A DNA stretch of 64,000 nt from Chloroflexota bacterium (lineage in GTDB: Bacteria > Chloroflexota > Anaerolineae > Anaerolineales > VGOW01). Positions 1-64,000 of the stretch are shown piece by piece. Numbering within the stretch: the stretch's first letter is position 1; every line of letters begins with the position of its first letter. The notes under the pieces were generated by a model. That model saw only the letters and a list, made by a program, of their open reading frames with translations. It was not told the DNA's origin and made no database searches. The translations under genes were made by a program, and so were the position numbers. The stretch is taken from positions 44,675 to 108,674 of the forward strand of contig JACPWC010000057.1 of assembly GCA_016197225.1 (NCBI GenBank). The letters are read 5' to 3'.

Positions 1-239
1 CCGAAGGCGCGGTAGCGGATCTTGAAGCGAGTCTCCGTTGGCATACTGCCGATCCGAATGCCGTCGCCGCCACCCTGGCCGAGGCCCACGCCAGACGCGC
101 TCACGACTTTTCGCGTCTGCCGCTCGACTCGCTGACGCAGGTTATTCAACAAGCCGTCCGCCGGGCGCAGACCGCCGAGTCGGCGGCTCGCGCCGATCCG
201 TATGGCTGCTTCGTCACGCCGGAGGGCGTACATGCCTGA
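1..239 (+). CDS. 3' end of an unidentified upstream gene (C-terminal fragment)
   Basis: Open frame running in from the window edge, translating to ...ARADPYGCFVTPEGVHA* with TGA at 237-239; overlaps the next start (ATG 232). No recognisable motif. Confidence 0.3.
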   Translation, partial: EGAVADLEASLRWHTADPNAVAATLAEAHARRAHDFSRLPLDSLTQVIQQAVRRAQTAESAARADPYGCFVTPEGVHA

Positions 240-1131
240 GAAAGAAATCGTCTTTCACGCGCCCGGCCTCAAACGCTTCAAAACGTCCGAATACGCGACG
301 CAAGAACTGACACGTTTTGTGTCTATTAGCGTCACCGGCACCGAGTGCGCCCTGGCCTGTGAGCATTGCAAAACCCACGTGCTCGAAGGCATGACGGCTC
401 TGCCAAAGTTCGACGGCTCGCTCTTCGATTTATGTTGTGAACTCGCCGAACGTGGCGCGCGCGGCGTGCTGGTGTCCGGCGGGTGCGACCGGCACGGGCG
501 CGTGCCGCTTCTCCGTCATCTCCCCGATCTGATTCGCGCTCGGCGCGAACTGGATTTCACCATCCGCGTTCACCCCGGCCTGCCCGATGAAGAAACCGTC
601 GCCGGTCTGGCCGAAGTGGGAATTGACGGGGCAATGGTGGACATCATCGGCGACGACGCGACCATCCGCGAGGTCTATCACCTTGAGACAACCGCCGCCG
701 AGTACGAGGCTGTGTTGGAACGATTAGAACGCTACGAAGTTCCCGCCGTGCCGCACATCATCCTCGGCCTGCACTTCGGGCAGATGCGCGGTGAGTGGGC
801 GGCGCTCGATATGATTGCTCGCCACGCCCGGAAATTTTTGGTGCTGGTGATCCTGATGCCGCTGACGGGGACGCCGATGGTGGGTGTGACTCCGCCGCCG
901 GTCACCGAGGTTGCCGATTTCTTTGCCCTCGCCCGCCAGACCCTGCCGGCCACGCCGGTGATGCTTGGCTGTGCGCGGCCACTCGGCAAGATCAAGGCCG
1001 ACATTGATCGGGCGGCGGTGGACGCCGGGTTGAACGGCATTGCTTATCCGGCGGAAGGCATCATCGCCTATGCCCGCGAGCGCGGTCTCACACCAAAGTT
1101 CGTAGATGCATGTTGTGGAGTGAACTGGTAA
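232..1131 (+). CDS. radical SAM protein, LipS1-like (candidate lipoyl synthase component 1)
   Basis: CALACEHC = CxxxCxxC radical-SAM cluster motif near the N-terminus; ~300 aa. Stop TAA 1129-1131 is immediately followed by the next radical-SAM gene and then a lipoate-protein ligase. An alternative ATG at 202 exists. Confidence 0.6.
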   Translation: MPEKEIVFHAPGLKRFKTSEYATQELTRFVSISVTGTECALACEHCKTHVLEGMTALPKFDGSLFDLCCELAERGARGVLVSGGCDRHGRVPLLRHLPDLIRARRELDFTIRVHPGLPDEETVAGLAEVGIDGAMVDIIGDDATIREVYHLETTAAEYEAVLERLERYEVPAVPHIILGLHFGQMRGEWAALDMIARHARKFLVLVILMPLTGTPMVGVTPPPVTEVADFFALARQTLPATPVMLGCARPLGKIKADIDRAAVDAGLNGIAYPAEGIIAYARERGLTPKFVDACCGVNW

Positions 1132-2214
1132 ATGGCTAAAGTAACGCTTTCAACCAAAGAGCAAAGCGAGCAATTGCAAATCAGCCCGGAGTATGTGCGT
1201 ATTAGCATGGCGGCGGCGATTGAATTGGGGCTTAAGCGGGGCCGTTTGTATCGGGGCGCGCACTGCGGGTGCATCAATCTGCTGCAAAACTATCCCGAGG
1301 GCTGTTACGCCAATTGCACCTATTGCGGTCTGGCCCGCGAGCGGCCCGGCGCGCCGGAAGACAATACCTTCATCCGCGTGGCCTGGCCGTTGTTCCCGAC
1401 CGACCTAGTAGCCGAGAAAATTGCCGAACATCAGGAACGGGTAGGTCGGGTGTGCATCGCTCAGGTGCAAGACCATCGCGCCTACGACGACCTGATTGAC
1501 ATGACTCGGCGCGTGCGCCGCCTGAGCGATGTGCCGATTTCGGCCCTCGTGTCGGCCACCACGCTCAACGAAGAGCGGCTGGTTCACATCAAAGAAGCCG
1601 GCGCCGACATCATCGGTGTTGGGTTGGATGGAGCCAGCGAGGACGTGTTCCATAACACACGCGGCAAAGGCGCGCGCGGCCCGCACGACTGGGATCACCA
1701 CTGGCACATCGTCCGCGCCGCCCGCCAATTATTCGGGCCAATGAAGGTTAACTGCCACATCATCGTCGGCCTCGGCGAGACCGACCGCGATCTGGTCAAC
1801 CTCTTCTACCAACTCAAGTCAGAGCAGATCGCCGGTTACTTGTTCTCGTTCAATCCCGAACCCGGCACGGCCATGCAAGCCGTGCCGCGCGCGCCGATCC
1901 ATCGCTGGCGGCGCATTCAACTCACCAAGCATCTCGTCGAGGAGCGCGACTTGCCGCGCGATGCAATTGAATTCAATGCTAGTGGAGAAATCAGGCGCAT
2001 CAACGCACCCGATATCATGGTCGAAGTCGCCATCAACACCGGCATGCCCTTCATGACCAACGGTTGCCCCGATAAAAACGGCGTCATGGCCTGCAATCGC
2101 CCGTATGGCTCGTACCGCCCCGCCGAAGAGTTTCGTGATTATCCCTTCCTGCCGGAGGCCGATGACCTGGTTCAGATTCGCCAGCAGATGAGGCTGGAAG
2201 AAATCTGGCAGTGA
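1132..2214 (+). CDS. radical SAM protein, LipS2-like (biotin-synthase-related; candidate lipoyl synthase component 2)
   Basis: CYANCTYC CxxxCxxC motif; 360 aa; start abuts the upstream stop (translational coupling); lies between the LipS1-like gene and the LplA-like gene. Confidence 0.6.
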   Translation: MAKVTLSTKEQSEQLQISPEYVRISMAAAIELGLKRGRLYRGAHCGCINLLQNYPEGCYANCTYCGLARERPGAPEDNTFIRVAWPLFPTDLVAEKIAEHQERVGRVCIAQVQDHRAYDDLIDMTRRVRRLSDVPISALVSATTLNEERLVHIKEAGADIIGVGLDGASEDVFHNTRGKGARGPHDWDHHWHIVRAARQLFGPMKVNCHIIVGLGETDRDLVNLFYQLKSEQIAGYLFSFNPEPGTAMQAVPRAPIHRWRRIQLTKHLVEERDLPRDAIEFNASGEIRRINAPDIMVEVAINTGMPFMTNGCPDKNGVMACNRPYGSYRPAEEFRDYPFLPEADDLVQIRQQMRLEEIWQ

Positions 2215-2282
2215 CGTATTGCGTATTCCGTATTACGTAAGCAAAACGGCGGATACGGAATATGCAATACGCAATACGCGAA
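2215..2282. repeat. intergenic imperfect palindrome built from (G/C)CGTATT heptamers
   Basis: cgtattgcgtattccgtattacgtaagc-aaaacggc-ggatacggaatatgcaatacgcaatacg; arms are near reverse complements. Confidence 0.7.
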
Positions 2283-3266
2283 ATGCCGTCCGCGATTCGC
2301 CTTCTCACTCTCGGCCCGACGCACTGGCTCAAAACCCAGTCGGTCTATCACGCCCTGGCGGAGACAATGACGGCGGACTCGCCGGACACCCTCATCCTGG
2401 CCCAACCCTTACAACCGTATCTTTGCCTGGGCTATCACCAGGAATTGCATTCGGTGCTGGATCGCGCGGCGTGCGCCCGGATGCACTTGCCTATCGTCCG
2501 GCGGCGGGTGGGCGGGGGGGTGACGTATTTGGATGTCAACCAACTGTTTTATCAGTGTGTCTTTCACCACATGCGCGTCCCGGCCCTTATCACCGATGTC
2601 TATGCCCGATTGCTGGCCGCGCCGGTAGCGGCTCTGCAAAGACTGGGCTTGAAAGCAGAATTATGCGGCGAGAATGAGATCGAGGTGAACGGCAAACGCA
2701 TCGCCGGCATCGGCGGGGCGCGGATCGGCGAGGCGGCAGTGGTCGTCGGCAACCTGCTGTTCGATTTTGATTACGACAAGATGATACGGGCCTGGCGAGT
2801 TCCCTCCGAAGCTTTTCGCCAATTGGCCGCCGACGCTTTACGCGCACGGTTGACGACACTCTGGGCCGAGCTATCTTATCCCGTCGCGCCGTTTGAAGTT
2901 CAATATACCTTGATTGAAGAGTTTGCCCGCGCCCTTAATCGCTCTGTCGAAGAGGGCAAACTGACCGATGAAGAGATGCGAAAGATTGAAGCAGTCGAGA
3001 AACGGCTGGTCTCGTATCAATGGTTGAACCTCCATAACAATGGCGGCCAGCCTATGTCGGCGCTCAAAATCTCGCGCGGCGTCTTCATCCGCGCCGCTGA
3101 AGCGGATAGGGAAGGTAGCCGCATTCGAGCCGCGTTCCGCTTGCGTGACGACGTGATTGAGGAGGCCTGCCTGGAGTCCGATCCGGCGCAAGACTGGGAT
3201 CAGGTCGAGGCCGGCCTGCGCGGGGTACTGTTCAAGAAGTGGCAAACGCATCTGGCGGCTCGCTGA
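2262..3266 (+). CDS. lplA: lipoate--protein ligase family protein (BPL/LPL catalytic domain)
   Basis: LplA-like segments RRRVGGGVTYLDVNQLFY and NGKRIAGIGGARIGEAAVVVGNLLFD (lipoyl-AMP-binding Lys region). The true start is more likely ATG 2283 (MPSAIRLLTLGP) because 2262 lies inside an intergenic hairpin. Confidence 0.7.
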   Translation: MQYAIREMPSAIRLLTLGPTHWLKTQSVYHALAETMTADSPDTLILAQPLQPYLCLGYHQELHSVLDRAACARMHLPIVRRRVGGGVTYLDVNQLFYQCVFHHMRVPALITDVYARLLAAPVAALQRLGLKAELCGENEIEVNGKRIAGIGGARIGEAAVVVGNLLFDFDYDKMIRAWRVPSEAFRQLAADALRARLTTLWAELSYPVAPFEVQYTLIEEFARALNRSVEEGKLTDEEMRKIEAVEKRLVSYQWLNLHNNGGQPMSALKISRGVFIRAAEADREGSRIRAAFRLRDDVIEEACLESDPAQDWDQVEAGLRGVLFKKWQTHLAAR

Positions 3267-4027
3267 ACGGCAAAGTGGCTCTCGTCACCGGCTCGTCGCG
3301 CGGGATCGGGCGGGCGATTGCGCTGGAACTGGCCGGGGCGGGCGCTGATGTGGTGGTGCATTACGCGCGCAAACAACAAGCGGCGGAAGAAACGGTTGCC
3401 GCCATTGCAGCACTGGGCCGCCGGGCCGTTGCCCTCAAAGCCAATTTGGCCGAGGCCGACAAAATAGAGGCCTTGTACGACTCGTTGGAAGCCGCCTTTG
3501 GCCGCTGTGATATTTTCGTGGGCAATGCGGCCAGCGGGGTTCATGCGCCCATGCTGGAGATTGCCGACAAGCATTGGGACTGGACAATGGATGTGAATGC
3601 GCGCTCCGTCCTGCGGTGCGTCAAACGCGCTGTGCCACACATGGAAAGAGCGGGATGGGGGCGAATTGTGACGATCACCAGTTTGGGAAGCACGCGCGCT
3701 GTTCCCAACTACGGGGCTGTGGGCGTATCCAAAGCGGCTGTAGAGTCCTTGACTCGTTATCTGGCCGTGGAACTGGCCGGCAAGGGCATCATCGCCAACG
3801 CCGTTTCTCCCGGCCTCGTCAACACCGACGCTTTGGAGGCTCTACCAATAGATCAACAGGCCGCTTTGGCGCACGTAGCTCGCCGCAATCCGGTCGGCCG
3901 GCTGGTGACACCGGAAGACGTGGCGCGAGTGGTCGCTTTTCTTTGCTCCGAGGCCGCCGGCATGATCGTGGGGCAGACGATATTGGTTGACGGAGGCTAC
4001 GGGTTATTGACCGAGTATTTTGTATGA
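3239..4027 (+). CDS. SDR-family oxidoreductase (3-oxoacyl-ACP / enoyl-ACP reductase-like)
   Basis: GKVALVTGSSRGIGRAIA Rossmann motif, NAAS and the YxxxK catalytic region; 262 aa. Confidence 0.8.
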   Translation: MANASGGSLNGKVALVTGSSRGIGRAIALELAGAGADVVVHYARKQQAAEETVAAIAALGRRAVALKANLAEADKIEALYDSLEAAFGRCDIFVGNAASGVHAPMLEIADKHWDWTMDVNARSVLRCVKRAVPHMERAGWGRIVTITSLGSTRAVPNYGAVGVSKAAVESLTRYLAVELAGKGIIANAVSPGLVNTDALEALPIDQQAALAHVARRNPVGRLVTPEDVARVVAFLCSEAAGMIVGQTILVDGGYGLLTEYFV

Positions 4028-4039
4028 AATGGAGTATTC

Positions 4040-5587
4040 ATGAATTACGGCTTTGTCATTGACAACCGCAAATGCATCGGCTGTCACGCCTGCTCGACCG
4101 CATGTAAGAGCGAGAACGAAGTAGCGGTCGGCGTCAACCGCACATGGGTGAAGTACACCGAGAAGGGCGTCTTCCCGGACACGCGCCGCTACTTTCAAGT
4201 GACGCGCTGTAACCACTGCGCCAACCCGCCGTGCGTCTACATCTGCCCGGTCACGGCGATGTATCAGCGCAAAGACGGAATCGTCGAATTTGATCCGACG
4301 CGGTGTATCGGCTGCAAAGCCTGTATGCAGGCTTGCCCCTACGACGCCATTTACATTGATCCGAATACGAACACTGCCGCCAAATGCCACTACTGCGCTC
4401 ATCGCACGGACGTGGGCCTCGAACCGGCCTGTGTCGTCGTCTGCCCCGAACACGCCATCCTCGCCGGCGACCTCGACGACCCCAATTCCGAAATCGCGCG
4501 GGCGATTGCCACGCAACAGGTGCGCGCCCGCAAACCGGAGCAAGGCACGAAGCCCAAACTGTTTTACATTGACGCCGAAGAGTCCTCCATCGTCCCAACT
4601 CTCGCAACGCAAGACGGCGGCATGTTGTGGGCCGAGTGGCCCAATCACGGCCAGGGTGACTGGCGCGGCCCGATTCAAATTGGCGATGGAAACATGGCGA
4701 GCGCCCTGGTGCGTTCCGCCGCTGCACCGCGAGAAACGTACAACGCTCCCCACAAGATTCCCTGGCACTGGCAAGTCCCGTCGTACCTCGTCGCCAAATC
4801 AATCGGCGCCGGCGCGTTCATCGTCGCCGCCGTCGGCGTGGCCCTGGGCCTGCTCCCGGCCACGCCGCTCTTCACCACCGTCGCCGCTTTCGTCTCTCTG
4901 CTCTTCATCGGCCTCAACACCGGCCTCCTCGTCTGGGATTTGGATCGGCCTGATCGATTCTGGACGATTCTGATTCGACCACAATGGCGATCGTGGCTGG
5001 CCAGAGGCGCATTTATCCTCGTCGGCTTCACCGGGGTTGGCGGCCTCTATTTCCTCAGCTACCTCTTTAATCTCCAATTCTCTAATCTCCTTCTGTGGCC
5101 CGGCGTCATCCTGGCCGTCCTGTCAGCAATTTACACCGCCTTCCTTTTTGCCCAGGCTGAGGGCCGCGACTTGTGGCAGAGCACACTGCTCCCAGGGCAT
5201 TTCTTTGTGCAAGCCATCATGGCCGGGGCCGCCGCCTTGCTCGTGGTTGGCCCATTCTTCGGCATTGCGCCCGACTCAACTCGCGCCCTGGCCTGGACGT
5301 TCGGGTTGAGCCTGCTTGTCAATTTGCTGATCACCGTCGGCGGCGAGTTTGCTGTGCCGCACGCCAGCCAGGTAGCGGCAACTGCCGCCCACCTGATCAC
5401 CCACGGGCGCTACAAGACTCACTATTGGTTCAGCATCACCGGCGGCCTGCTCCTACCGCTGGCAACCGTTGTCTTCGTCGGCAACTCGCCTGTGGCATTG
5501 GCCGTAGCAAGCCTGCTTTCTCTCGTTGGCTTGTTTGCTTACGAATGGGCATTCGTCATGGCTCCGCAGGAAGTGCCGAATAATTGA
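4040..5587 (+). CDS. 4Fe-4S ferredoxin-type subunit fused to an NrfD/PsrC-like polytopic membrane anchor
   Basis: N-terminal half has four Cys clusters (CIGCHACSTAC; CNHCANPPCVYICP; CIGCKACMQACP; CHYCAHRTD...C) typical of DmsB/PsrB. The C-terminal ~290 aa is strongly hydrophobic with about 8 predicted TM helices. RBS GGAG sits upstream of ATG 4040. Confidence 0.75.
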   Translation: MNYGFVIDNRKCIGCHACSTACKSENEVAVGVNRTWVKYTEKGVFPDTRRYFQVTRCNHCANPPCVYICPVTAMYQRKDGIVEFDPTRCIGCKACMQACPYDAIYIDPNTNTAAKCHYCAHRTDVGLEPACVVVCPEHAILAGDLDDPNSEIARAIATQQVRARKPEQGTKPKLFYIDAEESSIVPTLATQDGGMLWAEWPNHGQGDWRGPIQIGDGNMASALVRSAAAPRETYNAPHKIPWHWQVPSYLVAKSIGAGAFIVAAVGVALGLLPATPLFTTVAAFVSLLFIGLNTGLLVWDLDRPDRFWTILIRPQWRSWLARGAFILVGFTGVGGLYFLSYLFNLQFSNLLLWPGVILAVLSAIYTAFLFAQAEGRDLWQSTLLPGHFFVQAIMAGAAALLVVGPFFGIAPDSTRALAWTFGLSLLVNLLITVGGEFAVPHASQVAATAAHLITHGRYKTHYWFSITGGLLLPLATVVFVGNSPVALAVASLLSLVGLFAYEWAFVMAPQEVPNN

Positions 5588-5630
5588 GAATTAGAGGATT
5601 GGAGAATTCTCTAATTCTCCAATCCTCTCC
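5586..5630. repeat. AT-rich palindrome (GGATTGGAGAATT-ctct-AATTCTCCAATCC) at the FeS-anchor / Mo-subunit gene junction
   Basis: 13-bp perfect arms read directly from the sequence. Confidence 0.75.
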
Positions 5631-5640
5631 ACATGAAACG

Positions 5641-8553
5641 ATGCCTATGACTGACACCATCACCCCTACCCGCCTCACCACCCAACACAACGACGCAGGT
5701 GAACGCCTGCAACAATACCCGCCGCCCGAAAAATGGGACGACTGGGTTGAGTGGGATCACAAACAGTGGCCGAAGAAAGTGCCCAAGCACTACATGCTCG
5801 TGCCGACCGTGTGTTTCAATTGCGAGTCGGCTTGCGGCTTGCTGGGCTGGGTGGATAAAGAGACGATGCAGGTGCGGAAGTTCGAGGGCAACCCGGTCCA
5901 CCCCGGAAGCCGGGGCCGCAACTGCGCCAAAGGCCCGGCCACCATCAATCAAGTCAACGACCCCGACCGCATTCTCTATCCGCTCAAGCGCGCAGGAAAG
6001 CGCGGCGAAGGCAAGTGGGTGCGGGTGACGTGGGAAGAAGTGCTAAAGGACATCGGCGGTCGTATTCGCAAAGCGTTTTTAGAAGAGCGGCACAACGAGA
6101 TCATGTATCACGTTGGCCGCCCCGGCCACGATGGCGTCATGGAATGGATTCTTCCAGCCTGGGGCGTGGACGGCCACAACTCGCACACTAACATTTGCTC
6201 GTCGGGCGCGCGGGCGGGCTACGCTTTTTGGATGGGCTTCGACCGCCCCAGCCCCGACCACGCCAACGCCAACGTCATCCTGCTCATCAGCAGTCATCTC
6301 GAAACCGGCCACTACTTCAACCCGCACGCCCAGCGCATCATCGAGGGCAAGATGAACGGGGCAAAATTGATCGTGTGGGACACCCGGCTGTCGAACACGG
6401 CCTCGATGGCCGACACCTGGATTGCGCCGTGGCCCGGCTCGGAAGCCGCCATCCTGCTCGCCATCGCCAACTACCTCATCACTACTGGCAAATACAACCG
6501 GGAGTTTGTGAAGAAGTGGGTGAATTGGGAAGAGTATCTAAAGGCGACGGCAGACGATGGACGGCAGACGACAGACGACTCGTCGTCCATCGTCCATCGT
6601 CCGTCGTCATTCGATGATTTCGAGGCCGCGCTGAAAGAGCAATACGCAAAATATACGTTTGAGTATGCGGCAAAAGAGTCGGGCGTAGAGGCGGCTGTGT
6701 TGCGGAGGATTGCTGAGGATGTTGCAAACTGCGGCGGCAAACTGGCGACGCACAACTGGCGTAGTGCGGGCGCGGGCAACCTCGGCGGCTGGCAGGTGGC
6801 GCGTTGCCTGTTCTTCCTCAACGTCCTCACCGGCAGCATCGGCGTGGAGGGCGGCACCTCGGCCAATGCGTGGGACAAGTGGGTGCCGCGCCCGCATAAG
6901 TTCCCGCCGCACGGCAAACGCTGGAACGAACTCACCTGGCCGCGCGAGTATCCGCTCTCCTACTTCGAGATGAGCATCCTCCTCCCGCACTTCCTCAAAG
7001 AAGGGCGCGGCAAACTCGACACCTACTTCACCCGCGTCTACAACCCGATGTGGACGAACCCCGATGGCTTCACCTGGCTCGAAGCTCTGCGCGATGAGTC
7101 GAAGATTGGTTGTCACGTCGCCCTCACGCCCACGTGGAGCGAGTCGGCGTGGTGGGCCGATTACGTTCTGCCGATGGGCCACGCCTCCGAGCGCCACGAC
7201 CTGATGAGTCAGGAGACGCATGCCGGGCAGTGGATTGCTTTCCGCCAGCCGGTCAATCGCGTGGCGATGGAACGAATGGGAAAGAAAGTCAACCGCACCT
7301 ACGAAGCCAACCCCGGCCAGGTTTGGGAAGAGACTGAGTTCTGGATTGACCTGAGTTGGGAGATTGACCCCGACGGGGCACTCGGCATCCGTCAGTATTT
7401 CGAGTCGCCCTATCGCCCCGGCGAGCGCATTACGATGGACGAGTTCTACGGCTGGATGTTTGAGAACACCGTGCCCGGCCTGCCGGAGGCCGCCGCAAGG
7501 GAAGACTTGAAGCCGCTGGCGTACATGCGGAAATATGGCGCGTTCGAGATTCGCAAAGGCGCGTTGACTGAATACGACCGGACGCTTGCGCCTGAAGAAA
7601 TGACTGACGCGCAAGTGGATGAGGCGACGGGCATCATCTACATCAAGACTCCGATGACGCCGCCGAAAAACATCGTGCCGACTCCTGCCCCCGTCACCAC
7701 CGACTTAGGGCGACCCGTCGGCGTGATGGCCGGCGGCCAACCAAAGTTCGGCTTCCGCACCCCGTCGCGCAAACTCGAATTCTTTTCGACCACCCTCCGC
7801 GATTTCGGCTGGCCCGAAGTTGCCACGCCCGAATACATCGAGAGCCACGTCCACCCCAGCCGGGTCAACCGTGAGGCCAATGAGTTCGTTTTGCTTTCTA
7901 CCTATCGCCTCCCGACTCTGATCCACACCCGAAGCGCCAACGCCAAATGGCTGGTTGAAATTTCGCACTCCAACCCGACGTGGATTCACACCAGTGATGC
8001 CAACCGGCTTGGAGTTAAGACGGGCGAGTTGGTGCGCGTCGAAACCGAGATCGGTTATTTTGTGGATAAAGTCTGGGTCACCGAAGGCATCCGCCCCGGC
8101 GTGATCGCCTGCTCGCATCACCTCGGCCGCTGGCGGCTGACCGAAGGTGACGGCACAAACCGGATCGCCTCGGCGCTGGTTGAACTAAAAGAGGCGGGCG
8201 GCCAGTGGCAATTGACTCAACTCCACGGCGTCCAGCCGTACAAATCCTCCGACCCGGACACCGAGCGCATCTGGTGGAGTGATGCCGGCGTCCACCAGAA
8301 TCTCACCTTCCCCGTCCAGCCCGACCCGATCAGCGGCATGCACTGCTGGCATCAGAAAGTGAAAGTGACAAGAGCGCAACCCGGCGACCGTTACGGTGAT
8401 GTTCACGTAGACACGAACAAAGCCCACGAAGTGTACAAGCGCTGGCTGGCGATGGCCCGCCCGCCGACCGGCGAGTGGCGGCGGCCCAATTGGATGCTGA
8501 GACCGTTCCGGCCCGACGTGAGCGCGTACCGAATTAAGAAGGATGAAGGATGA
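5641..8553 (+). CDS. molybdopterin (bis-MGD) oxidoreductase catalytic subunit, PsrA/PhsA/TtrA-like (CISM family)
   Basis: N-terminal MopB FeS motif CFNCESACGLL...NCAKG; ~970 aa. No twin-arginine signal is visible. The ORF track starts at TTG 5584, which lies inside a hairpin; ATG 5641 (MPMTDT) is preferred. Carries an in-frame palindromic insert (DDGRQTTDDSSSIVHRPSS). Confidence 0.75.
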   Translation: MPMTDTITPTRLTTQHNDAGERLQQYPPPEKWDDWVEWDHKQWPKKVPKHYMLVPTVCFNCESACGLLGWVDKETMQVRKFEGNPVHPGSRGRNCAKGPATINQVNDPDRILYPLKRAGKRGEGKWVRVTWEEVLKDIGGRIRKAFLEERHNEIMYHVGRPGHDGVMEWILPAWGVDGHNSHTNICSSGARAGYAFWMGFDRPSPDHANANVILLISSHLETGHYFNPHAQRIIEGKMNGAKLIVWDTRLSNTASMADTWIAPWPGSEAAILLAIANYLITTGKYNREFVKKWVNWEEYLKATADDGRQTTDDSSSIVHRPSSFDDFEAALKEQYAKYTFEYAAKESGVEAAVLRRIAEDVANCGGKLATHNWRSAGAGNLGGWQVARCLFFLNVLTGSIGVEGGTSANAWDKWVPRPHKFPPHGKRWNELTWPREYPLSYFEMSILLPHFLKEGRGKLDTYFTRVYNPMWTNPDGFTWLEALRDESKIGCHVALTPTWSESAWWADYVLPMGHASERHDLMSQETHAGQWIAFRQPVNRVAMERMGKKVNRTYEANPGQVWEETEFWIDLSWEIDPDGALGIRQYFESPYRPGERITMDEFYGWMFENTVPGLPEAAAREDLKPLAYMRKYGAFEIRKGALTEYDRTLAPEEMTDAQVDEATGIIYIKTPMTPPKNIVPTPAPVTTDLGRPVGVMAGGQPKFGFRTPSRKLEFFSTTLRDFGWPEVATPEYIESHVHPSRVNREANEFVLLSTYRLPTLIHTRSANAKWLVEISHSNPTWIHTSDANRLGVKTGELVRVETEIGYFVDKVWVTEGIRPGVIACSHHLGRWRLTEGDGTNRIASALVELKEAGGQWQLTQLHGVQPYKSSDPDTERIWWSDAGVHQNLTFPVQPDPISGMHCWHQKVKVTRAQPGDRYGDVHVDTNKAHEVYKRWLAMARPPTGEWRRPNWMLRPFRPDVSAYRIKKDEG
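6545..6612. repeat. GACGA-family palindromic mini-element inserted in frame in the Mo-enzyme catalytic gene
   Basis: gacgatggacggcagacgacagacgac / tcgtcgtccatcgtccatcgtccgtcgtc; encodes DDGRQTTDDSSSIVHRPSS. Confidence 0.7.
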
Positions 8554-8585
8554 ATTACGAAATGAAGCTTCATCCTTCATCCTTC
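8538..8585. repeat. palindrome (GAAGGATGAAGGATGAA ... TTCATCCTTCATCCTTC) spanning the stop/start junction of the Mo-subunit and TorD-like genes
   Basis: Inverted arms flank the ATGA overlap. Confidence 0.65.
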
Positions 8586-9455
8586 ACGCGAAGCGTTCAT
8601 CCTTTGCTTTCCCATCTCTGGCTTCACGAACCGGATGCAGAGGCAGTGGCCCGCGCGGCGGCTGAGTTGGATTTGCCCTTCGCCGATCCAACCGAACTTG
8701 CTTCCGCTTACACCGATGTCTTTCTACTCAACGTTTACCCTTACGGCACGGCCTTCACTGATCCGTCTGGCGAATTGAACGGCCCGGCGGCGCAGGAAAT
8801 GGCGGCGTTGTACGAGGCGCATGGCTACCAGCCGCCCGAACTGAATGTGGTCGGCGCACCGGATCATGTAGGACTATGTTTGGGGTTTCTAGGAAAATTA
8901 GGAGAATTAGACGCGAAGCGTAGAGAATTATCTCTTGACTGGATTGCTGTATGTTGCCTTGCCGTCGAGCGGGAATCGGCCGCGCCGCCTTTTTATCGCG
9001 CCCTCGCCAACATCACCCGCGAAGCGCTGTTTGCGCACCACGCGCCCCCTTCCGCACCCATCGCCAATTCTCCAATTCTCCAATTCTTGAATCCGCAGGA
9101 AGAACTTTCCCTTCGCGACCTCGTCCGCTTCTTCCTCGCCCCGGCGCAGTGCGGCGTGTTTCTCTCACGCTCACAGCTGGGGCAGATGGCAAAGGCATTG
9201 GGGTTGAGGCTCCCGTTTGGATCGCGGTTTGAAGTGGCGGAGATGTTGTTCGCCAGCGCGGGCGAGGCGGAACAGATTGAACAGTTAATTGGCACATTGG
9301 AGGCCGAAGTTCAGGTATGGGCGACGGAATATCGGGCTTGGGCAGAGAAGTATCCAGAATGGCGGCCCCTTGCCGACGCCTGGCTCGCACGGACGGCGGA
9401 GGCTGACCACCTGTTGGCCGGGATGCGGCAGATGGCGACGACGGCGATCACATGA
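8550..9455 (+). CDS. TorD/DmsD-family redox enzyme maturation chaperone-like protein
   Basis: ATGA overlap with the upstream stop. Region FTDPSGELNGPAAQEMAALYEAHGY...PDHVGLCLGFLGKL matches the TorD-like pattern (PDH..ELEF). At 301 aa it is longer than typical. Confidence 0.5.
   Translation: MNYEMKLHPSSFTRSVHPLLSHLWLHEPDAEAVARAAAELDLPFADPTELASAYTDVFLLNVYPYGTAFTDPSGELNGPAAQEMAALYEAHGYQPPELNVVGAPDHVGLCLGFLGKLGELDAKRRELSLDWIAVCCLAVERESAAPPFYRALANITREALFAHHAPPSAPIANSPILQFLNPQEELSLRDLVRFFLAPAQCGVFLSRSQLGQMAKALGLRLPFGSRFEVAEMLFASAGEAEQIEQLIGTLEAEVQVWATEYRAWAEKYPEWRPLADAWLARTAEADHLLAGMRQMATTAIT
9064..9090. repeat. CCAATTCT tandem triplet inside the TorD-like CDS (encodes NSPILQF)
   Basis: ccaattctccaattctccaattct, a low-GC island in a high-GC gene. 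Confidence 0.55.
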
Positions 9456-10213
9456 CGCCGCCAACACTCCCCGACTATCTCGAACTACGCTTACGTTTCG
9501 CCGTCACACGCGAAGCGGCGCAGGGCGCGCTCAATTGGGCGCAACCGCTGGCAATGGAAACTCTCGGCGTGCACACTCAGCGGCAAACACTCGTCGAAGG
9601 CGAACTGCCCGCTTACCTCGTGATGACCACGCCCGAAACCAACGGTGGCTGGTCGGAACTCATGCCGTTGTGGTTCAAGCCCTACGAGCGCCCGGTGCCA
9701 CTCCATTGCCTCGACAACTGGGCCCTGTTCGCTTTGCTCTATCGTTCCGCCTTCGGCTCGGATGCCGACACGCCGGCCTTCGCCGTTGAAAATCTGGCGC
9801 GGGTGATCATCGGCGCAGATTTGCTCATCCCGTTTTTGCCGGGCACTGACGGGGCCGGGCGGTTCTTGCGGCATGGCGCTCTGCCAATCTTGTTAGCGAT
9901 CTTGTGGCTTGAGTCGGAAGTGCGCGACGCCTGGTTAGCTCTGCACGAATGCGGCGGGCAAATATTCGTCGCCGAAAATAACTTGCGGGACGTCGAAAAT
10001 CTGAACGAATGGCTAGAGCGAATTGAGAATGAGGCCTGGCTGGCGCCTGAACGCGAAGCGGTTGCCAGCGAGGCGGCGGTCGCCACATTTTTGGCCGACC
10101 CAACACGTTTCACTCAGTACAGCGCGTTGTTCGGCGGACTGTGTTTGAGTGTGGCGGCCCTGGCCGCCGCACTGGGCAGTGATTGGCGGCAGTGGGTATT
10201 TCCTTTCTGGTGA
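9452..10213 (+). CDS. hypothetical protein, translationally coupled to the TorD-like gene
   Basis: ATGA overlap at 9452-9455; 253 aa; no recognisable motif. Confidence 0.45.
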   Translation: MTPPTLPDYLELRLRFAVTREAAQGALNWAQPLAMETLGVHTQRQTLVEGELPAYLVMTTPETNGGWSELMPLWFKPYERPVPLHCLDNWALFALLYRSAFGSDADTPAFAVENLARVIIGADLLIPFLPGTDGAGRFLRHGALPILLAILWLESEVRDAWLALHECGGQIFVAENNLRDVENLNEWLERIENEAWLAPEREAVASEAAVATFLADPTRFTQYSALFGGLCLSVAALAAALGSDWRQWVFPFW

Positions 10214-11022
10214 CTCTCTTCTTGTGGATCGAGGCGCGCCGCTATCGCTATTACGAATTATGGAGTCTGCGCACGCGGCTGATGGAAACGGATTTCTACG
10301 CCGCCATGCTCGTGCCGCCATTTGCCCCCAGTCCCGAATGGGCCGAGAGCCTCTCGGAAAGCCTCCTCCAGCCCGATTTCCCCATCAGCATGTGGGAGGC
10401 TTTTGGCCGCCGCTTCCGCCGCAACTATTTGTGGATCTTTCTTATCCTGGCCGCCGCCTGGTTGCTCAAGACATTTCTACATCCCGTTCCGGCCGCCTCG
10501 TTTGAAGAAATGATCGTCCGCTCCGGCCTCGGCCCCGTTCCCGGCTGGGCGGTGCTTGCCGCCGGCCTGTTGTACAACGGAGTGCTATTCATGATCGGCT
10601 TTCTCACTGCCGGACTCAATCAGGCCACCGGAGAGGTCTTGCCCAAATGGGGCGGCAACTTCCCGGTGCTCAACACCCTGTGGCGAGCGATGGAAGTGCG
10701 CGATTCCGAAACGGCGGCCAGCCCCCGATCTGCCTCGCGGCCAACCGGGCGAAAGCGCAACCAGTTATTAGCCTTCATCATCTCCTCCAAACCGCAGGCA
10801 ATTTCCGACCGGGTGCTCAAGGAATTGAATCGCGGCCTCACCGCTCTACACGGGCGCGGCATGTATGCTCAACAGGAACGTGATGTGCTGATGATTGCCG
10901 TGACCGTCACCGAAATGCAACGCCTCAAATCGCTGATCAAGGCCGAAGACCCGAATGCCTTCTGCATCATCGCCCCGGCACAGGAGATCCTCGGGCGAGG
11001 CTTTCAGCCACTGGAAAAGTGA
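10183..11022 (+). CDS. membrane protein with a C-terminal DUF2179-like (PII-fold, YitT-type) domain
   Basis: N-terminal TM segments; C-terminal LMIAVTVTEMQRLKSLIKAEDPNAFCIIAPAQEILGRGF resembles the DUF2179 signature. Confidence 0.5.
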   Translation: MAAVGISFLVTLFLWIEARRYRYYELWSLRTRLMETDFYAAMLVPPFAPSPEWAESLSESLLQPDFPISMWEAFGRRFRRNYLWIFLILAAAWLLKTFLHPVPAASFEEMIVRSGLGPVPGWAVLAAGLLYNGVLFMIGFLTAGLNQATGEVLPKWGGNFPVLNTLWRAMEVRDSETAASPRSASRPTGRKRNQLLAFIISSKPQAISDRVLKELNRGLTALHGRGMYAQQERDVLMIAVTVTEMQRLKSLIKAEDPNAFCIIAPAQEILGRGFQPLEK

Positions 11023-11115
11023 AGTCTCTCGCCGACGTGCTGGCCGGAACCATGCCTGGGCTTGACTTACCGCAATTCTGCCAGAGTTTGAGCCACTTAA
11101 CACACGCACCAACGC

Positions 11116-12345
11116 CTAGCCGAGCCAGAACGGAAAAATCAGGAAGAGGACGACATTGATCAACCCGTGGGCAATCGAAACGCCCAGGAGTGAGCCTGTT
11201 CGGGCGACGATGAGACTGAACAGCAGTCCCACGCCAAAGGCAAAGACAAGCTCTAACGGCAAAGCGTAACCCAGATGCCAGGCGGCGAATAGCACGGCCA
11301 CGTAGGGAATGCCGAATCGCCCCAGACTTTCGACGGCGGTTCGTTGTATCAATCCGCGAAAGATCAATTCTTCGACAAACCCGCCGAACACCATCAGGAT
11401 CAGGGCTGGCAACCACAGCTGCTCCCACGTCAGAGACTCGATCAAGCGGGGCGGTCGCAAAATGAGATATTCGACGTAACCCAATCCGATGCCGGACAAG
11501 CCGACGACGAGTTGCACCGGCAGGCCCCGAACGGTCAGCCCCATCTTCCGCCCACCAAACCCTATCGTTCGCGCCGTTAAAAATACGGCGACCATCAGCG
11601 GCAGGCCGACCACCAACGGCCAAAACGTTGGCGGGAATTGCGCCAGCGGAACAGCCAGACTGAGAATCCGGATCAGGGGAGCCAGGCTCAGGCTCAACAC
11701 GAATCGCTGTTGCGGGCCGCGGCCTCTAAACGAAGCATGGATGATAAGCGCAATAAAAAGCACAATGTGCAACCCTAATCCGATCACCGGCGATACCAGG
11801 GTCGTGATACCTTCGGCCAGGATCAGCGCGGCCAGATAGCCAAACGGGGCGACAAGATTTTCGTTGACTTGGAGCTTGCTGAAGCGGGGGCGGGCAACTG
11901 CCGCGTTCGAGGCGTTGGCTGCCTCTAAATCTGCGAGCGGCGGGTTTGTAATCTCTGCGATGGCGGCATTCAGGGCTGGCGGCGTCTGTGTTTCAATTTT
12001 AGACGTTAGCTCTGCCGCCCAGTTCAAGCCATCGGCGGCGAGAGGGTTATCCGGCTCAAGGACTAACGCTTGTTTGAAATAGTCCAGAGCCGCCGCCGGA
12101 GTCGGCGCGGTCCAACCCAGCAGCAGCCAGGCCTGAAAATGTGCGGGGTCGAGTTTGACGGCGGTCTGGAGCAGCTGATGAGCCGCGTCGGGCCGGTTGG
12201 CGCGCAGGGCCGCCAGCGCCGCGACGAACGGCGTTTCCCCCGTCGGCGCTGAGGCAAGGTCCTGAGTGGTGTTAGCCATGAACGCATTATAACTTTTTGC
12301 GGCACAACACACTGTAGCCGAGAGTAAAGTCCTGTGCGCGATCAA
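11116..12345 (-). CDS. TPR-repeat protein fused to a CPBP (CAAX/Abi) intramembrane metalloprotease domain
   Basis: N-terminal TPR-like helices; C-terminal FVEELIFRGL...WHLGY, i.e. the EExxxR and H motifs of the CPBP family, with multiple TM helices. Confidence 0.7.
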   Translation of the reverse strand: MIAHRTLLSATVCCAAKSYNAFMANTTQDLASAPTGETPFVAALAALRANRPDAAHQLLQTAVKLDPAHFQAWLLLGWTAPTPAAALDYFKQALVLEPDNPLAADGLNWAAELTSKIETQTPPALNAAIAEITNPPLADLEAANASNAAVARPRFSKLQVNENLVAPFGYLAALILAEGITTLVSPVIGLGLHIVLFIALIIHASFRGRGPQQRFVLSLSLAPLIRILSLAVPLAQFPPTFWPLVVGLPLMVAVFLTARTIGFGGRKMGLTVRGLPVQLVVGLSGIGLGYVEYLILRPPRLIESLTWEQLWLPALILMVFGGFVEELIFRGLIQRTAVESLGRFGIPYVAVLFAAWHLGYALPLELVFAFGVGLLFSLIVARTGSLLGVSIAHGLINVVLFLIFPFWLG

Positions 12346-12979
12346 AATGGTCTAACAGAGAACCCAGCCACGGGAGCGGGGCAAGCATTGCCCAACATAC
12401 GGCGTAGACCGCGGCCACCCACCACCGCCGTTGTTGGGCCATCGGGCCAAAGAGTTGAGTCGGGATCTGCGCCGTCATGCAACCGATCATCGAGAAGATG
12501 CCGCCGCGATGCTTGAGGCGCACGATTTCAAACCCGGCTTCATCGAGGAGTTTGGTCAGTCCACGCGCAGTCCACCGCTGGTAGTCCACGTAATCGTGCA
12601 CGCCCCAGATTAAAGGAACGGTGATGAGCAAATAGCCGCCTTCCTCCAGTACTCGCCGTATCTCGGCCAGGGCTTGGGGCGGATTGGGAAGGTGCTCGAA
12701 GACTTCGGTAGCCAGGGCGAGGCGGGCGACCCCGGAAGCAAAAGGCAGGTTTTCTCCGTCGGCTCTCACATCAGCCTGTTCAAAGTAATCCAACGTGAGG
12801 TAGCGGTCGTACTGGAACAGAGGGCGGTACGGGGCGAGCCGGCCACTGCCAATGTCGAGGATCAACGGCATCGGGCCGACGAGGCGGGCGAACTCGGCGA
12901 GGTGAGTTGTCAGGTGATGGCGGGGCAGGCTGAGTTGCCGCGAGAGGACGCGCCCCATTAATCCCAATCGTTGCATCAT
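12287..12979 (-). CDS. class I SAM-dependent methyltransferase
   Basis: ILDIGSG motif I and the acidic loop ...LATEVFEHLPNPPQALAEIRRVLEEGGYLLITVP. Confidence 0.7.
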   Translation of the reverse strand: MMQRLGLMGRVLSRQLSLPRHHLTTHLAEFARLVGPMPLILDIGSGRLAPYRPLFQYDRYLTLDYFEQADVRADGENLPFASGVARLALATEVFEHLPNPPQALAEIRRVLEEGGYLLITVPLIWGVHDYVDYQRWTARGLTKLLDEAGFEIVRLKHRGGIFSMIGCMTAQIPTQLFGPMAQQRRWWVAAVYAVCWAMLAPLPWLGSLLDHFDRAQDFTLGYSVLCRKKL

Positions 12980-13809
12980 CGCGCTTGACCTTCACCCGGT
13001 TTGGCGGCAAGGATGGACGCCGATGGCATGAGCAAATAGATCAGGCTCGATGGCGGGCGCAGGAAACTCAACCGCCTCACCCAGGTTTGGAGCGCGGGGT
13101 TAACAATGAGGTCTGGCCGGGTCAGAGTAGCGTGTAATAGATTGGTTGTGTGCGTGACCCCGGCCTGCCGCAGAGCCTTCAGCACGTCAAAGGGAGTCAA
13201 ATAATGGATGTGATGAACGAAGTAGTATGGATCGCGCCCCAGACAGCGCAACAGTTGCTGGCCGATCCACTTGGGCGTGTAAGGCGCCCACGGCAGATGA
13301 TAATGCGGCTCCATCGGCCAGAGATAATTCGGGCAATTGATCAGGCACAAGCCGCCTGGCTTCAGCACCCGGATCATTTCGCCGACGACCCGTTCCAGAT
13401 CGTCCACATGCTCGACGACAAAATTTGAGCAGACCAGATCGAAGCTATTGTCTCTGAAGGGAAGCTGTTCGCCTACTGCCTGGTTGACCCGGAATCGTTT
13501 CGAGTAACGACCGCCTCTTGCCGCCGCAACCGTCAGCCACGCCTGATCCGGGTCAATCCCTGTCACCTGCGCCGCGCCGGCCTCAAGCAGACTCAGCATC
13601 ATATCGCCAAAGCCGCATCCCACATCCAGAATATGTTTTCCTCTCAGGTCAACGAAACTCGCCAATCGCTTGACTTGCCCCTCCAGCCCGGTCTGCAAAC
13701 GCCGCGCAACCGCCGCTTCCCAATCCGGCAGGCCGAGAGTGTCACGATAGTAGGCTTCAAGGATGACCTGCATTGAAGCGTGAATGTCTGTCGTCATATT
13801 GCAATCCAT
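12976..13809 (-). CDS. class I SAM-dependent methyltransferase
   Basis: HILDVGCGFGDM motif I, DLVCSNFVVEHV, VLKPGGLCLINCPN; ATGA overlap with the downstream gene. Confidence 0.75.
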   Translation of the reverse strand: MDCNMTTDIHASMQVILEAYYRDTLGLPDWEAAVARRLQTGLEGQVKRLASFVDLRGKHILDVGCGFGDMMLSLLEAGAAQVTGIDPDQAWLTVAAARGGRYSKRFRVNQAVGEQLPFRDNSFDLVCSNFVVEHVDDLERVVGEMIRVLKPGGLCLINCPNYLWPMEPHYHLPWAPYTPKWIGQQLLRCLGRDPYYFVHHIHYLTPFDVLKALRQAGVTHTTNLLHATLTRPDLIVNPALQTWVRRLSFLRPPSSLIYLLMPSASILAAKPGEGQAR

Positions 13810-16178
13810 TATGGCGCAAACCGGAGCACAAGCGACTGCTCCGGGCCGGGGCCGCTGTCTTTCTGCAAATCAACTCTGAGCGGGTCAGTCCAGGCGGCTG
13901 GCAGAGTCAGAGTGCCCTGCCACGACTCGGAGTCGTTCAGGATAATGGGCGTTGTGACCCGGTGGACGCGGTAGGTCGTCGTCTGCCCTTCGTGATTGAT
14001 CAGGCGCAGGCCGATGCAGATATTCGAGTCACAGGAGGCGACGCTTTCCACGTAGAACTCTGTATAAGGTTCAGCCGCCGCCTGCCTGGATAGCCGATCG
14101 GCCAACGGCCCATAACCCAACATCAACACACTCGTCAGCAGGATGATCAACATGATCTTGTTGCTCGCCGACTGCCGCCAAAGACGCCACAGGCTCAACC
14201 CGGCCAGTCCGGCTAGCGTCAGCGGTGCCAGCCACCCGGGCGAAGGCGCGCCCAGCAGATTGGCCAGCAGGTATTCCACAAAGACAAGCAGAAGCGCTAA
14301 CGCGACACCCAGGCCAAGCCCGGCTTCAACGTCGGCTCGCGCCAAAACCGTCAGCCCGGCCCCGCACAGAATCAAAAGAACGATCTGGCCGGTTGCCAAC
14401 AGCCAGGGCAACACTTGATCGCCGGCGTTGAAAACGGGCAGCGAATCAGAAGCAGAAAGCAGATCGCGCATTTGAAATCCGCGCGACACACTTAACGGCG
14501 GGGCGTAAACTTCGGCCCAGCCCGCATCGTAAATGCGGCCTAGCTTGCCAGCCGTGAACGACTCCAGAGAAATGTTGGAAGCGAACTGATACTGATCGCG
14601 CTCGCCGACTATCAGGGAGGCCGAGGGCGACGGTATCGCCGGCTCCAGATCGCAGTGCGCGCATCCCGGGTTGTTGCCGGTGAGCGGGCGGATCAGGCGG
14701 TAGAGGCCGAGTCCGGCGAAGATGTCGGCCTCGGGGCGGAGTTGCAGAATCAGATCGTATTCCTGCCGCAACAGCAGAGAGCGCGTCTCGCCCTGCGCGA
14801 GGTCGGGTTGGCGTTGCGAGTAGAGGTGGGCAGGCACGCGATACAGACTGTTTAGCCCATAGACGACGAACACCAGCCCCAGCGGCCACGACAGCCACCG
14901 CCGTCCTTGAAATGAAATCAGCACCGTATAAGCGGCGGCGGGCAACAAAAAGGCATAGCTCAAAATCTCAAAGCGGCTGGGGAGCGAACTGGTTCCCTGA
15001 ACTCTGCCGAGTGTAACCAGCACACTCCCCAGACCCATCATCCCGCCCCACAACACAAAGATTGTGTGCCAGACTCGCCGGCTTTTGCCGGAAGTGAACG
15101 ATCCGGCCAGAGCCAGCAGGCCGAACAGGGCAGTGGTCAGCATTTGCAGGTACAACAAAATTGTGTAGCGCGCCGTCTGCGGCAGTTTTAGCGCCGCCAC
15201 TTCCGGCCCGGCGGTGGCGTCCTGAAACAGCGACTCGGCCAGCCTCAGTGGCGTGTATCGCAGATAAAGCCAGTACATGGAGAGAGCCACAAAAATGAAG
15301 AGCCACAGGGTGAAATTGATCTGGCCCACGCTGGAGAAATGGAGTCGATCTTTCAACCAGGAGAGGCGCGCCCCGTAATGCGCCACCAGCGCCAACAGCA
15401 CAAACATCAACAGCGCCAACGCCATGAGGTGGTGCGCAAAAATAACGCCAACGCTGAGGGCCATTGCCGCCAGCCGGTAAAAACGCCCCGCCGTCTCCTG
15501 CGACTTCACAATCGAATAGATGGCCGCCAGAAATAGAGCGAAGGCCAGCGTCTCGCGCACGTAGAGCGAGTGAAACATGAGGTACATGTACGTCAGGCCA
15601 AAGCCCAGCGCGCCCAACAGCGCAACCCGTTTCGACTGATAGACTTCCAGGCTGATCGCATAAACCAACTGCAGAGAGATTAGACTGAGGAAGGGCATTG
15701 ACCAGCGCGCCCAGGTCATCAGCGATAGCTGGACGGGGCCGGTGAGTGACAGGCTGATGGCGGAGAGAAAAGGGTAACTGGTTTGATGCGGCCACAACGA
15801 CAGCCCTTCATTCCACGGGGAAAGCGCCAACCAGCCCGAGCGCCCGATCTCGGACGTGGCGGCGTAATCGTGGTAGGCATCCGAACCGAAAAAGGGGACG
15901 GTTGCCGGGGCAAAGATGGTTTTGAACAGCCAGACCAGAGTCATAATTGCCCACAAGGCCCAGATGAGCGATGGCGCTTCATCGTGGCTAATCAAAATCC
16001 ACACGACCAGCGCCGTGATCGCCAGCGCACTGCCGCCCCAAAACAGGCTCACGGGCAAATACAGTCCGGCCCGAACGGCGATCAGATAAGCCAGCAAAAC
16101 GATCAAACTGATCCCAAACAAACTCTGGCAGACCCGTATCGGCAAGCGTGGCGCAATCCCGGTTGAGTTTACGTTCAT
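13809..16178 (-). CDS. large polytopic membrane protein, putative GT-C-type glycosyltransferase/polymerase (PMT/ArnT-like)
   Basis: 789 aa with more than 15 hydrophobic helices and a large C-terminal soluble region; embedded in a glycosyltransferase operon next to a polyprenol-P-sugar synthase-like GT2. Function is inferred from context only. Confidence 0.4.
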   Translation of the reverse strand: MNVNSTGIAPRLPIRVCQSLFGISLIVLLAYLIAVRAGLYLPVSLFWGGSALAITALVVWILISHDEAPSLIWALWAIMTLVWLFKTIFAPATVPFFGSDAYHDYAATSEIGRSGWLALSPWNEGLSLWPHQTSYPFLSAISLSLTGPVQLSLMTWARWSMPFLSLISLQLVYAISLEVYQSKRVALLGALGFGLTYMYLMFHSLYVRETLAFALFLAAIYSIVKSQETAGRFYRLAAMALSVGVIFAHHLMALALLMFVLLALVAHYGARLSWLKDRLHFSSVGQINFTLWLFIFVALSMYWLYLRYTPLRLAESLFQDATAGPEVAALKLPQTARYTILLYLQMLTTALFGLLALAGSFTSGKSRRVWHTIFVLWGGMMGLGSVLVTLGRVQGTSSLPSRFEILSYAFLLPAAAYTVLISFQGRRWLSWPLGLVFVVYGLNSLYRVPAHLYSQRQPDLAQGETRSLLLRQEYDLILQLRPEADIFAGLGLYRLIRPLTGNNPGCAHCDLEPAIPSPSASLIVGERDQYQFASNISLESFTAGKLGRIYDAGWAEVYAPPLSVSRGFQMRDLLSASDSLPVFNAGDQVLPWLLATGQIVLLILCGAGLTVLARADVEAGLGLGVALALLLVFVEYLLANLLGAPSPGWLAPLTLAGLAGLSLWRLWRQSASNKIMLIILLTSVLMLGYGPLADRLSRQAAAEPYTEFYVESVASCDSNICIGLRLINHEGQTTTYRVHRVTTPIILNDSESWQGTLTLPAAWTDPLRVDLQKDSGPGPEQSLVLRFAP

Positions 16179-17362
16179 CTTAGAACCGCATCCGGGCGCG
16201 CTTGTGGTTGGCGGCGGGCCAGCGCCTCTTCGCAGATTTGAATCAACTGCGCTCCTGTCGCTTCAACGCTGTAGGCCTGCATGGCCTGACTACGCCGTTC
16301 ACGCGCCATCTCAGAGTCCGATTCACGGGTGATGAAGTCAATGAGAGCTTCAGCCAGCGCTTCTTCGGCGGCAGGCACGATGCGCCCCATCTCCGGCGAA
16401 GCGGAGAGCACCTGCCGCGCATCGCCGATGTCGGTGCTCACGACCGGCGTGCCGCAAGCCAACGCCTCTTTGATCACCGTCGGGCTTCCCTCTTCGAGCG
16501 AACACAGGGCCAGCACGTCCGCCGCCGCGTAATAGTGGGCAACTTGATCCGGCAGAACTTCGCCGACGAACGTGATCCGGTCGCTGCATTGGGCCGCCAG
16601 CGATTTTAGCATCGCCCCGCTTTCTCCGTGGCCGGCAAGCCAGAGCCGGGCCTCAGGCACTTTTTGGGCTACGAGGGCGAAGGCGCGCAAGAGAAGAGGA
16701 ATGTTTTTGACGGGGGCCAACCGGCCCATGAATAAAACAAGGCGAGCTTCGGGAGGCAGGTTGAGGGCCGCCCGCGCTTCGCTCTGGCGCAAGCGATGCA
16801 TGTGGCTAAGATCAACCGCCGATGGCACGCAGGCGGTGAGGCGCGCCTGAGGATAGCGCCGGGTGTAGTACAGGCGCGTCGCCGGGTCCACCGGCACAAT
16901 CGCGTCACAGCCGTTGACGCAAATGCGTTCGGCCAGCCGGTATAGCCAGCCAAACAACGCAAACAAGTTCGGAAAACTCAAACGCAAAAAGTGGGCGGGA
17001 GTCGCGCTGATCATGACTTTGGGCTGGCCGGGCTTAAACAGCACAAAGGCCAACATGCAATCCATGCGGTGGGTGACGACAACGGCGTCCGCCGGAATTT
17101 GTAGGAAGGGTAAGCGCAAATAGAGGTTTAGCAAATAGCCCGCCCATCCTGTCCAGTGGGCGGCCTCGTGGCTGATGGCAATGTGAGTCCACGAAGCGGC
17201 GGGGTTGGGCGCTCCGGCTTGCGCTCCGATCGCGGTGACACCCCAGCCATGATCGAGCAGGACCCGCAACAAATTCATCAGGTAGCGAATGCCACCGCCG
17301 CTGGCCGGGTGAAACGAGTCCATCGGATGGGCGATCACCGCCTGCTTGAGAGTTTGGGTCAT
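16175..17362 (-). CDS. glycosyltransferase family 4 (GT-B)
   Basis: EGSPTVIKEALACGTPVVSTDIGD, the E-x7-E GT4 motif. Confidence 0.8.
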   Translation of the reverse strand: MTQTLKQAVIAHPMDSFHPASGGGIRYLMNLLRVLLDHGWGVTAIGAQAGAPNPAASWTHIAISHEAAHWTGWAGYLLNLYLRLPFLQIPADAVVVTHRMDCMLAFVLFKPGQPKVMISATPAHFLRLSFPNLFALFGWLYRLAERICVNGCDAIVPVDPATRLYYTRRYPQARLTACVPSAVDLSHMHRLRQSEARAALNLPPEARLVLFMGRLAPVKNIPLLLRAFALVAQKVPEARLWLAGHGESGAMLKSLAAQCSDRITFVGEVLPDQVAHYYAAADVLALCSLEEGSPTVIKEALACGTPVVSTDIGDARQVLSASPEMGRIVPAAEEALAEALIDFITRESDSEMARERRSQAMQAYSVEATGAQLIQICEEALARRQPQARPDAVLR

Positions 17363-18637
17363 GATCCGGTTTGCCGTTTTCTAATCAGAAGCAAATAGGC
17401 CGCCGCCGCCGATTGGGCAACTCCCCACACAATGCCCACCATGAACAGCCCGCGCTGAAGACTTAGTTGGGCCAGCAGTAGACTCACCAGCGCGATCAAG
17501 CCAAAGGCGATGTTGATCGAGCCTAGCTGTTTGCGAATGCGTTGCGTTGCCGTCAACAAGTACACCAGCGCCGCCGGCAGGGTGGCGACGGCCAGCCACC
17601 GCAACGCCGCCGCGCCGCCGGCGGCATAAGCCGGGCCGAAAATGCCCAACAACAAATCGGCGGCCACCATCACGGCCAGGGCCATCGCCGCCGTAATTCC
17701 CAATGCTACACCCAATGCCCGTGTTCGCAACTGCGCCAACCGGCCCGCCTCGCGCGATCCCTCCACAAAAAGCGACAGCGAGACCGAAGCCGAAACGGTC
17801 GTCAACATACTGAAGATGTTCCAGGCGATGTAAAAGTAGGCGGCGCTCGCCGCGCCAAGTTGATTGGCGATCAGGTGGGGCAACGCTTGATAAGGAAGAT
17901 CGTGCAGTAGGTTGCCCGCGTAGCTGTTGGCCGAATACCCGCTCACCTGCCGCAATCGCGCTACGTGAAAAGCGGGGCGGGGGGCGTAGCCGGCGATCTG
18001 CCGGGGCAGGACGAGAAGGGTCGTCGCCGCAACCGCCAAAACCAGAGGCAGGGCAAAGGCTATCATCACCATCGTCGGCGAGGGCCGAACCGAGGCCAAC
18101 GCCAACAGCCCGACCCGCCCGAGTCCGGTCAACATATTTTTCCAGAGCAGAACGCGGCTGGCGCGAAGGGCGGTCAGCATTTGATCGAGCAACTGAAACA
18201 GGGCCAGCGACACCGTCATCAGGATGAACATGACTCCATAGCCGCCAGACTGTGAGAGCCGCCCCAGCTCTGGCGAGAGATGCGGCCCGGCGACGAGGGC
18301 GAGCGCCGCCAGAGTCAAGGCCAACCCGCCGGCGACGGTCAGGACCGAGTTCAACAACATCGCCGCCTCGGCTCCGGCCTCCGGCAGGAATCGGATCACT
18401 CCGTAGCCCAGCCCCATCTGCGCCGCCGTCGTGATCAATTGAACAGTGGAGATCGCCACGACCGCCAGACCGATGCTTTCGGGCGGATACAGGCGAGCCG
18501 CGCTCCACCAGAACAGCACCCCCAATCCCGTCACGGCAAAAGTGTTGGCGGCGAGATACGAAGAACCGGCGATCAAATGGTCGCTCCGAATCCGGCGATA
18601 CCAAGCTTGCACAAAGGTGAGCATTGAAGAACTCATG
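17359..18637 (-). CDS. oligosaccharide flippase (Wzx/MOP superfamily polysaccharide biosynthesis protein)
   Basis: About 12-14 TM helices and the usual PST-family layout. The ORF track extends to 19071, but ATG 18637 (MSSSMLTF) forms an ATGA overlap with the upstream stop, so I chose that. Confidence 0.65.
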
Positions 18638-19910
18638 AAATGTTCAGGCGGTTGATCAGGACTCGCGGCGGCTCGTCGGGACGCAATTTGCTCAGGCCGG
18701 CTCTGCTGTCCAGAACGTAGATGTCGAGCGGGAAGCGTCGAAAGGTGGCCCGCGTCCGTTCGCGCAAGACCAACAGACAGGCGCGCAGTGCATTCATCAC
18801 GCCGGGTTGGCGAACCAGCCTTACATCCAAATCCGAGGCCGGAGTCCATTTGCCCCGCGCCGGACTGCCGTACACGGCCAGGTAGGCGATGCTGAGTTCG
18901 GCTTGCGCCCGCGCAGTCAAAGCGGCGATGTAGTCTTCGAACTCCTCGCGGCTGTGCCGCACCCGGCCAAAGTGTTTGAGGACGACCCAGGGTTGCCCGT
19001 TCAACAAAAAGTTGAACGTGTGCGCCAGGCCGACGGCCAGAACGCACGCCCACGGCCAGCGCCCGCTCCACCCCAACATGATCGGGAACAAGGCAACGGC
19101 CAATAGCAAATCAATCCCCAGCTTGAAAAGCCGCTCGGTGCGATCCATGTACGTCATGCCCTGAAAGACCCAGTGAACACTCAGCGCCACAACTGGATTG
19201 CTCAATAAAGGTTGGAGCCAAGGCGATCTGGAAACCGCGTATGATTTTCTCTTGTTACCGGAAACGCGCATGACAACTTGTCGGATCTGTTCGCTCACTT
19301 CTTCCAAAAGTTGATCACTGCGAATGACAGGCATACCAAGATCGGCGGCCAATTGCCGATACACTTCCAGCCGGGTTTCCAACCGGCGATCCGTTCGCAG
19401 GTCTGGCCGCCGCTCGCGGATAGTGGCCGCATCCAAATCCAGAGCCACAATCGCCGCGCCCGTCGGGAGGAGGCGTGGATAAAGTTTCCCCGGCAAACGG
19501 CGGCTCAACCCGGGATCGTCAAACGCCACTGCCAGATCGGCAAGCATGTCCAACACAAACCGTTCGCACACAATCGTCTTGCCTAACCAGAGCGGCAAAT
19601 AGATATTGATCACCGCCGCCAGCGTCGCATCAATCAACAACAGCCAGGGCAACGTTAAACGCAACAGCCGCGAATTGCGAAAATCCCAGTAGCCATGCCG
19701 GACGCCGCCCGCGTCTTCATACCAACTGTGTCCGCGCCAGCGGGCATACAACAACACCGGCAAGCTCAACAGGAATGGAAAGCGCAGCCATAAATGCCGG
19801 GGCTTGACGTCCGAGGCAGTGAGGCGCGCCAGCAATGCTTTGGCCTGCGTGGATTTGCCCGTGCCATCGCAACCGGTGAGGTAAATAAAGTGCGGCCAGC
19901 CTTCATTCAT
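18633..19910 (-). CDS. fusion protein: thymidylate-kinase-like P-loop domain, TM segments and a Pol-beta-superfamily nucleotidyltransferase domain
   Basis: N-terminal GCDGTGKST matches the dTMP-kinase P-loop GxDGxGKST; C-terminal YGSPARGKWTPASDLDVRLV matches the minimal NTase motif GS..D.D. Start chosen at ATG 19910 (MNEGW), which overlaps the upstream TGA. Confidence 0.55.
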   Translation of the reverse strand: MNEGWPHFIYLTGCDGTGKSTQAKALLARLTASDVKPRHLWLRFPFLLSLPVLLYARWRGHSWYEDAGGVRHGYWDFRNSRLLRLTLPWLLLIDATLAAVINIYLPLWLGKTIVCERFVLDMLADLAVAFDDPGLSRRLPGKLYPRLLPTGAAIVALDLDAATIRERRPDLRTDRRLETRLEVYRQLAADLGMPVIRSDQLLEEVSEQIRQVVMRVSGNKRKSYAVSRSPWLQPLLSNPVVALSVHWVFQGMTYMDRTERLFKLGIDLLLAVALFPIMLGWSGRWPWACVLAVGLAHTFNFLLNGQPWVVLKHFGRVRHSREEFEDYIAALTARAQAELSIAYLAVYGSPARGKWTPASDLDVRLVRQPGVMNALRACLLVLRERTRATFRRFPLDIYVLDSRAGLSKLRPDEPPRVLINRLNIS

Positions 19911-21115
19911 AACTGTTGCAGAAGATACGCCCACCGCGAACCTACCTGCTCCCAGCTCGGCCACTGCGCCCCGAACGCCCGCGCCCACGCGGCCATTTGT
20001 TCCCGCCGCTCACGATTCGTCGCCAGAGACACCAACGCATTTGCCAGCGCCGCAACATCTGCCGGCGGCACACAAACGCCGCAATCCGCCGGAACCATCT
20101 CCGGCAGGCAAGCCGCCGTCGTCGTCACCACCGGTTTGCCCAGGGCCAGCGCTTCCAAAACGCTCAAGGGCATGTCGGACGGCACCAACTCAAACGGCAG
20201 GGCCACGATATCTGAAGCGGCCAGATAACATTTGACGCTTGAACGATCTAGGAAACCGGAGACGACGGTTGCAACTTGAAGCAACCCTTGTTGAGCGATC
20301 AAGTTCCGGACGCGCAACTCTGCCGCCGCCATCTCCTCATTGTGACGGCGCGAGAGGATCAACAGTTTGAGCCGGGGCGCGTTCTCTCGCGCCCGCGCCA
20401 CTGCCCTGACCAGCGCATCAATTCCTCGCAACCGCATTGGCGCTCCGGCGTATGCCACCACTACATCATCCGGCGCAAAGCCCAACTGTTGCCGCGCCGC
20501 TGGCAGTTGATCTGCCGGAAACGATTCTTGCCATTCGGCCTCAAGGCCGGGCGGGATACAGGCAACGTGATTCGCCGGCGCCCCTCGCCCGATCAACCGT
20601 TGCCTGGCAGTTTCGCTCAACGTGACCAGGCGGCGCAAACCGCTTTGTGCGCTCCGACGGATGGCGATGCCCGGCACGAGCCGCCCCACAAAATGGGCGA
20701 TGGAGAGTTCCTTCTCCGCAACCAGCGATGGCAGGCCGGGGCGCAACAATTCCCGGAGATCATAAACCGGGCTGGTGAAGACGCCAATGGAGGGCGCAGA
20801 GAATCGGCCTGCAATATCAAAATGAAAAAAACTCGTCAGGCCGAGATGCCAGATCAACAACTCCGGCTCAAGCCGGCGAATGGCATTTGCGAGAGCAGGA
20901 TTGGCTTGCCACCACACCGGGCGAACATCGGGCAGGCGGTGGATATTAACGCCCGCCAGTGACTCTTCGACGGGGCCGCCGTCTTCTGAGGTGGAGAGGA
21001 TCGTCACCAAATGCCCCGACTGGCCGAGGCCACGCGCCGTCTCGATCAAATATCGCCAGGGTTGCAGTCGCCATCGAGCCGCCGTCAACCCGGCGGCGAC
21101 TATACAGACCTTCAT
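19907..21115 (-). CDS. glycosyltransferase family 4
   Basis: GT-B fold motifs: ...GFLDRSSVKCYLAASDIVALPF...ALALGKPVV. Start at ATG 21115 (MKVCIVAAG). Confidence 0.7.
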   Translation of the reverse strand: MKVCIVAAGLTAARWRLQPWRYLIETARGLGQSGHLVTILSTSEDGGPVEESLAGVNIHRLPDVRPVWWQANPALANAIRRLEPELLIWHLGLTSFFHFDIAGRFSAPSIGVFTSPVYDLRELLRPGLPSLVAEKELSIAHFVGRLVPGIAIRRSAQSGLRRLVTLSETARQRLIGRGAPANHVACIPPGLEAEWQESFPADQLPAARQQLGFAPDDVVVAYAGAPMRLRGIDALVRAVARARENAPRLKLLILSRRHNEEMAAAELRVRNLIAQQGLLQVATVVSGFLDRSSVKCYLAASDIVALPFELVPSDMPLSVLEALALGKPVVTTTAACLPEMVPADCGVCVPPADVAALANALVSLATNRERREQMAAWARAFGAQWPSWEQVGSRWAYLLQQL

Positions 21116-21116
21116 C

Positions 21117-22250
21117 CTAACCCGCCCCGAGCAACTGCCGATAAATTTGCAGATAACGCCCGCCGACCTTCTCCCACGAATACCGCGCTTCAATCGTCTG
21201 CCGGGCGGCGCGGCCCAAACGTTGGCCTAATGCCGGGTCGGCCAGCAAACGGGCGACAGTCCCGGCCAGCGCCGCCGGGTCTTTGGGCGGAGTCAGCAAT
21301 CCGTTTTCTTCCGGCTCGACGACATCGAGCGCGCCGCTCACGGCGGTGGCAACCACCGGGCGGCCACAGGCCATCGCTTCCAGCAACACGGTGGGCAGTC
21401 CTTCGTAATGCGCCGGATGAACAAAGACCGCCGCCCCCCGGTACAGCGCCGCCATCCGTTGCCGGTCGGCGATGTGGCCGAGCAGTTCAACCCGGCCACT
21501 CAACCCGGCTTTCTCAATTTGGGTTCGCAGTGATTGTTCGAGCGGGCCGCTTCCGGCAATCAAGAAGCGAACATCTGAAATTTGCTCAGTCACGATTCGG
21601 GCGCACTCGATCAGGTCTTCAAAACCTTTGCGTAATCCCAGTCGCCCGGCGGCCAACACGTAAGGCGCGGCGGTCTGCTCAACCTCAGCGGGCGAAAACA
21701 TTGTCGTATCCACGCCGTTGCCCAGCACGGCCACCGTTTCGGGTTTCAGTCCATATTCGGCCAATTCGCTGGCCACGCTCCGGGCCACCGCCGCAACTCG
21801 CGTTGCCCCCTTGAGCAACTGCTGTTCCACCCGGTAGCTCACTGGAGCCTGCAACCTGACGAGGAGCGCTTGAACGTTGCGAAGCGGGATCGAACGCGCG
21901 TCGGCCCGCATCGGCGTGTGGACGGTCAACAGGATTGGACGGCGGGTTTTAATAACAGGCGGCAGGGGCGAGTGCGCGTGGAAAACGTCAACGTCCGAGA
22001 GGGAGCGCGATATGAGTTGATTGACGAACAGGCTGTGCAGATGAACGTGCCAGGGGTAGACGGGCGCGAAGGTGGGCCGCCAGATGATGATCCCCTCGCG
22101 CTCTTCTCGTTGCGTTCGGCCCCAACTGCCCCGGGTGATGATCTGGACGGTATGCCCTTGCCGCAACAGGAAACGGGACAAATTCCAAACGTAATGCCCA
22201 ATGCCTTCTTGGGGCGGCACCGGCGTGGATGCAATCAGGCAAATGTTCAC
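21117..22250 (-). CDS. glycosyltransferase family 4
   Basis: EGLPTVLLEAMACGRPVVATAVSG, the E-x7-E motif. Confidence 0.8.
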   Translation of the reverse strand: MNICLIASTPVPPQEGIGHYVWNLSRFLLRQGHTVQIITRGSWGRTQREEREGIIIWRPTFAPVYPWHVHLHSLFVNQLISRSLSDVDVFHAHSPLPPVIKTRRPILLTVHTPMRADARSIPLRNVQALLVRLQAPVSYRVEQQLLKGATRVAAVARSVASELAEYGLKPETVAVLGNGVDTTMFSPAEVEQTAAPYVLAAGRLGLRKGFEDLIECARIVTEQISDVRFLIAGSGPLEQSLRTQIEKAGLSGRVELLGHIADRQRMAALYRGAAVFVHPAHYEGLPTVLLEAMACGRPVVATAVSGALDVVEPEENGLLTPPKDPAALAGTVARLLADPALGQRLGRAARQTIEARYSWEKVGGRYLQIYRQLLGAG

Positions 22251-22753
22251 GAAGTATTCAAGATCATCAGCGCCTGCTCCACTTCCATTTGATCCAACTG
22301 GGCCTTGAGCGCCGTTATCAATTGGCTCTTGTTAGAAGAAGCAACGACTTTGAGCTGCCGCGCCTGATTAATCGCCGCCGCCAATTGATCCATATCCTTT
22401 ACCATAACCGCTCGCCCGGATTCCTGCAAGGCCGCCGCCAGTTCAAGCTGATGATCGTCAATGATTTCGCCATATTTCTTCAGGCGCGGCGCCAGCACCA
22501 GAGGCTTGCCATATTTTTGCGCCAACAGAATTGAACCGGCCCCGGCGTGCGAGACGATGACGCTGGCCGTCTCATACCAATGCTCCATCTCGCTCTGCGG
22601 CGCAAACGAGAAAACGTCGGCGTGGGCGGGAGTGTAAACTGTCGAGCCGAGTTGTATCATCACCGTTTCCCCGGCGGTCCCGGCCAATTCATCCATGGCC
22701 TTTACCAATCGCAGGAATCCGATCGAGTGTGTGCCGACGGTGACGAAAATCAT
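22247..22753 (-). CDS. Alg13-like (GT28 C-terminal domain) glycosyltransferase subunit
   Basis: MIFVTVGTHSIGF...VIVSHAGAGSIL, the Alg13/PssE-like signature. ATGA overlap with the Alg14-like gene. Confidence 0.65.
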   Translation of the reverse strand: MIFVTVGTHSIGFLRLVKAMDELAGTAGETVMIQLGSTVYTPAHADVFSFAPQSEMEHWYETASVIVSHAGAGSILLAQKYGKPLVLAPRLKKYGEIIDDHQLELAAALQESGRAVMVKDMDQLAAAINQARQLKVVASSNKSQLITALKAQLDQMEVEQALMILNTS

Positions 22754-23199
22754 AGCAAGCCTCCTGCGAACCGCGCTTTCGGGCCGTACACTGGAGCCAA
22801 CGCCGGCCACTGCACAAAAAATTCGGTGGCGATGGGGTAAACCAGCCGCCCCGTTTGCGAAGGCGTGCTGAGGCGGCACACACTCTCGACGAAGATCGTC
22901 TTGATCCCCAACAGCCACGCCAGATAAAAGAATGGTAGCGCAATTTCGGAGCCGGTGCTGACCAGCAGATCGGGGCGCTCACGGTGGAAGATACGGATGG
23001 CGATCCATGTCGCCCGGAGCAGCCGCCACGGGCTGACGCCGATATTCTGAAGCTGATAGACTTGTTCCTGCTGGGCCAGAGTCTCCGCCCGCTCAGAAAC
23101 ATAAGTGACGTAGAAAACGCCATGCCCGGCAAAGGCCTCTCGCAACTCCAGCATCTCCGTCAGATGCCCGCCGTGAGAACAGACCAACCCGATTTTCAC
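22750..23199 (-). CDS. Alg14-like (GT28 N-terminal domain) glycosyltransferase membrane-associated subunit
   Basis: MKIGLVCSHGGHLTEML...LLVSTGSEIALPFFYLAWLLGIKTIFVES, typical of Alg14/PssD. Confidence 0.65.
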   Translation of the reverse strand: MKIGLVCSHGGHLTEMLELREAFAGHGVFYVTYVSERAETLAQQEQVYQLQNIGVSPWRLLRATWIAIRIFHRERPDLLVSTGSEIALPFFYLAWLLGIKTIFVESVCRLSTPSQTGRLVYPIATEFFVQWPALAPVYGPKARFAGGLL

Positions 23200-23214
23200 G
23201 ATCTGATTTCCTTT

Positions 23215-24321
23215 CTACCACCACACGACAGCCAGCGTCGCCGCTTTCAACAGAGCGAATAGCGGGCCGAAGGTCAATTTCGCCACCAACGCCACCGGGC
23301 CTTTCGCGGCCTGGGCAAAATCAATTGTGAAACCCGCCTGGCGCAGAATTGCCCGGTCGGAGACTTTGCGAAGTTTCTGAGTGGTCTGCCGTTTTCTCAG
23401 GATGTGTTGCCAATTCGCGCCGAGCCACTGATAGGCCAGCAATTTATTTTTGATGTTGCGCCGATCAGCCAGCAACACAAATCCCCAGGTGATCACTTCG
23501 GCCAGCAGGAGCGCGGGCAGAAGCGCGAACAACGTGGGCCAGCGCAGGTTCTTCAGGAGCATCAAGTAGCGGTTGCGCTCCTGGAAGAACACTTTGAGCG
23601 GGGTGATCTTCAGTGTGTAGCTGTGGCGGATGACGCTGTCTGGCGTGTACCAGTTTCGCCAGCCAGCCAGCCGGGCGCGCCACGAGAGATCGGTGTCTTC
23701 CATGTAAAGGAAGAAGTCTTCGTCAAACCCGCCGAGGGCGGCGAACGTTTCCCGCCGAATGGCAAAGGCCGCGCCCGAAACGGCGTTGACGGCTTCGGAT
23801 TTGTCGAAGGTTTCACGCGGCAGGCCGAGGCCCCGGCACAGAGTCAGGCCCGTCAGGTGAATGGCGTTGCCACAGGTGTTGATCCGGTCGGGTTGATCCG
23901 TAAGCACAATTTTCGATGTTACCAACCCGATCTGCAGATCGTTTTCAAACGGGGCCAGCATGGCTTCCAGCCAGCCTGCTTCTGCGACGGTGTCCGGGTT
24001 GAGAAATATGAGGTATTCGCCTTTCGCCCAGCTTGCGCCGATGTTGTTGCCGCCGCCAAAGCCGACGTTGGTTCGGGAGCGGATCAGCGTCACCTGAGGA
24101 AAATCGCGCTCCATAACATCAGCGCTTCCGTCGCCGGAAGCGTTGTCCACTACAACAACTTCACACTCCGGGCCGACAGTTTCCAGAATGGAGGCCAGGC
24201 AGGCGGATAGTTTTGCCCCGCTGTTGTAATTGACGATGATGACGCTTGCGTGAGGGGCGACTCGCCAGGCAAGCAGGGTGGGCGCTTTGTTCCGGGTTAG
24301 TACCGAATTGAGGGTTGTCAT
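23215..24321 (-). CDS. glycosyltransferase family 2
   Basis: VIIVNYNSGAKLSACLASI...VVVVDNASGDGS...FGGGNNIG, with the GT2 DxD region. Confidence 0.8.
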   Translation of the reverse strand: MTTLNSVLTRNKAPTLLAWRVAPHASVIIVNYNSGAKLSACLASILETVGPECEVVVVDNASGDGSADVMERDFPQVTLIRSRTNVGFGGGNNIGASWAKGEYLIFLNPDTVAEAGWLEAMLAPFENDLQIGLVTSKIVLTDQPDRINTCGNAIHLTGLTLCRGLGLPRETFDKSEAVNAVSGAAFAIRRETFAALGGFDEDFFLYMEDTDLSWRARLAGWRNWYTPDSVIRHSYTLKITPLKVFFQERNRYLMLLKNLRWPTLFALLPALLLAEVITWGFVLLADRRNIKNKLLAYQWLGANWQHILRKRQTTQKLRKVSDRAILRQAGFTIDFAQAAKGPVALVAKLTFGPLFALLKAATLAVVWW

Positions 24322-24336
24322 ATCCAGCTCCCTTTC

Positions 24337-25113
24337 CTATGGCGAGGAAGTTCCAGCAAGAGGCCGCCGTTCGAGTGGAGGCCGAGGCGGCTGAGCAAAG
24401 CCAAAACGCCGCTGGCGCTGGCCGACCAGCCGCAACATCTCGCTTAACACGGCCAGCCCGTGGATAAATACGTTTCGCTTCGGCCTGCCCTGATAGCGAA
24501 CGGTGATCGGCACTTCACCCAGCCTCAAATCGTAATCACGGGCCAGAAATTGCATCTCGGACTCCACCGCGAAGCCGCTTGATTGAAATGAGATTGTTTG
24601 GAGTGCGCGGGGAGAGAAAGCCCGGAACCCGCTCTGAGAGTCAGTGATCGAAGTGCCGGACACTGCATTGGTGAGGAAATTGAAGAGCAGATGGCCCAGG
24701 ATGCGGATCAGAGGCACCTCGTTGCGCTTCTCCAGATAGCGTGAGCCGATGACGATGTCGGCTTCACCCTTGAACACCGGGGCGGCCACTTTCGGCATTT
24801 CCTCTGGCAGGTGCTGGCCGTCGCCGTCTATAGTGACGACGACGGCTGGCTCAAGCTCGCGCGCCTTGCGGAAGCCGGTGTTGAGCGCCGCGCCTTTGCC
24901 CTGATTGCGCTCGTGCCTGACGACGATGGCCCCGGCGGCGCGCGCGATTTCGGCGGTGGCGTCGCTCGACCCGTCGTCAACGACGATCACCACGTCCGCA
25001 AAATCACCGGCCTTGAGCACCATGTCGCCAATGAAGCGCTCTTCGTTGAAGGCGGGGATGAGGGTCACCACTCTGGGATGGTTTGCCGGCAAAATGGATT
25101 TATTGGCGGCCAT
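24337..25113 (-). CDS. GT2 polyprenol-phosphate sugar synthase (dolichyl/polyprenyl-phosphate mannosyltransferase-like)
   Basis: TLIPAFNEE...VVVDDGSSD...DGDGQH...IGSRY, the DPM1-type GT2 signature. RBS AAGGAGA upstream. Confidence 0.75.
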   Translation of the reverse strand: MAANKSILPANHPRVVTLIPAFNEERFIGDMVLKAGDFADVVIVVDDGSSDATAEIARAAGAIVVRHERNQGKGAALNTGFRKARELEPAVVVTIDGDGQHLPEEMPKVAAPVFKGEADIVIGSRYLEKRNEVPLIRILGHLLFNFLTNAVSGTSITDSQSGFRAFSPRALQTISFQSSGFAVESEMQFLARDYDLRLGEVPITVRYQGRPKRNVFIHGLAVLSEMLRLVGQRQRRFGFAQPPRPPLERRPLAGTSSP

Positions 25114-25475
25114 ATGTTCTCCTTTGCAAAGTAGCGCTCCAGTGACCGGAGCTTTCCAAAATGTTGGGTTGCGCCTTGCCTTCCGGCAAAATAAAACGAG
25201 CCTGGTAAATCCAGGCTCGTTGAAGCTAAATTAGGAATGCGAGGGCCTATAATAAAAACTTCGGCGGCCTGGCGGTCATGGCCGACTCAGGCGGCTGTAG
25301 ACCCATAGCTTTGCGCCCCCGGCTTTCGCCGGGTTTGCCTTTATCAAGTTTTTAAGTTGACAGGTTCTATATTTACTTCTTAGTCTGGCGTTAGTATATG
25401 TCAGCATAATGATGATGTCAGTTGGTTTTTGGAGGGAATAGTTAGGAAAAGTAACATAAATTCCAGCGCCGGTGC

Positions 25476-25504
25476 TTGACATGAAAGATAGCGGGGGCTA
25501 CACT
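25476..25504 (+). promoter_or_regulatory. sigma70-like promoter candidate (TTGACA-17-TACACT)
   Basis: TTGACA at 25476-25481, 17-nt spacer, TACACT at 25499-25504, within an AT-richer intergenic island. Confidence 0.35.
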
Positions 25505-25777
25505 GCTAGCGCAAGCCGCGCGCCGAGCGATTGGCCGGAGAGATCAACGGTGTTAACGACTACAACTTTCACAGCTACCTCATCTACCCTTGCCGGGTCT
25601 CTGGCCGTTGTCGTCACCCTGCTATTGCTGGCTATGCTGATCCAAAAGGAAATGACGAGCGCGGCGAAGGATAGCCGCACCTGGAAGCTGGGCCGGGCCT
25701 TGAGCATTGCCATTGTTCCACTCCTTATCGCATTTATCTTAATTGCGGCTGTTAGGTTAATTGAGATTTTGCATTAG
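25481..25777 (+). CDS. small hypothetical membrane protein (two predicted TM helices)
   Basis: Open frame with two hydrophobic stretches (LAVVVTLLLLAMLI; LSIAIVPLLIAFILIAAV). It overlaps the candidate promoter, so either the promoter or the N-terminus is wrong. Confidence 0.25.
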   Translation: MKDSGGYTASASRAPSDWPERSTVLTTTTFTATSSTLAGSLAVVVTLLLLAMLIQKEMTSAAKDSRTWKLGRALSIAIVPLLIAFILIAAVRLIEILH

Positions 25778-26069
25778 CAAGGTGATGACCCAGCCGCTCT
25801 GCTTCCATTGCTCGGGCGAGTGCGCCGGGTGGAACAGGATGCATCCTTTTGGGCGACTGCGGCAGAAGACAACGCGAGAGCTTTGTACACTTCGCCTCAG
25901 AATTCGGGCGCAACTATCTGGCAAAACATGAATTGACGAACTGTTTTGATCTGGGCTAGACTGTATTATCTCAGCCTGGAGTGTGAGATATTGACTTGGG
26001 CCGCGAAGCCCTCGACCTTTCATCGGCGCGGAAGGTTGGGGGCTTTTCATTATTTGCTTCAAACGCTGA

Positions 26070-28383
26070 TTGCCAATGCTTTGCTTATCCGAAACCTCGA
26101 CGGCGGCCATGCCGCTCACTGCCCCGGACTGGCCGACGGCGCTAGGTATCTTGCGCGACGCCGGCACGACGATCAACCGTCTTGGCCCCGAAACCTCTTT
26201 GCCTGAGGCTCTCCAACTCATCGCCCAAACCGCCGCTCGTCTGATCGGTCTTGATCCGGCGGATTGCCCGACGGCGGTGATTTACACCTACGATGCCGCT
26301 CGTGGAGCGTTCGATCCGAACTCGCGCGTCTCTGCCGGGGAAGGCGAGTCGCCGCTTCTCGGCGACGCGCCACGACCGGACGGCGCGGGCGCAACGGCCC
26401 TCTCCCGCCGCTCGCGGGTGTTGTCGTATGAAGAGAACGGCATCGCCTTCCACCCTCTCAAACGGACAACCGGTCGGCGCGTTGTACATTGATCTACGTT
26501 CTGACCGCCGCTTCGCCGACGAAGAGTTGTTGCTGTTGGATACCTTTGTCCATTTGGCCGCCGTCGCCATTTACAACACGCGCCAGTTTGAGGGCATGAA
26601 CCGCGCTCTGCAACGCAAGGTGGACGAGCTCGAACGCCTCCAGCGCGCCGGACATCTGCTCAGCTCCCGCTTGAATCTGGATGATACGTTGCGCGAAATT
26701 CTCAACACCGCACTCGACCTGATCGGTGCCGAACACGGCTCGTTCCGGTTGCTGGACAAACGCGCCGGCCTCCTGCGCCTGAGCGCGATTGCGCCCAGCC
26801 CGGCCTTTGGCCGCCCTTCTCCCTCCGCAGGTTTCCCGTCCGAGGGCGAAGGCCTGGAAGTAAGCGAACGCAGTAGTGTGATGGGTTGGGTGGCCCAACA
26901 TCGCCGACCGATACGGATCGCCGACTTGCGCGAACCGCCCTGGGCCGAAATCTACCGCCCTCTGCATCCACTGCGCGAGATGCGCTCTGAACTGGCCGTG
27001 CCATTGTTGGGGCCGGGCGGCGGCCTGGAAGGTGTATTGAACCTCGAAAGCCCGCGCCCGGGCGCATTCGACGCCGAGGATCAACGGGTGCTTGAATCAC
27101 TCGCCACCCAGGCCGTCATCGCCATTCAGGAAGCCAAACTGCTGGCGGCCATCGAAGCAGTGACCGAGCAGTTGCTCATCCGCTCGCCGGACGAAACCTT
27201 CACCCTGTTGATCGAGCGCGCTTGCGACCTGCTCAACGTGCCGCATTCTGCGATCTGGGAGGTGTCGGATGGCGAGCCAAAGGTGTTGACTCTGCGAGCG
27301 TCTAACGGGGACTTTCCACCCAGTTACCAGGTGCCGGTGCAGAGCAGTTTATTGGGCGCCGCCGTGCTCACCCGCCGCCCGGTCATCAGCGGCGATCTGC
27401 ATTCAGATGCTCGCGTCCTGCGCCCGGAGTTGGCGCGGCAAATGGGCTGGACTTCGGCGCTCATCGCGCCGCTGGTCGCGCGCAACGGCACGCCGCGCGG
27501 CGCTTTCGGAGTCTACACAACCGGGCCACGTGCCTTTTCGGATTGGGACGTGCGCTTGTTGACTTGCCTGGCCAATCACGCCGCCGCCGCGCTTCAGCAG
27601 GCCGAGGCGCTGGCCCAGGTGAAGCTGGCCGAGGAAAGGCAAGCCGTCGCCGAGACGTTCGCCGTGCTGGGCGACGTGGCCGCCAACCTTCTGCACCGCG
27701 TCAACAACCGGGTTGGCCTGATCCCGGTGCAGGTGCAGGACATCGCCGACAAGCGCCCGGCCATCCTTGCCGATCCGTACCTGGAAGCGACGTTGCGTGA
27801 CATCGAAGACAGCGCCCGGGCCGCGATGGAAGCCGCCCGCGAGACGATGACTTATTTGCGCCCGCTCCATCTGCGGCCCATCGCCGTGGCCGCCTGTTAC
27901 CGGACGGCAGTTGCCTGGTTGGACCTGCCGCCCCACATTCGTCTTTCGGCCTCGGGGTTGGACTCCTTGCCGCCGGTGTGGGCCGGCGAGGAGCAACTGC
28001 GATTGGTCTTGTTCAATTTGATCGAAAACGCAATGGATGCCTTCGCCGATCGTTCCGGGCAGATCAGGGTGAGCGGGCGCATCGTCGCCGATTCGTTTGA
28101 CCGTGACCGGCAGTGGGTGGAGATCACCGTGGCCGACGACGGGCCGGGGGTGCCGCCGGCGACGCGGGGAAAAATATTCGACCCCGACTTTTCGACCAAG
28201 CGCTCCATCAACAAACTGGGCTTTGGGTTGTGGTGGGTCAAATCGTGGGTGCAACGTTGCGGCGGCAGTATTGCCCTGGCCGACTCGCCCCATTCGGCGA
28301 ACTTGACGGCGGAGGAAGGTGCGGGAGGAAGTGGCGGTTGCACCTTTGTCATCCGGCTCCCGCCCGCGCCGCGAGGTGAATGA
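26070..28383 (+). pseudogene. triple-GAF sensor histidine kinase, apparently interrupted by a +1 frameshift near 26450-26465
   Basis: Frame 0 (26070-26492) encodes the first half of a GAF domain and frame +1 (from ~26440) encodes its second half (QPVGALYIDLRSDRRF...AAVAIYN). Two more GAF domains follow, then HisKA (LLHRVNN H-box) and HATPase_c (IENAMDAF...DDGPGVP...GFGLW). Confidence 0.55.
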
Positions 28384-29030
28384 GTATGGAGATCATCGAA
28401 CATCTTTATGCTCTGGTGGTCGAAGACGACGCGCGCTGGCGCGTCCTCTACGAAGGAATTCTGATCGAGGCCGGCTATGTATGCCGCTTTGCCGAGAGCT
28501 ACGGCGAAGCGCGTGGCTGGTTACAGCGGGCAATGTTCAAGCTGGCGATTGTAGATTTGCACCTGGCCAGTTCGGCGGAGCGGCAGGAAAACAAAGACGG
28601 TTTCTCTTTTTTGCGGGCGGCGCGTCAGCGGGGCGTGCCGGCCATTGTGGTGAGCGCCCTGGGAGCGCCGGAAGACATTGATCGGGCTTACGAAGAATTC
28701 GGCGCGTTCGCTTTCGTGGAGAAAGAGTTGTTCAACCGCCACACCTTTGCCCGCTTGGTCGCCGAAGCTGTGGCAACAGCCAGCCTGTCTGAAGGAGAAG
28801 TCAAATCCGCGCCACATTTCGCGGACGAATTGACCGAGCGCGAGCGCGAAGTGTTAGCCCTGCTCACCCGGGGTTGCACCAATCGCCAAATTGCGGAGGC
28901 GTTGCTCATCACGCCCAACACCGTCAAGAAGCACGTTGACCACATCCTGCAAAAGCTGAACGTGAGCAACCGGGCGGCGGCAGTGGCGGCGGCCCTGCGC
29001 GACGGATTTATAGGAGAAAGCACCCGATGA
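28380..29030 (+). CDS. response regulator, NarL/FixJ family (REC + LuxR-type HTH)
   Basis: ALVVEDD...IVDLHL receiver region; C-terminal LTEREREVLALLTRGCTNRQIAEALLITPNTVKKHVDHILQKL LuxR HTH. ATGA overlap with the kinase stop. Confidence 0.85.
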   Translation: MSMEIIEHLYALVVEDDARWRVLYEGILIEAGYVCRFAESYGEARGWLQRAMFKLAIVDLHLASSAERQENKDGFSFLRAARQRGVPAIVVSALGAPEDIDRAYEEFGAFAFVEKELFNRHTFARLVAEAVATASLSEGEVKSAPHFADELTEREREVLALLTRGCTNRQIAEALLITPNTVKKHVDHILQKLNVSNRAAAVAAALRDGFIGESTR

Positions 29031-30364
29031 CACTCGAACCGGCCCGGTTCGCCCAATACCGGCCTCGCCCGCTGGAAATTATTGATACCACGCTGCGCGA
29101 GGGACAGCAGACCTCTCTTCTGCACGATCACTATAAATATTTTTTCACCCGCGCCGACAAGGAAGAAATTCTGAGCGCGTTGATTACTTACGGAGTCAAA
29201 TTTGTCGAGTTGTTCGCCCCGGTCGTCAGCGCCCAGGAGCGGGACGATTTCGCGGCGCTCAAGGCCGCGCGCGATGCGCTCATTACCCAGAAGGGCTACA
29301 CCTTCCTGCTTGCCCACGTCCGCTGTCATCCGCGCGATGTGGAATCCGCAATCCAGGCCGGAGCCGACGGCCTGAACTTCTACATCGGTACTTCAGCCGA
29401 GTCGCAGGCCTTCAATCATGGGCGCGATCTTAAGTCCATTGCTACTGAAGCCCGGACGCTGATCGAAGACGTGCGCCGCTGTTATCCCCATCTCATCCTG
29501 CGCTTCTCGGGCGAAGACGCCTTCCGCACCCGTGAAGCCGACCTCTTCCGCGTGTACGATGAAATTGCGCCGCTCGTGGATCGCCTGGGACTCCCGGACA
29601 CGGTCGGGGTTGCCACTCCGGCCAGCGTTGCCCAGCGCGTCGAGGCCCTGCAAACCCGTTACCCGCAGATGGAGTTCGAGGGCCATTTTCACGACGACCG
29701 GGGCTTTGCTTTGATCAATGCCCTCGCCGCCGTCGGTCATGGCGCGCGTTACCTCAACACCACCGTCCTCGGCTTCGGCGAGCGGTCGGGCATCACCTCG
29801 CTCACCGCCCTGCTGTTCAACTTGTATATTGATCGCGACTACGACAAGCTCGAAGGCTATCACCTGCGCGGCTCTTATCCGCTCAACGTTCTGGTCGCCG
29901 ACAAGCTCAAGAAGCTTGTCCCATCCAAAGAGCCGGTGAGCCTCACCAACCGAACGCACACCGCGGGCGTGCATCAAAACGCGGTCTTGCGTGATTCGTC
30001 GGCTTACGAGGCGCATCCGCTTGATGTCTTCGGGGTGAGCGCGTCCGAGATTCTGCTTGGCCCGCTCTCCGGCTGGAACATCATCCATTACTTTCTCAAA
30101 GAGATTCGCTACTACCAACTTGATGAGGCCGTCGCCAAAGAGATCGCCGTCGTCTTCAAGGAGCGCGTCTATCAACTTGCGCCCGACATTTCGCCCGAAC
30201 AGGTGTTGATCGGTATTGCTGAGAATCAATTCGGCCTGGCCCGTTTGCAACTGCCGGAGACAGCGCGTAGCCAGATCATCCAACGACTCGACTCGCCTGA
30301 GGGTGAGCGCGAGGCCGGGGTGGCGGGCGTCCCACTCAACGGGCGCTCGAAGGACGTTCACTGA
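29027..30364 (+). CDS. DRE-TIM metallolyase: homocitrate/2-isopropylmalate/citramalate-synthase-like enzyme with a divergent active-site motif
   Basis: [11 protein letters not shown] where LeuA/CimA have RDGEQ and Thermus homocitrate synthase has REGEQ (motif comparison from memory, not checked against an alignment); [17 protein letters not shown]...GFGERSGI (H-x-H metal site). 445 aa; ATGA overlap with the upstream regulator. Confidence 0.7.
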
Positions 30365-31686
30365 TGGGATACACGTTTGCCGAAAAAGCTCTGGCCCGCG
30401 CCGCCGGGCTGTCCCACGCCGTCGCCGGGCAAGTGGTGGACGCCCGCCCCGACATTGTCCTCTCGCACGACAACACGGCGGCCATCGCCAAAATCTTTCG
30501 CTCTATCGGGCTGGAGCGCGTGGCTATCCCCGACCGAATGGCGATCACCCTCGACCACGCCGTGCCAGCGCCCACTACCAAACACGCTCAGAACCACGCC
30601 GAAGTGCGAGCCTTCGTCAAAGAGCAGGGCATCAAGCATTTCTTTGAAGTCGGGCGCGGCATTTGTCATCAGGTCTTCAGTGAAGAAGCGTTGATCCTGC
30701 CCGGCCAACTCATCCTGGGATCGGACTCGCACACGGCGCACTTCGGCTGGCTGGGGGCGTTTGGCGCGGGCGTGGGCCGTACCGAAGTGGCCGCCCTGTG
30801 GGCGACCGGCGAACTCTGGTTGCGCGTGCCGGAGAGCATGAAGATTGTGGTCACCGGCGAACTGGGCCGGGGCATCACCGCCAAAGACCTGTCCCTGCAT
30901 ATCATCGGCCAACTCGGCGCAGAGGGCGGGTTGTACATGTCGGTCGAACTCTCCGGCCCGGCCATCGAACAGATGAGTCTGGAGAGCCGCATGGTTATCC
31001 CCAATATGATGGCCGAGTTTGGGGCGAAGAATGCCTACCTTGCCCCGGACGAAAAAGTGTTTGAGTATCTGGCCGAGAGGCGGCTCAGACGTGTTGCGTA
31101 TTCCGTATTGCGTAACGCGGACGCTCGGTCAGCCATCAACGATCAGAAATCAACTATCAAAGAATTGGCTCTGTATCCGGACCCCGACGCAGTTTACGCC
31201 GCCGTTCATACCTTTGACGCCTCAGCCATCAGTCTCACCGTCTCTTGCCCCCACACCGTTGACTCAACCCAACCCCTTTCCGCCGTCCGGGGAACGCGCA
31301 TCCATCAGGCCTTCATCGGGACTTGCACCAACGGGCGCGTGGAAGACCTCGCGGCGGCGGCAGAAATCGTGAGGGGCAGGAAAGTTGCTCCGGGCACCCG
31401 CCTGCTCGTCGTCCCGGCCTCCTCTGAAGTTTATGCCGATGCGATTCGCCTGGGCCACGTTCAGACGCTGATGGAGGCAGGCGCGGTGTTCGGCACGCCG
31501 GGCTGTGGGCCGTGCATGGGCAACCACATGGGCGTGCTGGCCCCGGGCGAAGTCTGCCTCTCGACGGCCAACCGCAACTTCAAGGGCCGCATGGGACAGC
31601 CTGAGGCGGAAATTTATCTGGCCAGCCCGGCGGTGGTAGCGGCGAGCGCGGTGACGGGCGTGATTACCGATCCGAGAGAGTTGTGA
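30364..31686 (+). CDS. aconitase-family dehydratase large subunit (3-isopropylmalate dehydratase / homoaconitase LeuC-HacA-like)
   Basis: GICHQV...LGSDSHT...GTCTNGR...GCGPCMG, the aconitase-family Cys ligand motifs; ~440 aa archaeal-type. Contains an in-frame CGTATT heptamer insertion. Confidence 0.8.
31093..31119. repeat. CGTATT-heptamer element copy inside the LeuC-like CDS
   Basis: gttgcgtattccgtattgcgtaacgcg, the same heptamers as the 2215-2282 hairpin; in frame ([12 protein letters not shown]). Confidence 0.55.
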
Positions 31687-31696
31687 GTTTGGGGGT

Positions 31697-32239
31697 GTGG
31701 GTGTGACTCAATCAACAATTATTGGCAGAGTCTGGAAATACGGCGACGGGGTGAATACCGACGTGATCTTCCCCGGCAAGCATACCTACACCTTGCGCGA
31801 ACCAGATGAGATCGCGGCGCACGCGCTGGAAGACCTCGATCCAGGTTTTGCGGCGCAGGCCCGGCCGGGCGACATCGTCGTCGCCGGGCGCAACTGGGGC
31901 AACGGCAGCTCGCGCGAGCAGGCCGTCACCTGCCTGAAGTACAAAGGCATTGCCGCCGTCGTCGCCAAATCGTTCGCCCGCATCTACTTTCGCAACGGCA
32001 TCAATCAAGGCCTGTTGCTTATCACCTGCCCGGAGGCCGTGGACGCGGCGCAGGTTGGAGACATGATGGAGATTGACCTGGCCGGCAGTCTGATCCGTCT
32101 CGCTTCGCGCGGGCGAGAGTACACATTCCCGCCTTTATCCTCCACTGCCCTGAGCATCATCGAAGCGGGCGGCCTGGTGCCGCACCTGCGGCAGAAACTT
32201 GGGCTGAGTGGCACGGCGGATGTGCGGATGACGGATTAG
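31697..32239 (+). CDS. aconitase-family dehydratase small subunit (LeuD/HacB-like)
   Basis: [14 protein letters not shown]...[14 protein letters not shown], the LeuD signature. Confidence 0.8.
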
Positions 32240-32251
32240 GGAACGCGCCTA

Positions 32252-32737
32252 TCACCGCCGCCGCGCTTTTTTGGCCCGCAGTCGTTCCTTTTTGTTCGGC
32301 TTGTGTTTCTCCTTAGCCCGCCCTGGCAAGGCAGGCGGCCCCCCGGGCGCGCCGTCGGAATGGATAAATTCCACCAGCGGATATGGATTATCGTCAGTGC
32401 CGAGGGGCAAATGCCGCTTTGACTCCGGCACGGCGTCCAAATCTACCAGGCCCAGCGGGGCCCATTCCGAGCCGATATTCCAACCCTGTTTGCCAAAGCC
32501 CAGCATCTCGCTCACCCGGTCGCCGTTGATCACTATCGTCGGGCAGGCGGGACAAAACCAGCCAAAGTCTCCGCCCAGCACAAAGCTGTCGGCGATACGC
32601 CTCCCCTGCCGGGTGGCGATCATGTACGTCGCGCGTTCTTGCTTCAACGCCGCGCCGCAGTTCGGGCAAGGTTCCGGCCGGCCCGTGAATGAGTGAACGA
32701 AACACTTTCTTCGGATAGTCTGGTCAATGGTTGTCAT
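32252..32737 (-). CDS. small zinc-ribbon protein with a lysine/arginine-rich C-terminal tail
   Basis: ATG 32737; CPNC...CPAC paired CxxC motifs; C-terminus KEKHKPNKKERLRAKKARRR. The ORF track entry 32252-33712 is mostly antisense to the dehydrogenase gene; only the 3' 161 codons look genuine. Confidence 0.45.
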   Translation of the reverse strand: MTTIDQTIRRKCFVHSFTGRPEPCPNCGAALKQERATYMIATRQGRRIADSFVLGGDFGWFCPACPTIVINGDRVSEMLGFGKQGWNIGSEWAPLGLVDLDAVPESKRHLPLGTDDNPYPLVEFIHSDGAPGGPPALPGRAKEKHKPNKKERLRAKKARRR

Positions 32738-32776
32738 TGGTTTGACTCCCCTCACTGACTGTATCTTACCGCGACC

Positions 32777-32815
32777 CGAGACTTCCGAAGTCTTAAAGAC
32801 TTCGGAAGTCTGGGA
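32777..32815. repeat. perfect 15-bp inverted repeat AGACTTCCGAAGTCT-taa-AGACTTCGGAAGTCT (intergenic, divergent promoter region)
   Basis: Read directly; the same element occurs inside gltB. Confidence 0.8.
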
Positions 32816-32845
32816 TTCTCGTGAGTGTATAATCTCTGGAGTCAG

Positions 32846-33838
32846 ATGAACAAAACGATTGTCCTCATCCCCGGCGACGGCGTTGGGAAAGAAGTGATTC
32901 CGGCGGCGGCGGAGGTGCTGGCGGCGCTTGGCCTGGGGTTCAAATTCGTCGAAGCGCAGGCGGGCTTTGAGCACTTTCAAAAAACAGGCAACGCCATCCC
33001 CGACGAAACGCTGGCCGAGGTGGAAGCGGCCGGCGTCGCACTGTTCGGGGCGACTTCCTCCCCTTCCACCAGCGTGCCCGGCTATCGCAGTCCGATCCTG
33101 GCTCTGCGGAAGACTTTCGATTTGTACGCCAACCTGCGCCCTACCTTCTCGCTCCCCGGAAAATTTTCCCGGCCCAACGTCAATCTGCTCATCGTCCGCG
33201 AGAACACCGAGGGGCTGTACGCCGGGCGCGAACGCCGCGAGGGAGACACGGCGATTGCCGAAAGAGTCGTCACCGTGCGCGGGTCGGAACGAATCGCGCG
33301 GGCCGCGTTTGAACTGGCGAGGAAGAAAAAATCCCAAGTGACAATTGTCCACAAGGCTAACGTGCTCAAGCTGACCGACGGCCTGTTTCGCGAGTGTTGC
33401 CTGAGGGTAGCGGCGGAATTCCCGGAAGTGAAGGTGAGCGAAATGCTGGTGGACGCCATGGCGATGCGGCTGATGCGCGACCCGGAGAACTTTGAAGTGA
33501 TCGTGACGACCAACTTGTTTGGCGACATTCTCTCGGATGAGGCGAGCGCGCTGATGGGCGGCCTGGGGGTTGCGCCTTCGGCGAACGTGGGCGCGCGCGT
33601 TGCGGTGTTTGAGCCGGTTCACGGCTCCGCGCCGGATATTGCCGGGCAAGGCGTTGCCAACCCCATCGGGGCGATTCTGTCGGCGGGGATGTTGTTGGAT
33701 CACCTCGGCCACGTCGAGGCGGCGGATCGGGTCAGGAGGGCGGTCATGGCAACCCTGGTGGCCGGAGTCATGACAAAAGACCTGGGTGGTCAGGCGACGA
33801 CGAAGGAAGTGACGCGCAAGGTTTTGGCCGGTTTGTAA
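32846..33838 (+). CDS. isocitrate/isopropylmalate-dehydrogenase-family enzyme (3-isopropylmalate or homoisocitrate dehydrogenase)
   Basis: [13 protein letters not shown]; [13 protein letters not shown]; [12 protein letters not shown]; the [12 protein letters not shown]...GG region. TATAAT at 32828-32833 lies just upstream of ATG 32846. Confidence 0.8.
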
Positions 33839-33958
33839 AGCGACTATTCACCCAATACCCCAAACGGGTGAGCAAGGGAAATGGCCCGCTTCGGTGACGA
33901 CAGAGTGCGGTCCGCTCCGTAAACTGCTAGAGAAATCCCGGCGGAACGGAGCAACCCC

Positions 33959-36900
33959 TTGCCTCACCCTTCATTCTCTAATTCCTCTCTCTCTCCCTAC
34001 GCCCCTCGTTTTGATCGCGGCGGTTGCGGCATCGGCTTTGTGGCCGACCAGCATGGCCGCCCAAGCCACGCTCTTCTGCTTCAAGCCCTTGAGGCGCTGA
34101 ACAACCTTCAACACCGGGGCGCATTGTCTGCCGACGCGCGCACTGGCGACGGGGCAGGCGTGCTCACCCCTCTTCCCCGCAACCTCTTCGCCCGTGAGGC
34201 TGAACGGCTCACCGGCCATTCCGTCAATCCCGATCAACTAGCCGTCGGCGTTTTCTTCTTTCAGCCGGACACAGCCGAGCAGTGCATGGCTCTGGCCGAG
34301 TCGGCGCTCGCGGCACAGGGCCTCCGCCTCTTGTGTTGGCGCGAAGTCCCCACCCACCCCGACGCTATTGGCGAACGCGCCCGCGCCACCATGCCGCGCA
34401 TCATGCAGGCAATAATCTATAACCAATTACCAATTACTAATTACCAATTTGAGCGCTCCCTCTACCTCGCCCGCAAACACTTCGAGCGCCACGCCCGCCC
34501 CCTCGGCGCGTACGTCCCCTCCTTCTCTTCGCGCACCATCGTCTACAAAGGCTTACTCCTCGCCCCGCAACTTCCGGCTTTCTACGCCGACCTGCAAGAC
34601 CCCGATTACGAAGCGCCGCTAGCCGTCTTTCATCAACGCTACAGCACGAACACGCTTCCCACCTGGCAGCGCGCCCAACCGTTCCGGGTGCTGTGCCACA
34701 ACGGCGAGATCAACACTTTGCAGGGCAACATTAACTGGATGAAGACGCGCGAGCCGCAATTAGACCTGTCAGGTCTTCTCCGCCCGGTGATTGATACCGG
34801 CGGCAGTGACTCGGCGATGCTCGACAACGCGGCGGAACTGCTGATGATGGGCGGGCGCGACATCCGGCACGCGCTCACCATGCTGGTCCCGCCCGCCTGG
34901 GAAAAGCTTCCCGACCTGACCGATGCCGTCCGCGATTTCTACGAATACCACACCTGCCTGACCGAACCCTGGGACGGGCCGGCGGCCCTGGTCTTCACCG
35001 ACGGTGCAACCGTCGGTGCAACCCTCGACCGCAACGGCCTGCGCCCGTGCCGTTACGTTGTCACCGAGGATGGATTGATCGCGGCGGCGTCCGAGGCCGG
35101 AGCGGTGGCCGTAGATGAAGCGCGCGTTCTCGTCAAAGGCAAACTCGGCCCCGGCCAGATGATCGCGGTGGACACGGCGCGCGGCCTGTTCTTCGAGGAC
35201 GGCCAGATCAAAGCCGAACTCGCCGCGCGAAAGCCCTATGGCGTTTGGGTGCGCGACAATCTGCGAAAACTCCCTGCAACAGCCACGCGAAGCGGCCATC
35301 AGCCACGCGAAGCGACCATCAGCCAGCAGGCCGCTTTCGGTTACACCAACGAAGAACTGGTCACGGTGATCCGTCCAATGGTCGAAAACAAAGCCGAGGC
35401 CATCGGCTCGATGGGCGACGACACTTCGCCGGCGGTGCTCTCGGACAAGCCCCGTCCGCTGTTCGGCTATTTCCGCCAGCGCTTCGCGGAAGTGACCAAC
35501 CCGCCGATTGACCCTCTGCGCGAAGAGTTGGTGATGTCGCTCCGTGTCCGGCTCGGCGCGCGCGGCAACTTCGTGGCTGAAACGCCGGAGCAGGCTCGAC
35601 TGCTCGAACTCGACAGCCCCTTCCTGACCGACGCCCAGTTGGCCGCCCTCAAAGCCGATCCTGAACTCAAGGCGGTGACTCTCTCAACGCTGTTCCGGGC
35701 GGCAGAGGGCGCGCCCGGGTTGCAGTTGGCGCTCGACCGGCTGTGCGCCGAAGCCGAACAGGCGGCGCGGGCCGGGGCGCAAGCCATCGTCCTGAGCGAC
35801 CGGGGCGTGGACGCCGAACACACTTTCATCCCATCGCTCCTCGCTCTCGGCGCGGTTCATCATCATCTTTTGCGGAGTGATTTGCGGGTGCAGGTAGATT
35901 TAGTAGTCGAAAGCGGCGAGCCGCGCGAGGTGCATCACTTTGCGGCACTCGTCGGTTATAGCGCGGCGGCCATCAACCCTTACCTGGTGTTGGCGGCCGC
36001 CGCCGGGTCGGGCCGGGATCAGGTGTCCCCCGAAGAGGCGGCGGCACGTTATCTTCATGCCGCCGAGCGCGGTCTGTTGAAGATCATGTCCAAGATGGGC
36101 ATCAGCACCGTAGATGCTTATTGCGGCGCGCAGATTTTTGAGGTCATCGGCTTGAGTAGTGAAGTAGTAGACGTTTATTTTGTCGGGACGGCCTCACACC
36201 TGGAAGGCCTCGGCCTGGACGGAATCGCCGACATCGTGCTGGCCTGGCATCGGGCCGCGTTTGGCGTAGACCGGCCTTCCCTCGACAGCCCCGGCTTCTA
36301 CAAATTCAAGCGCAACGGCGAACAGCACGCTTTCAGCCCGGCGGTTGTCCATGCCTTGCGCGATGCGGTGCGCACCCCCGGCGCGCTCAACGGCCACTGG
36401 GCCGAAGGGCACTCGGCTTACAAACGCTACAGCAAGCTCCAACACTCGCGAGCGCCGGTAGACGTGCGCGACCTGCTGGACTTTCACACCAATTACCAAT
36501 TACCAATTACTACCGATCAGGTGGAGTCCATTCCCACGATCATCCGCCGCTTCTCCACCGCCGCCATGTCGCACGGCGCGCTCTCGAAAGAGGCGCACGA
36601 GACCATGGCGATTGCCATGAACCGCCTCGGCGCGTGGAGCAACTCCGGCGAGGGCGGCGAAGACCCGGCGCGTTACTACGGCGAGAGCAACGACCGCATC
36701 AAGCAAGTGGCCTCGGCCCGCTTTGGCGTCACCCCGGCCTATCTCGTTTCGGCAGACGAATTGCAGATCAAAATGGCGCAAGGCTCCAAGCCCGGCGAGG
36801 GCGGGCAATTGCCGGGCCACAAAGTCACCGCCGAGATCGCCGCCATCCGTCACGCCACGCCCGGCGTGACGCTCATCTCGCCGCCGCCGCACCACGACAT

Positions 36901-38470
36901 TTACAGCATCGAAGACCTGGCGCAGTTGATCTACGACTTGCGGCAGATCAACCCGCGGGCGATCATCTCGGTCAAACTGGTGGCGCAGGCGGGAGTTGGC
37001 ACGATCGCGGCGGGTGTGGCAAAGGCGGGCGCGGACGCGATCCTCATCAGCGGCAGTTCCGGCGGCACCGGCGCGTCGCCGTTGAGCAGTATCAAATATG
37101 CGGGCATCCCCTGGGAACTTGGGCTGGCCGAGACGCAGTACGTTCTGATCGAGAACGGCTTGCGCGAGCGCGTTCGTTTACGAGCCGACGGCGGCCTGCG
37201 CACCGGGCGCGATGTGGTCGTGGCCGCCCTGCTCGGCGCGGACGAATACTCTTTCGGCACGGCGGCGGTGGTGGCCGAAGGTTGCCTCATGGCCCGCGCC
37301 TGCCACCTCAACACCTGCCCGGCCGGAATCGCCACCCAACGCCCGGAACTGCGGGCCAAGTTCGACGGCACGCCCGAACAAATCATGGCCTTCTTCATGC
37401 ACGCCGCTGAAGAAGTGCGTGAGATTCTGGCGAGCCTCGGGCTGGAGTCGCTCGACGAAGCGATTGGCCGGGTGGAATTGTTGAAGCAGATGGCCGCTCC
37501 GCGTGAGCGGCCTCTGGACCTCAGCCGCCTCTTGCTCGCGCCGCCGGGTGATGGCTCCCGGCGTTACACGGGTGAGCCGAATCGCGTTCCTTCGGACTCG
37601 CCGCTCAACGAGCAACTTCTGGCAGATTGCGAGCAACACTCAATCCTTGACCACCCCTGGCGGCCTCTGCGCCGGGAAAGTTTTGTGTACCACATCACCA
37701 ACCGCGACCGCGCCTTTGGGGCGCGGCTGGCCGGCGAGATTGCCATGCGCTACGGCGACGCCGGCCTGCCTGAGGGCACGATCAAAGTCACGCTCCGGGG
37801 CAGTGCCGGGCAATCGTTCGGCGCATTTGGCGTGCCGGGGCTAAATCTAACATTGATGGGCGAAGCGAACGACGACGTGGGCAAGGGTCTGGCTGGAGGG
37901 AGGATCGTTATCAAACAGACTTCCGAAGTCTCGCCGGTCTTTGGCGCTTCGGAAGTCTGGGGTTCGGAAGTCTGGGCGGAATCCCCCGTGCTTGCCGGGA
38001 ACACGGTGCTATATGGCGCAACCGGCGGCGAAGTCTTCATCGCCGGGCGGGCCGGTGAACGATTCGCCGTCCGCAACAGCGGCGCGACGGCGATTGTCGA
38101 AGGCGTGGGCGACCACGGCTGTGAGTATATGACCGGCGGGCTTGCCATCATCTTAGGCTCCATTGGCTACAACTTCGCGGCGGGGATGACGGGCGGCGTC
38201 GCCTTTTTGCTCGACGAGGACGGGCGAGCGCCAGCGCGAATCAACGGGCAGTTGGTTCAGGTCGAAGCGCCCAGCGACGAAGACCTGGAAATGTTGCGAG
38301 TCTGGATCGCCCAACATGCGCAACTGGCCGCCAGCAACAAGGCTCAAGCGTTGCTGGACAATTGGGCAGAGGCGTCGAAGCAGTTCTTGAAGGTCGCCCC
38401 AAAAGATCAACCGGCGGCTGGCCTCATTCCGGTAATATCGCCTGGGTTGGCTGTGCCTGTGCCGGGATAA
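33959..38470 (+). CDS. gltB: glutamate synthase large subunit
   Basis: N-terminal class-II amidotransferase CGIGFVA; FMN and GXGXG domain layout; ~1500 aa. The start is a TTG in the ORF track and the true start is uncertain. Contains three in-frame low-complexity inserts. Confidence 0.9.
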   Translation: MPHPSFSNSSLSPYAPRFDRGGCGIGFVADQHGRPSHALLLQALEALNNLQHRGALSADARTGDGAGVLTPLPRNLFAREAERLTGHSVNPDQLAVGVFFFQPDTAEQCMALAESALAAQGLRLLCWREVPTHPDAIGERARATMPRIMQAIIYNQLPITNYQFERSLYLARKHFERHARPLGAYVPSFSSRTIVYKGLLLAPQLPAFYADLQDPDYEAPLAVFHQRYSTNTLPTWQRAQPFRVLCHNGEINTLQGNINWMKTREPQLDLSGLLRPVIDTGGSDSAMLDNAAELLMMGGRDIRHALTMLVPPAWEKLPDLTDAVRDFYEYHTCLTEPWDGPAALVFTDGATVGATLDRNGLRPCRYVVTEDGLIAAASEAGAVAVDEARVLVKGKLGPGQMIAVDTARGLFFEDGQIKAELAARKPYGVWVRDNLRKLPATATRSGHQPREATISQQAAFGYTNEELVTVIRPMVENKAEAIGSMGDDTSPAVLSDKPRPLFGYFRQRFAEVTNPPIDPLREELVMSLRVRLGARGNFVAETPEQARLLELDSPFLTDAQLAALKADPELKAVTLSTLFRAAEGAPGLQLALDRLCAEAEQAARAGAQAIVLSDRGVDAEHTFIPSLLALGAVHHHLLRSDLRVQVDLVVESGEPREVHHFAALVGYSAAAINPYLVLAAAAGSGRDQVSPEEAAARYLHAAERGLLKIMSKMGISTVDAYCGAQIFEVIGLSSEVVDVYFVGTASHLEGLGLDGIADIVLAWHRAAFGVDRPSLDSPGFYKFKRNGEQHAFSPAVVHALRDAVRTPGALNGHWAEGHSAYKRYSKLQHSRAPVDVRDLLDFHTNYQLPITTDQVESIPTIIRRFSTAAMSHGALSKEAHETMAIAMNRLGAWSNSGEGGEDPARYYGESNDRIKQVASARFGVTPAYLVSADELQIKMAQGSKPGEGGQLPGHKVTAEIAAIRHATPGVTLISPPPHHDIYSIEDLAQLIYDLRQINPRAIISVKLVAQAGVGTIAAGVAKAGADAILISGSSGGTGASPLSSIKYAGIPWELGLAETQYVLIENGLRERVRLRADGGLRTGRDVVVAALLGADEYSFGTAAVVAEGCLMARACHLNTCPAGIATQRPELRAKFDGTPEQIMAFFMHAAEEVREILASLGLESLDEAIGRVELLKQMAAPRERPLDLSRLLLAPPGDGSRRYTGEPNRVPSDSPLNEQLLADCEQHSILDHPWRPLRRESFVYHITNRDRAFGARLAGEIAMRYGDAGLPEGTIKVTLRGSAGQSFGAFGVPGLNLTLMGEANDDVGKGLAGGRIVIKQTSEVSPVFGASEVWGSEVWAESPVLAGNTVLYGATGGEVFIAGRAGERFAVRNSGATAIVEGVGDHGCEYMTGGLAIILGSIGYNFAAGMTGGVAFLLDEDGRAPARINGQLVQVEAPSDEDLEMLRVWIAQHAQLAASNKAQALLDNWAEASKQFLKVAPKDQPAAGLIPVISPGLAVPVPG
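34423..34450. repeat. CCAATTA heptamer run inside gltB (encodes NQLPITNYQ)
   Basis: ccaattaccaattactaattaccaatt. Confidence 0.6.
36487..36512. repeat. second CCAATTA heptamer run inside gltB (encodes TNYQLPITT)
   Basis: caccaattaccaattaccaattacta. Confidence 0.6.
37917..37976. repeat. GACTTCCGAAGTCT-family palindromic element inserted in frame in the gltB C-terminal domain
   Basis: agacttccgaagtct-cgccggtctttggcg-cttcggaagtctgggg-ttcggaagtctggg; encodes TSEVSPVFGASEVWGSEVWAE. Confidence 0.75.
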
Positions 38471-38484
38471 GGCAGTAACCCCAT

Positions 38485-39378
38485 CTAAAGTATACGTTGC
38501 CCAAAAAGGGACGTTGCCAACTCCACTCCAAGTTTAGCCGTCCGGTTGCGGTCATCCAGAACAGGGTTGACTTCGACGATGTCGAGCGAAGAAACTTTGC
38601 CAGAGTCGGAGAGGATTTCCATGAGCAAGTGGGCTTCGCGGTAGGTGAGGCCGCCAGGAACGGGCGTGCCAACGCCGGGCGCTTCGTTCGGGTCGAGAGA
38701 GTCCATATCGAGGCTGATGTGGAGTTTGTTCATCCGGCCCAGGCGTTCCAGCGCCTGGCGGGCCGCCGCCGCCATTCCCATTTCGTCAATGTCGCGCATG
38801 GTGATCACTAGAATACCTGACTCGCGCAAAGCGACCCGCTCCTGAGCATCAAGGTCGCGCGCGCCAATGATGACGGCCTCCGAGGGTTTGAGTTTTGCGC
38901 CGGGGCGGCCAATGTCGGTCAGTTCTGCCGGGCCGCGCCCCAACAACGCCGCCAGGGCCATGCCATGCACGTTGCCTGACGGGGTTATATCGGGCGTGTT
39001 GAAATCGCCGTGAGCATCTACCCAGATCACGCCCACATTTTCGCCATGCGTGTCCATCGCCGACACCGTGCCGATGCTGATCGAATGGTCGCCGCCGAGA
39101 AAGACGGCAGTCTCGTGCTGTTCGAGGCAGGCCAGAGCGTTGGCGTAAACGTCGCGGCACACGCTGGCGATGCTGTGCAAGTGGCGGGCGCGCGAGTTGT
39201 CGGGTGGCTCGTTTTCGGGCAAGGGCACGATGAGGTTGCCATTGTCGGTGATGGTGTGGCCGATCTTGCGAAGCTGATCGTTCAGTCCGGCATAGCGCAG
39301 GGCGCTGGGGCCCATGTCTACTCCGCGCCGCCGCTGGCCTAAATCCATAGGAACGCCGAAGATGCGGATGTTTCGCAT
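38485..39378 (-). CDS. arginase/ureohydrolase family enzyme (arginase-like)
   Basis: [27 protein letters not shown]: the three Mn-binding ureohydrolase motifs. Confidence 0.75.
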
Positions 39379-39384
39379 GATGGG

Positions 39385-39470
39385 TAGTCAGGTGGTCGAG
39401 TGGTCAGGTAGTTTGGTGGTCATCGTGCATGAAGATTTGACTACTCGACTACAAGACAACGCGACTACTC
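39385..39470. repeat. intergenic inverted repeats of GTCGAGT(A/G)GTC-type units
   Basis: agtcaggtggtcgagtggtcaggtagt ... gactactcgactacaagacaacgcgactactcgact. Confidence 0.5.
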
Positions 39471-40259
39471 GACTTTAGTCAGCCTTCCAATCAAGTTGTA
39501 GAAAATCAAAAAGTTCGGAATCTGAGGCACGCCGGCGGTGGCCCAGTTGAACCAGCCGCCTTCTTTTTTCACCGAGATCGTGCCTCGATGAATCTTGATT
39601 CCTTTGATCTCGTCCCAGCGCAGTGATTTGTTGCCAGAGTAGATGCCGTTGGGGTCAATGGCGAGCGGGCCAAAGGTAAGACGCTGGCCCTGTTGCAAAG
39701 CCTGGAGGTAGCGGGGGAAAAGGGCGGTGGCCGAGCCGCTGATGATGGCGTTGCCCAGGTCTTCAATCTTTTTGAATTTGTTGTCCAGCACGATCCGCTG
39801 TTTGTCTTTGGTCTGGACGGTGTAGAGGTAAGTGGTGCCGGTGTAGATGCCGTTGCGATAGTGTTTGGTGATGTTTTGCCAGACGGCGTCAATATTATCC
39901 CAGCGCACTTGTTTGAAGCCGTTGCGATCGTTGTAGGCAAAGCCGTTGTCGTAAAGCGCCGCCGCCAGCGGCCAGTTGCGCCAGGCGCTGTAGAGGCCGT
40001 AGAGGCCGAGCGGAACGGCAATGACGCCGCAAATCAGCGGAAGAATGAATCCGGAATCATCTACCTTGCTAATGCCATAGCGAGTGTAGGCGTTGTAAGC
40101 CATGAAGGCCGCGACCAGCAGGAGCACCGGCCCGGCGACGACAATCAGCCCACTGAAGATGACGTTGATCCAGCGGCCCGATTTTGCCGGGCTGTGATCG
40201 CTTTTGAACGCGCCCAGTCCGACGACGGAAGCAAAAGGTGAAGACGGATCAGGTTGCAT
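39465..40259 (-). CDS. hypothetical membrane protein
   Basis: Two or three N-terminal TM helices followed by a soluble domain; no motif recognised. Confidence 0.4.
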   Translation of the reverse strand: MQPDPSSPFASVVGLGAFKSDHSPAKSGRWINVIFSGLIVVAGPVLLLVAAFMAYNAYTRYGISKVDDSGFILPLICGVIAVPLGLYGLYSAWRNWPLAAALYDNGFAYNDRNGFKQVRWDNIDAVWQNITKHYRNGIYTGTTYLYTVQTKDKQRIVLDNKFKKIEDLGNAIISGSATALFPRYLQALQQGQRLTFGPLAIDPNGIYSGNKSLRWDEIKGIKIHRGTISVKKEGGWFNWATAGVPQIPNFLIFYNLIGRLTKVE

Positions 40260-40298
40260 TTGCGCCTCCTAATTCAATCTGCAATCTAAAATCCAAAA

Positions 40299-41192
40299 TC
40301 AACACTCGGCCACAATTTGCCCGTCAGCCGTCACCCAGGCGCGAGCCAGGCGCGGGGTGTTGAAAGCGTGGCCGACCCGGCCTTGGGTGTCAATGACGAT
40401 GATGCCGCCGAGTCCTTTCACGCGCTCGGCGAGTTGTTTGATGACGGCGTCGGCGGCTTGTTGGGCGGTGTGCCCGCTGGCGATCAAGTCGCAGGCGGCT
40501 TTGCTGATGACGATCTTCATGAGCGATTCGCCCCAGCCGGTGGCCGAGGCCGCGCCGCTGAAATCGTCGGCGTAAGCGCCGCTGCCGATGAGGGGGCTGT
40601 CGCCGACCCGGCCCGGGAGCTTGAAGGCGGTTCCCCCGGTGGATGTCGCCACTGCTAAATGGCCGTTCGCGTCGCGGGCGACGGCTCCCACCGTGTCGTG
40701 GGCAAATTCCACATCGGCCAAATCTTCGCCGGATTCTTGAATCTTCTGCCAGCGTTCCAGTTCGCGAGAGGTGATCAAATTCTCTTCGGGCCAGTCTGGC
40801 ACGCCATGCCGCCGGGCGAAGGCCTCGGCGCCCGCGCCCACCAGCAGGTTATGCTTGCTTTTTTCCATCACCAGCCGGGCCAGGCTGACGGGGTTCTGCA
40901 CCCGTTGCACGGCGGCAATTGCGCCGTTGTTGAGCGTCACGCCATCCATGATGATGGCGTCCATTTCGACGTAACCGGCGGCGTTGAGGCACGAGCCGCG
41001 CCCGGCGTCGAAGGCCGGGTCATCTTCGAGAACTTTCACCGCCGCTTCGACCGCGTCCAACGCCGAGCCGCCTTTTTGCAGAACTTCCCAGCCGGTTTGG
41101 GCCGCGACGCGGCAACCGTGAATGTAATCCGGCACTTCGGCGTCGGGGATGTTGCCTGCGCCGCCATGAACGATGAGGGAAGGGGTTATCAT
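40299..41192 (-). CDS. isoaspartyl peptidase / L-asparaginase (Ntn hydrolase, plant-type asparaginase family)
   Basis: HGGAGN N-terminus and GAVA...ATSTGG (nucleophile Thr region), typical of IaaA. Confidence 0.75.
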   Translation of the reverse strand: MITPSLIVHGGAGNIPDAEVPDYIHGCRVAAQTGWEVLQKGGSALDAVEAAVKVLEDDPAFDAGRGSCLNAAGYVEMDAIIMDGVTLNNGAIAAVQRVQNPVSLARLVMEKSKHNLLVGAGAEAFARRHGVPDWPEENLITSRELERWQKIQESGEDLADVEFAHDTVGAVARDANGHLAVATSTGGTAFKLPGRVGDSPLIGSGAYADDFSGAASATGWGESLMKIVISKAACDLIASGHTAQQAADAVIKQLAERVKGLGGIIVIDTQGRVGHAFNTPRLARAWVTADGQIVAEC

Positions 41193-41221
41193 GGGTTTGG
41201 ATTATACTCTGAGTGAACAAT

Positions 41222-41270
41222 TGGCAAATCCCAATTCTCAACTCCCAAAATCCCAAATCCCAACTTCCAA
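41222..41270. repeat. AT-rich CCCAA(A)T(C) repeat tract upstream of the carboxyltransferase start
   Basis: aatcccaattctcaactcccaaaatcccaaatcccaacttccaaca. Confidence 0.5.
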
Positions 41271-41272
41271 CA

Positions 41273-42913
41273 ATGCCTGTCATCGAATCCCAACTCAACC
41301 CAAACGACGAACGCTTCAAAGAGAACGCCGAACACAACCGGGCGCTGGCCGAAGAATTGCGGACGCGGCTGGCGCAAGCCCGGCAGGGTGGCGGCGAGAA
41401 GTATCAGCGGCGGCACGAGGCGCAGGGCAAGTTGTTTGTGCGCGAGCGCATTGACAAACTGCTCGATCCCAATTCTCCATTTCTCGAATTCTCCCCATTG
41501 GCGGCCTGGCACATGTATCACAACGAAGCGCCGGGCGCGGGCCTCGTCACCGGCATTGGCCGCGTGAGCGGGCGCGAGTGCCTGATTGTGGCCAACGACG
41601 CGACGGTAAAAGGCGGCTCCTACCTGCCGATGACGGTGAAGAAGCATTTGCGGGCGCAGGAGATCGCGCAAGAGAATCGACTGCCGTGCATTTATCTGGT
41701 GGACTCTGGCGGCGCGTTTTTGCCATTGCAGGCCGAGGTCTTTCCCGACCACGATCACTTTGGCCGCATCTTCTACAACCAGGCGCGGATGAGCGCGCTG
41801 GGCATCCCGCAGATTGCGGCGGTGATGGGCAGTTGCACGGCAGGCGGGGCCTACGTTCCGGCGATGAGCGACGAGACAGTGATTGTTCAAGGGACGGGCA
41901 CGATCTTTCTGGCCGGGCCGCCGCTGGTGAAGGCGGCGACGGGTGAAGAAGTGACCGCCGAGGAGTTGGGCGGCGCGTGGGTTCACACTCACAAGTCCGG
42001 CGTGGCCGACCATTTTGCCGAGGACGATGAGCAGGCGCTGGAGATGGTGAGAGAAATCGTTGCGACACTGGGAGACGAAGGACGAAGGACGATGGACGGT
42101 AGACAACAATCGTCGGTCGTCGGTCGTCCGTCGTCGGTGGAAGAACCGCTGTATCCTGCTGAGGAGTTGTATGGGATTATTCCAAAGTCGTTCCGCGAGT
42201 CTTATGATGCGCGGGAGGTGATTGCGCGGCTGGTGGACGGGAGCGAACTGCGCGAGTTCAAGGCCAACTACGGCACGACGCTGGTGACGGGCTTTGCCCG
42301 CATTGACGGTTTCCCCGTCGGCATCATTGCCAACAACGGGGTACTGTTCAGCGAGAGCGCCTTGAAGGGCGCGCACTTTGTCGAACTTTGCGCGGCGCGG
42401 GACATCCCGCTATTGTTTTTGCAGAACATCACCGGCTTCATGGTCGGGCGCGAATACGAGGCGGGCGGCATCGCCAAAGACGGGGCCAAGATGGTGCATG
42501 CCGTCGCCAACGCCCGCGTGCCCAAGTTTACAATCATCATCGGCGGCAGTTTTGGCGCGGGCAACTACGGCATGTGCGGGCGGGCCTACCAGCCGCGCTT
42601 CCTGTGGATGTGGCCCAACGCTCGCATCAGCGTGATGGGCGCTGAGCAGGCGGCCAACGTTCTACTGACGGTGAAGCAGGATCAACTGGCCCGCGAGGGC
42701 AAGCCGCCGATGTCGCCCGAAGAGGCAACCGCTTTCAAACAGCCCACGCTCGACAAGTACGAAGCCGAAGGCAGTCCCTATTACTCGACGGCGCGGCTTT
42801 GGGATGATGGGATTCTTGATCCGGTGGAGACGCGGCGTGCCCTGGGGTTGGCGATTGCGGCGGCTTACAATGCGCCGGTGGAGGAGACGAAGTATGGCGT
42901 GTTCAGAATGTGA
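41273..42913 (+). CDS. acyl-CoA carboxylase carboxyltransferase (beta) subunit (propionyl-/methylcrotonyl-CoA carboxylase beta-like)
   Basis: Two crotonase-like CT domains, with [10 protein letters not shown] and [13 protein letters not shown] motifs. The ORF track starts at 41213, but ATG 41273 follows an AT-rich repeat. Confidence 0.8.
42070..42138. repeat. GACGA-family palindromic mini-element inserted in frame in the carboxyltransferase gene
   Basis: gacgaaggacgaaggacgatggacgg...cgtcggtcgtcggtcgtccgtcgtcgg; encodes [21 protein letters not shown]. Confidence 0.7.
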
Positions 42914-42924
42914 GGAGGGAGAAG

Positions 42925-44712
42925 ATGACGGATATTCAACCGATTGAATCATGCCTGAAGTTCTCTAAAATTCTCATCGCCAACCGCGGCGAAATCGCCG
43001 TCCGCATCATCCGCGCTTGCAGGGAAATGGACATTCGCACTGTTGCCGTTTACTCCGAAGCTGATGCCAACGCACTCCACACTCGGCTGGCCGACGAAGC
43101 TGTGCCCATCGGCCCGCCCGCGCCGCGCGAGTCCTACTTAAAAATTGATCGCCTGCTCGAAGCCGCCCGGAACACAAACGCCGACGCCATTCATCCGGGC
43201 TACGGCTTCCTGTCCGAGAACGCCGACTTCGCCGAGGCGGTTGCGGCGGCAGGCATTGTGTTCATTGGCCCGCCTGCCGAAGCCATTCGCAAAATGGGAA
43301 GCAAGACCGGAGCGCGAACCATGATGGAACAGGCTGGGGTGCCTGTGGCGTCGGGCTTCTCGCCGATGAACAATGAAATAATGAACAATGAACAATGGGC
43401 TGGAGCGGCAAAAAAGATTGGCTATCCGGTGCTGGTGAAGGCGGCGGCGGGCGGCGGCGGCAAAGGGATGCGGATCGTTCGCGCGCCGGATGAACTGGAC
43501 GAGGCAGTGGCGGCGGCCCGGCGCGAGGCGGCCAATGCCTTTAGCGACGATAGCATCTTTCTCGAAAAGTACATTGAGAGTCCGCGCCACATTGAGTTTC
43601 AGGTGTTGGCCGACTCGTTCGGAGAGACCGTTCACTTGTTTGAGCGTGAGTGTTCCATTCAGCGTCGTCATCAGAAAATTATTGAAGAGACGCCGTCGCC
43701 GTTCCTCACAAGGGAAATAAGAGAAAAGATGGGAAATGCGGCGGTGGCGGCGGCCCGGGCCGTCGGCTATGCCAGCGTAGGCACGGTTGAGTTCATCGTT
43801 GAACCGTCCGGCAATTTCTACTTTTTGGAAATGAACACCCGCCTGCAAGTGGAGCACCCGATCACTGAAATGATGACCGGCGTGGATTTGGTGAAGGCCC
43901 AAATTCGAATCGCGGCGGGCGAGCGCCTCTGGTTCGGGCAACGTGATCTTTCGCAACGCGGCCACGCCATTGAGTGCCGGGTCTACGCCGAAGACCCGGC
44001 CAATAATTTTTTTCCGTCGGTCGGGAAGATCGAGGAGGCCATTGAACCAGTCCGCCCCGGCGTGCGCGTGGATGCCGGCGTGGCGGCGGGCGACGAGGTC
44101 TCGATCCACTACGATCCGATGATCGCCAAAGTGATTGCCCACGCCGAGACTCGCGCCGACGCAATCCGCAAGATGGATGCGGCGCTGGCTGACTACAAGT
44201 TGACAGGCATCACCACCAATATTTCATTTTTGCGTGCCGTGCTGGCTCACCCGGCTTTTGGGCGGGGCGAGACGACGACGCATTTTATTGAAGAGCATTT
44301 GAGGGATTGGCAACCAGAGGCACAGGAGTCAGAAGTCAGGAGTCAGAAGCCAGAATTGAGAGCAATGGCGGCAGACCCCTGGGAACGCGCGGATGGTTTC
44401 AGGCTGGGGACGGGCGCGGCGGCAGGTAGTGGGCGGCAGGCGAGCGGGGGCGTGAAGCGAGAAGCGGCCAAACGACAAACGACACGGGCGGGCGGCCACG
44501 AGGCGCTGGAGGCGGCAATGCCGGGCCTGGTGCGAAACGTGCTGGTAAAAGAAGGCGATTTGGTGGAAAAAGGCCAGGCGCTGGTGCTGTTGGAGGCGAT
44601 GAAGATGGAGATTCGGGTGGCCGCACCGCACGCCGGGAAGGTCGTCAAAGTGCTGGTTTCACCCGGCGAGACGGTTGACCGGGGCCAGCGGCTGATTGAA
44701 CTCGGCCATTGA
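42925..44712 (+). CDS. acyl-CoA carboxylase alpha subunit (biotin carboxylase + biotin carboxyl carrier domain)
   Basis: ILIANRGEIAVRIIRAC...ATP-grasp; C-terminal EAMKMEI biotinyl-lysine motif; RBS GAGGAGGGAG upstream of ATG 42925. Confidence 0.85.
   Translation: MTDIQPIESCLKFSKILIANRGEIAVRIIRACREMDIRTVAVYSEADANALHTRLADEAVPIGPPAPRESYLKIDRLLEAARNTNADAIHPGYGFLSENADFAEAVAAAGIVFIGPPAEAIRKMGSKTGARTMMEQAGVPVASGFSPMNNEIMNNEQWAGAAKKIGYPVLVKAAAGGGGKGMRIVRAPDELDEAVAAARREAANAFSDDSIFLEKYIESPRHIEFQVLADSFGETVHLFERECSIQRRHQKIIEETPSPFLTREIREKMGNAAVAAARAVGYASVGTVEFIVEPSGNFYFLEMNTRLQVEHPITEMMTGVDLVKAQIRIAAGERLWFGQRDLSQRGHAIECRVYAEDPANNFFPSVGKIEEAIEPVRPGVRVDAGVAAGDEVSIHYDPMIAKVIAHAETRADAIRKMDAALADYKLTGITTNISFLRAVLAHPAFGRGETTTHFIEEHLRDWQPEAQESEVRSQKPELRAMAADPWERADGFRLGTGAAAGSGRQASGGVKREAAKRQTTRAGGHEALEAAMPGLVRNVLVKEGDLVEKGQALVLLEAMKMEIRVAAPHAGKVVKVLVSPGETVDRGQRLIELGH
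44325..44356. repeat. tandem GAGTCAGAAG(T/C)CAG repeat in the BC-BCCP linker (encodes QESEVRSQKPE)
   Basis: ggagtcagaagtcaggagtcagaagccagaa. Confidence 0.5.
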
Positions 44713-44777
44713 CGAGAGTCGCCGGGCGGGGTATCATCTCGCCGCTTTGAAGTTCACGGCGAAGGAGGTGATTATTG

Positions 44778-44978
44778 ATGACTGTTGTCAATTTACGACC
44801 GAATGAATCGCAGGACCAACTGCTCAAGCGCTTCAAGAAGAAAGTGATGAAGAGCGGGCTGTTGACTACTCTGCGCAACAAACGCTGGTTCGTTTCCAAG
44901 AGCGAGACTCGCCGCATGGAAAAGAAGAAAGCGATTCGCCGCCTGCGCCGCAAACGCCGCCCTTCGTTCGACGAATAG
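44778..44978 (+). CDS. rpsU: 30S ribosomal protein S21
   Basis: MTVVNLRPNESQDQLLKRFKKKV...KRRPSFDE; RBS GGAGGTG 8 nt upstream; followed by a strong intrinsic terminator. Confidence 0.85.
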   Translation: MTVVNLRPNESQDQLLKRFKKKVMKSGLLTTLRNKRWFVSKSETRRMEKKKAIRRLRRKRRPSFDE

Positions 44979-44982
44979 AAAC

Positions 44983-45013
44983 ATGGCCCCTCGTTTGAGG
45001 GGCCATGTTTTTT
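44983..45013 (+). terminator. Rho-independent terminator after rpsU (possibly bidirectional)
   Basis: atggcccctc-gttt-gaggggccat followed by gtttttt. Confidence 0.8.
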
Positions 45014-45036
45014 AACTTGCAGTAGGCGTCTTGCTA

Positions 45037-45873
45037 TTAGTGGTTGATCCCCGCCCGCGCCAGCACGTTGTGGGCGGCGCGAATGACGGGCATGTCTACC
45101 ATGCGGCCCTCGAAGGCGAAAGCGCCCGCGCCTTTGGCCTGATGCTCTTCGTGAGCCTGCACCAGCCGCCGGGCGCGCTCCACTTCCTCAGGCGAGGGGC
45201 AGAAGGCTTCGAGGATGGGCGCGATCTGCTTGGGGTGAATGGCGAGTTTGCCGCTGTAGCCAAGCTCGACGATGGCGCGAGTCTCGTCGCGCAGCCAGGC
45301 CTCATTTTGCAAATTGACGAACGGCGTATCAATTGCCTGCAGGTCGAAGGCGGCGGCGTACGCGGCGATGGCGCTTCGGGCGTAGAGCAGGTTGGCGCTA
45401 TCGCGGTCGCGGGTTCTCGCGCCGCCCACGCTGGCAGTGTAGTCGTCGGCCCCAAAACACAAGGCGGCTACACCGGGCACGGCGGCGATTTCCTTCAAGT
45501 TGATCAGCCCTTTGGCGGTTTCGATCATCAGCAACAGCGGCAGGTCGGTTTGGCGGTGAAGCCAGTCTATTTGTTCAGCCGACTCGGCTTTGGGGAGCAT
45601 GATGGCTTCGGGGCGGGCGGGGAGGGCGATGGTCAAATCGTCGGCTTCCAGCCCGGAGCCGATTGGGTTGATGCGGACGACTCTTTCGACGGAGCCAAAG
45701 TCCAACTCGGTCAGGGCGGCGGCGATGACAACGCGGGCTTCGGCCTTGCGGTTGAGAGCCACGCCGTCTTCCAGGTCCATGATGACCGAGTCGGGTTGGG
45801 CGGCAATGCCCTTTTCAATTTTGCGGCGGTCGTCGCCAGGCATGAAGAGGAGGGCGCGGCGGAGGCGGGTCAT
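45037..45873 (-). CDS. HpcH/HpaI-CitE family lyase (citryl/citramalyl/malyl-CoA lyase-like)
   Basis: ALLFMPGDDRRKIEKG...VIMDLEDGV...ALCFGADDYTASVG, the CitE-like signature. Confidence 0.7.
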   Translation of the reverse strand: MTRLRRALLFMPGDDRRKIEKGIAAQPDSVIMDLEDGVALNRKAEARVVIAAALTELDFGSVERVVRINPIGSGLEADDLTIALPARPEAIMLPKAESAEQIDWLHRQTDLPLLLMIETAKGLINLKEIAAVPGVAALCFGADDYTASVGGARTRDRDSANLLYARSAIAAYAAAFDLQAIDTPFVNLQNEAWLRDETRAIVELGYSGKLAIHPKQIAPILEAFCPSPEEVERARRLVQAHEEHQAKGAGAFAFEGRMVDMPVIRAAHNVLARAGINH

Positions 45874-46247
45874 TCGCGGAACTGCTGGAGGTAAACTACT
45901 GCGTTATAAAGTTCATCGGCGGTTAGTTTGTCCAAGAGGGTCAATGTCCAGTGAAGCAGAATGGCGTATTGATCCAATGACAACTCCGGCGAGATAATAA
46001 CACCCCAATGATCTTGTCCGCTTTCGATCCGTTCGTCTGCGGCGAGCTTGAACCTGTGATCAAAAGTCAGCACCGCCATTTGGTGTTCTGCGGCGTAAGC
46101 CAGATGAACTGAGTCGTCCCAGTTGAAATGTCGCAAAGCCTGCGCGCTTTCTGCCTGATAACCCTTTTCCCTCAAGTCTTCTGCAAGCTTGGCTGATATA
46201 TGCTCGTCGGTGTATAGCGCAATAAACAAACGCAGGCCGTCGCTCAT
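45870..46247 (-). CDS. DUF5615-family protein (putative PIN-like toxin of a DUF433/DUF5615 pair)
   Basis: 125 aa; ATGA overlap with the upstream DUF433 gene; LFIALYTDEHIS...VLTFDHRF resembles the DUF5615 N-terminus. Confidence 0.55.
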   Translation of the reverse strand: MSDGLRLFIALYTDEHISAKLAEDLREKGYQAESAQALRHFNWDDSVHLAYAAEHQMAVLTFDHRFKLAADERIESGQDHWGVIISPELSLDQYAILLHWTLTLLDKLTADELYNAVVYLQQFRE

Positions 46248-46666
46248 TTGGCGCTAGCTTTCAGCCTTTCATTCTTGCGTTTATTTCCGTTGTGGGAAGG
46301 GCTATGTTTTTTAGGCTCTTGCCGCAAGATATAGAAGCCGCTCTTATCCAACTTGAAACCCATTTTCTCCAAATTGTTGGGGGCGGCTCGTTGCTCGGCC
46401 AGCTCTTTGTTGATTTCATCCGAGTGGTCAAGATAATAGCTAATCGCGTCATGAACCCAGGCGGCTCTGAGGTGCGGGTAATGATGCAAAATATCGTTCA
46501 CGCTATTCCCTGCCCGATGAAATCGCGCGATCAACCAGACAGGGATTCCTGTTCCGCGAATGTGCGGACTGCCTGACCGATTATTTGGCGGATTTTGCAC
46601 AATATGTGGGTGCTCGGTCGGAGTGTCCTTTTGGCGTTTAGATCGGGTTCGAGTTACCGTCTTCAT
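46244..46666 (-). CDS. DUF433-domain protein (putative antitoxin)
   Basis: HIRGTGIPVWLIARFHRAGNSVNDILHHYPHLRAAWVHDAISYY matches the DUF433 core (R.GTRIPV...G.S.EEI...YP.L....I.AAL.Y). Confidence 0.6.
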   Translation of the reverse strand: MKTVTRTRSKRQKDTPTEHPHIVQNPPNNRSGSPHIRGTGIPVWLIARFHRAGNSVNDILHHYPHLRAAWVHDAISYYLDHSDEINKELAEQRAAPNNLEKMGFKLDKSGFYILRQEPKKHSPSHNGNKRKNERLKASAK

Positions 46667-46674
46667 GTTGCCAA

Positions 46675-47130
46675 TTATACCCCCGGCCTTCTGAGAAACA
46701 TCACAGTCCGTTCCACTTCCACTACCACTGTCCCATCCTGCTTGCGCCCGATATGCTTTAGGCGGATGATGCCTCGATCCGGTTTGGAGGCCGACTCGCG
46801 CTTCTCCAACACATCGGTTTCGACGTAGATCGTGTCGCCGTGAAAGACAGGGTTGGGGTGGACGACGCGCTCGTAGCCCAGGTTGGCGACGATGGTGCCC
46901 TCGGTCAGGTCGGGCACAGTGAGGCCGATGACCAGGCCAAAGGTATAGATGCCGTTGACAATGCGCTGGCCGAATTGAGTTTTGGCGGCGAAGTCCTCGT
47001 TGAGGTGCAGAGGCTGGGTGTTCATCGTCAGGGCGCAGAACAGCACGTTGTCGGCCTCGGTGACGGTGCGCCCCAGGCTATGTTGGATGTGGTCGCCCAC
47101 GTTCAGGTCGTCGAAGTATTTGCCGGGCAT
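46675..47130 (-). CDS. MaoC-like (R)-specific enoyl-CoA hydratase/dehydratase
   Basis: MPGKYFDDLNVGD...hot-dog fold. The ORF track start at 47175 would translate a GACGA-family repeat; ATG 47130 is preferred. Confidence 0.75.
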   Translation of the reverse strand: MPGKYFDDLNVGDHIQHSLGRTVTEADNVLFCALTMNTQPLHLNEDFAAKTQFGQRIVNGIYTFGLVIGLTVPDLTEGTIVANLGYERVVHPNPVFHGDTIYVETDVLEKRESASKPDRGIIRLKHIGRKQDGTVVVEVERTVMFLRRPGV

Positions 47131-47192
47131 AAGAGAACGAAGGACGATAGACGAAAGACGACGGATGGTCGTCATTTGTCATTCGTCATTTG
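47131..47192. repeat. GACGA-family element, intergenic copy
   Basis: gaacgaaggacgatagacgaaagacgacggatggtcgtcatttgtcattcgtcatttgtcat. Confidence 0.6.
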
Positions 47193-48518
47193 TCATTTCT
47201 TCTCCCCAAACTTCGCCGTCAACAACTCCGTCAGCGTCGGCTGGCCGATCTCTTGCAGTTCGTAACGCACGCGCTGAGCCGGCTTGTCGAACTTGATCAG
47301 GCGGCTGAGGTCAATTGGGGTGGCGACAACGACCACGTCTGCCGGAGTGTTGTTGATCGTCTGCCGCAGTTCTTCGGTCTGCTTCGCGCCGTAGCCCATC
47401 GCCGGCAGCACCGCGCCGGTCGTTGGATACTTTTTGTAAGTGGCGATGATACTGCCGACGGCATACGGTTTCGGATCAATAATCTCCGCCGCCCCGAAAC
47501 GTTTGGCCGCCACCACGCCGGCCCCGTAAGCCATCTCGCCGTGAGTGAGGGTGGGGCCGTCTTCGACCACCAGCACCCGCTTGCCGCGAATGGCCTCCGG
47601 GTCGTCCACAAAGATCGGGGAAGCCGCCTCGACGATAGCGGCTTTGGGATTCAGGCCGCGCAGACTCTCGCGCACACTCATCACCGCGCTGGAGTCCGCC
47701 GTGTCCACTTTGTTGATCACCAGCGCATCGGCCAGCCGCACGTTGGCCTCGCCTGGGTGATAGCTGGACTCGTGGCCGGGGCGGTGCGGGTCGGCCACCA
47801 CAATGTGATAATCGCTGACGTAAAACGGCAGGTCGTTGTTGCCGCCGTCCCACAACACAATGTCCACTTCCTTCTCGGCCTCGCGCACAATCTTCTCGTA
47901 GTCCACCCCGGCGAACACCACCACGCCCCGATCAATGTGCGGCTCGTACTCTTCGCGCTCTTCGATGGTGCAGTTGTATTCTTCGAGATCGTCGTATTCG
48001 GCAAAACGTTGGACGTTCTGGGCGATGAGGTTGCCGTAAGGCATAGGGTGGCGAATGGCGGCCACGTTGTAGCCCAGCCCGCGCAAAATGCTGGCCACGT
48101 GGCGCGAGGTCTGGCTCTTGCCCGCGCCGGTTCGCACCGCGCCGATGGAAACGACGGGCTTGGTGGATTTGACCTGCGTGTGCCGCAGGCCGAGCAGGCT
48201 GAAATCGGCGCCGGCGGCCAACACCTGAGAAGCCTTGTGCATCACATAGTTGTGCGAAATGTCGCTGTAGCTGAACACAACTTCGTCTACTTTCAGATCG
48301 GCGATCAGTTTGAGCAGTTCTTCTTCGCCATAAATGGGAATGCCTTTGGGATAGTTCGGCCCGGCCAGTTCAGGCGGGTAAGCCCGCCCGGCGATGTCGG
48401 GAATCTGGGTGGCAGTGAAGGCTACCACTTCCACTTGATCGTTCTGGCGATAATACGTGTTGAAATTGTGGAAGTCGCGCCCGGCGGCTCCCATGATCAA
48501 AATGCGTTTTTTGGACAT
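47193..48518 (-). CDS. cyclic 2,3-diphosphoglycerate synthetase-like P-loop protein
   Basis: 441 aa; P-loop VSIGAVRTGAGKSQT about 130 aa in; WDGGNNDLPFY..YHIVVADP block. The layout resembles archaeal cDPG synthetase as I remember it; the family assignment is from memory, not from an alignment. Confidence 0.45.
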   Translation of the reverse strand: MSKKRILIMGAAGRDFHNFNTYYRQNDQVEVVAFTATQIPDIAGRAYPPELAGPNYPKGIPIYGEEELLKLIADLKVDEVVFSYSDISHNYVMHKASQVLAAGADFSLLGLRHTQVKSTKPVVSIGAVRTGAGKSQTSRHVASILRGLGYNVAAIRHPMPYGNLIAQNVQRFAEYDDLEEYNCTIEEREEYEPHIDRGVVVFAGVDYEKIVREAEKEVDIVLWDGGNNDLPFYVSDYHIVVADPHRPGHESSYHPGEANVRLADALVINKVDTADSSAVMSVRESLRGLNPKAAIVEAASPIFVDDPEAIRGKRVLVVEDGPTLTHGEMAYGAGVVAAKRFGAAEIIDPKPYAVGSIIATYKKYPTTGAVLPAMGYGAKQTEELRQTINNTPADVVVVATPIDLSRLIKFDKPAQRVRYELQEIGQPTLTELLTAKFGEKK

Positions 48519-48535
48519 AGGTCTCCTGGAATTTT

Positions 48536-49282
48536 CTACCGGCTCTGGCGAGCGCGATAGGTGATGGCGGTGAGGAGGATGCTGAGGAAGTACAGGGCGA
48601 TGAGCGGCCCCATGACCAGCATCATGTTGAAGGGGTCAACTGTGGGCGTGATGGCGGCGGCGATGATGGCGATGGCGACGATGGCAATTCGCCAGGCTCT
48701 GAGCAAAATTCGCGGGCTGACGATACCCAATCTTCCCAGAAAGGCAAACACCAATGGCATCTCGAACGAGATGCCGACCCACAGCGTGAGCGAGAGCACG
48801 AACGGCACGAAGCGTTCAGCCGTCCATCCGATCTGAAACAGCTCAACGCCAAAGTTAGCCAGAAAGTCTATGGCCGCTGGAATCATAATGAACCAGGCGA
48901 AGCTTGCGCCGATCAGAAATAGAATGAGCGCGCCCGGAATGATAAAGAAGCGAAGCAGATTCGCTAGCCGTTTCTCCTGTTGCGTTTCAAAGGCGGGAAT
49001 GGCAAAGCCAATTAACTGGTAAATGACAAATGGCGAAGCGGCGGCAGACCCCAGAGTCAAGCCCACCCGGATCAAGGTTGAAATGCCCTCGGTCGGGCTG
49101 AGAATTTGCAGTTTTTCACCGTAAGGTTCGATCAAGAACTTCAGCACCGGTTCGGCGAAGAGCAGACCGGCTGTGCAAAAGACCAGCAGGATGATGGCCG
49201 CATTGCGAATGGTGATAGCTAAGTCTTCGAGATGCTCCAGGAAGCTGGTTGCTTCCTTGCGTGCTCTGGTTCGTGTTGCCAT
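48536..49282 (-). CDS. tatC: twin-arginine translocase subunit TatC
   Basis: LEHLEDLAITIRNAAIILLVF... with six TM helices; TatC family. Confidence 0.85.
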   Translation of the reverse strand: MATRTRARKEATSFLEHLEDLAITIRNAAIILLVFCTAGLLFAEPVLKFLIEPYGEKLQILSPTEGISTLIRVGLTLGSAAASPFVIYQLIGFAIPAFETQQEKRLANLLRFFIIPGALILFLIGASFAWFIMIPAAIDFLANFGVELFQIGWTAERFVPFVLSLTLWVGISFEMPLVFAFLGRLGIVSPRILLRAWRIAIVAIAIIAAAITPTVDPFNMMLVMGPLIALYFLSILLTAITYRARQSR

Positions 49283-49284
49283 AG

Positions 49285-49740
49285 TTAACTTTTGGGCTTG
49301 CTCACCCAGGCTGAATAGGACGGCTTGGGCGGAGCGGAGGTGGTCGACTCGGGCGCGGCCTCAGGCTTGGATTCGTCGGCGGTTGAGGCGGCGGATGTTG
49401 ACGGGGTAACCGTCGTGGGTTGGGGGGACGGCGTTTGCCCCGAACCATTCGGCGGCAACGGGGAAGCGATGGTGAAATTTTCCTGAAGCGACTGCACACT
49501 CTTCGTCACTTCGTCTTTGAGCGCGTCAAGCTCTTTCACCAGGCCGCCCGAGTCGTCCTCGATCTCGTCAAGCTGGTCTTTGATCTCCGCCGAGGCCTTT
49601 TGCCACATCTGATTCAGAATTCGCAAATACTCGCCCGCCTTGCGCGAGAGAATGATCATCTGCCTGGGGCCGAGCACCACCAGCGCGATGACGGCGATCA
49701 TCAGCAATTCCCAGAGGCCAATCCCAAAAAATTGATCCAT
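49285..49740 (-). CDS. tatA: twin-arginine translocase TatA/TatB-family protein
   Basis: MDQFFGIGLWELLMIAVIALVVLGPRQM, the TatA/B N-terminal TM plus amphipathic helix, with a Pro/Ser/Thr-rich tail. Start at ATG 49740. Confidence 0.75.
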   Translation of the reverse strand: MDQFFGIGLWELLMIAVIALVVLGPRQMIILSRKAGEYLRILNQMWQKASAEIKDQLDEIEDDSGGLVKELDALKDEVTKSVQSLQENFTIASPLPPNGSGQTPSPQPTTVTPSTSAASTADESKPEAAPESTTSAPPKPSYSAWVSKPKS

Positions 49741-49744
49741 GCGT

Positions 49745-50188
49745 TTACCCGACCTGTTTGGCTGATATTTCGTTGACGAGTTGATTCTCTTTGGCCGCCA
49801 GCGCCCCCAGCACCCCGTTGATAAACCTGGAGGCCGAGTCGCTGCCATAGTCCTTTGCCAGTTCCACTGCCTCATTGATGGCAACCTTGATCGGGTTCGT
49901 GCGGCTCACGGCAAATTCCCAGATCGCCATCCGCAGAATGTTGCGGTCTATGATCGCCATCTGGTCGAGCGGCCACTCCGGCGCGTGCCGGTGGATGAGG
50001 CTGTCCAGTTCGGCGGCATTGCGCAAGACGCCGTCAATCATCTGGCGGGCGAAGACTTCCACGTCAACGTTGACAGGCGTGTCTTCCAGGCGGGAGCGGA
50101 TCACATCCTCAACCGGGTGAGTTGTGCAATCCACTTCGTAAAGAACTTGCAACGCTAAACTGCGCGCCTTGCGGCGATCCTTCATCAT
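49745..50188 (-). CDS. nusB: transcription antitermination factor NusB
   Basis: RRKARSLALQVLYEVD...AINEAVELAKDYGSDSASRFINGVLG. Confidence 0.85.
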   Translation of the reverse strand: MMKDRRKARSLALQVLYEVDCTTHPVEDVIRSRLEDTPVNVDVEVFARQMIDGVLRNAAELDSLIHRHAPEWPLDQMAIIDRNILRMAIWEFAVSRTNPIKVAINEAVELAKDYGSDSASRFINGVLGALAAKENQLVNEISAKQVG

Positions 50189-50200
50189 GGCCGGAAAGCG

Positions 50201-50545
50201 CTACTCGGCGAACTCCACATTCTCTATGTGAACATTGACGGTGCGGGCTGTCATGCCCACCATCTCCGACATGGCCCGGGCCACCTCGCTTTGCACTTTC
50301 TCGCTCACCGCCCGGGCGTTGGCGTCGCCGGTGATGACGATATGCAGGTCGGCGGCCAGGTCGTGATTGAACACCTGAATGCGGACGCCGTCGGCGGCGC
50401 CGCGTTTGAAGTAGCGATCAATGCCGCCCGGCACGGGGGCCATGTGAGCCACGCCCGGCACACCCAGGGTGGCGAGTTTGGCGATCGTGATCAGCACCTC
50501 AGGCGCGATCACGATTTTACTGTCGTAAGAAGCTTCTTGTCCCAT
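50201..50545 (-). CDS. Asp23/Gls24-family envelope stress protein
   Basis: KIVIAPEVLITIAKLATLGVPGV...VNVHIENVEF, the Asp23 signature. Confidence 0.75.
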   Translation of the reverse strand: MGQEASYDSKIVIAPEVLITIAKLATLGVPGVAHMAPVPGGIDRYFKRGAADGVRIQVFNHDLAADLHIVITGDANARAVSEKVQSEVARAMSEMVGMTARTVNVHIENVEFAE

Positions 50546-50561
50546 ATTCTAACTCTCTGCT

Positions 50562-51308
50562 CTAACTCATCGCCATCCCGCCGTCCACGTTCAGCGTTTG
50601 GCCGGTGATGTAGCCCGCCTCGTCGGAGGCAAAAAAGGCGACGGCGTGCGCGACTTCCTCCGCCGCGCCCCAGCGTCCTAACGGGATCACCTTCATCGTT
50701 TCGCTCTTCAACTCATCCGACAATGACGACGTGAGATCGGTGGGGATGAAACCGGGCGCTACGGCGTTGACGGTGATGTTGCGGGCCGACACTTCGCGGG
50801 CCAGGGCCTTGGTGAAACCGATCAGCCCGGCTTTTGAGGCCGAGTAATTGGTCTGCCCGCCGTTGCCCATCACTCCCGACACCGACGAGATGTTGATAAT
50901 GCGGCCATTGCGCTGGCGCATCATCGTCTTCACGGCGGCCTTGGAGCAGTTAAAGGCGCTCTTCAAGTTGGTGCGGATCACCACATCCCAATCATCTTCA
51001 GACATCATCGCCAGCAAAGTGTCGCGGGTCGTCCCGGCGTTGTTGACAAGGATGTCGAGCCGGCCAAATGCGTCGGTGGCGGCTTTGATCAGCGCGGCGG
51101 CGGCCTTGGCGTCGGTCACATCGGCCTGAACGGCAACCGCCTCGCCGCCGGAGGCCTTGATCGTGTTCACGGCCTCTTCCGCGCCCTCAACGCTCTTGGA
51201 ATAATTGACCACAACTTTTGCCCCGCGCTTGCCAAGCTCAACGGCAATGGCTTTGCCAATGCCGCGCGAGGCGCCGGTGACTACGGCGACTTTACCTTGA
51301 AGAGTCAT
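50562..51308 (-). CDS. fabG: 3-oxoacyl-[ACP] reductase
   Basis: LQGKVAVVTGASRGIGKAIA, NNAG, YSASKAG; -10 TATAAT about 35 nt upstream on the minus strand. Start at ATG 51308. Confidence 0.8.
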   Translation of the reverse strand: MTLQGKVAVVTGASRGIGKAIAVELGKRGAKVVVNYSKSVEGAEEAVNTIKASGGEAVAVQADVTDAKAAAALIKAATDAFGRLDILVNNAGTTRDTLLAMMSEDDWDVVIRTNLKSAFNCSKAAVKTMMRQRNGRIINISSVSGVMGNGGQTNYSASKAGLIGFTKALAREVSARNITVNAVAPGFIPTDLTSSLSDELKSETMKVIPLGRWGAAEEVAHAVAFFASDEAGYITGQTLNVDGGMAMS

Positions 51309-51542
51309 ACAGGCTCCTGGTGAACATAGTTTGCGGAGGTGATTATACCGCGAACGATGTAACCCCGGATTACACAATGCCTTCTGCTACAGGACTTTCC
51401 CAAAGTCGCTTGGCGATTGGAAATCGCGGCAATACAAGGCAAAGTCCACCTTCGTGGACTGCGGTTTTAGCCGACGCAGGTCGGCTTCGCCTTATGTTGG
51501 TGCACGCTTCGCATCAACTTTGTTATTATATGGCCGACGGGT

Positions 51543-51914
51543 TTATTGTGCAGTGGCCCGTTTTTGTTTGAAGATCATCCACGCAAATACTGCCAGGCTC
51601 ATCGTCCAGGCAACATGCACGAGATAATGTTCGGCTGACTGCTCCGGCTTCCACGGCCAGAATGCCAGCGGCAACACCGAGGCCAGGCCGCCGCCGGTGA
51701 GCGCCAACATCACAAACGCAAGGAGTGTTATTCGGGCGGCACGGGCCAGACGCGGCCATCGCCGCCAGACGAATAACAAAGCTCCGGCCAGAATGAAGAA
51801 CGGGATGGTGTTTTGGATCGAGGGCGCGCCAAATTCCGCCACATCGTGCAAGGCCGTGCCGCCAACTGCAATGACGTATCCTGCCATTAGCCGGCTAAAA
51901 GTGTTTGGTGACAT
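51543..51914 (-). CDS. hypothetical small membrane protein (4 TM)
   Basis: Hydrophobicity only. Confidence 0.4.
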   Translation of the reverse strand: MSPNTFSRLMAGYVIAVGGTALHDVAEFGAPSIQNTIPFFILAGALLFVWRRWPRLARAARITLLAFVMLALTGGGLASVLPLAFWPWKPEQSAEHYLVHVAWTMSLAVFAWMIFKQKRATAQ

Positions 51915-51917
51915 GGG

Positions 51918-52523
51918 TTAATTCTTTCGAAGTTTTGTCATCAAATACACCGCCTCGCCGCCGATGAAGCCGGAGGAGAAGACGCGCTCGGCGAGTTTCT
52001 CGATGGTGAAATGTGGGCCGAAGTCGGCTTCCACTTCGCCGGGCGACATGGGTTGCATCCCGAACCCGCGATAGAGCGGCCGCTCCCACCAGCGCAAGGG
52101 CCATTGATGGACGTAGATCAGGAAGCGGCTGTGAGCGTGGGTCAGTAGCAGGACGTTGCGGAGATATGCCCGCCGGTGGGGCAAGCTCAAGTCGTCGTAC
52201 ACGCCCCAATCCACCAGGAAATCGAATGGGCCGTGCACGCGCTGTAAATGCGTCAGGTCGTCTTCAATCCAGTTGACCGTGACGCCCGCGTCCGCGCCGC
52301 GCCGTTGGCAGAGGGCAATAGCGGCTGGTGAGTAGTCCGTCCCGGTTACGTCGAAACCGTGTTGGGCCAGGAAGATGGCGTTGCTTGCCGTGCCGCAGCC
52401 GAGGTCAATGGCCTTGCAGGGTTGGATGCGCCCACTCTCCACCACTTCCACTAGTTCCTTGCGCGGGCCGATGTCCCACGGGGCGCGGAAACGGCCATAG
52501 ACGAGTTCGTAAAACCATTTCAT
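51918..52523 (-). CDS. class I SAM-dependent methyltransferase
   Basis: KAIDLGCGTASNAIFLAQHGFDVTGTDYS, motif I. Confidence 0.7.
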   Translation of the reverse strand: MKWFYELVYGRFRAPWDIGPRKELVEVVESGRIQPCKAIDLGCGTASNAIFLAQHGFDVTGTDYSPAAIALCQRRGADAGVTVNWIEDDLTHLQRVHGPFDFLVDWGVYDDLSLPHRRAYLRNVLLLTHAHSRFLIYVHQWPLRWWERPLYRGFGMQPMSPGEVEADFGPHFTIEKLAERVFSSGFIGGEAVYLMTKLRKN

Positions 52524-52593
52524 TTCTCCACACTCCCTTCAGTTCCTTCGAGTTGCCGTCCAACGGTCGGGTTCATCCGCGTTGCGCCCTGTA

Positions 52594-53586
52594 TCATAAT
52601 GACGCTTCTATGATTTTCATTGGCGATGGAGTGGGAATGACCCGGTTCAGTTTCAAGCCCGCTTTTTGCAACAGCAGACTGAATTCGCTCTCCGTTCTTT
52701 CCTTGCCATTCATCAATACCTGCATGTGCAAGTCGTAGAACGCCCCCGCAAAATCCGTTGGGGAGGCGATGACCCTCTCAACGATGAGCAGGCGCGAAGA
52801 TGGCTGCATGGCTTGCCGGCAATGGTTTAGGATGACCTGACATTTCTCGTCGCTCCAATCATGAAGCACGGTCTTCATCAGCAACACCTCGGCGGCAGGC
52901 ACGCGCTCAAAGAAATTTCCAGCTTGAATTTCCACGCGCCCGGCCAGGTCGGCGAGCACATGCTCTTTCACCACGTTCTCCTGGTCGTAGAGGATGCCGC
53001 GCAGGCGCGGGTTGGCAGTCAGGATGCCCTTGAGCAGGATGCCTTGCCCGCCGCCGATGTCGCAGACTGTCCCGAACGGGGTGAAGTCGTAAGCCTCGGC
53101 GATGGCGCGGGCGGCCAGGGTGGTCAGGATGGTCTGCCACTGGTTGAAGGGCGCGCCGTATTCGGGGTGCTGGTCGAGGTACTCGAAGAAGCTCGCGCCC
53201 ATCACTGGCTCGAACGCATTCTCCCCGGTGGCCAGGGTATGAGAGAAATTGTTCCAGGCACTCTGCCAGGGCTTACTGCCTATCAATATCAAGCCCATGT
53301 AGATACTGCCGGGCACATCCTTGAGCAGCAACCGGCCCACGTCGGTCAGGGCGTATTGTTCCCCTTCCTGAGTCACTACATCATTCACTGCGGCAAAGCG
53401 CAGGGTGCGGTAGAGCACGTCGGCGTTCAGATTGCAAGCCTGCGCCAGTTCCGGCAAGCGCCTGGGTTGTTCGCGCAATTGCTCGATCACCCCAGCCTTG
53501 ACCAGGGCATGAAGCACGGTGGTGGTGGCAAACCCTAAACCGATTTGCCAAATGCGAAGTTGAGGAGGTACTTGTATTTGATTCAT
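52594..53586 (-). CDS. O-methyltransferase family 2 (dimerisation domain + SAM-dependent MTase)
   Basis: VCDIGGGQGILLKGIL...ILYD; ~330 aa, with the N-terminal winged-helix dimerisation region. Confidence 0.7.
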   Translation of the reverse strand: MNQIQVPPQLRIWQIGLGFATTTVLHALVKAGVIEQLREQPRRLPELAQACNLNADVLYRTLRFAAVNDVVTQEGEQYALTDVGRLLLKDVPGSIYMGLILIGSKPWQSAWNNFSHTLATGENAFEPVMGASFFEYLDQHPEYGAPFNQWQTILTTLAARAIAEAYDFTPFGTVCDIGGGQGILLKGILTANPRLRGILYDQENVVKEHVLADLAGRVEIQAGNFFERVPAAEVLLMKTVLHDWSDEKCQVILNHCRQAMQPSSRLLIVERVIASPTDFAGAFYDLHMQVLMNGKERTESEFSLLLQKAGLKLNRVIPTPSPMKIIEASL

Positions 53587-53596
53587 GGTTATTCCT

Positions 53597-54829
53597 TTAT
53601 GAGGCCTCCGCTTTTGCCGTCATCGTCCTCGGCGCGGTTTGCAGGCGAAGCGTGTAAGTGACGATGGCGATTAAGATCGCCGCGCCCATGATGGGCGAGA
53701 ACACTTCTTTGATGATGGCCGATTTCTGGGCCAGCCCGACGACGAAGCCCACCACGCCGACGTTCATCCCCCAGAAGAGCGCGTGATCGGCCCACGGCCA
53801 GAAGGAGCGCCGCTCGCTCGTCGCCTCGGACACCAGCCCGAACAGCCCGTTGGTCATCACGCCGATGAACATGGCGTGATCCATTGCGAAGATCAGCCAC
53901 GAGGGAATCAGCGCGAAGTCCGGCGGGTCGCCGTATGCGCCGCTGACGAAGTTGACGATCAGATACGTGATCAGCCCGACGTTGGCGACGAGGAAGACGG
54001 CGCTAATGGCGTAGTGCCGCTCCGGGCCGCCCGCCAGCCACGGGGCGGCCAGCATCTTCGGCCCCAGCCGCACCAGGTAGATGATGACGCCGATGACCTG
54101 AAGCGGGATGTACATTCCGATGACCATCTGGTTGTTGGTCAGCGCGCCGGCCGTGAGCACCAGTCCGCCGATGAAAGGCAGGGCCACCTGCGCCCACCCG
54201 GCCTTGCTGGCCGGTTTCCCCGCCGACTCCGGGGCCAGCCGCCACTCGCTGAGGGCCATGCCGGCCAGCACCAGATAGCCCACCACCATCGTCGTCGGAT
54301 GGGTGACGAAGATTCCGCGAGGCAGGGATTGCAGGCCGCCTTTGAGCCAGATGCCCAGCATCACCCCCAGCACCGAGCCGATGGTCAGCGTGGTGGCGGC
54401 GGCGAACATGCCCAGGCGCGGCGTGCTGAGAGTCGCGCCCCGCATCTGAACCACGATCCACACGTAGAAGCCCACGATGGCGGCCAGCGTCAGGCTTCCA
54501 CCGGCCAGCCGCAAGTCCAGATTGCCGGTGTAGAAAGCGTAAGCGTAGAAGGCGATGGACACGGCGGCGGCGACTCCCAGCCAGCGCGGCGCGGCGGCCC
54601 GCCATCCAGTGACGGCTTGCCCGTCGGAAAAAATCCACAGGCAGGCGGCGATGAAGCCGAGCGTGATCCAACCCAGCGTCCCGGCGTGGACGTGGGCCAT
54701 GAGCATTTTGCGATCAAAGTCAACGACATCGAGGCCGTTGAGGATGCCGACGCCGACGGTGAAGGTGAAGATCAACAGCCCGGCTTGCAGGAGGAGTTTG
54801 ATCTCATTGCGGAATTGAGTTGTGGACAT
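53597..54829 (-). CDS. polytopic (about 12 TM) membrane protein with conserved intramembrane His residues (NnrS-like?)
   Basis: 410 aa; MAHVHAGTLGW, DHAMFIGV, DHALFWGM His-containing helices. The NnrS-like guess is tentative. Confidence 0.35.
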   Translation of the reverse strand: MSTTQFRNEIKLLLQAGLLIFTFTVGVGILNGLDVVDFDRKMLMAHVHAGTLGWITLGFIAACLWIFSDGQAVTGWRAAAPRWLGVAAAVSIAFYAYAFYTGNLDLRLAGGSLTLAAIVGFYVWIVVQMRGATLSTPRLGMFAAATTLTIGSVLGVMLGIWLKGGLQSLPRGIFVTHPTTMVVGYLVLAGMALSEWRLAPESAGKPASKAGWAQVALPFIGGLVLTAGALTNNQMVIGMYIPLQVIGVIIYLVRLGPKMLAAPWLAGGPERHYAISAVFLVANVGLITYLIVNFVSGAYGDPPDFALIPSWLIFAMDHAMFIGVMTNGLFGLVSEATSERRSFWPWADHALFWGMNVGVVGFVVGLAQKSAIIKEVFSPIMGAAILIAIVTYTLRLQTAPRTMTAKAEAS

Positions 54830-54848
54830 CTTGTGCCTCCCAAGACCC

Positions 54849-55265
54849 TTAGGGTTTGCTTGCTGTCTGTGCGCCCTGCCGCCGAAGCGCCATTGCCAGC
54901 GCCACGCCCGCCAGCAGGCCGAGAATCAGATTCGACAAGTTGGCGATATTGACGGCGAAATTGGAGCACCAGCCGGGGCAGTAGAAGAATAGCGTGCCGA
55001 CGGAAATACCAAGCCAGAACAGCGCGTTGAGTGCGAAGGTCACAATCAGGCCGCCGCGATTGCCGCCCGAGGCAGAATACATGGCATAAGCCCATGCCGC
55101 GAGAAAGGCCGTGTAGACCAACGTGAATGTCACGAGCGAACTGCCGGCTGTGGCGTTTGAATAAAAGCCTTGTGTGGCGTCAATCAGCGCCCGCCACAAT
55201 TGGCTGAGCCAGGCCAAGGCGGCGAGCGCCAAAGCGCCGTTGAGGGATGTGAACCAGGTTTTCAT
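54849..55265 (-). CDS. small hypothetical membrane protein
   Basis: 4 TM helices; RBS AAGGAGA upstream of ATG 55265. Confidence 0.45.
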   Translation of the reverse strand: MKTWFTSLNGALALAALAWLSQLWRALIDATQGFYSNATAGSSLVTFTLVYTAFLAAWAYAMYSASGGNRGGLIVTFALNALFWLGISVGTLFFYCPGWCSNFAVNIANLSNLILGLLAGVALAMALRRQGAQTASKP

Positions 55266-55295
55266 GAGAGTTCTCCTTTCGTCTAAACATTTCGC

Positions 55296-55333
55296 AGACC
55301 TCACAGGTCTGCTTCGCAAGACCTGTGAGGTCT
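55296..55333. repeat. perfect 15-bp inverted repeat AGACCTCACAGGTCT-gcttcgca-AGACCTGTGAGGTCT between two minus-strand genes
   Basis: Read directly. Confidence 0.75.
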
Positions 55334-55339
55334 ACGCCG

Positions 55340-56236
55340 CTACTTCGTCGCCGTCTCCAACTTGGGCAGAGATTGCAAGTACAGCCAGACGGTTTTCAGT
55401 TCATCATCCGTCATCTTGCCCAGCCCTTTCCACGGCATGGCGTCGCCGAGTTGGCGGCCGCCGGGCGTGACGCCCTCACGCAGGGCTTTGAAGAAATCGG
55501 CCTCCGACCAGCCGACGAGTTCGCCGCCGGGCGTGAGGTTGGGCGCAAAGGGGGCGCCCGGTTCGGAAGGTTGCGCGCCGTTGAGTTGCGGGCCGTGGCA
55601 ACTGGGACAGCCATTCGCGTTGGACAGATACTCGCCGTAGTCCACCGTCACCCCGACCGGCGGCGCGGGCGGGCGCACGTCGTGCTGAATCGTCTCGGCA
55701 TAGAGCAGGTTGCCAAACGCGCCGAGGGAATACAGCACTTTGGCGAACGGCGCTAACGACCGTGGGCGAGTTTCGCGATCTACCGGCGGAACGGATTTCA
55801 CGTAGGCGATGACGCCGCCCAGGTCTGCATCGCTGAGGTAGTAGTAATCGCTGGACGGCATGATGAAGACCGACGTGCCATCATGCTTGATCCCGTGCCG
55901 GATCGCCCGTACCCAGTTGGCGTCGGTGTTCGCGCCGCCGAGGCCGCCCTTGCCCGCCGTGAGGTTTGGCGCGTCCACGTAGCCAAGCGACGGATCATCA
56001 AAGAACGGGCCGCCGCCCAAATCTTCGCCATGGCAGGTCTGGCAGTGCATTTCAGCCCAGTGTTTGCCGATTGCCAGACTGGCCGCGTCGGTGGGAACAG
56101 TGACTGGCTCGGGTGTAATGTCGTAGGTTTTGTTGAACCGGAATTCGGCGCTGAGGTACAACCCGGCCAGCGCCAGAACAATGAGGCCGACGAGCGCGCC
56201 CACCACAATGCCGATCCATTTGAGTATTTTCTTCAT
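55340..56236 (-). CDS. membrane-anchored diheme cytochrome c
   Basis: N-terminal TM helix; two CxxCH motifs (CQTCHG, CPSCHG). Confidence 0.8.
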   Translation of the reverse strand: MKKILKWIGIVVGALVGLIVLALAGLYLSAEFRFNKTYDITPEPVTVPTDAASLAIGKHWAEMHCQTCHGEDLGGGPFFDDPSLGYVDAPNLTAGKGGLGGANTDANWVRAIRHGIKHDGTSVFIMPSSDYYYLSDADLGGVIAYVKSVPPVDRETRPRSLAPFAKVLYSLGAFGNLLYAETIQHDVRPPAPPVGVTVDYGEYLSNANGCPSCHGPQLNGAQPSEPGAPFAPNLTPGGELVGWSEADFFKALREGVTPGGRQLGDAMPWKGLGKMTDDELKTVWLYLQSLPKLETATK

Positions 56237-56547
56237 GGTAGTCTTCCTTTGGTTTTTTTGTTTTTATCTTCCGCGCTATGGCTCTCGGCTTCCTGCGGAA
56301 TTTGAATCCATCGTTCGAGAAAAGCGACGAGTTCATCAAGATTTTTGAATCCAATACGTTCCTCCTTCTGCGAGTCCTGCAAACTGAACCGCCACGCCGC
56401 GTGCTGTCCCTCCGCGTCGCGCTCCTCCCACACCAGCAAAACAAAGTGGTGATAACGGGGCGGGCGCGCTTGTAAAAATTCAGGCATAGGCTCTGGCAGT
56501 CCGTTCATGAATGTGTTATTCTTGCGCCCATTGTATAAAGCCATCAT
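56233..56547 (-). CDS. small hypothetical protein, translationally coupled to the cytochrome c gene
   Basis: ATGA overlap at 56233-56236; no motif recognised. Confidence 0.3.
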   Translation of the reverse strand: MMALYNGRKNNTFMNGLPEPMPEFLQARPPRYHHFVLLVWEERDAEGQHAAWRFSLQDSQKEERIGFKNLDELVAFLERWIQIPQEAESHSAEDKNKKTKGRLP

Positions 56548-56605
56548 TTAGAAATCATTTATATTCAGACTCTAAGGGTCTCCTTCCCAAACGCAACAAC
56601 TCCTT

Positions 56606-59600
56606 TTGCGGGAAAAACCTTTAGAGTCCTGGCACAACTGGAGAGCGGTGGCAGGACTTAAAATTCATCTCCTCGGCGGATTGCAGATCTCGCGCGCCGA
56701 CGCCCCCATCACCGATTTCATCTCCAACAAGGTTCCAGCCTTGCTGGCCTATCTCGCCGTCACGCACCGTGCACACTCGCGCGATAAACTGGCGTCCCTG
56801 TTGTGGGGCGAGATGTCCGAAGCCGACGCGAAAAACAACCTGCGGCAAGCCCTCGCCAACTTGCGCCGCGTCGCCGATGACCACCTGACCGTCACCCGCG
56901 ACTCTGTCGAATTTTCCGGGGACGGCTTTCTGGACTCTGCCCAATTTGAATCTGACGTAAAATCTGCTTCTTCTTTAGGCCCCGAGCCTGCTTCTGTTAT
57001 CCTGATAGAGTCCCTGCGCCTCTACCGCGGCGACTTTCTCGAAGGCTTCCACGTCCGCGACGCGCCCGACTTCGAAGACTGGATGCTCACTGAGCGCGCC
57101 CGTCTGCGTGAACTTGCGCTCGAGGCCTTGCACACGCTGACCCACTTCCACACTTCGCTCGGCAACTTCGCCGAGGCCATGGCCACCGCCTCGCGCCTGC
57201 TGACCTTCGACCCCTGGCGCGAGGAAGCGCACCGCCAACTCATGTTGTTGCAAGCGCGCACCGGCCAATTCAGCGCGGCGCTTGCCCAATATGAGACTTG
57301 CAAAAAGATTCTGGAAAAGGAACTCGGCGTCCAACCCTCACTCGAAACGACCGCCCTGTACGAAAGAATCCGCGCCGCGCGGCAATCGGCGCGACACAAC
57401 CTCCCCGCTCTCACAACCGAATTCATCGGACGCGAAAAAGAACTCGGAAACCTGCGTCAACGCTTGGCCGACCCACAATGCCGTCTTGTCACGGTGACGG
57501 GCCTGGGCGGCTGTGGCAAAACGCGCCTGGCGCAGGAAACCGCGCGCGCCTGCGCCGACATGTTCATCAACGGCGCTTGGTTCGCCCCGCTGGCGGCTGT
57601 AGAGGCGGAGGGGATTGTCCCTGCGGTAGGGAATGTGTTCAACTTCCCCTTTTCAACGGGTGACCACAAGAAGCAACTGCTCAACTTCCTTCGACAAAAA
57701 GAACTCTTGCTCGTGCTGGACAACTTCGAGCATTTGCTGGAGTCGTCCGCGCTGCTCTCCGATATTTTGAAAACCGCGCCGGAGGTAAAACTCCTCGTCA
57801 CCTCGCGTGAACGGCTGGACATTGATGGCGAGTGGGTGGTGGAACTCTCAGGGCTGGATGTCGGCTCATCGAGCGCGGCCCAACTCTTCGCCCAGAGCGC
57901 GAAGCGGGCGGGGGCGGAAATCCGGTTTAGTGAGCAGGACCAGGCCGCCATCGCTGAAATCTGCCAAATGGTCGGCGGTCTCCCGCTTGGAATTGAAATT
58001 GCCGCCGGGCGGATCCGTTCGATGGACTACGCGTCAATCGCCGATGAAATCCGCAAGGGTTTGGATTTTCTCGCGTCCACGCGCCGGGACGTGCCAGAGC
58101 GCCAGCGCAGTTTGCGGGCGGTGTTTGAATCGTCGTGGGAGAAATTATCGGAGGCGGAACAAAAAGCATTCGCGGCCTTGTCCGTTTTTCGCGGTGGGTT
58201 CACGCGCGAGGCGGCGGAGCAAGTGGCGGGCGCGGTCATCGCGTCGCTGGTGGATAAATCGCTTGTGCAAAGAAACGACGCGCGTTTTGAATTGCATGAA
58301 GTAATGCGGCAATTTGCGGAAGAAAAATTGAGCGCCAGGAAAAAACTGGCGCAACAGGCGCGGGCCGCGCACGCGTCCTATTTTGCAGAATGGGCGAAGA
58401 AATACGGAACGGCTGACGAGCGCGACTCGTTTCCGGCGATGCACCGCGAATTGGAAAACGTGCGCGCCGCGTGGAATTGGGCGAGCGAACAAGCCGATGT
58501 GGCCGCGCTGGCCAGCCTGGCGCCGTTCACCAAACGCTATCTGGACTTGCAAGGACGCTATCGCGAAGGCATTGAGATATTTCAGCGCGCGCTCGCCGGA
58601 CTCGGCGCGCCTGCCAATGTGGACGATCTGCCGCTCGACGAGCGCGGGCATTTGATTGCGCGCCTGCTGATGTACAAAGCCATTTTGATTGCGGACGCCG
58701 GCGAACCCGATGCGTCATTTCAATCGTTGAAATCCTGTCTCGATTATTTTCGCCGGACGGAGGAAGATGCTCAGCTTGCCACCTGTTTGAATGGGCTGGG
58801 GAATGCGTGCCGTTTTCTCGGGCAGGAGGCAGAGGCCGTTGATTACTATCGGGAGGAATTGGAGCTGGCCCGTTCGATGGGGAACAGGAACGAGGAAGGC
58901 ATGGCGCTGAACAACCTCGCGCTTTCCATTAATACCCTGGGGCGATTTGAAGAGGCTGAACGCCTGCACCGGGAATGTCTCGCCCTGCGACGCGAGTTGA
59001 ATGATTACTCGGGGTTATCGTCCAGCCTGATTAATTTGAGCGTCGTCTTATTTGACCAACACCGATCGGACGAAGCAAAGCCGTTGCTTTACGAAGCGAT
59101 AGAAATTTCCCGCCAGTTGAACCAAACCCGCCAACAGGCCGCCGCGCTTGGCAACCTGGGCGGCATCTTGTTGGAAGAAGGCCGGCACGAAGAGGCATTA
59201 AGATTATTCCTGCAAGGATTGGAAATCCACCGCAACACCGGCTATCGTTTTGGCATGGCGATTGCGTTGGATAACGTCGGCACGGCGCACTATCGTCTGG
59301 GCAACGAACAGGACGCGCTCTATTATTTGAAACAGTCCCTCCGCGAAGCGCGCGACATCCGCTCCGACCTCGTCGCGCTGGATGCGCTGGTGTCCATTGC
59401 TGGTTTGCGAGCCAGAAACAGGGATAAGGAAAGCGCGCTGGAATTATTTGGCCTCATCCGCCATCATCCAAAAGCTGATCCTGAAACGGTGCATAACGTC
59501 GAGAAACTGTTGCCGCAGGTTGTGGAAGGGATGAGCGCGGATGCCGCCCGCGCGGCGGAGGAGCGAGGCAAGACGCGTGAACTGGCAGACGTGGTCGCCG

Positions 59601-59620
59601 CGATCCTCTCGGCCTATTGA
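56606..59620 (+). CDS. AfsR/SARP-family regulator (OmpR-type wHTH + BTAD + NB-ARC P-loop + TPR repeats; STAND NTPase)
   Basis: LKIHLLGGLQI...ALLAYLAV (SARP wHTH); BTAD segment LYRGDFLEGF...; VTGLGGCGKTRLAQE Walker A; C-terminal TPR array. The ORF track starts at TTG 56606; GTG 56648 (MAGLKIHLLGG) is a plausible start. Confidence 0.75.
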   Translation: MREKPLESWHNWRAVAGLKIHLLGGLQISRADAPITDFISNKVPALLAYLAVTHRAHSRDKLASLLWGEMSEADAKNNLRQALANLRRVADDHLTVTRDSVEFSGDGFLDSAQFESDVKSASSLGPEPASVILIESLRLYRGDFLEGFHVRDAPDFEDWMLTERARLRELALEALHTLTHFHTSLGNFAEAMATASRLLTFDPWREEAHRQLMLLQARTGQFSAALAQYETCKKILEKELGVQPSLETTALYERIRAARQSARHNLPALTTEFIGREKELGNLRQRLADPQCRLVTVTGLGGCGKTRLAQETARACADMFINGAWFAPLAAVEAEGIVPAVGNVFNFPFSTGDHKKQLLNFLRQKELLLVLDNFEHLLESSALLSDILKTAPEVKLLVTSRERLDIDGEWVVELSGLDVGSSSAAQLFAQSAKRAGAEIRFSEQDQAAIAEICQMVGGLPLGIEIAAGRIRSMDYASIADEIRKGLDFLASTRRDVPERQRSLRAVFESSWEKLSEAEQKAFAALSVFRGGFTREAAEQVAGAVIASLVDKSLVQRNDARFELHEVMRQFAEEKLSARKKLAQQARAAHASYFAEWAKKYGTADERDSFPAMHRELENVRAAWNWASEQADVAALASLAPFTKRYLDLQGRYREGIEIFQRALAGLGAPANVDDLPLDERGHLIARLLMYKAILIADAGEPDASFQSLKSCLDYFRRTEEDAQLATCLNGLGNACRFLGQEAEAVDYYREELELARSMGNRNEEGMALNNLALSINTLGRFEEAERLHRECLALRRELNDYSGLSSSLINLSVVLFDQHRSDEAKPLLYEAIEISRQLNQTRQQAAALGNLGGILLEEGRHEEALRLFLQGLEIHRNTGYRFGMAIALDNVGTAHYRLGNEQDALYYLKQSLREARDIRSDLVALDALVSIAGLRARNRDKESALELFGLIRHHPKADPETVHNVEKLLPQVVEGMSADAARAAEERGKTRELADVVAAILSAY

Positions 59621-59654
59621 TGCCTTCGTACAGGATGGCAAATCGTTAAAGTGG

Positions 59655-59695
59655 GGAGGGCAGGCGGCCAGCCTGCCCTCCCTCGATTCTCTGTT
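59655..59695. terminator. GC-rich hairpin between convergent genes (bidirectional terminator candidate)
   Basis: gggagggcaggc-ggcc-gcctgccctccc followed by a T-containing tract. Confidence 0.5.
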
Positions 59696-59733
59696 CGTGG
59701 AACGAAAGTGAGGGGTAGGGTGGGTGACTCGTC

Positions 59734-61653
59734 TCAACTGTTTGGTTGAGGAGCCGACCCGCCGCTGGCCCCGTTGCCATTCATTTGGCTTCGCAAGATC
59801 ATCCCCAGCAAGGCATCGGTCATGCTCGCCCCGCTGGCGCCCGCGCCGTTAACGATCAGGTCAGGGATGATACGCACCCTCTGATCGCCGATGATCTGCA
59901 TGAGTTGGATGGCGGTGTAGCCTTGCGGGCCGAGGGCCTGCATACCGGCGCGATACGCTTCGGCCTTGGCCATACCAATAGCGCGGATGCCTTCGGCCTC
60001 GCCCAGGCCGCGTAGTTTGATAGCCTCGGCTTCGCCCGCGCCGCGCAGGCGGATGACTTCGGCCTCACCGTTAGCACGCTTGATCACTGCCTTCGACTCA
60101 ATGTCGGCGATGTTCACGCCCTGCTCGGCCTTGACCATGTTCTGCTGGATGTCGGCCAGCGACGTTTCGCGCACAAGTTGCTGGCGCTGGGTTTGGGCCG
60201 CCTGTTGTACTTCGTAAGTCTTCCTCTGCTCCTCGGCGATCTTCCGGTCAGTCTGCGTCTGCATCAATTCAGCCGGCGGGGTGATGTCGCCAATGAGGGT
60301 GTCTATGGCCTGCACATCGTAGGTTTGCAAAGCCTTGTAGATGTGCGAGGCGGCCTCGTGCTGACGCTCACTGCGGTTGCTCAAAAAGTCCAACACTGTG
60401 TACGCTTGCGCGGAGTTGCGGAAGTAGTTGCCGACGATCGGTTGTAAAACGTGATCCACCAGATTTTGCATCGAGCCGACGCGCGAGATCACCTTGGGAG
60501 CGTCGGGCGCGCCGACGTGGATGATTTGAGCCACGTCGAGGTTGAACGAGAAGCCGTCTTTGGAGCGCACGGTGATGGATGAGAGTCGAGCGTCGTAGCT
60601 GTGCGCTTCAGTGCGGGCCGCCCAGTTGAGGACGATATTGGTAGTGGGCACCAGTTCAGTCTTCATTACCCGGGTGTTGATGGGGTGTTTGCCGGGGTAG
60701 AGCGGCGTTACCCACACGCCCTTGTGGCCGGTGTTTACCAGGTCGCCATGTTTGAATTCGGCGCCGCTCACGTCTTCGTGAGCTTTGCCGACGTAGGAGA
60801 TGACGACGCCCACATAACCGATCGGGATTTCGGTCATCGGCGACTGTTCCACCACCACAAACCAGGGGTTGAGGTTCCACGAGCCGGACAGTAGAACCTG
60901 TTCCTGCAAACCACGGCGGCCACCCCGTTCAATAAAGTGCTGGGCGCTCTGGAAGTTGTCGTGGCCGGGCACGATCACGCCGGCGATCTCGCCTTCGTCA
61001 ATGGGCTTGCCGTCGAGCGTGGTTACAATGCCCACCTTGTCGGGCTGAACCGAGTAGACGAGCAGTTGCCTCGGCGTCATGCCGTGCTTCTCGGCGTTGG
61101 CGGCTGTGATGACCGTGAAGAGGGCGGTGTTGATGCGATAGGTGCCAGTGGTGAGGAGGCCAAGTTGACGACCTTTCTCGCCGCCATTCAACAGAAACTT
61201 GCGCGCGTTCTGGAAGTTGTCACACTCCACCAGCTTGCCCAGGATGTGTTCGGGCGGGATGGGTGAGCCGTCGTTGGCGACGAGAAGCGCGATCTCGCCC
61301 TGAGGGATGGTGATGACTTGAGCTTTGGTGATAGTGTATTGCCAGAACCAATAGCCGAAGTGCCAACCAGGAGCCAGCGTGTCGGCCTGGTAGCCGGCCT
61401 CGCCATTGAGGGCCACGAGTCGGCCAGCAGATAACGACTTGGTGCTGAACTTCTTAATGACGATGCCTACCTGTCGCTCGCCAATAATTACCAGCCCAAC
61501 TGTGGCCGCCACCAACAGAAGACCCAGAGCGGCTACCCCCAATGCTGACAGCCAACTTAAGGCCGTTCCCAGCCCCAAAGCCGGGCCGAGCCAGGGCATA
61601 ACGATGCCAATGAACAGCAAAAATATACCAAGCAACAAAAAGAAACTTTCCAT
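59734..61653 (-). CDS. SPFH/band-7 family protein, flotillin-like
   Basis: N-terminal TM helices, SPFH domain, then a Glu/Ala coiled-coil (AEVIRLRGAGEAEAIKLRGLGEAEGIRAIG) typical of flotillins; RBS AGGAGG. Confidence 0.75.
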   Translation of the reverse strand: MESFFLLLGIFLLFIGIVMPWLGPALGLGTALSWLSALGVAALGLLLVAATVGLVIIGERQVGIVIKKFSTKSLSAGRLVALNGEAGYQADTLAPGWHFGYWFWQYTITKAQVITIPQGEIALLVANDGSPIPPEHILGKLVECDNFQNARKFLLNGGEKGRQLGLLTTGTYRINTALFTVITAANAEKHGMTPRQLLVYSVQPDKVGIVTTLDGKPIDEGEIAGVIVPGHDNFQSAQHFIERGGRRGLQEQVLLSGSWNLNPWFVVVEQSPMTEIPIGYVGVVISYVGKAHEDVSGAEFKHGDLVNTGHKGVWVTPLYPGKHPINTRVMKTELVPTTNIVLNWAARTEAHSYDARLSSITVRSKDGFSFNLDVAQIIHVGAPDAPKVISRVGSMQNLVDHVLQPIVGNYFRNSAQAYTVLDFLSNRSERQHEAASHIYKALQTYDVQAIDTLIGDITPPAELMQTQTDRKIAEEQRKTYEVQQAAQTQRQQLVRETSLADIQQNMVKAEQGVNIADIESKAVIKRANGEAEVIRLRGAGEAEAIKLRGLGEAEGIRAIGMAKAEAYRAGMQALGPQGYTAIQLMQIIGDQRVRIIPDLIVNGAGASGASMTDALLGMILRSQMNGNGASGGSAPQPNS

Positions 61654-62104
61654 GTTGTCCTCCTAAATTGATAAGGTGTGCCGCGCTGTTGCGCTGGCAC
61701 GCGTCAAGGCATGCGCCAGAGTGTGGCGCAGTATTTCGCTTCATGCTTGCGGCGATTCAAACCGCCTTTCCTCATCAAGCCAGACAGCACAAAACAACCT
61801 CCGCCGCTATTTGGAACGACGAGGCTGGCAGGCTGTTTGGATGCCGATGAAGAGTTGAAGGGGAAAGGGTTAGGTGGGGAGCATGTTAGCGCCTTTTCGA
61901 GACGCACTGCTTTGACGAATGCCGATCATAACAGTCGGCCTATATTGGTTCCGCGTCTGAACCGTGAAGCATCTTAGCACTTAAGGGCATTACAATCTTG
62001 ACCGGAATTCGACGATCACCTGACGACGATGTTTCAATGTATCAAAGAGCCGCCAGGCGATTTTGGAAACACTTTGCGTCTCCTTGAACGGACAAAAAGC
62101 GCCG

Positions 62105-62133
62105 TTGACAAGCCTTTTTGGGCGTGATAACAT
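62105..62133 (+). promoter_or_regulatory. sigma70-like promoter for the metK leader (TTGACA-17-TAACAT)
   Basis: TTGACA 62105-62110, 17-nt spacer, TAACAT 62128-62133, just upstream of the riboswitch. Confidence 0.5.
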
Positions 62134-62159
62134 GCCGCCGAAAGTTCAATAGCCTACAC

Positions 62160-62380
62160 GGCAACTCTTATCCAGAGAGGCGGAGGGACCAGCCCGATGA
62201 AGCCTCGGCAACCGTCTGGATGTTAGAGGTTAGAGGTTAGAAATTGGAGAACTTCCAAAATCTAACATCCAACTTCCAACCTCCAAAATTGGTGCCAATT
62301 CCGGCAGGTATCTGGAAGATGAGAGGGAGCCACGAGTTAAATCGCCATGCCCCTTCTCCGCCAGAAGGGGCTTTTATTTA
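62160..62380 (+). promoter_or_regulatory. SAM-I (S-box) riboswitch with an expanded P3 stem, plus terminator-type expression platform
   Basis: CUCUUAUCCAGAGAGGCGGAGGGACCAGCCCGAUGAAGCCUCGGCAACC ...GGUGCCAAUUCCGGCAG...GAAGAUGAGAGG matches the SAM-I consensus blocks. A ~75-nt imperfect palindrome (62222-62290) is inserted where P3 normally closes. Terminator ccccttct-ccgcc-agaagggg + cttttattt at 62349-62380. Confidence 0.8.
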
Positions 62381-62450
62381 CACGACGACTGACCGACGAC
62401 GAAAGACGAGCGACAAGCCTTCGTCTTTCGCCTATCGTCCTCCGTCATTC
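62381..62450. repeat. GACGA-family element between the riboswitch terminator and the metK RBS
   Basis: cgacgacgaaagacgagcgacaagcc-ttcgtctttcg-cctatcgtcctccgtcat. Confidence 0.6.
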
Positions 62451-62470
62451 ACACAAGGAGAAATTTTACA

Positions 62471-63700
<1,230 letters not shown>

Positions 63701-63716
63701 ACTAACCCACAAAAAA

Positions 63717-63750
63717 CTCCGCAGTATTTCAAGATACTGCGGAGTTTTGC
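63717..63750 (+). terminator. Rho-independent terminator after metK
   Basis: ctccgcagtat-ttcaag-atactgcggag followed by ttttgc. Confidence 0.75.
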
Positions 63751-63771
63751 ATTAAAGATCGGCTTGGAACT

Positions 63772-64000
63772 TTAGCCGCCAACGGGCAAAGTAGGAGAAG
63801 AAGTAAGAGTAGGGGCCACAGGCGTATCTGTTGGCGGCGGGATAGGCGTGTCAGTAGGCGGCGGCACCGGCGTGTCGGTATCTGGTGGGATGGGCGTGTT
63901 AGTAGGCGGCACAGGGGTATCCGTATTTGTTGGTGGAATGGGCGTGTCGGTGGGGAGCGGCGTGGCGGTCGGCACGGGCGGGTGGGTGGTGGTGGGAGTT
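63772..64000 (-). CDS. C-terminal fragment of a Pro/Thr-rich tandem-repeat protein (runs off the window)
   Basis: Repeats PTDTPIPP / PTNTDTPVPP; stop at 63772; the gene continues beyond 64000. Confidence 0.4.
   Translation of the reverse strand, partial: TPTTTHPPVPTATPLPTDTPIPPTNTDTPVPPTNTPIPPDTDTPVPPPTDTPIPPPTDTPVAPTLTSSPTLPVGG

Follow-up and report, generated by a model that had tools for sequence, protein, structure and literature searches.

A probable LipS1/LipS2 lipoyl synthase pair in a likely sHdr-LbpA setting of an uncultured Anaerolineae bacterium, next to an LplA-fold paralogue with arginine at the catalytic lysine position

Which cofactor is made by the products of two adjacent radical-SAM genes that lie directly upstream of an LplA-family gene, and for which proteins? 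The question is raised by the start of a 64-kb stretch of DNA from an uncultured member of the Anaerolineae (Chloroflexota), which was analysed as a whole and is called the window below; the genes described between positions 1 and 9455 lie on its forward strand. In an earlier note the pair had been proposed to form a split lipoyl synthase of the LipS1/LipS2 type. Open reading frames and Pfam matches confirm the gene arrangement described there. The genes lipS1 (232 to 1131; 299 amino acids, or 309 when read from 202; motif CALACEHC) and lipS2 (1132 to 2214; 360 amino acids; motif CYANCTYC) both specify a Radical_SAM domain, and they are followed by a gene with an LplA-B_cat domain, here named lpl2, and an SDR gene with an adh_short domain. 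The products of lipS1 and lipS2 are the only CX3CX2C proteins among the open reading frames of at least 180 amino acids in the window. The claimed translational coupling of the two genes is plausible, as the ATG of lipS2 at 1132 immediately follows the TAA of lipS1 (1129 to 1131) and a GGAG sequence is located 11 nt upstream of that ATG. In Thermococcus kodakarensis, by contrast, the two are separated by more than 130 genes (Neti et al. 2022, PMC9585515). The ATG of lipS1 at 232 overlaps by 8 nt with the stop of the gene upstream (ATGCCTGA). Operon boundaries could not be drawn from scans of the window: promoter-like sites had no higher frequency than in shuffled sequence, and the terminator-like sites, of which there were 20 where 12.6 were expected, were scattered as well as weak.

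Comparison with profile HMMs points to the LipS families for both proteins. LipS1 scored 236 bits with the LipS1 equivalog NF053742 (cutoff 230), of which positions 5 to 268 of 268 were covered, and 15.3 bits with BioB (TIGR00433, cutoff 225). LipS2 scored 203.8 bits over the full LipS2 profile NF053743 (1 to 292 of 292), which is below the curated cutoff of 270, an annotation threshold beneath which this CX8C subclade of LipS2 lies; the orthologue from the Arenicellales, for instance, scored 202 bits. The next family was BioB with 46.6 bits, about 157 bits lower, and LipA profiles gave only 16 to 22 bits (TIGR00510, 16.5 bits, cutoff 310). All 67 full-length 50%-cluster representatives found with the LipS2 of the window matched the LipS2 profile (E ≤ 1e-10, best 1e-113), whereas BioB was matched by 34 of them and any other family by at most 39.

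Could one or both proteins instead be enzymes resembling BioB, HydE, PylB or HmdB that act on a different substrate, such as one leading to biotin for the biotin-dependent carboxylase encoded at 41213 to 44712? Apart from the presence of that carboxylase and the sub-cutoff score of LipS2, this idea draws on the names "biotin synthase" or "radical SAM protein" that homologues carry in the sources. In addition, HydE, PylB, LipA and BioB were the nearest solved folds when an AF2 model of LipS2 (pLDDT 94.2) was compared with the PDB using Foldseek. These matches reached a TM of only about 0.5 with 12-18% identity, however, and a sequence search of solved structures retrieved no LipS1 or LipS2 structure. 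The BioB scores given above are far below the cutoff of 225, those for PylB and HmdB were 22 and 31, and both genes have a fixed order beside LplA-family and GcvH-like genes: lipS2 adjoins lipS1, the pair is flanked by two LplA-family genes, and a GcvH-like gene lies upstream. A BioB- or HydE-like function is thus highly improbable, and the pair very probably represents the known two-protein lipoyl synthase LipS1/LipS2, as judged from family assignment, conserved ligand residues and gene order.

The ligand residues resemble those of T. kodakarensis LipS1/LipS2 (TK2109/TK2248), two BioB-like radical-SAM proteins that each combine a CX3CX2C motif with a set of auxiliary ligands and lack LipA motifs, as do the proteins described here (Neti et al. 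2022, PMC9585515). LipS1 carries its radical-SAM motif at C39/C43/C46 and has, like TkLipS1, a single Cys (C247), a C-terminal CC pair (C294-C295) and a conserved His (H175). All of these residues are invariant in 20 of 20 orthologues, including those of the Arenicellales at 64-67% identity. C247, C294-C295 and H175 fall at the positions of TkLipS1 C230, C276/C277 and H159, the match being made by a consistent offset of +12 to +18 rather than by direct alignment. In LipS2, the radical-SAM motif is C58/C62/C65, and as in TkLipS2 it is accompanied by one Cys past this motif, a conserved His and two C-terminal Cys residues. Among the 67 diverse representatives C62, C108 and C321 are invariant, and C58, C65, H209 and C312 are conserved in at least 90%. 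Counterparts of Tk C85, C276, C279 and H178 are therewith present, an equivalence drawn from published numbering and family conservation and not from a direct alignment with the Tk protein. The last two cluster cysteines are spaced as CX8C, whereas CXXC is found in 42 of the 67 representatives and in the Thermococcus enzyme. LipS2 further differs from TkLipS2 by an N-terminal extension of approximately 20 amino acids, by three extra lineage-specific Cys residues (C45, C47, and C208) and by its score below the NCBIfam cutoff, and the system as a whole by its bacterial host and sulfur-oxidation context. With LipA the pair would share the end product and the radical-SAM insertion of sulfur into protein-bound octanoyl-lysine at the expense of a sacrificial [4Fe-4S] auxiliary cluster. 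In the case of LipA, in contrast, a single protein is responsible for both sulfur insertions, of which that at C6 comes first, and it has the motifs CX4CX5C and RSSY, which are absent from all open reading frames of the 64-kb window.

A ligase for the pathway may be encoded directly upstream of lipS1. The window opens with the last 79 codons (1 to 239) of a second, larger LplA-family gene, lpl1, which is split by the window start; a local Lpl HMM matched positions 3 to 236 with 71.6 bits. The identity of this gene was established via a contig, L001, without a single mismatch to the window across 5615 bp, on which the end of a gcvH-like gene is followed by lpl1 and then lipS1. The full lpl1 (L001:179-1306) specifies a Lpl(AB)-type lipoate/octanoate-protein ligase of 375 amino acids, scoring 145.6 bits with TIGR00545 over positions 4 to 313 of 328, below the equivalog cutoff of 280, and 135.8 bits with LplAB. 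An LplB model matched the C-terminus of an Lpl1 orthologue from a related contig (L018) with E = 2e-4. The catalytic Lys, in the motif NGRKIVG, is kept in 23 of 23 Lpl1 orthologues.

The wider context was read from relatives, as no sHdr genes lie in the window and what can be seen upstream in this genome is limited to the C-terminal 57 residues encoded by a single LbpA-like gene. In more than ten related contigs the order is TusA-DsrE-sHdrC1B1A-(H)-sHdrB3-EtfBA-Emo, followed further on by three LbpA genes, Lpl1-LipS1-LipS2-Lpl2 and a Mo enzyme. In contigs L033, L030, L043, L097 and others, sHdrC1 is represented by a Fer4 dicluster protein, B1 by a CCG protein and A by a Pyr_redox_2 flavoprotein; a 265-residue protein without a Pfam match takes the position of H, B3 is an HdrC-HdrB fusion, and EtfB and EtfA are followed by Emo, a membrane Fer4-CCG protein. 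This order fits the published definition of a type II sHdr system, in which shdrC1B1AHB3 and etfAB form one syntenic cluster (PMC11094781). The lipoyl-Lys is kept in all three LbpA paralogues and the LbpA-specific N- and C-terminal Cys residues in two of them. A weak match to the LbpA profile at 42820 to 44709 of the window turned out to be the biotinyl domain of an acyl-CoA carboxylase and not a lipoyl protein. Ligase, LipS1 and LipS2 genes beside LbpA genes and an sHdr cluster are also characteristic of the sLpl(AB)-LipS1/S2 pathway (Cao 2018, PMC6067878; Tanabe 2023, PMC10332631), for which lipoylation of LbpA by sLpl(AB) and LipS1/S2 has been shown experimentally (Tanabe 2023, PMC10332631). 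The published proteobacterial order is lipS1-slpl(AB)-lipT-lipS2, with one ligase and LipT. The cluster described here reads lbpA-lpl1-lipS1-lipS2-lpl2, holds no LipT-like electron donor, is of type II (sHdrB3-EtfAB-Emo) in the relatives and includes a second LplA-like gene without the catalytic Lys. Because the block terminates this conserved type II sHdr-LbpA cluster in more than ten related contigs, the targets of lipoylation are probably the LbpA proteins.

Such a setting suggests a role dedicated to LbpA maturation in the sHdr system rather than general lipoylation. Alternatively, the pair could be the general and sole lipoyl synthase of the organism, replacing LipA for GcvH and the E2 subunits of 2-oxoacid dehydrogenases. 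Thermococcus LipS1/S2 do serve general lipoylation (PMC9585515), and the 64-kb window holds no lipA. Among the Chloroflexota, 62 genomes have been listed with LipS1/S2 and 50 with sHdr, and the published table of the former cuts both ways: 35 of the 62 are without LipA, while 27 do have it (Tanabe 2023, PMC10332631). A general role is at odds with the position of the lipoyl genes, which in every relative examined sit between the three LbpA genes and the remaining sHdr cluster, and with the description of the sLpl(AB) proteins of sulfur oxidisers as LbpA-specific ligases by Cao (2018, PMC6067878). A general, sole synthase is considered somewhat unlikely, and the two roles are not mutually exclusive. 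It is quite likely that the window begins within a module for cofactor maturation that belongs to a type II sHdr-LbpA sulfur-oxidation cluster and in which Lpl1, LipS2 and LipS1 make lipoyl-LbpA, an assignment to which the conserved synteny with LbpA and sHdr genes contributes.

Published work on Thermococcus, Thioalkalivibrio and Hyphomicrobium is the source of the chemistry and substrates proposed for this module, as well as of the order in which the sulfurs would be inserted. In an ATP-dependent reaction, Lpl1 would link free octanoate (or lipoate) to the conserved Lys of the GcvH-like LbpA proteins, whose genes lie immediately upstream. By analogy, LipS2 would act first, at C8 of octanoyl-lysine, where sulfur would be inserted by means of a 5'-deoxyadenosyl radical derived from SAM and of an auxiliary [4Fe-4S] cluster that is sacrificed in the reaction and has Cys108, Cys312, Cys321 and probably His209 as ligands. 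LipS1, with Cys247, Cys294, Cys295 and His175 as putative auxiliary ligands, would then add the second sulfur at C6 of 8-mercapto-octanoyl-lysine, as the Thermococcus enzyme does, to yield lipoyl-LbpA.

The LplA-family gene downstream of the pair, lpl2 (2262 to 3266; 334 amino acids), may start at the ATG at 2283 instead of 2262, in which case its product has 327 residues. Its assignment as a ligase in the earlier note holds for the fold and not for an active-ligase role. The protein scored 105.8 bits with PF21948, and its AF2 model (pLDDT 94.6) is predicted with high confidence to have a complete two-domain LplA fold with a conserved pocket, the best match being Thermoplasma acidophilum LplA (TM 0.89, rmsd 2.4 Å). 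In the LplA/LipB/BirA family an invariant Lys is reported to be essential to catalysis. The sequence NGKRIAG of Lpl2 aligns with GKKFCG, GEKKIMG, GKKVSG and GFKVSG of solved LplAs, which puts an Arg at the position of this Lys (K133 of Escherichia coli LplA). The same Arg is present in all 120 closest homologues as well as in the window protein. The residue preceding it varies (K, R, Q, L, S, or C), and so no shifted Lys stands in for the catalytic one. Also missing is the His of the LplA motif "HHG", which reads VVVGN in Lpl2.

Might Lpl2 nevertheless be active as an ordinary lipoate/octanoate-protein ligase, with Arg taking over the task of the invariant Lys, so that Lpl1 and Lpl2 are two ligases for different LbpA targets? 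The predicted complete fold would suit such an enzyme, Arg preserves the positive charge, three LbpA paralogues are in need of a ligase, and about 40% of the Lpl2 positions, including the motif RRxGGG, are invariant among close orthologues. Nevertheless, Lpl1, the single ligase of related clusters and all solved LplAs that were aligned have retained the Lys, and together with the lost His of "HHG" this makes an active Lpl2 unlikely. Lpl2 is probably not an adenylating ligase. The replacement of the catalytic Lys by Arg, despite the full LplA fold and the conserved pocket, makes an accessory role as transferase or adaptor more likely, and the annotation of the family as "lipoate-protein ligase" is probably wrong. 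Of the two proteins, Lpl1 is the likelier ligase of the cluster.

Cooperation of more than one LplA-fold protein has reportedly been seen for Plasmodium LipL1/LipL2 and in the LipM-GcvH-LipL relay of Bacillus. In these systems activation or loading of the acyl group and its subsequent transfer fall to different proteins, and a GcvH-like protein can be the assembly platform. The transferases of Plasmodium and Bacillus are said to retain the invariant Lys, whereas Lpl2, a candidate for transfer, carries Arg. A historical scenario, which is regarded as quite unlikely, would have the genes lbpA_c-lpl1-lipS1-lipS2 inserted in the Anaerolineae, as a mobile module, into an older sHdr cluster that had its own ligase. 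The resident ligase, Lpl2, would then have lost its catalytic Lys and stayed under selection in hundreds of lineages, and would now be a new LplA-fold accessory. Its task could be that of an amidotransferase, with the Cys-less LbpA_c as donor of octanoyl or lipoyl groups and the two Cys-bearing LbpAs as acceptors, much as in the Bacillus GcvH/LipL relay, or else that of an adaptor presenting acylated LbpA to LipS2 and LipS1. The genes lbpA_c-lpl1-lipS1-lipS2 are also found beside sHdr genes in gammaproteobacterial Arenicellales, at 41-67% identity.

The spacer between lipS2 and lpl2 contains an inverted repeat with 25-nt arms built of GTATTNC heptamers (2215 to 2279), with a predicted RNA fold of -36.5 kcal/mol (z = -4.2). 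At the corresponding place in the spacer, relatives also carry hairpins made of heptamer repeats, but their sequences differ. The SDR gene (3239 or 3275 to 4027) specifies a FabL-like protein of the enoyl-ACP reductase family (NF005975, 336 bits, cutoff 328). It is indeed present at the locus, as had been noted, but not as a conserved part of the arrangement: among the loci compared, only the window, L011 and L057/L058 have it here. It is probably a variable neighbour and not a core part, and as it is not conserved across the cluster it was rejected as a substitute for LipT. Farther downstream, NCBIfam and Pfam matches identified genes for a fused 4Fe-4S/NrfD membrane subunit (4040 to 5587), a molybdopterin oxidoreductase of 989 amino acids (5584 to 8553) and a NarJ/TorD-type chaperone (8550 to 9455). 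This order also occurs 3' of lpl2 in six related contigs (L002, L004, L007, L009, L011 and L018), and it is from this synteny that a functional tie to the lipoylation genes may be suspected.

The LipS1/LipS2 pathway and its occurrence in Chloroflexota have already been published (Tanabe 2023, PMC10332631), the known outline of the pathway is unchanged, and the find is largely ordinary save for the lost Lys of Lpl2. An annotation gap does become visible. With about 200 bits, the CX8C subclade of LipS2 found in Anaerolineae and Arenicellales stays below the NCBIfam cutoff of 270. For this reason its members are called no more than "radical SAM protein" or "biotin synthase" in public records, and the pathway would be under-called in genome surveys that rely on this cutoff. 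In conclusion, an uncultured Anaerolineae lineage very probably carries the noncanonical LipS1/LipS2 route, which is probably linked to cytoplasmic sulfur oxidation (sHdr-LbpA) rather than to central metabolism, and a widespread, well-conserved LplA-fold paralogue without the catalytic Lys resides in these clusters.

Two radical-SAM genes, lipS1 (232-1131, + strand; 299 aa, with the motif CALACEHC) and lipS2 (1132-2214, +; 360 aa, CYANCTYC), were found by ORF mapping and recognized by Pfam Radical_SAM. They are followed by lpl2 (2262-3266, +; 334 aa, Pfam LplA-B_cat), an SDR gene (3239/3275-4027, +; Pfam adh_short), and genes for a 4Fe-4S/NrfD fusion protein, a molybdopterin oxidoreductase of 989 aa, and a chaperone, the whole array being co-directional. 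The translational coupling of lipS1 and lipS2 claimed in the earlier note is real, as the lipS1 stop codon TAA (1129-1131) abuts the lipS2 ATG at 1132, with GGAG 11 nt upstream. No other ORF of 180 aa or more in the 64-kb window carries CX3CX2C; LipA motifs were absent from every ORF of the window. The spacer between lipS2 and lpl2 (2215-2279) contains an inverted repeat with 25-nt arms of GTATTNC heptamers (RNA fold of -36.5 kcal/mol, z = -4.2), a motif seen once more in the window, at 31091-31115. The position of this hairpin is conserved while its sequence is not, since heptamer-repeat hairpins of differing sequence occupy the same intergenic position in contigs L003, L005, L006, and L018 of relatives. 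Possible roles are mRNA processing, stability, or attenuation.

Profile-HMM comparison supported the assignment of both proteins to the LipS families. LipS1 scored 236 bits against the NCBIfam LipS1 equivalog (cutoff 230) over the whole profile and 15 bits against BioB. LipS2 matched its equivalog over the entire profile (1-292/292) with 203.8 bits, as compared to 46.6 bits for BioB and 16-31 bits for HmdB, PylB, and LipA, although this score is below the curated cutoff of 270. To probe this shortfall, 1.84 billion cluster representatives were searched exhaustively with HMMER, and the window protein was aligned with 66 full-length hits, 25-58 % identical to it (alignment A1). All 67 sequences matched the LipS2 profile at E <= 1e-10 (best 1e-113); the next families matched 39, 38, and 34 members. 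C62, C108, and C321 are invariant in this set, and C58, C65, H209, and C312 are conserved in at least 90 %. The ligands mapped by Neti et al. in the T. kodakarensis proteins, C39/C43/C46, C85, C276/C279, and H178 in LipS2 and C27/C31/C34, C230, C276/C277, and H159 in LipS1 (PMC9585515), could be matched via steadily growing offsets to C58/C62/C65, C108, C312/C321, and H209 of the window LipS2 and to C39/C43/C46, C247, C294/C295, and H175 of the window LipS1. In LipS1, all of these residues are invariant in 20 orthologues.

The window LipS2 falls in a CX8-10C subclade comprising 13 of the 67 representatives, versus 42 with CXXC, and carries extra lineage-specific cysteines. As the orthologue from Arenicellales also scores 202 bits, the subclade as a whole lies under the NCBIfam LipS2 threshold, which explains public names such as "radical SAM protein" and "biotin synthase". 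The AlphaFold model of LipS2 (pLDDT 94.2) is nearest to the PDB folds of HydE, PylB, LipA, and BioB (TM about 0.5), consistent with the published grouping of LipS proteins and BioB in one similarity megacluster; the PDB contains no LipS structure. In four proteins of 645-683 aa (P0130, P0133, P0197, and P0260), a LipS2-like domain is N- or C-terminal; LipS1 or a ligase may be the fusion partner.

A Logan contig (L001) identical to the window across 5615 bp reaches 1067 bp further upstream. It encodes Lpl1, an LplA-family protein of 375 aa, the stop codon of which overlaps the lipS1 start by 8 nt, preceded by the C-terminus of a GcvH-like gene (L001:2-175). Lpl1 has retained the catalytic lysine (NGRKIVG) and has a C-terminal LplB-like region. 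The ligase that the earlier note had placed beside the LipS genes, Lpl2, does belong to the LplA family, but it has the sequence NGKRIAG, with an arginine opposite the family-invariant lysine; the catalytic residue is kept in the upstream Lpl1. The placement of this arginine was obtained with HMMER alignment to two solved LplAs, MAFFT alignment with 50 relatives, BLASTP against Lpl1, and comparison of a 48-sequence profile with five LplAs of solved structure, among them that of T. acidophilum. Arginine is present at this position in 120/120 of the closest Lpl2 homologues (53-100 % identical), and a shifted lysine as a substitute is ruled out because any of K, R, Q, L, S, and C can precede the arginine. 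About 40 % of Lpl2 positions are invariant among close orthologues, and the Lpl2 model (pLDDT 94.6) superposes on T. acidophilum LplA with a TM of 0.89 and an rmsd of 2.4 Å. Judged from sequence and model, Lpl2 is not in decay. The closest GTDB genome encodes a third paralogue of LplA type beyond the 3' end of lpl2 (L002:13098-14100); it shares 37 % identity with Lpl2 and lacks the catalytic lysine as well (GARLGT).

The nearest genomes are Anaerolineae/Anaerolineales MAGs with LipS1 identities of 82-92 %. Contig L018 of a relative, the metagenome loci retrieved with the HdrC-HdrB fusion protein encoded upstream, and a tblastn table over 98 loci all agree on the synteny. More than ten contigs share the order two-component regulator, TusA-domain protein, DsrE2, DsrE, Fer4 dicluster (sHdrC1), CCG (sHdrB1), flavoprotein (sHdrA), a 265-aa protein without Pfam match, HdrC+HdrB fusion (sHdrB3), EtfB, EtfA, membrane Fer4-CCG protein (Emo), two small proteins, three GcvH-like proteins, Lpl1, LipS1, LipS2, Lpl2, and Mo enzyme. 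This order is the published type II sHdr arrangement, shdrC1B1AHB3-etfAB-emo, reported mostly in Chloroflexota, Actinobacteriota, and Bacillota (PMC11094781). In some relatives only, sHdrA is separated from the sHdr gene after it by a gene for a four-helix protein of the 23S rRNA-intervening sequence protein family (L033:8657-9061).

The three tandem GcvH-like (LbpA) paralogues upstream of lpl1 (L018:6108-7657, L002:7252-8676, L001:2-175) have all kept the lipoyl-lysine, and none reaches the gcvH equivalog cutoff. LbpA is defined by N- and C-terminal cysteines (PMC6067878), which are present in paralogues a and b; LbpA_c, adjoining lpl1 and found in the Arenicellales module too, has neither. 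Given this synteny of type II sHdr genes and three GcvH-like genes, lipS1/lipS2 are best read as a putative cofactor-maturation module for LbpA of the sulfur-oxidizing sHdr system. The sole other swinging-arm-cofactor protein in the window is a biotin-dependent acyl-CoA carboxylase (41213-44712), made up of a carboxyltransferase and a biotin carboxylase-BCCP fusion. Two riboswitches above the Rfam gathering score were also detected: c-di-GMP-I-GGC (25259-25348, -; 73 bits) and SAM (S-box; 62165-62325, +; 77 bits).

The SDR noted earlier directly after the LipS and ligase genes is indeed adjacent to them and passes the FabL equivalog (336 vs 328), but it is not counted as part of the system because few relatives have a FabL-like SDR there. 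The genes at 4040-9455, for a 515-aa membrane protein with fused 4Fe-4S and NrfD parts, the molybdopterin oxidoreductase (989 aa), and a NarJ/TorD-like chaperone, have counterparts after the sHdr/LbpA/lip cluster in every relative, even where lipS1/S2 are missing. NCBIfam offered nothing better for them than PhsA, TtrB, and DsrO, with scores far under the respective cutoffs. They may specify a SoeABC-like sulfite dehydrogenase that faces the cytoplasm and whose substrate would be sHdr-made sulfite; no twin-arginine motif was seen at the N-terminus of the molybdoenzyme, which would fit such an enzyme.

A second group of sHdr clusters is devoid of lipS1, lipS2, lpl1, and the third LbpA gene, and has a single lysine-keeping ligase at the Lpl2 position. 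With about 190 bits against Lpl2 and about 100 bits against Lpl1, this ligase is more similar to Lpl2. In metagenome loci L049-L096 of this type II group, two LbpA genes are directly followed by one lysine-containing ligase gene and an FeS/NrfD gene. The genes lbpA_c-lpl1-lipS1-lipS2 also occur together in chromosomes of Arenicellales (Gammaproteobacteria; L012, L013, L015, L016, about 8360-12030), near sHdr genes and a YeeE/TsuA-like transporter; sHdrA, sHdrB1, and DsrE genes were detected nearby on the other strand in L012 and L016. The LipS proteins of Arenicellales and Anaerolineae share 64-67 % identity. This occurrence suggests that the module moved between phyla. The data fit, but do not prove, a history in which an assembly module of four genes came to lie, by insertion, next to a ligase already resident there, which would then have lost its adenylation lysine and taken an accessory role.

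The LipS1/LipS2 system has been established in T. kodakarensis (PMC9585515) and the sLpl(AB)-LipS1/S2 pathway in bacterial sulfur oxidizers (PMC6067878, PMC10332631). Tanabe et al. already listed 62 Chloroflexota genomes with LipS1 and LipS2, containing LipA in 27, Lpl in 41, both LipM and Lpl in 28, and LipT in 11 cases; sHdr was present in 50 genomes of the whole phylum in the same table, and rearranged lipS-lpl clusters were noted (PMC10332631). From these counts, that the source organism lacks LipA is roughly an even bet. LipS1 and LipS2 models are also already distributed by NCBI. The genes described here are thus a further example of a known system; what they add to it is modest and consists of the paralogue with Lys replaced by Arg, the LipS2 subclade that is under-called, and the module of four genes.

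Follow-up and report, generated by a model that had tools for sequence, protein, structure and literature searches.

Heptanucleotide tandem repeats located inside genes have already been reported in Geobacter metallireducens (PMC2700814). According to the passages of PMC4679880 that summarise Mrazek (2007), heptanucleotides are the commonest bacterial repeats with units of 5–11 nt, for which polymerase slippage is a proposed cause. Paired TTTTGAA/TTCAAAA arrays have been described in Nostoc (bioRxiv 10.1101/2022.06.06.494920) and (GATAGRA)n repeats in Chloroflexus (PMC6749651), and regulatory roles have been proposed for the heptamer arrays of Geobacter, Beggiatoaceae, and Nostoc (PMC2700814; PMC4679880; bioRxiv 10.1101/2022.06.06.494920). 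The elements analyzed here lie in a 64-kb window (the whole stretch of DNA that was studied). They resemble the heptanucleotide arrays of Geobacter, Xanthomonas, and Chloroflexus, and belong, in broad terms, with the STRR repeats of cyanobacteria and with the “long simple sequence repeats” (units of 5–11 nt) found in many bacteria. Among known classes, the bacterial heptanucleotide tandem repeats (STRR/LSSR type) come closest. An earlier note on this DNA had instead likened their behavior to that of Rickettsia palindromic elements (RPEs). This comparison did not hold: RPEs are discrete elements of approximately 100–150 bp with fixed ends, whereas the window contains arrays of 7–8-nt units that vary in number and combine a conserved core with variable positions; their termini are not conserved, and none is a discrete consensus element of the RPE kind. 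Since conserved ends, clear target duplications, and a nearby transposase are all missing, the likeness is to heptanucleotide arrays and not to RPEs.

Repeat Elements in the Window

Approximately 20 short-unit repeat elements were found in the window, more than had been listed before; about nine had been missed (8538–8586, 31135–31162, 39439–39474, 40271–40303, 41225–41270, 43366–43397, 44323–44355, 55293–55336, and 62218–62290). A strict scan of the window detected eight period-7 arrays and one period-8 array, and no arrays at period 6, 9, or 12; twenty third-order Markov simulations gave an expectation of zero period-7/8 arrays against these nine, and the enrichment is restricted to periods 7 and 8. 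At least ten different unit families are present. Compared with shuffled sequences, the GACGAnn x3 pattern matched 24 times (2.4 expected), the AGACTTCSGAAGTCT pattern seven times (one expected), and the CCAATTA x3 pattern four times (zero expected). These counts bore out the proposal of the earlier note that several families of short-unit repeats, many of them palindromic, recur in the window, and repeats were present at the positions it had named except for one. This was 41468–41498, which had been listed as an inserted AT-rich unit and was rejected: it is conserved coding sequence merely repetitive in look, encoding a motif (DPxSPFLE(L/F)SPLAA) present in orthologs from many phyla.

In many elements an array is followed by its own inverted copy, which lets the strand fold back on itself as a long hairpin with interruptions. 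This organization, which had been attributed to every element, was confirmed for 11 of them, which fold into hairpins with energies between −21 and −42 kcal/mol (z from −3.2 to −8.1); those at 34423, 36487, 9064, 31093, 43366, 44323, 39439, and 41225 are direct arrays only. Similarly, the low GC content ascribed to the repeats is true of most elements (0.25–0.52 versus 0.60 for the window) but not of the GACGA family and gltB site 3 (0.57–0.62). The repeat unit has a 5-nt conserved core and two near-random positions, with strict 7-nt spacing. The four GACGA palindromes are alike in overall size (62–70 nt). The Hamming distance between units was 2.12 within the same arm and 2.27 between different loci (p = 0.07); units within an arm are barely closer than units of different loci, which gives little support to a recent local expansion. 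The element at 2214 and the copy at 31093 in the LeuC-like gene have in common a 16-nt exact string, TTGCGTATTCCGTATT, in which variant units follow the same order. Comparison of the flanks of the four GACGA copies revealed nothing in common, the window elements have neither conserved termini nor a clear or consistent target duplication, and no transposase, RAYT, or integrase domain was detected in any ORF of the window.

Elements in Intergenic Regions and at Gene Ends

A palindromic CGTATTn heptamer element (2214–2282; −32.2 kcal/mol, z = −6.4) occupies the gap between a radical-SAM gene and an LplA/B-like gene. The palindromic GAGAATT/AATTCTC element at 5586–5630, with 7–8-nt units (−23.9 kcal/mol, z = −4.6), lies between the end of the NrfD-ferredoxin gene, whose stop codon falls inside it, and the start of the molybdopterin oxidoreductase gene mopB. 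The same spacer contains a homologous element in L095 and five other families in L082, L091, L092, L094, and L097, and no array in L098–L100. A GAAGGAT/CTTCATC palindrome (8538–8586; −27.2 kcal/mol, z = −6.9) covers the C-terminus and stop codon of mopB and the N-terminus of the following TorD-like gene. At this junction L090, L091, and L093 have the GAAGGAT family with differing unit numbers (approximately 2.5 units per arm in the window versus 4 in L091 and L093) and L081, L082, L092, L094, and L095 have other families, while the outgroups L098–L100 are array-free.

Further downstream, a double AGACTTCSGAAGTCT palindrome (32777–32815; −30.2 kcal/mol, z = −7.2) lies in a divergent intergenic region, upstream of an isocitrate/isopropylmalate dehydrogenase-family gene. 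The gap between an arginase-family gene and a DUF6585 gene contains a direct array, (GACTACTC)x4.5 (39439–39474), with no hairpin (z = −1.3), and the gap between the DUF6585 gene and an asparaginase gene contains a weak AATCnnn heptamer array (40271–40303), read directly from the sequence. Two palindromes are each flanked by two minus-strand genes: a GACGAnn/GTCATTn one (47131–47198; −20.8 kcal/mol, z = −3.2), which provides the TGA stop of the upstream gene, and the AGACCTGTGAGGTCT double palindrome (55293–55336; −36.5 kcal/mol, z = −8.1). The latter is similar in form, yet it shows no clear heptamer array.

Elements Within Genes

Intragenic copies, all on the plus strand, leave conserved housekeeping genes in frame and encode peptides of low complexity, as had been suggested, and all host reading frames are intact across them. 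No stop codon occurs on either strand of the palindromic families or on the coding strand of the one-way arrays, a test of low power because 50–69% of all heptamers pass it. The view that these copies are in-frame insertions adding 9–23 residues applies to some sites: net insertions were found only in mopB (+13 aa), the gene for the methylcrotonyl-CoA carboxylase beta subunit (MCCase-beta; +10 aa), gltB site 3 (about +12 aa), and the LeuC-like gene (+18 aa versus PDB 4nqy), whereas at gltB sites 1 and 2 and at 43366 in the biotin carboxylase gene the arrays overwrite variable linkers without changing their length relative to distant orthologs.

In mopB, a GACGAnn palindrome (6545–6612; −42 kcal/mol, z = −5.4) encodes the in-frame peptide ATADDGRQTTDDSSSIVHRPSSF in place of an ancestral 10-aa loop, RAEHPDLPVT. 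This loop (30 nt) is conserved in more than 30 outgroup loci, and clade loci have 33–111 nt of arrays there, in every case divisible by 3. L096 carries a homologous element; L081, L082, and L090–L095 contain CAAATCC and CCAATxx arrays instead. The mopB tree places the window with L081 and L082, yet the element is common to the window and the basal L096, and this incongruence requires recombination or repeated replacement. The TorD-like chaperone gene contains a direct array, (CCAATTCT)x3, encoding ANSPILQFLN in frame (9064–9090); CCAATTA/CCCAATA arrays occur at this site in L081 and L082, and yet other arrays in L090–L097.

The LeuC-like gene (aconitase-family large subunit) carries an in-frame CGTATTn half-element (31093–31119), replaced by CAAACTn/CAAATCn arrays in L081, L087, and L089. 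Adjoining it in the same loop is an ATCAnnn heptamer array (ATCAACG ATCAGAA ATCAACT ATCAAAG; 31135–31162) that is partly common to these three loci (GAAATCA units). Three sites were found in gltB. Site 1 is a (CCAATTA)x4 array encoding NQLPITNYQ (34423–34450) in a variable linker; it is conserved in L084, and its place is taken by (GCAATCA)x5 in L086 and by a GACGA-like sequence in L085. Site 2, a (CCAATTA)x3.3 array encoding TNYQLPIT (36487–36512), has the same family in L084 and L086 (69% aa identity). Site 3, in the C-terminal domain, is a GACTTCC/GGAAGTC palindromic element (37917–37976; −34.5 kcal/mol, z = −4.3) in a length-variable loop, with other families in L084 and L086.

A CAAATCC-type direct array (41225–41270, plus strand) directly precedes the start codon of MCCase-beta; it forms no hairpin on folding, and its family also fills the mopB loop of L081, L082, and L090–L095. 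The MCCase-beta gene itself contains an in-frame GACGAnn palindrome (42070–42138; −38.2 kcal/mol, z = −5.5) in an inter-domain linker; in L004 and L005 this loop has other palindromic short-unit repeats. The biotin carboxylase gene contains an ATGAACA-type array encoding MNNEIMNNEQ (43366–43397), with a TCAATTT array at the same loop in Roseilinea L005, and a CAGAAGT-type array (44323–44355) in the linker to the biotin-carrier (BCCP) domain, where ortholog length is variable.

The metK Leader

The metK SAM-I riboswitch aptamer (62165–62325; Rfam 77 bits) has a 67-nt insertion against 6 nt in the model. A GGTTAGA/TCCAACn palindromic array (62218–62290, plus strand; −25.9 kcal/mol, z = −4.3) is located in the P3 apical loop. 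In all four related riboswitches P3 contains palindromic arrays of 75–91 nt from other unit families, that of L173 being of the GACTAC family and related to the 39439–39474 array, and the P3 inserts are self-complementary in five of five. Downstream of the riboswitch terminator and ahead of the ribosome-binding site, the 5′ UTR contains a GACGAnn palindrome (62381–62450; −25.1 kcal/mol, z = −4.3) flanked by short direct repeats (ATTTACAC ... ATTCACAC). L172 has a homologous element, L174 a similar one, and L170 a different palindrome; the clean empty site of L173 indicates a presence/absence polymorphism.

Distribution and Turnover Among Relatives

The window was compared with approximately 20 related metagenomic loci. 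Strict period-7 arrays occurred at 12.5 per 100 kb in the window; the corresponding densities were 13.4 (close relatives), 9.8 (other Anaerolineae-like loci), and 1.2 (other phyla). For periods 7 and 8 together the density was 12.4 in the clade loci L090–L097 versus 0 in the nearest outgroup (L098–L100 plus L103). Since outgroup orthologs do not contain them, the intragenic elements are lineage-specific, in agreement with what had been anticipated. Families recur across genomes: GACGAnn at four window sites and in L085, L096, L172, and L174, and CCAATTA in gltB of the window and in L086 and L118. Homologous elements occupy the same sites in independent JGI, ENA, and NCBI assemblies (the window versus L095, L096, L090, L091, L093, L084, and L172; L081 versus L087 and L089). 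Different families at one site were found among relatives with approximately 93% identical mopB at mopB, the TorD-like and LeuC-like genes, gltB sites 1 and 3, the NrfD-mopB spacer, and riboswitch P3, and extra palindromes nested within arrays in L093, L095, L091, L092, and L094. These comparisons place the origin of the arrays at the root of a single Anaerolineae-like clade, where they fill essentially every spacer whose sequence is unconstrained: intergenic gaps, gene ends, the 5′ UTR, the riboswitch apical loop, and variable surface loops and linkers of conserved enzymes. The sites remain constant and their content turns over, an array being inherited, changed in unit number, enriched with nested palindromes, or replaced by another family.

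Origin of the Elements

We lean towards the elements being a lineage-specific, selectively filtered population of tandem-array repeats of heptanucleotide (in some cases octanucleotide) units, which a mechanism of replication or repair would both make and copy. Slippage of units would change the arrays, intra-strand template switching would make and maintain the inverted arm, and ectopic copying would move sequence between arrays, so that a dedicated transposase acting on fixed ends would not be required. Some copy-and-paste step between sites exists, since the same families occur at unrelated sites and in different genomes, which in-situ slippage does not explain. Purifying selection would act as the filter: genes would retain only frame-preserving, stop-free versions of tolerable length, and only self-complementary versions would survive in the riboswitch loop. 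The resulting loop peptides would be of low complexity and neutral or nearly neutral, and intergenic hairpins may incidentally serve as RNA stabilisers or terminators. A 5-nt core with two near-random positions is unlike the prediction of plain duplication, and hints at a constraint on the core via pairing, recognition, or the synthesis mechanism.

The dispersal of families over many unrelated sites and genomes could also reflect non-autonomous mobile mini-elements (of REPIN, RPE, MITE, or cyanobacterial small dispersed repeat type), moved as hairpins by an enzyme encoded elsewhere. Candidates for the mover would be a Y1 transposase that recognizes structure (RAYT/IS200-type) or an RNA-mediated route, with landing preferentially in existing arrays or hairpins. 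The palindromes nested in arrays, the empty metK site of L173, the empty ancestral sites in outgroups, the similar size of the four GACGA palindromes, and the direct repeats beside the metK 5′-UTR copy agree with such movement, and Elhai et al. (2008; cited in PMC5861425 and PMC3116915) reportedly described mobile elements of 21–27 nt inside tandem heptameric repeats in Nostoc. We nevertheless consider mobile mini-elements rather unlikely: conserved ends are absent, target duplication is not consistent at sites other than the metK 5′ UTR, unit number differs among copies, direct non-hairpin arrays behave like palindromic ones, and at least ten unit families would need many sequence-specific enzymes or one reader of structure only. 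The window contains no transposase-like gene, although one could be elsewhere in the genome.

Improbable, in our opinion, is a function as binding platforms or as regulatory structures of RNA or DNA (periodic sites for a protein that binds single strands or duplexes, or terminator or stabiliser hairpins kept by selection), with intragenic copies as tolerated by-products. The conserved core with two free positions at strict 7-nt spacing, the location of many elements directly at gene starts or ends (some overlapping stop or start codons), the hairpin potential kept despite sequence replacement, and the regulatory roles proposed for Geobacter, Beggiatoaceae, and Nostoc arrays would fit such a function. 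However, the family at a given site is not conserved among close relatives, outgroups have no arrays at the same sites, L173 has an empty metK 5′-UTR site, the unrelated cores are too numerous for a single binding protein, and the copies in enzyme loops have no obvious regulatory logic. Chance low-complexity sequence or artefacts of assembly can hardly be credited: the source is a contig of a metagenome-assembled genome and one listed site proved to be only conserved coding sequence, but the array, hairpin, and pattern statistics rule out chance, independent assemblies have homologous elements at the same sites, and every host reading frame is intact.

With array repeats generated by replication or repair and filtered by selection as the favored reading, the repeat arrays of this lineage occupy almost all DNA that is free to vary, including the loop of a riboswitch and the flexible loops of essential enzymes.

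Repeat Arrays in the Window and Their Host Genes

The window comes from a 108,674-bp contig (locus tags HYZ49_) of an uncultured Chloroflexota MAG; it has a GC content of about 0.60, and its proteins were matched to MBI3242588, MBI3242602, MBI3242603, and MBI3242611. Among the GTDB representative genomes scanned, a set that does not contain the genome of the window itself, the nearest are Anaerolineae/Anaerolineales MAGs, with 72–79% identity in the beta protein of methylcrotonyl-CoA carboxylase (MCCase). The names that the earlier note had given to the host genes were borne out by Pfam: an NrfD-ferredoxin fusion, a molybdopterin oxidoreductase (mopB), a TorD/NarJ-like chaperone, homocitrate-synthase-like, LeuC/LeuD-like, and isopropylmalate-dehydrogenase-like genes, a ferredoxin-type glutamate synthase (gltB), the MCCase beta and alpha subunits, and metK.

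About 20 elements of 26–73 nt were counted in the 64 kb, nine of which were absent from the list in the earlier note. Tandem Repeats Finder returned 17 rows of period 7 and 5 rows of period 8. A strict scan of the window detected eight arrays of period 7 and one of period 8, with none expected (twenty third-order Markov simulations gave no array at the tested periods), and none at period 6, 9, or 12. The patterns of the unit families lay above all shuffles, ruling out a chance origin, and the occurrence of homologous elements in independent assemblies ruled out an assembly artefact. The repeats are thus a real feature of this DNA. The unit GACGAnn is present at four loci, and CCAATTA, GACTTCC, and CGTATTn at two each. 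Tandem repeats of longer period were also observed, 24 nt × 3.8 and 18 nt × 2.3 near the window end (63820–63980) and 33 nt × 2.5 in an SPFH/Band-7 gene (59983–60066); since each of these periods is divisible by three, such repeats are probably part of ordinary coding sequence.

These analyses upheld the description of the named places as short-unit repeats, with the exception of 41468–41498, which encodes DPxSPFLELSPLAA, a motif kept from Chloroflexota to Proteobacteria and Actinomycetota, and is conserved coding sequence. The proposed anatomy, a unit repeated in tandem and then inverted, holds for 11 elements, which form interrupted hairpins of −21 to −42 kcal/mol (z −3.2 to −8.1). It does not hold for the arrays running in one direction only, at 9064 (TorD-like gene), 31093 and 31135 (LeuC-like gene), 34423 and 36487 (gltB), 39439, 40271, 41225, and 43366 and 44323 (biotin carboxylase). 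The low GC attributed to the elements applies to most of them (0.25–0.52) and not to the GACGA family and gltB site 3 (0.57–0.62).

Anatomy of the Units

Copies of one family have only the unit in common, while flanks, unit order, and unit number all vary. In the GACGA family each of the five core positions carries 1.3–2.0 bits and the last two positions are near-random (0.1–0.2 bits); in the folded hairpin the cores pair, and small internal loops arise from the variable dinucleotides. Units within one arm differed by 2.12 on average, compared with 2.27 between loci (p = 0.07). Units of one arm are thus hardly closer to each other than to those of other loci, so that recent expansion from a single unit is not evident, and local homogenisation was rejected as proof of slippage. 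A 16-nt exact string, with variant units in identical order, is common to the intergenic copy at 2214 and the copy in the LeuC-like gene, which speaks for copying from one site to another.

The copies have no conserved ends, CGTC is present in one family alone, as a core repeated inside the element, and shared termini were not found; the sole flanking direct repeat, an imperfect one, borders the element at 62381–62450. Three elements (5586, 8538, and 47131) overlap a gene end and supply its stop codon. No transposase, RAYT, or integrase domain was detected in any ORF of the window, to which this search was confined.

Other features of the window were noted as well. A small unlisted ORF at 44777–44974 (+), with the sequence MTVVNLRPNESQDQLLKRFKKKVMKSG..., looks like ribosomal protein S21 and is followed by a perfect terminator hairpin (44979–45010). 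Adjacent DUF5615 and DUF433 genes at 45873–46666 (−) resemble a toxin-antitoxin module, and the same pair recurs in two loci from other genomes, beside metK in L173 and, in L087, close to the LeuD-like gene. Between the LeuD-like and dehydrogenase genes a 161-aa ORF (32255–32737, −) with no Pfam match is inserted; in L081 these two genes overlap directly. The promoter region that this ORF creates contains a AGACTTCSGAAGTCT double palindrome just upstream of a TATAAT box.

In-Frame Copies in Conserved Enzymes

The earlier note had interpreted the intragenic copies as insertions, and comparison with orthologs sustained this for four of them. The MCCase-beta copy (42070–42138) lies in an inter-domain linker of variable length and makes it 10 aa longer than in most orthologs and in PDB 4q0g. 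At the mopB site (6545–6612), a 30-nt segment encoding RAEHPDLPVT is kept in more than 30 related loci (60–83% identity); in the window clade it is replaced by 33–111 nt of arrays, always a multiple of three, with a net gain of 13 aa in the window. Site 3 of gltB (37917–37976) gained 12 aa, in a loop that is of very different length from one relative to another, and the LeuC-like region has 18 aa more than PDB 4nqy. The claim failed for gltB site 1 (34423–34450), gltB site 2 (36487–36512), and the biotin carboxylase array at 43366, in which loop length is exactly that of distant orthologs (Chloroflexus, Oscillochloris). As judged from these alignments, repeat DNA has overwritten a variable linker there, with no residues added. 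Placement in loops and linkers was deduced from length-variable regions of the alignments and from alignment to PDB sequences.

The peptides predicted for the elements include NQLPITNYQ and DDGRQTTDDSSSIVHR. Palindromic families found within genes are stop-free on both strands and one-way arrays on the coding strand; in the ATGAACA array an in-frame TGA is avoided by means of one 8-nt unit. This is the direction expected under selection, yet 50–69% of all heptamers pass the same test. Because half of all heptamers do so, the test is weak, and it was discarded as proof of selection.

Arrays in the SAM Riboswitch Upstream of metK

A SAM-I riboswitch (Rfam RF00162, 77 bits) was identified upstream of metK at 62165–62325 (+), followed by a terminator hairpin at about 62340–62376. 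The apical loop of its helix P3, which has 6 nt in the Rfam model, carries a 67-nt insertion that corresponds to a palindromic array (62218–62290). The riboswitches of all four relatives compared contain, at the identical point, self-complementary arrays of 75–91 nt (−27 to −52 kcal/mol) made of other unit families. The presence of arrays in P3 of all five riboswitches indicates that this RNA helix tolerates the elements as stem extensions, much as protein loops tolerate low-complexity peptides. One of these riboswitches, that of L174, has an additional 24-nt insertion in the P4 loop. Rfam gave no match at the element sites, a negative of little weight for the question of Rickettsia palindromic elements (RPEs), since Rfam is a library of RNA families. 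A c-di-GMP-I-GGC riboswitch (RF03167, 73 bits) was also detected at 25259–25348 (−), in a 358-nt gap upstream of a minus-strand glycosyltransferase cluster (approximately 16178–25113); its position suggests an exopolysaccharide locus controlled by a cyclic dinucleotide.

Turnover of Elements at Fixed Sites

About 20 loci from close and graded relatives were compared with the window. In L081 and L082 the MopB protein has about 93% identity to its counterpart in the window. Where the element lies in mopB, the window encodes ATADDGRQTTDDSSSIVHRPSSF (GACGA palindrome) and L081 encodes SQISKSQNPNNAPITNNQLPIT (AAATCCC and CCAATTA arrays). Family swapping at fixed sites was likewise observed in the TorD-like gene, the LeuC-like gene, gltB sites 1 and 3, and the mopB/TorD junction, and the NrfD-mopB spacer holds six different palindromic families across seven relatives. 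The allele pattern at the mopB site disagrees with the mopB tree, which implies replacement events or recombination. Other elements are shared: the CCAATTA arrays of gltB sites 1 and 2 by the window and L084 (site 2 by L086 too), the NrfD-mopB element by the window and L095, the mopB GACGA element by the window and L096 (16/17 match over CGACGGCNGACGACAGA), the metK 5′-UTR element by the window and L172, and the GAAGGAT palindrome at the junction, with unequal unit numbers, by the window and L090, L091, and L093. Orthologous elements differ in unit number between related species; in STRR fingerprinting it is polymorphism of this number between strains that is used. The metK 5′-UTR site is empty in L173, so that presence is polymorphic.

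In the nearest outgroup (L098–L100) no arrays were found at any of the three comparable sites. The clade has about 12–13 arrays per 100 kb; the density is 0 for the nearest outgroup loci and 1–3 elsewhere. The architecture recurs in unrelated lineages: in Roseilinea the MCCase loop has GACTCCC/GGGAGTC and the loop of the biotin carboxylase has TCAATTT, and heptamer arrays occur in a Thermoanaerobaculia MAG and in a gammaproteobacterial MAG (L013:2915–2983 and L029:4613–4724), those of L013 having the array-plus-inverted-array form.

Further observations were made in these loci. A CCAATTA array lies inside mopB of L118 (3497–3519), a relative only 63% identical, at a different position; the mopB loop of L113 has an AAATCCC/CCCAAT array of independent origin; and a long (GATAGCY)n array at L111:4537–4727 resembles the GATAGRA satellite of Chloroflexus. 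Larger palindromic repeats of another type, such as GTCATTGCGAGGCGCG...CGCAATGAC and AGCGAAGCGAAGCC...GGCTCTTCGCTTCGCT, are nested in or beside heptamer arrays at the mopB/TorD junction of L092 (approximately 4380–4480) and L094 and at the internal site of the TorD-like gene in L091 and L095; they may represent a second, more classical repeat family targeting identical sites. Relative to L081, L082, and L084, gene order in the window differs around the homocitrate-synthase/LeuCD cluster, carbamoyl-phosphate synthase, and gltB; as the proteins are 87–95% identical, this points to frequent local rearrangement in the group.

Comparison with Known Repeat Systems

RPEs are discrete elements of approximately 100–150 bp with a family consensus and defined ends. 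The elements of the window measure 26–73 nt, consist of 7–8-nt units in variable number without conserved ends, and often replace a loop instead of adding to it; the comparison with RPEs is one of descriptions. A whole-length consensus is absent, copies sharing the unit core alone, and the host is a Chloroflexota MAG and not a member of the Rickettsiales. The likeness to RPEs drawn in the earlier note therefore stands for behaviour, palindromic copies being in frame in the conserved mopB, MCCase-beta, and gltB (site 3) genes, and the RPE label is unjustified because the defining discrete consensus element is absent. Palindromic repeats in frame in conserved genes, adding a peptide to apparently functional proteins, are what PMC3733652 describes for RPEs, and it places both REPs and RPEs inside ORFs.

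Like REPs and REPINs, the elements are short dispersed hairpins at gene ends, sometimes supplying stops or lying in ORFs, with several families per genome (PMC3733652, PMC3116915). REPs are single imperfect palindromes of 20–40 bp with a conserved GTAG/CGTC tetranucleotide head and a cognate RAYT gene; the window elements have tandem sub-units and lack a conserved head, a RAYT gene is absent from the window, and the GACGA/TCGTC core contains CGTC as an internal repeated core and not as an end tag. MITEs have the terminal inverted repeats of a parent IS and a target-site duplication, neither of which the elements show. Membership in RPEs, REPs, or MITEs was accordingly rejected, there being no consensus element, no conserved ends, and no consistent target duplication. 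The SDRs of Nostoc, reportedly described by Elhai and colleagues in 2008, are said to be defined 21–27-nt sequences inserted into heptamer arrays, with nested insertions and with recent mobility deduced from orthologous sites. They resemble the window elements in being very small repeats tied to tandem heptameric repeats and differ in that the arrays themselves vary in the window, nested palindromes being found only in relatives L091–L095.

The closest resemblance is to the heptanucleotide repeats. PMC4679880 (summarising Mrazek 2007) and PMC4692102 present heptanucleotides as the most abundant 5–11-nt repeats in many bacteria, for which polymerase slippage has been proposed, and the published surveys stress intergenic location and find multiple-of-three units favoured in coding regions. 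Members of this class are the short tandem repeats (STRR) of heterocystous cyanobacteria, GGGNATC of Xanthomonas/Nostoc, and TAACTGA of Beggiatoaceae (PMC4679880, PMC4692102); Chloroflexus aurantiacus has (GATAGRA)n repeats (PMC6749651), and paired arrays (TTTTGAA/TTCAAAA) lie close to start codons in Nostoc (bioRxiv 10.1101/2022.06.06.494920). In these four sources, a generating mechanism is established for none of these repeats. No report of heptamer repeats in Anaerolineae was found in the literature searched. Several traits of the class that comprises STRR and long simple sequence repeats (LSSR, 5–11 nt) are present in the window: a head-to-tail 7-nt unit beyond chance, many dispersed copies of one unit family in a genome, and lineage-restricted abundance, as seen from the densities in clade and outgroup. 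Further likenesses are the conserved core with variable positions, the few units per array, the location mostly at gene borders, the patchy lineage-specific spread, and the pairing of an array with its own inverse, as in Nostoc. The window differs in its many coexisting unit families, in that most intergenic copies are hairpins of an array plus its inverse, in the large share of copies that lie in frame in conserved enzymes and in a riboswitch helix, and in the family swapping documented between close relatives at fixed sites. Geobacter metallireducens has multicopy hepta- and octanucleotide elements with the units GGACCGG (×4), MTYCTGA (×5), and GTTGCTYN (×4), some paired on opposite strands; these belong to another phylum, have other units, and were interpreted as regulator sites or RNA elements, and orthologous sites, in-frame peptides, and turnover are not described there (PMC2700814).

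Discussion

The observations agree with a population of repeats, of the heptanucleotide STRR/LSSR class, that became active at the base of the window clade and occupies whatever sequence can vary freely. From what is generally known of repeat instability, unit slippage and copying between arrays would be the generating steps, and template switching would build and maintain the inverted arms; selection would act as a filter, so that genes keep only versions acceptable in frame, stops, and length, and the riboswitch only self-complementary ones. The mechanism suggested in the earlier note was partly wrong. Mobilisation of the elements in trans would account for families that recur across sites and genomes and for the clean empty site; set beside the varying ends of the copies and the window ORFs free of transposase domains, we regard it as rather unlikely. 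A binding site or other functional role of the arrays finds an argument in a unit made of a core plus variable positions, and alongside the exchange of whole families at one site it seems improbable.

A bolder idea, which we hold to be improbable, is that DNA is written or moved, in a register of 7 nucleotides, by an activity that does not depend on sequence. It would steadily overwrite unconstrained DNA with core-plus-variable heptamer hairpins, would have been gained at the base of this Anaerolineae clade, and would also operate in cyanobacteria, Geobacter, and others. Candidates could be a repair polymerase prone to slippage, a templated adder resembling telomerase, or a mobilisation system specific for structure; if true, such an activity would continually supply loops with new peptides and RNA helices with extensions.

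Under the preferred reading, that of a heptanucleotide repeat population filtered by selection, the kind of element is already known from the literature. What appears to be new is the coexistence of many families in an Anaerolineae lineage, the systematic in-frame occupation of enzyme loops together with a riboswitch helix, the documented turnover at fixed sites, and an ancestral state that is datable because array-free outgroups exist. The lineage is an unusually clean natural experiment, with empty sites in the outgroup, a clade in which every permissive site is filled, and exchange of families at fixed positions among species that share about 93% identity in mopB. One process can be read in three tolerant kinds of sequence, namely DNA between genes, loops of proteins, and the helix of a riboswitch. 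Core enzymes such as GOGAT, MCCase, a molybdoenzyme, and a LeuC-like subunit illustrate how surface loops can be reshaped by a mutational or selfish process combined with purifying selection, and the elements mark dispensable residues in their host enzymes. The phyletic contrast between L090–L097 and L098–L100 is the place to seek the responsible gene, and the lineage is valuable mainly because it makes the unsolved origin of heptamer repeats in bacteria tractable.

Follow-up and report, generated by a model that had tools for sequence, protein, structure and literature searches.

The window analysed here is a stretch of 64,000 nucleotides from a Chloroflexota bacterium, and among its genes is gltB, which encodes the large subunit of glutamate synthase (Table 1). 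The TTG start codon follows a GGAG 7 nt upstream, and Pfam returned four of four domains in the order GATase_2, Glu_syn_central, Glu_synthase and GXGXG (E-values 2.5e-155, 1e-107, 1.1e-148 and 2.7e-70), the last spanning residues 1244-1442. Full-length alignments of GltB were obtained with 1ea0, 6s6s, 1llw and 7mfm, and Cys23 paired with the cysteine that opens mature 1ea0. C23, C1109, C1115 and C1120 were invariant in an alignment of 37 sequences; we take Cys23 to be the N-terminal nucleophile that follows a propeptide and Cys1109/1115/1120 to be the 3Fe-4S ligands of the GltB family. The closest protein match in the databases searched was 87% identical, and the nearest named relatives belonged to Anaerolineae/Chloroflexota. 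All orthologs examined keep the reading frame, and dN/dS against six orthologs was 0.14-0.20. These results showed that gltB is intact and under purifying selection, and it reads as a working glutamate synthase gene of an Anaerolineae-type Chloroflexota genome.

Table 1. Positions of gltB, of the repeat-derived stretches within it and of related hairpins in the window
Feature	Position	Strand	Evidence or context
gltB, glutamate synthase large subunit	33959..38470	+	1503 aa; ORF, Pfam and structure alignment
Heptamer array 1, (CCAATTA) about 4 units	34418..34450	+	TRF 34422-34449, 4.0 copies, 90% matches
Single AGACCTGTCAGGTCT palindrome, encodes DLSGL	34762..34776	+	Motif search; sister pair at 55293-55336
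20-bp tandem x2.3 (CAGCCACGCGAAGCGRCCAT)	35280..35325	+	TRF score 85, 96% matches
Heptamer array 2, (CCAATTA) x3.3	36487..36512	+	TRF 36488-36510, 100% matches
Hairpin element, 3' end duplicated as a 15-bp tandem	37917..37976	+	Repeat and fold searches
Canonical 33-nt hairpin copy, AGACTTCCGAAGTCT-TAA-AGACTTCGGAAGTCT	32779..32811	.	Divergent intergenic region before leuB
Sister hairpin, AGACCTCACAGGTCT-N8-AGACCTGTGAGGTCT	55293..55336	.	Intergenic; AGAC-N7-GTCT architecture
Encoded peptide stretches in gltB: NQLPITNYQFER, DLLDFHTNYQLPITTDQVESIPTIIR, QTSEVSPVFGASEVWGSEVWAESPVLAGNTVLYGATGGEVFIAGR			

Two runs of the heptamer CCAATTA lie within gltB. They were confirmed at 34423-34450 and 36488-36510 as non-random by TRF and shuffles, and translation agreed with the original prediction, which had described them as in frame and encoding NYQLPIT-type peptides. 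In the gltB frame array 1 gives (Y)NQLPITNYQF and array 2 gives TNYQLPIT(T), and CCAATTACCAATTA with up to 2 mismatches had 5 matches in the window against 0.22 expected, a count that none of the shuffles reached. Array 1 lies in the amidotransferase domain, in a loop joining a strand and a helix, and array 2 in the loop where the FMN domain region begins. In an alignment to Azospirillum GltB, a check proposed together with that prediction, array 1 aligned without a gap to residues 135-144, array 2 added one residue relative to 833-839, and both loops were within one residue of their lengths in the Azospirillum and Chloroflexus proteins. The CCAATTA runs swap loop codons without lengthening the loops and are not net insertions.

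Nor was the claim of independent insertions supported. P0001, an 87%-identical ortholog from an independent JGI assembly, has each run in the same phase and on the same codons, and therefore the runs were most likely inherited rather than acquired separately in this genome. Arrays 1 and 2 are 87% and 96% identical to P0001 against a gene mean of 87%, and their 8-10 codons are too few to separate special DNA-level conservation from ordinary inheritance. At the codons of array 2 the orthologs carry CCAATTA, CCAATAA, CCAATCA or CCAATCT units, and more distant orthologs (dS >1) fill these loops with perfect arrays built from other units, namely CCAATCT, CCAATCA and CAATCAG. Being perfect at dS >1.1, these arrays either arose after the lineages separated or have since been homogenised. 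CCAATTA is free of stop triplets whichever phase is read, whereas its complement TAATTGG contains TAA, so the orientation of the arrays would be subject to a strand filter; this argument, worked out by hand, covers CCAATTA/TAATTGG and the hairpin arms.

The palindromic element at 37917-37976 was located in the GXGXG domain, as predicted, by its arms, its tandem duplication and its Pfam position. It consists of AGACTTCCGAAGTCT at 37917-37931 and the partner arm CTTCGGAAGTCT at 37947-37958; arms AGACTTCCGAAG / CTTCGGAAGTCT enclose an inner CGCC-N7-GGCG stem, and at the 3' end of the hairpin the 15-bp unit TTCGGAAGTCTGGGG is repeated 1.9 times (37948-37976). The palindrome with its tandem encodes QTSEVSPVFGASEVWGSEVWAE, and the translation of 37917-37976 is TSEVSPVFGASEVWGSEVW. 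It had been thought to add about 20 residues; the net gain was 10 to 12 amino acids relative to 7mfm, 1llw and 1ea0, and 14 relative to the shortest ortholog. The hairpin is missing in the ortholog P0002, and P0001 has a heptamer array at the same place. A long-loop variant nearly identical to it was found at the metagenome locus L120. The predicted structure at this point is coil with pLDDT <50, between two beta strands (a beta-helix loop). Among the patches in gltB, the palindrome alone is a clear lineage-specific net insertion.

The original prediction counted three patches from two families, but at least five patches are repeat-derived, those at 34762-34776 and 35280-35325 having been missed, and they comprise heptamer arrays, an AGACTTC-S-GAAGTCT hairpin, a sister AGACCTG-W-CAGGTCT palindrome and a 20-bp tandem. 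The description of the patches as AT-rich islands held for the heptamer runs (25-31% GC) but not for the palindrome island, which has 60% GC in a gene of 63.8%. The single AGACCTGTCAGGTCT palindrome appears to be a remnant or minimal copy of the second hairpin family; at its site orthologs carry longer hairpin-type inserts, e.g. DLSGLTGLAERPRSEAEWGGDLSGI, and pLDDT is <50 over residues 267-277. The 20-bp tandem, whose period is not a multiple of 3, sits at residues 440-452 in the linker after the amidotransferase domain, which is the most variable and most indel-rich segment of GltB (pLDDT <50), and P0001, P0007 and P0009 have heptamer arrays there.

We compared the patches with the variability of GltB and with its predicted structure. 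The patches correspond to residues 155-164, 269-273, 440-452, 844-851 and 1320-1341. Smoothed entropy peaked at residues 156-160, 440-452, 848-850 and 1322-1331, and residue 270 is a hotspot of indels. Four patches fall on these hypervariable segments, and the fifth, the AGACCTGTCAGGTCT palindrome, on the hotspot. All five were predicted as coil and three had pLDDT <50; the other values were about 92 for array 1 (block 151-160, with residues 155-160 as coil) and about 84 for array 2. Placement in buried catalytic segments, implying a pseudogene, had been named as what would count against the prediction; the patches lie instead in variable loops of a gene with the low dN/dS given above. Because the frame is intact and the gene as a whole is under selection, we infer that the repeats are translated.

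The heptamer habit extended to the rest of the clade and of the window. Of 121 clade GltBs, 28 had heptamer-encodable peptides, compared with 1 of 80 from other phyla, the control being 80 GltB loci from a genome-contig search with a best identity of 55% among the matches listed. Clade GltBs contained 87 heptamer-encodable 7-residue windows against 3 in shuffles, most commonly at residues 100-199, 400-499 and 800-899, and about nine GltB loops take repeats across the clade. The density of perfect period-7 arrays was 9.4 per 100 kb for the window, 11.2 for clade loci and 1.0 for other-phyla loci; within the window there were six of period 7, none of period 6 and one of period 8. A carboxyltransferase gene and a molybdopterin oxidoreductase gene carry in-frame heptamer hairpins as net inserts, and the P3 loop of a SAM riboswitch also holds a heptamer hairpin. 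The repeat habit is not particular to gltB, since other genes of the window and the SAM riboswitch are affected. In viral contigs, three CCAATTA units in a row gave 12 scattered matches.

The hairpin likewise belongs to a dispersed family. Its canonical form, AGACTTCCGAAGTCT-NNN-AGACTTCGGAAGTCT, has 15-nt arms and a 3-nt loop, and the arms are free of stop codons in six of six frames. The intergenic copy before leuB folds at -30.2 kcal/mol (z = -6.0), and the AGAC-N7-GTCT architecture occurs 7 times in the window against 0.43 expected. We found the family in at least 120 metagenome contigs, whose GC ranges over 42-70% and whose flanks are unrelated, and a tailed phage carries it between most of its genes. 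Copies are found mainly beyond long ORFs or where genes adjoin, and in-frame copies were seen in an AddB-like protein, a helicase/restriction protein, a reverse transcriptase, an amylomaltase and a pfkB kinase. Some copies are flanked by longer direct or inverted repeats, inconsistently. Base counts in the flanks of 58 canonical copies gave no conserved end tag (GTAG/CGTC), the flanks had no target-site duplication and complementarity at chance level, and no mobilising gene was found beside the copies examined. Because a mobilising gene, a duplication and an end tag were not found, it is by its distribution that the hairpin may be called mobile. A transposase between duplicated hairpins at locus L159 was considered and rejected, the intervening gene encoding an SLH-domain-type protein. 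Reading the hairpins as an intrinsic terminator or promoter was also rejected; neither has a T-tract, and counts were at shuffle level. Rfam gave no matches over 32240-38500, which includes the hairpin and the arrays, and the 33-nt canonical copy with loop CAA had none in 50,697 phage and 72,556 plasmid records. The core 13-mer of the AGACTTCSGAAGTCT hairpin was absent from the open-access papers and preprints searched, and a literature search by topic (Chloroflexi) found nothing specific on such repeats. The AGACTTCSGAAGTCT hairpin family appears to be undescribed.

We consider it likely that the patches are repeat DNA which is translated but neutral, and which selection has confined to loops of gltB that tolerate it. 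Two kinds of short repeat would saturate the genome. One comprises tandem arrays of heptanucleotides, frequently paired in inverted orientation so that they form hairpins, and the other consists of tiny hairpins, perfectly palindromic, that have AGAC-N7-GTCT arms. Such repeats would arise or land at the DNA level genome-wide, and the survivors would be translated as neutral loop filler (NYQLPIT, DLSGL, TSEV...). The arrays may persist or be renewed because the nascent strand misaligns, one 7-nt unit out of register, as the DNA is replicated, which would copy a neighbouring unit over the existing sequence and leave its length unchanged. The 33-nt hairpin may spread as a REP/REPIN-like mobile or templated element, and the copy in gltB may have acquired its inner stem and the 15-bp tandem duplication after insertion.

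Alternatively, the repeats may act as nucleic acid, the hairpin being a site where a conserved protein or an RNase binds or processes, and the G-less CCAATTA runs a ribosome/S1-type landing or pausing site, with translation as a by-product. Identical 15-nt arms over such different GC contents could reflect a conserved protein- or RNA-level function, and copies at most junctions of the tailed phage resemble a signal in use. The intergenic copy at 32779..32811 extends into what is likely the -35 region of leuB. As RNA, the hairpin in gltB folds very stably (-35.8 kcal/mol, z = -4.0) and the CCAATTA runs are unstructured (0 kcal/mol); a G-less heptamer leader resembling those runs precedes a carboxyltransferase start. 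However, the identity of the arms is partly an artefact of exact-match search, and orthologs fill the gltB loops with different units, other element families or nothing. Among pfkB kinases, the hairpin is found only within one clade whose members share at least 84% identity; close relatives there differ in the stretch that it encodes and in the frame in which it is read. Together with the missing T-tracts and Rfam matches, these results make a role of this kind unlikely.

A second alternative is that the encoded peptides are selected protein features, serving, for example, contacts with a partner subunit, oligomer interfaces or regulation. Several orthologs do have NYQLPIT-type peptides in the same loops, and the model shows array 1 as ordered. 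Other orthologs, however, hold QSAISNQ, RPTTNDQ, SPLPAGEGLGVRE, TSEV... or nothing in these loops, the columns have the highest entropy in the alignment, and the same DNA units are also present outside coding sequence and within an RNA loop. The peptides of orthologs are similar because the DNA units are shared, not the reverse, and we regard selection for the peptides as very improbable. Array 1 was modelled as an ordered loop and helix start, and its peptide may carry some constraint.

It is less credible still that the heptamer arrays are contingency (phase-variation) switches, in which the frame would shift whenever a 7-nt unit was added or lost, turning gltB off or on. The unit length is not a multiple of 3, and background cited in PMC4692102 describes heptamer tracts as phase-variation substrates in some pathogens, but the gltB arrays have only 3-4 units, period-7 arrays lie in housekeeping genes throughout the window, the array phase is equal in the 87% ortholog and all orthologs examined are in frame. 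An assembly artefact or decaying pseudogene, to which a best protein match of 87% and the odd 20-bp period might point, is just as hard to credit against arrays at the same codons in the independent JGI assembly, a hairpin variant in unrelated contigs and an intact 1503-codon ORF under purifying selection.

Returning to neutral repeat DNA, we compared the hairpin with known systems. Rickettsia palindromic elements (RPE) are in-frame palindromic repeats of about 100-150 bp in protein-coding genes, found in Rickettsia only (PMC10969869). Like them, the hairpin is a dispersed, multi-copy palindrome that lies in frame in unrelated housekeeping genes at fold-compatible sites (predicted coil), with several families per genome. 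Unlike them, it measures 33 nt (42-60 nt in gltB), has a Chloroflexota background, occurs in many environmental contigs and a phage, and has perfect arms free of stops in six frames. It was rejected as an RPE proper, as neither the size nor a sequence relation to RPE-1 to RPE-10 was found. Intragenic REPs and REPINs are 20-40 nt palindromes with GTAG/CGTC tags, mostly intergenic and usually between co-directional or convergent genes, and the occasional in-frame cases encode 20-30 residues (PMC3733652; PMC3116915). The hairpin resembles a REPIN as a mostly intergenic inverted doublet folding into a longer hairpin; it differs from REPs in having no GTAG/CGTC tag or conserved flank, in that each arm is itself a palindrome, and in spanning very different GC contents where REPs are species-specific; no RAYT-type (Y1) transposase was seen among the genes inspected. 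A MITE was also considered, since the arms can be read as terminal inverted repeats, and was rejected because no target-site duplication was seen.

The arrays were compared with the short tandemly repeated heptanucleotides (STRR) that Mazel et al. (1990) reportedly described in cyanobacteria. The small dispersed repeats (SDR) of Nostoc punctiforme (Elhai et al., 2008) are said to measure 21-27 nt and often to lie inside heptamer arrays. As in that system, extremely small hairpin-forming dispersed elements coexist here with tandem heptamers and can nest; the phylum differs, no sequence relation was established, and the link to heptamers is here positional only, the gltB hairpin lying where P0001 has an array. 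At least three head-to-tail 7-nt units occur above chance and as a lineage-wide habit, and the genome-wide period-7 excess, the limit that stop codons set on ORF orientation and the 7-residue cyclic peptides (LSVISYQ there, NYQLPIT here) are common to known heptamer systems. Such systems include TAACTGA in Beggiatoaceae (PMC4679880) and GGGAATC / GGGGAYT (PMC4692102). The arrays here differ in having many locus-specific units rather than one favoured, in often forming inverted pairs, and in replacing loops of conserved enzymes without a change in length, recurrently across orthologs. Assignment to the cyanobacterial STRR families proper was rejected, the units being CCAATTA and many others and the host an Anaerolineae-type Chloroflexota.

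The repeats inside gltB are a further instance of a known phenomenon. There is some chance, and a small one, that Anaerolineae-type Chloroflexota and at least one phage host an undescribed two-part repeat-generating system, made up of the 33-nt double palindrome and a loop-rewriting process. If so, the double palindrome would be among the smallest self-spreading elements and, being free of stops in six frames, pre-adapted for genes, and the same protein and RNA loops would be repeatedly rewritten as heptamer arrays with their length kept, templated misalignment and two-ended repeat addition at breaks being candidate processes. A process at the DNA level, and not point mutation, would then keep overwriting the core-enzyme loops of the clade. 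The occurrence of the AGACTTCSGAAGTCT hairpin in many metagenomes and a phage offers a lead to a new mobilising activity.

For the enzyme family, gltB provides a natural map of the sites that accept an arbitrary peptide in a conserved multi-domain enzyme of 1500 residues, which would be useful for engineering tags or insertions in GltB/GOGAT. Such repeats also have consequences for alignment, phylogeny and gene calling, in the form of spurious low-complexity "domains" and shifted starts. In this lineage, repeat DNA may supply much of the loop and indel variation of the core proteins.

The gltB open reading frame (33959-38470, plus strand) encodes a 1503-residue glutamate synthase large subunit with four domains in order, and the solved Azospirillum, Synechocystis and Bacillus enzymes aligned with it end to end. 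The domain boundaries of the Azospirillum protein are reportedly those of Binda et al. 2000. The nearest database proteins (87%, 77% and 76% identity) were all metagenomic, and the named relatives were Anaerolineae, Anaerolineales, Thermoflexales and Chloroflexus. In an alignment of 37 sequences, Cys23 and the Cys1109/1115/1120 motif were invariant. All conserved motifs checked lay outside the repeat patches, and pairwise dN/dS against six orthologs was 0.14-0.20, indicating that gltB is not a pseudogene and that no conserved core segment is struck; inserts in buried catalytic segments, the danger named in the original prediction, were not found. Smoothed column entropy in the 37-sequence alignment reached 2.3-3.2 bits (alignment mean, 1.0 bit) at residues 156-160, 440-452, 848-850, 1180-1183, 1225-1233, 1322-1331 and the termini. 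Four of the five patches fell within these segments, and the fifth at an indel hotspot at residue 270. Residues 1-470 and 780-1503 were modelled with AlphaFold from shallow 31-sequence alignments (mean pLDDT 78); the table lists the predicted structural settings.

TRF detected two CCAATTA runs in gltB, at 34422-34449 (4.0 copies, 90% matches) and 36488-36510 (3.3 copies, 100% matches), and a 14-mer of CCAATTA with at most two mismatches matched five times in the window versus 0.22 expected. In the gltB frame the runs read NQLPITNYQF and TNYQLPITT, the predicted NYQLPIT-type peptides. Each island had been described as AT-rich, which holds for the heptamer runs (25-31% GC, against 63.8% for gltB) but not for the palindrome island (60%). 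Run 1 aligned without gaps to residues 135-144 of Azospirillum GltB (NNKGVSDEQF), run 2 differed by one residue in length from 833-839, and Chloroflexus-type orthologs had equally long loops at both sites; both runs therefore fill loops without lengthening them. No CCAATTA phase holds a stop triplet (CCA, CAA, AAT, ATT, TTA, TAC, ACC), and the complement TAATTGG includes TAA. Since 21 nt of a 7-nt repeat pass through every phase, three antisense units in a row cannot avoid an in-frame stop, which accounts for the common orientation of the two runs and for single arms, not full hairpins, in gltB. GACGAAG/CTTCGTC-type hairpins, with both arms stop-free, are translatable whole. This stop-codon argument for the strand can be read straight off the sequences.

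We then prepared a codon alignment from the DNA of six GltB orthologs. The closest, P0001 (87% identical), was assembled independently (JGI), lies at dS = 0.40 from the window and carries CCAATTA arrays at both sites, at matching codon positions and in matching phase, so the two runs are most likely inherited in common, not independent as first proposed. At the second site, other orthologs carried AATCACC x2 (P0007), AATCTCC x2-3 (P0002) or AATAACC/AATTACC (P0020), and P0020 had a perfect (CAATCAG) x4 at the first. In the linker near residue 445, CCAATTA-type arrays were found in P0007 (perfect) and P0009 (decayed), and TCCAATC x3.6 in P0001. The dS between these orthologs and the window was 1.2-1.4 (0.96 for P0002); since unchanged inheritance in such variable loops should bring decay, their perfect arrays must postdate the splits or have been homogenised. 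The third site held about nine heptamer units in P0001, nothing in P0002 and a CCCTCTCCC...GGGAGAG-type palindrome (SPLPAGEGLGVRE) in P0020; the TSEV hairpin occurred there only in the window among the compared orthologs. Within the P0001 gltB (locus L081, 10001-14542) six heptamer arrays were seen, among them one of 9 units and one of AATTAGT units that lies elsewhere, near residue 703; TRF reported no other period-7 arrays in this 24.5-kb locus. The left arm of the window hairpin (CAGACTTCCGAAGTC, 37916-37930) was identical at 11/15 positions to the start of the P0001 heptamer array in the same loop (CAAACTTCCAACCTC, L081 about 13980-13995), which could reflect shared ancestry or microhomology-guided insertion.

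The window palindrome, its partner arm and the 15-bp tandem copy encode QTSEVSPVFGASEVWGSEVWAE. Compared with 7mfm, 1llw and 1ea0 this region has 10-12 extra residues, and compared with P0002, the shortest ortholog, 14; it is therefore a genuine net insertion, though of fewer than the predicted 20 or so residues. It is thus the part of the proposed three insertions that stands, the heptamer runs being length-neutral. The number three also proved too low, with further patches at 35280-35325 and 34762-34776. The first, a 20-bp tandem whose unit is not a multiple of 3, sits in an intact frame. A +1 or -2 event elsewhere in the linker is needed to compensate for it, suggesting that this linker tolerates a shifted reading frame. 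At the second, a loop, orthologs have inserts of hairpin type, for example DLSGLTGLAERPRSEAEWGGDLSGI or DPKGFGNPSGL, and AGAC-N7-GTCT occurred 7 times in the window versus 0.43 expected. Across 36 orthologs, other loops (about 580, 685, 770 and 1178) also held repeat-derived peptides, e.g. PSPSGRGAGGEG, KPGFFEKPGF and GAGLAPAQGE...

Positions of domains, repeat patches and related elements (window nucleotides, or GltB residues where marked)
Feature	Position	Setting	Value or remark
GATase_2	residues 23-430	GltB domain 1
Glu_syn_central	residues 456-733	GltB domain 2
Glu_synthase	residues 799-1162	GltB domain 3
GXGXG	residues 1244-1442	GltB domain 4
Patch	residues 155-160	predicted coil between strand 147-154 and helix 161-182	pLDDT about 92 (block 151-160)
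Patch	residues 267-277	predicted coil	pLDDT below 50
Patch	residues 438-451	predicted coil	pLDDT below 50
Patch	residues 843-851	predicted coil	pLDDT about 84
Patch	residues 1324-1339	predicted coil between two beta strands	pLDDT below 50
Palindrome AGACTTCCGAAGTCT	37917-37931	gltB	left arm
Partner arm of palindrome	37947-37958	gltB
15-bp tandem copy	up to 37976	gltB, after partner arm
20-bp tandem x2.3	35280-35325	linker after amidotransferase domain	TRF
Perfect palindrome AGACCTGTCAGGTCT	34762-34776	gltB	encodes DLSGL
Sister pair AGACCTCACAGGTCT-N8-AGACCTGTGAGGTCT of 34762-34776	55293-55336	intergenic
Hairpin AGACTTCCGAAGTCT-TAA-AGACTTCGGAAGTCT	32779-32811	divergent region before leuB	15-bp stem, -30.2 kcal/mol, z = -6
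Inverted-pair array	6546-6608	in frame, housekeeping gene	-41.8 kcal/mol
Inverted-pair array	42074-42138	in frame, housekeeping gene	-40.7 kcal/mol
Array	43366-43397	in frame, housekeeping gene
Array	44323-44355	in frame, housekeeping gene
Array	9064-9087	in frame, housekeeping gene
CGTATTC/G array, about 2.5 units	31097-31114	leuC-like ORF 30364-31686	unit shared with intergenic hairpin 2215-2279
SAM-I riboswitch	62165-62325 (+)		77 bits
c-di-GMP-I-GGC riboswitch aptamer	25259-25348 (-)		73 bits, full length

We listed the 7-residue peptides encodable by a perfect heptamer array and scanned proteins for them. The results showed 87 such windows in 28 of 121 clade GltBs, commonest at residues 100-199, 400-499 and 800-899, versus 3 in shuffled sequences and 1 in 80 GltBs of other phyla (124,787 residues). 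The density of perfect period-7 arrays (19 nt or longer) was 9.4 per 100 kb in the window, 11.2 in six clade loci and 1.0 in 80 loci of other phyla; the window held none at period 6 and one at period 8. The heptamer arrays are thus a lineage habit, not specific to gltB. Many are strongly folding inverted pairs, (unit)n-spacer-(complement)n, several at gene junctions and others read in frame. A full heptamer hairpin adds 10 residues to the MCCase-beta-like carboxyltransferase (versus 8j4z/3u9r) and about 30 to the molybdopterin oxidoreductase (versus YjgC); biotin carboxylase has two in-frame arrays, and a NarJ-like protein one octamer array, CCAATTCT x3. In the SAM-I riboswitch, a 67-nt heptamer-array hairpin (GTTAGAG units and complement, 62217-62286) replaces the 6-nt consensus loop of P3, so the repeat class of the protein loops also occupies an RNA loop. 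A G-less, A/C-rich stretch of degenerate heptamers (CAAATCC-type units, 41225-41270) reaches the likely carboxyltransferase ATG (about 41263) without a Shine-Dalgarno sequence and may be an unstructured translation leader.

The palindrome of gltB belongs to a 33-nt hairpin family. A second copy lies in the divergent region 32740-32845, directly upstream of TATAAT (32828-32833), and thus roughly at the place expected for a -35 element. Between leuD (31697-32239) and leuB (ATG 32845) there is a small cysteine-rich (zinc-ribbon-like) gene (32252-32737, minus strand); on the closest relative's contig leuD and leuB overlap. A JGI metagenome scan for arm-N(1-30)-arm returned at least 120 stretches, 80 of which were examined as loci; the scan demanded exact arms, so the apparent perfect arm conservation is partly built in. 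These loci ranged from 42% to 70% GC with unrelated flanks. The 58 canonical copies had 3-nt loops of variable sequence, and neither an end tag, target duplication nor above-chance flank complementarity was found among them or the metagenome loci. A long-loop variant in metagenome locus L120 was two loop bases off the gltB copy. The arms hold no stop triplet on either strand. Most metagenome copies were intergenic, and several lay in frame in real genes, reading QTSEVSxTSEV or RLPKSxRLRKS, in an AddB-like nuclease-helicase, a helicase/restriction protein, a reverse transcriptase, an amylomaltase and a pfkB kinase. In the last, whose named relatives are Anaerolineae, about 10 hairpin residues were missing in orthologs at or below 77% identity and present in the clade at or above 84%, in different frames among close relatives. 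Three related viral contigs (IMG/VR 3300006641_000114, 3300025872_000400 and 3300006917_000353; loci L208, L210, L212, L214 and L215) encode TerL, portal, prohead protease, HK97-type capsid and a Mu Gam-like protein, as in a tailed phage, and bear AGACTTCCGAAGTCT-NNN-AGACTTCGGAAGTCT at the majority of gene junctions, roughly one copy every 1-3 kb. Their hairpin flanks often have degenerate GGAAGTCTG-type periodic tails resembling the gltB 15-bp tail. Searches of 50,697 GenBank phage records and 72,556 plasmids with the canonical 33-nt copy (loop CAA) gave no hit; the core 13-mer was absent from the text of the open-access papers and preprints searched, and the hairpin had no counterpart in Rfam.

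Our results show several families of repeat DNA filling permissive loops of a constrained gltB. The heptamer loops keep their length while turning over within the clade, and the hairpin, a lineage-specific insertion, has since acquired an inner stem and a 15-bp duplication. The arrays may be born and homogenised by transient nascent-strand misalignment of one 7-nt unit followed by realignment, a templated correction of quasi-repeats that would overwrite sequence, keep length and account for blurred array boundaries, for example AATAATC TATAACC ahead of the first run. Gains or losses of 21 nt, together with selection for loop length, would complete the process, and the hairpins could spread as REP/REPIN-like elements via a putative enzyme. 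A function of the gltB repeats at the nucleic-acid level is an unlikely alternative, selection for the encoded peptides is less likely still, and phase variation and an artefact or pseudogene are both highly improbable.

Rickettsia palindromic elements (RPE) and intragenic REPs are in-frame, fold-compatible palindromic inserts (PMC10969869, PMC3733652), as is the gltB hairpin, and stop codons set which way round cyanobacterial and Beggiatoa heptamer repeats lie within ORFs (PMC4679880), as they govern array orientation in gltB. However, the gltB hairpin differs from RPE in size and lineage, its family lacks the GTAG/CGTC tag of REPs, and the heptamers differ from STRR in units and host. The gltB repeats therefore fall outside the RPE, REP and STRR families proper, though working like them. 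Most worth following are the way in which the same loops are rewritten throughout the clade at constant length, and the 33-nt hairpin that is stop-free in six frames.
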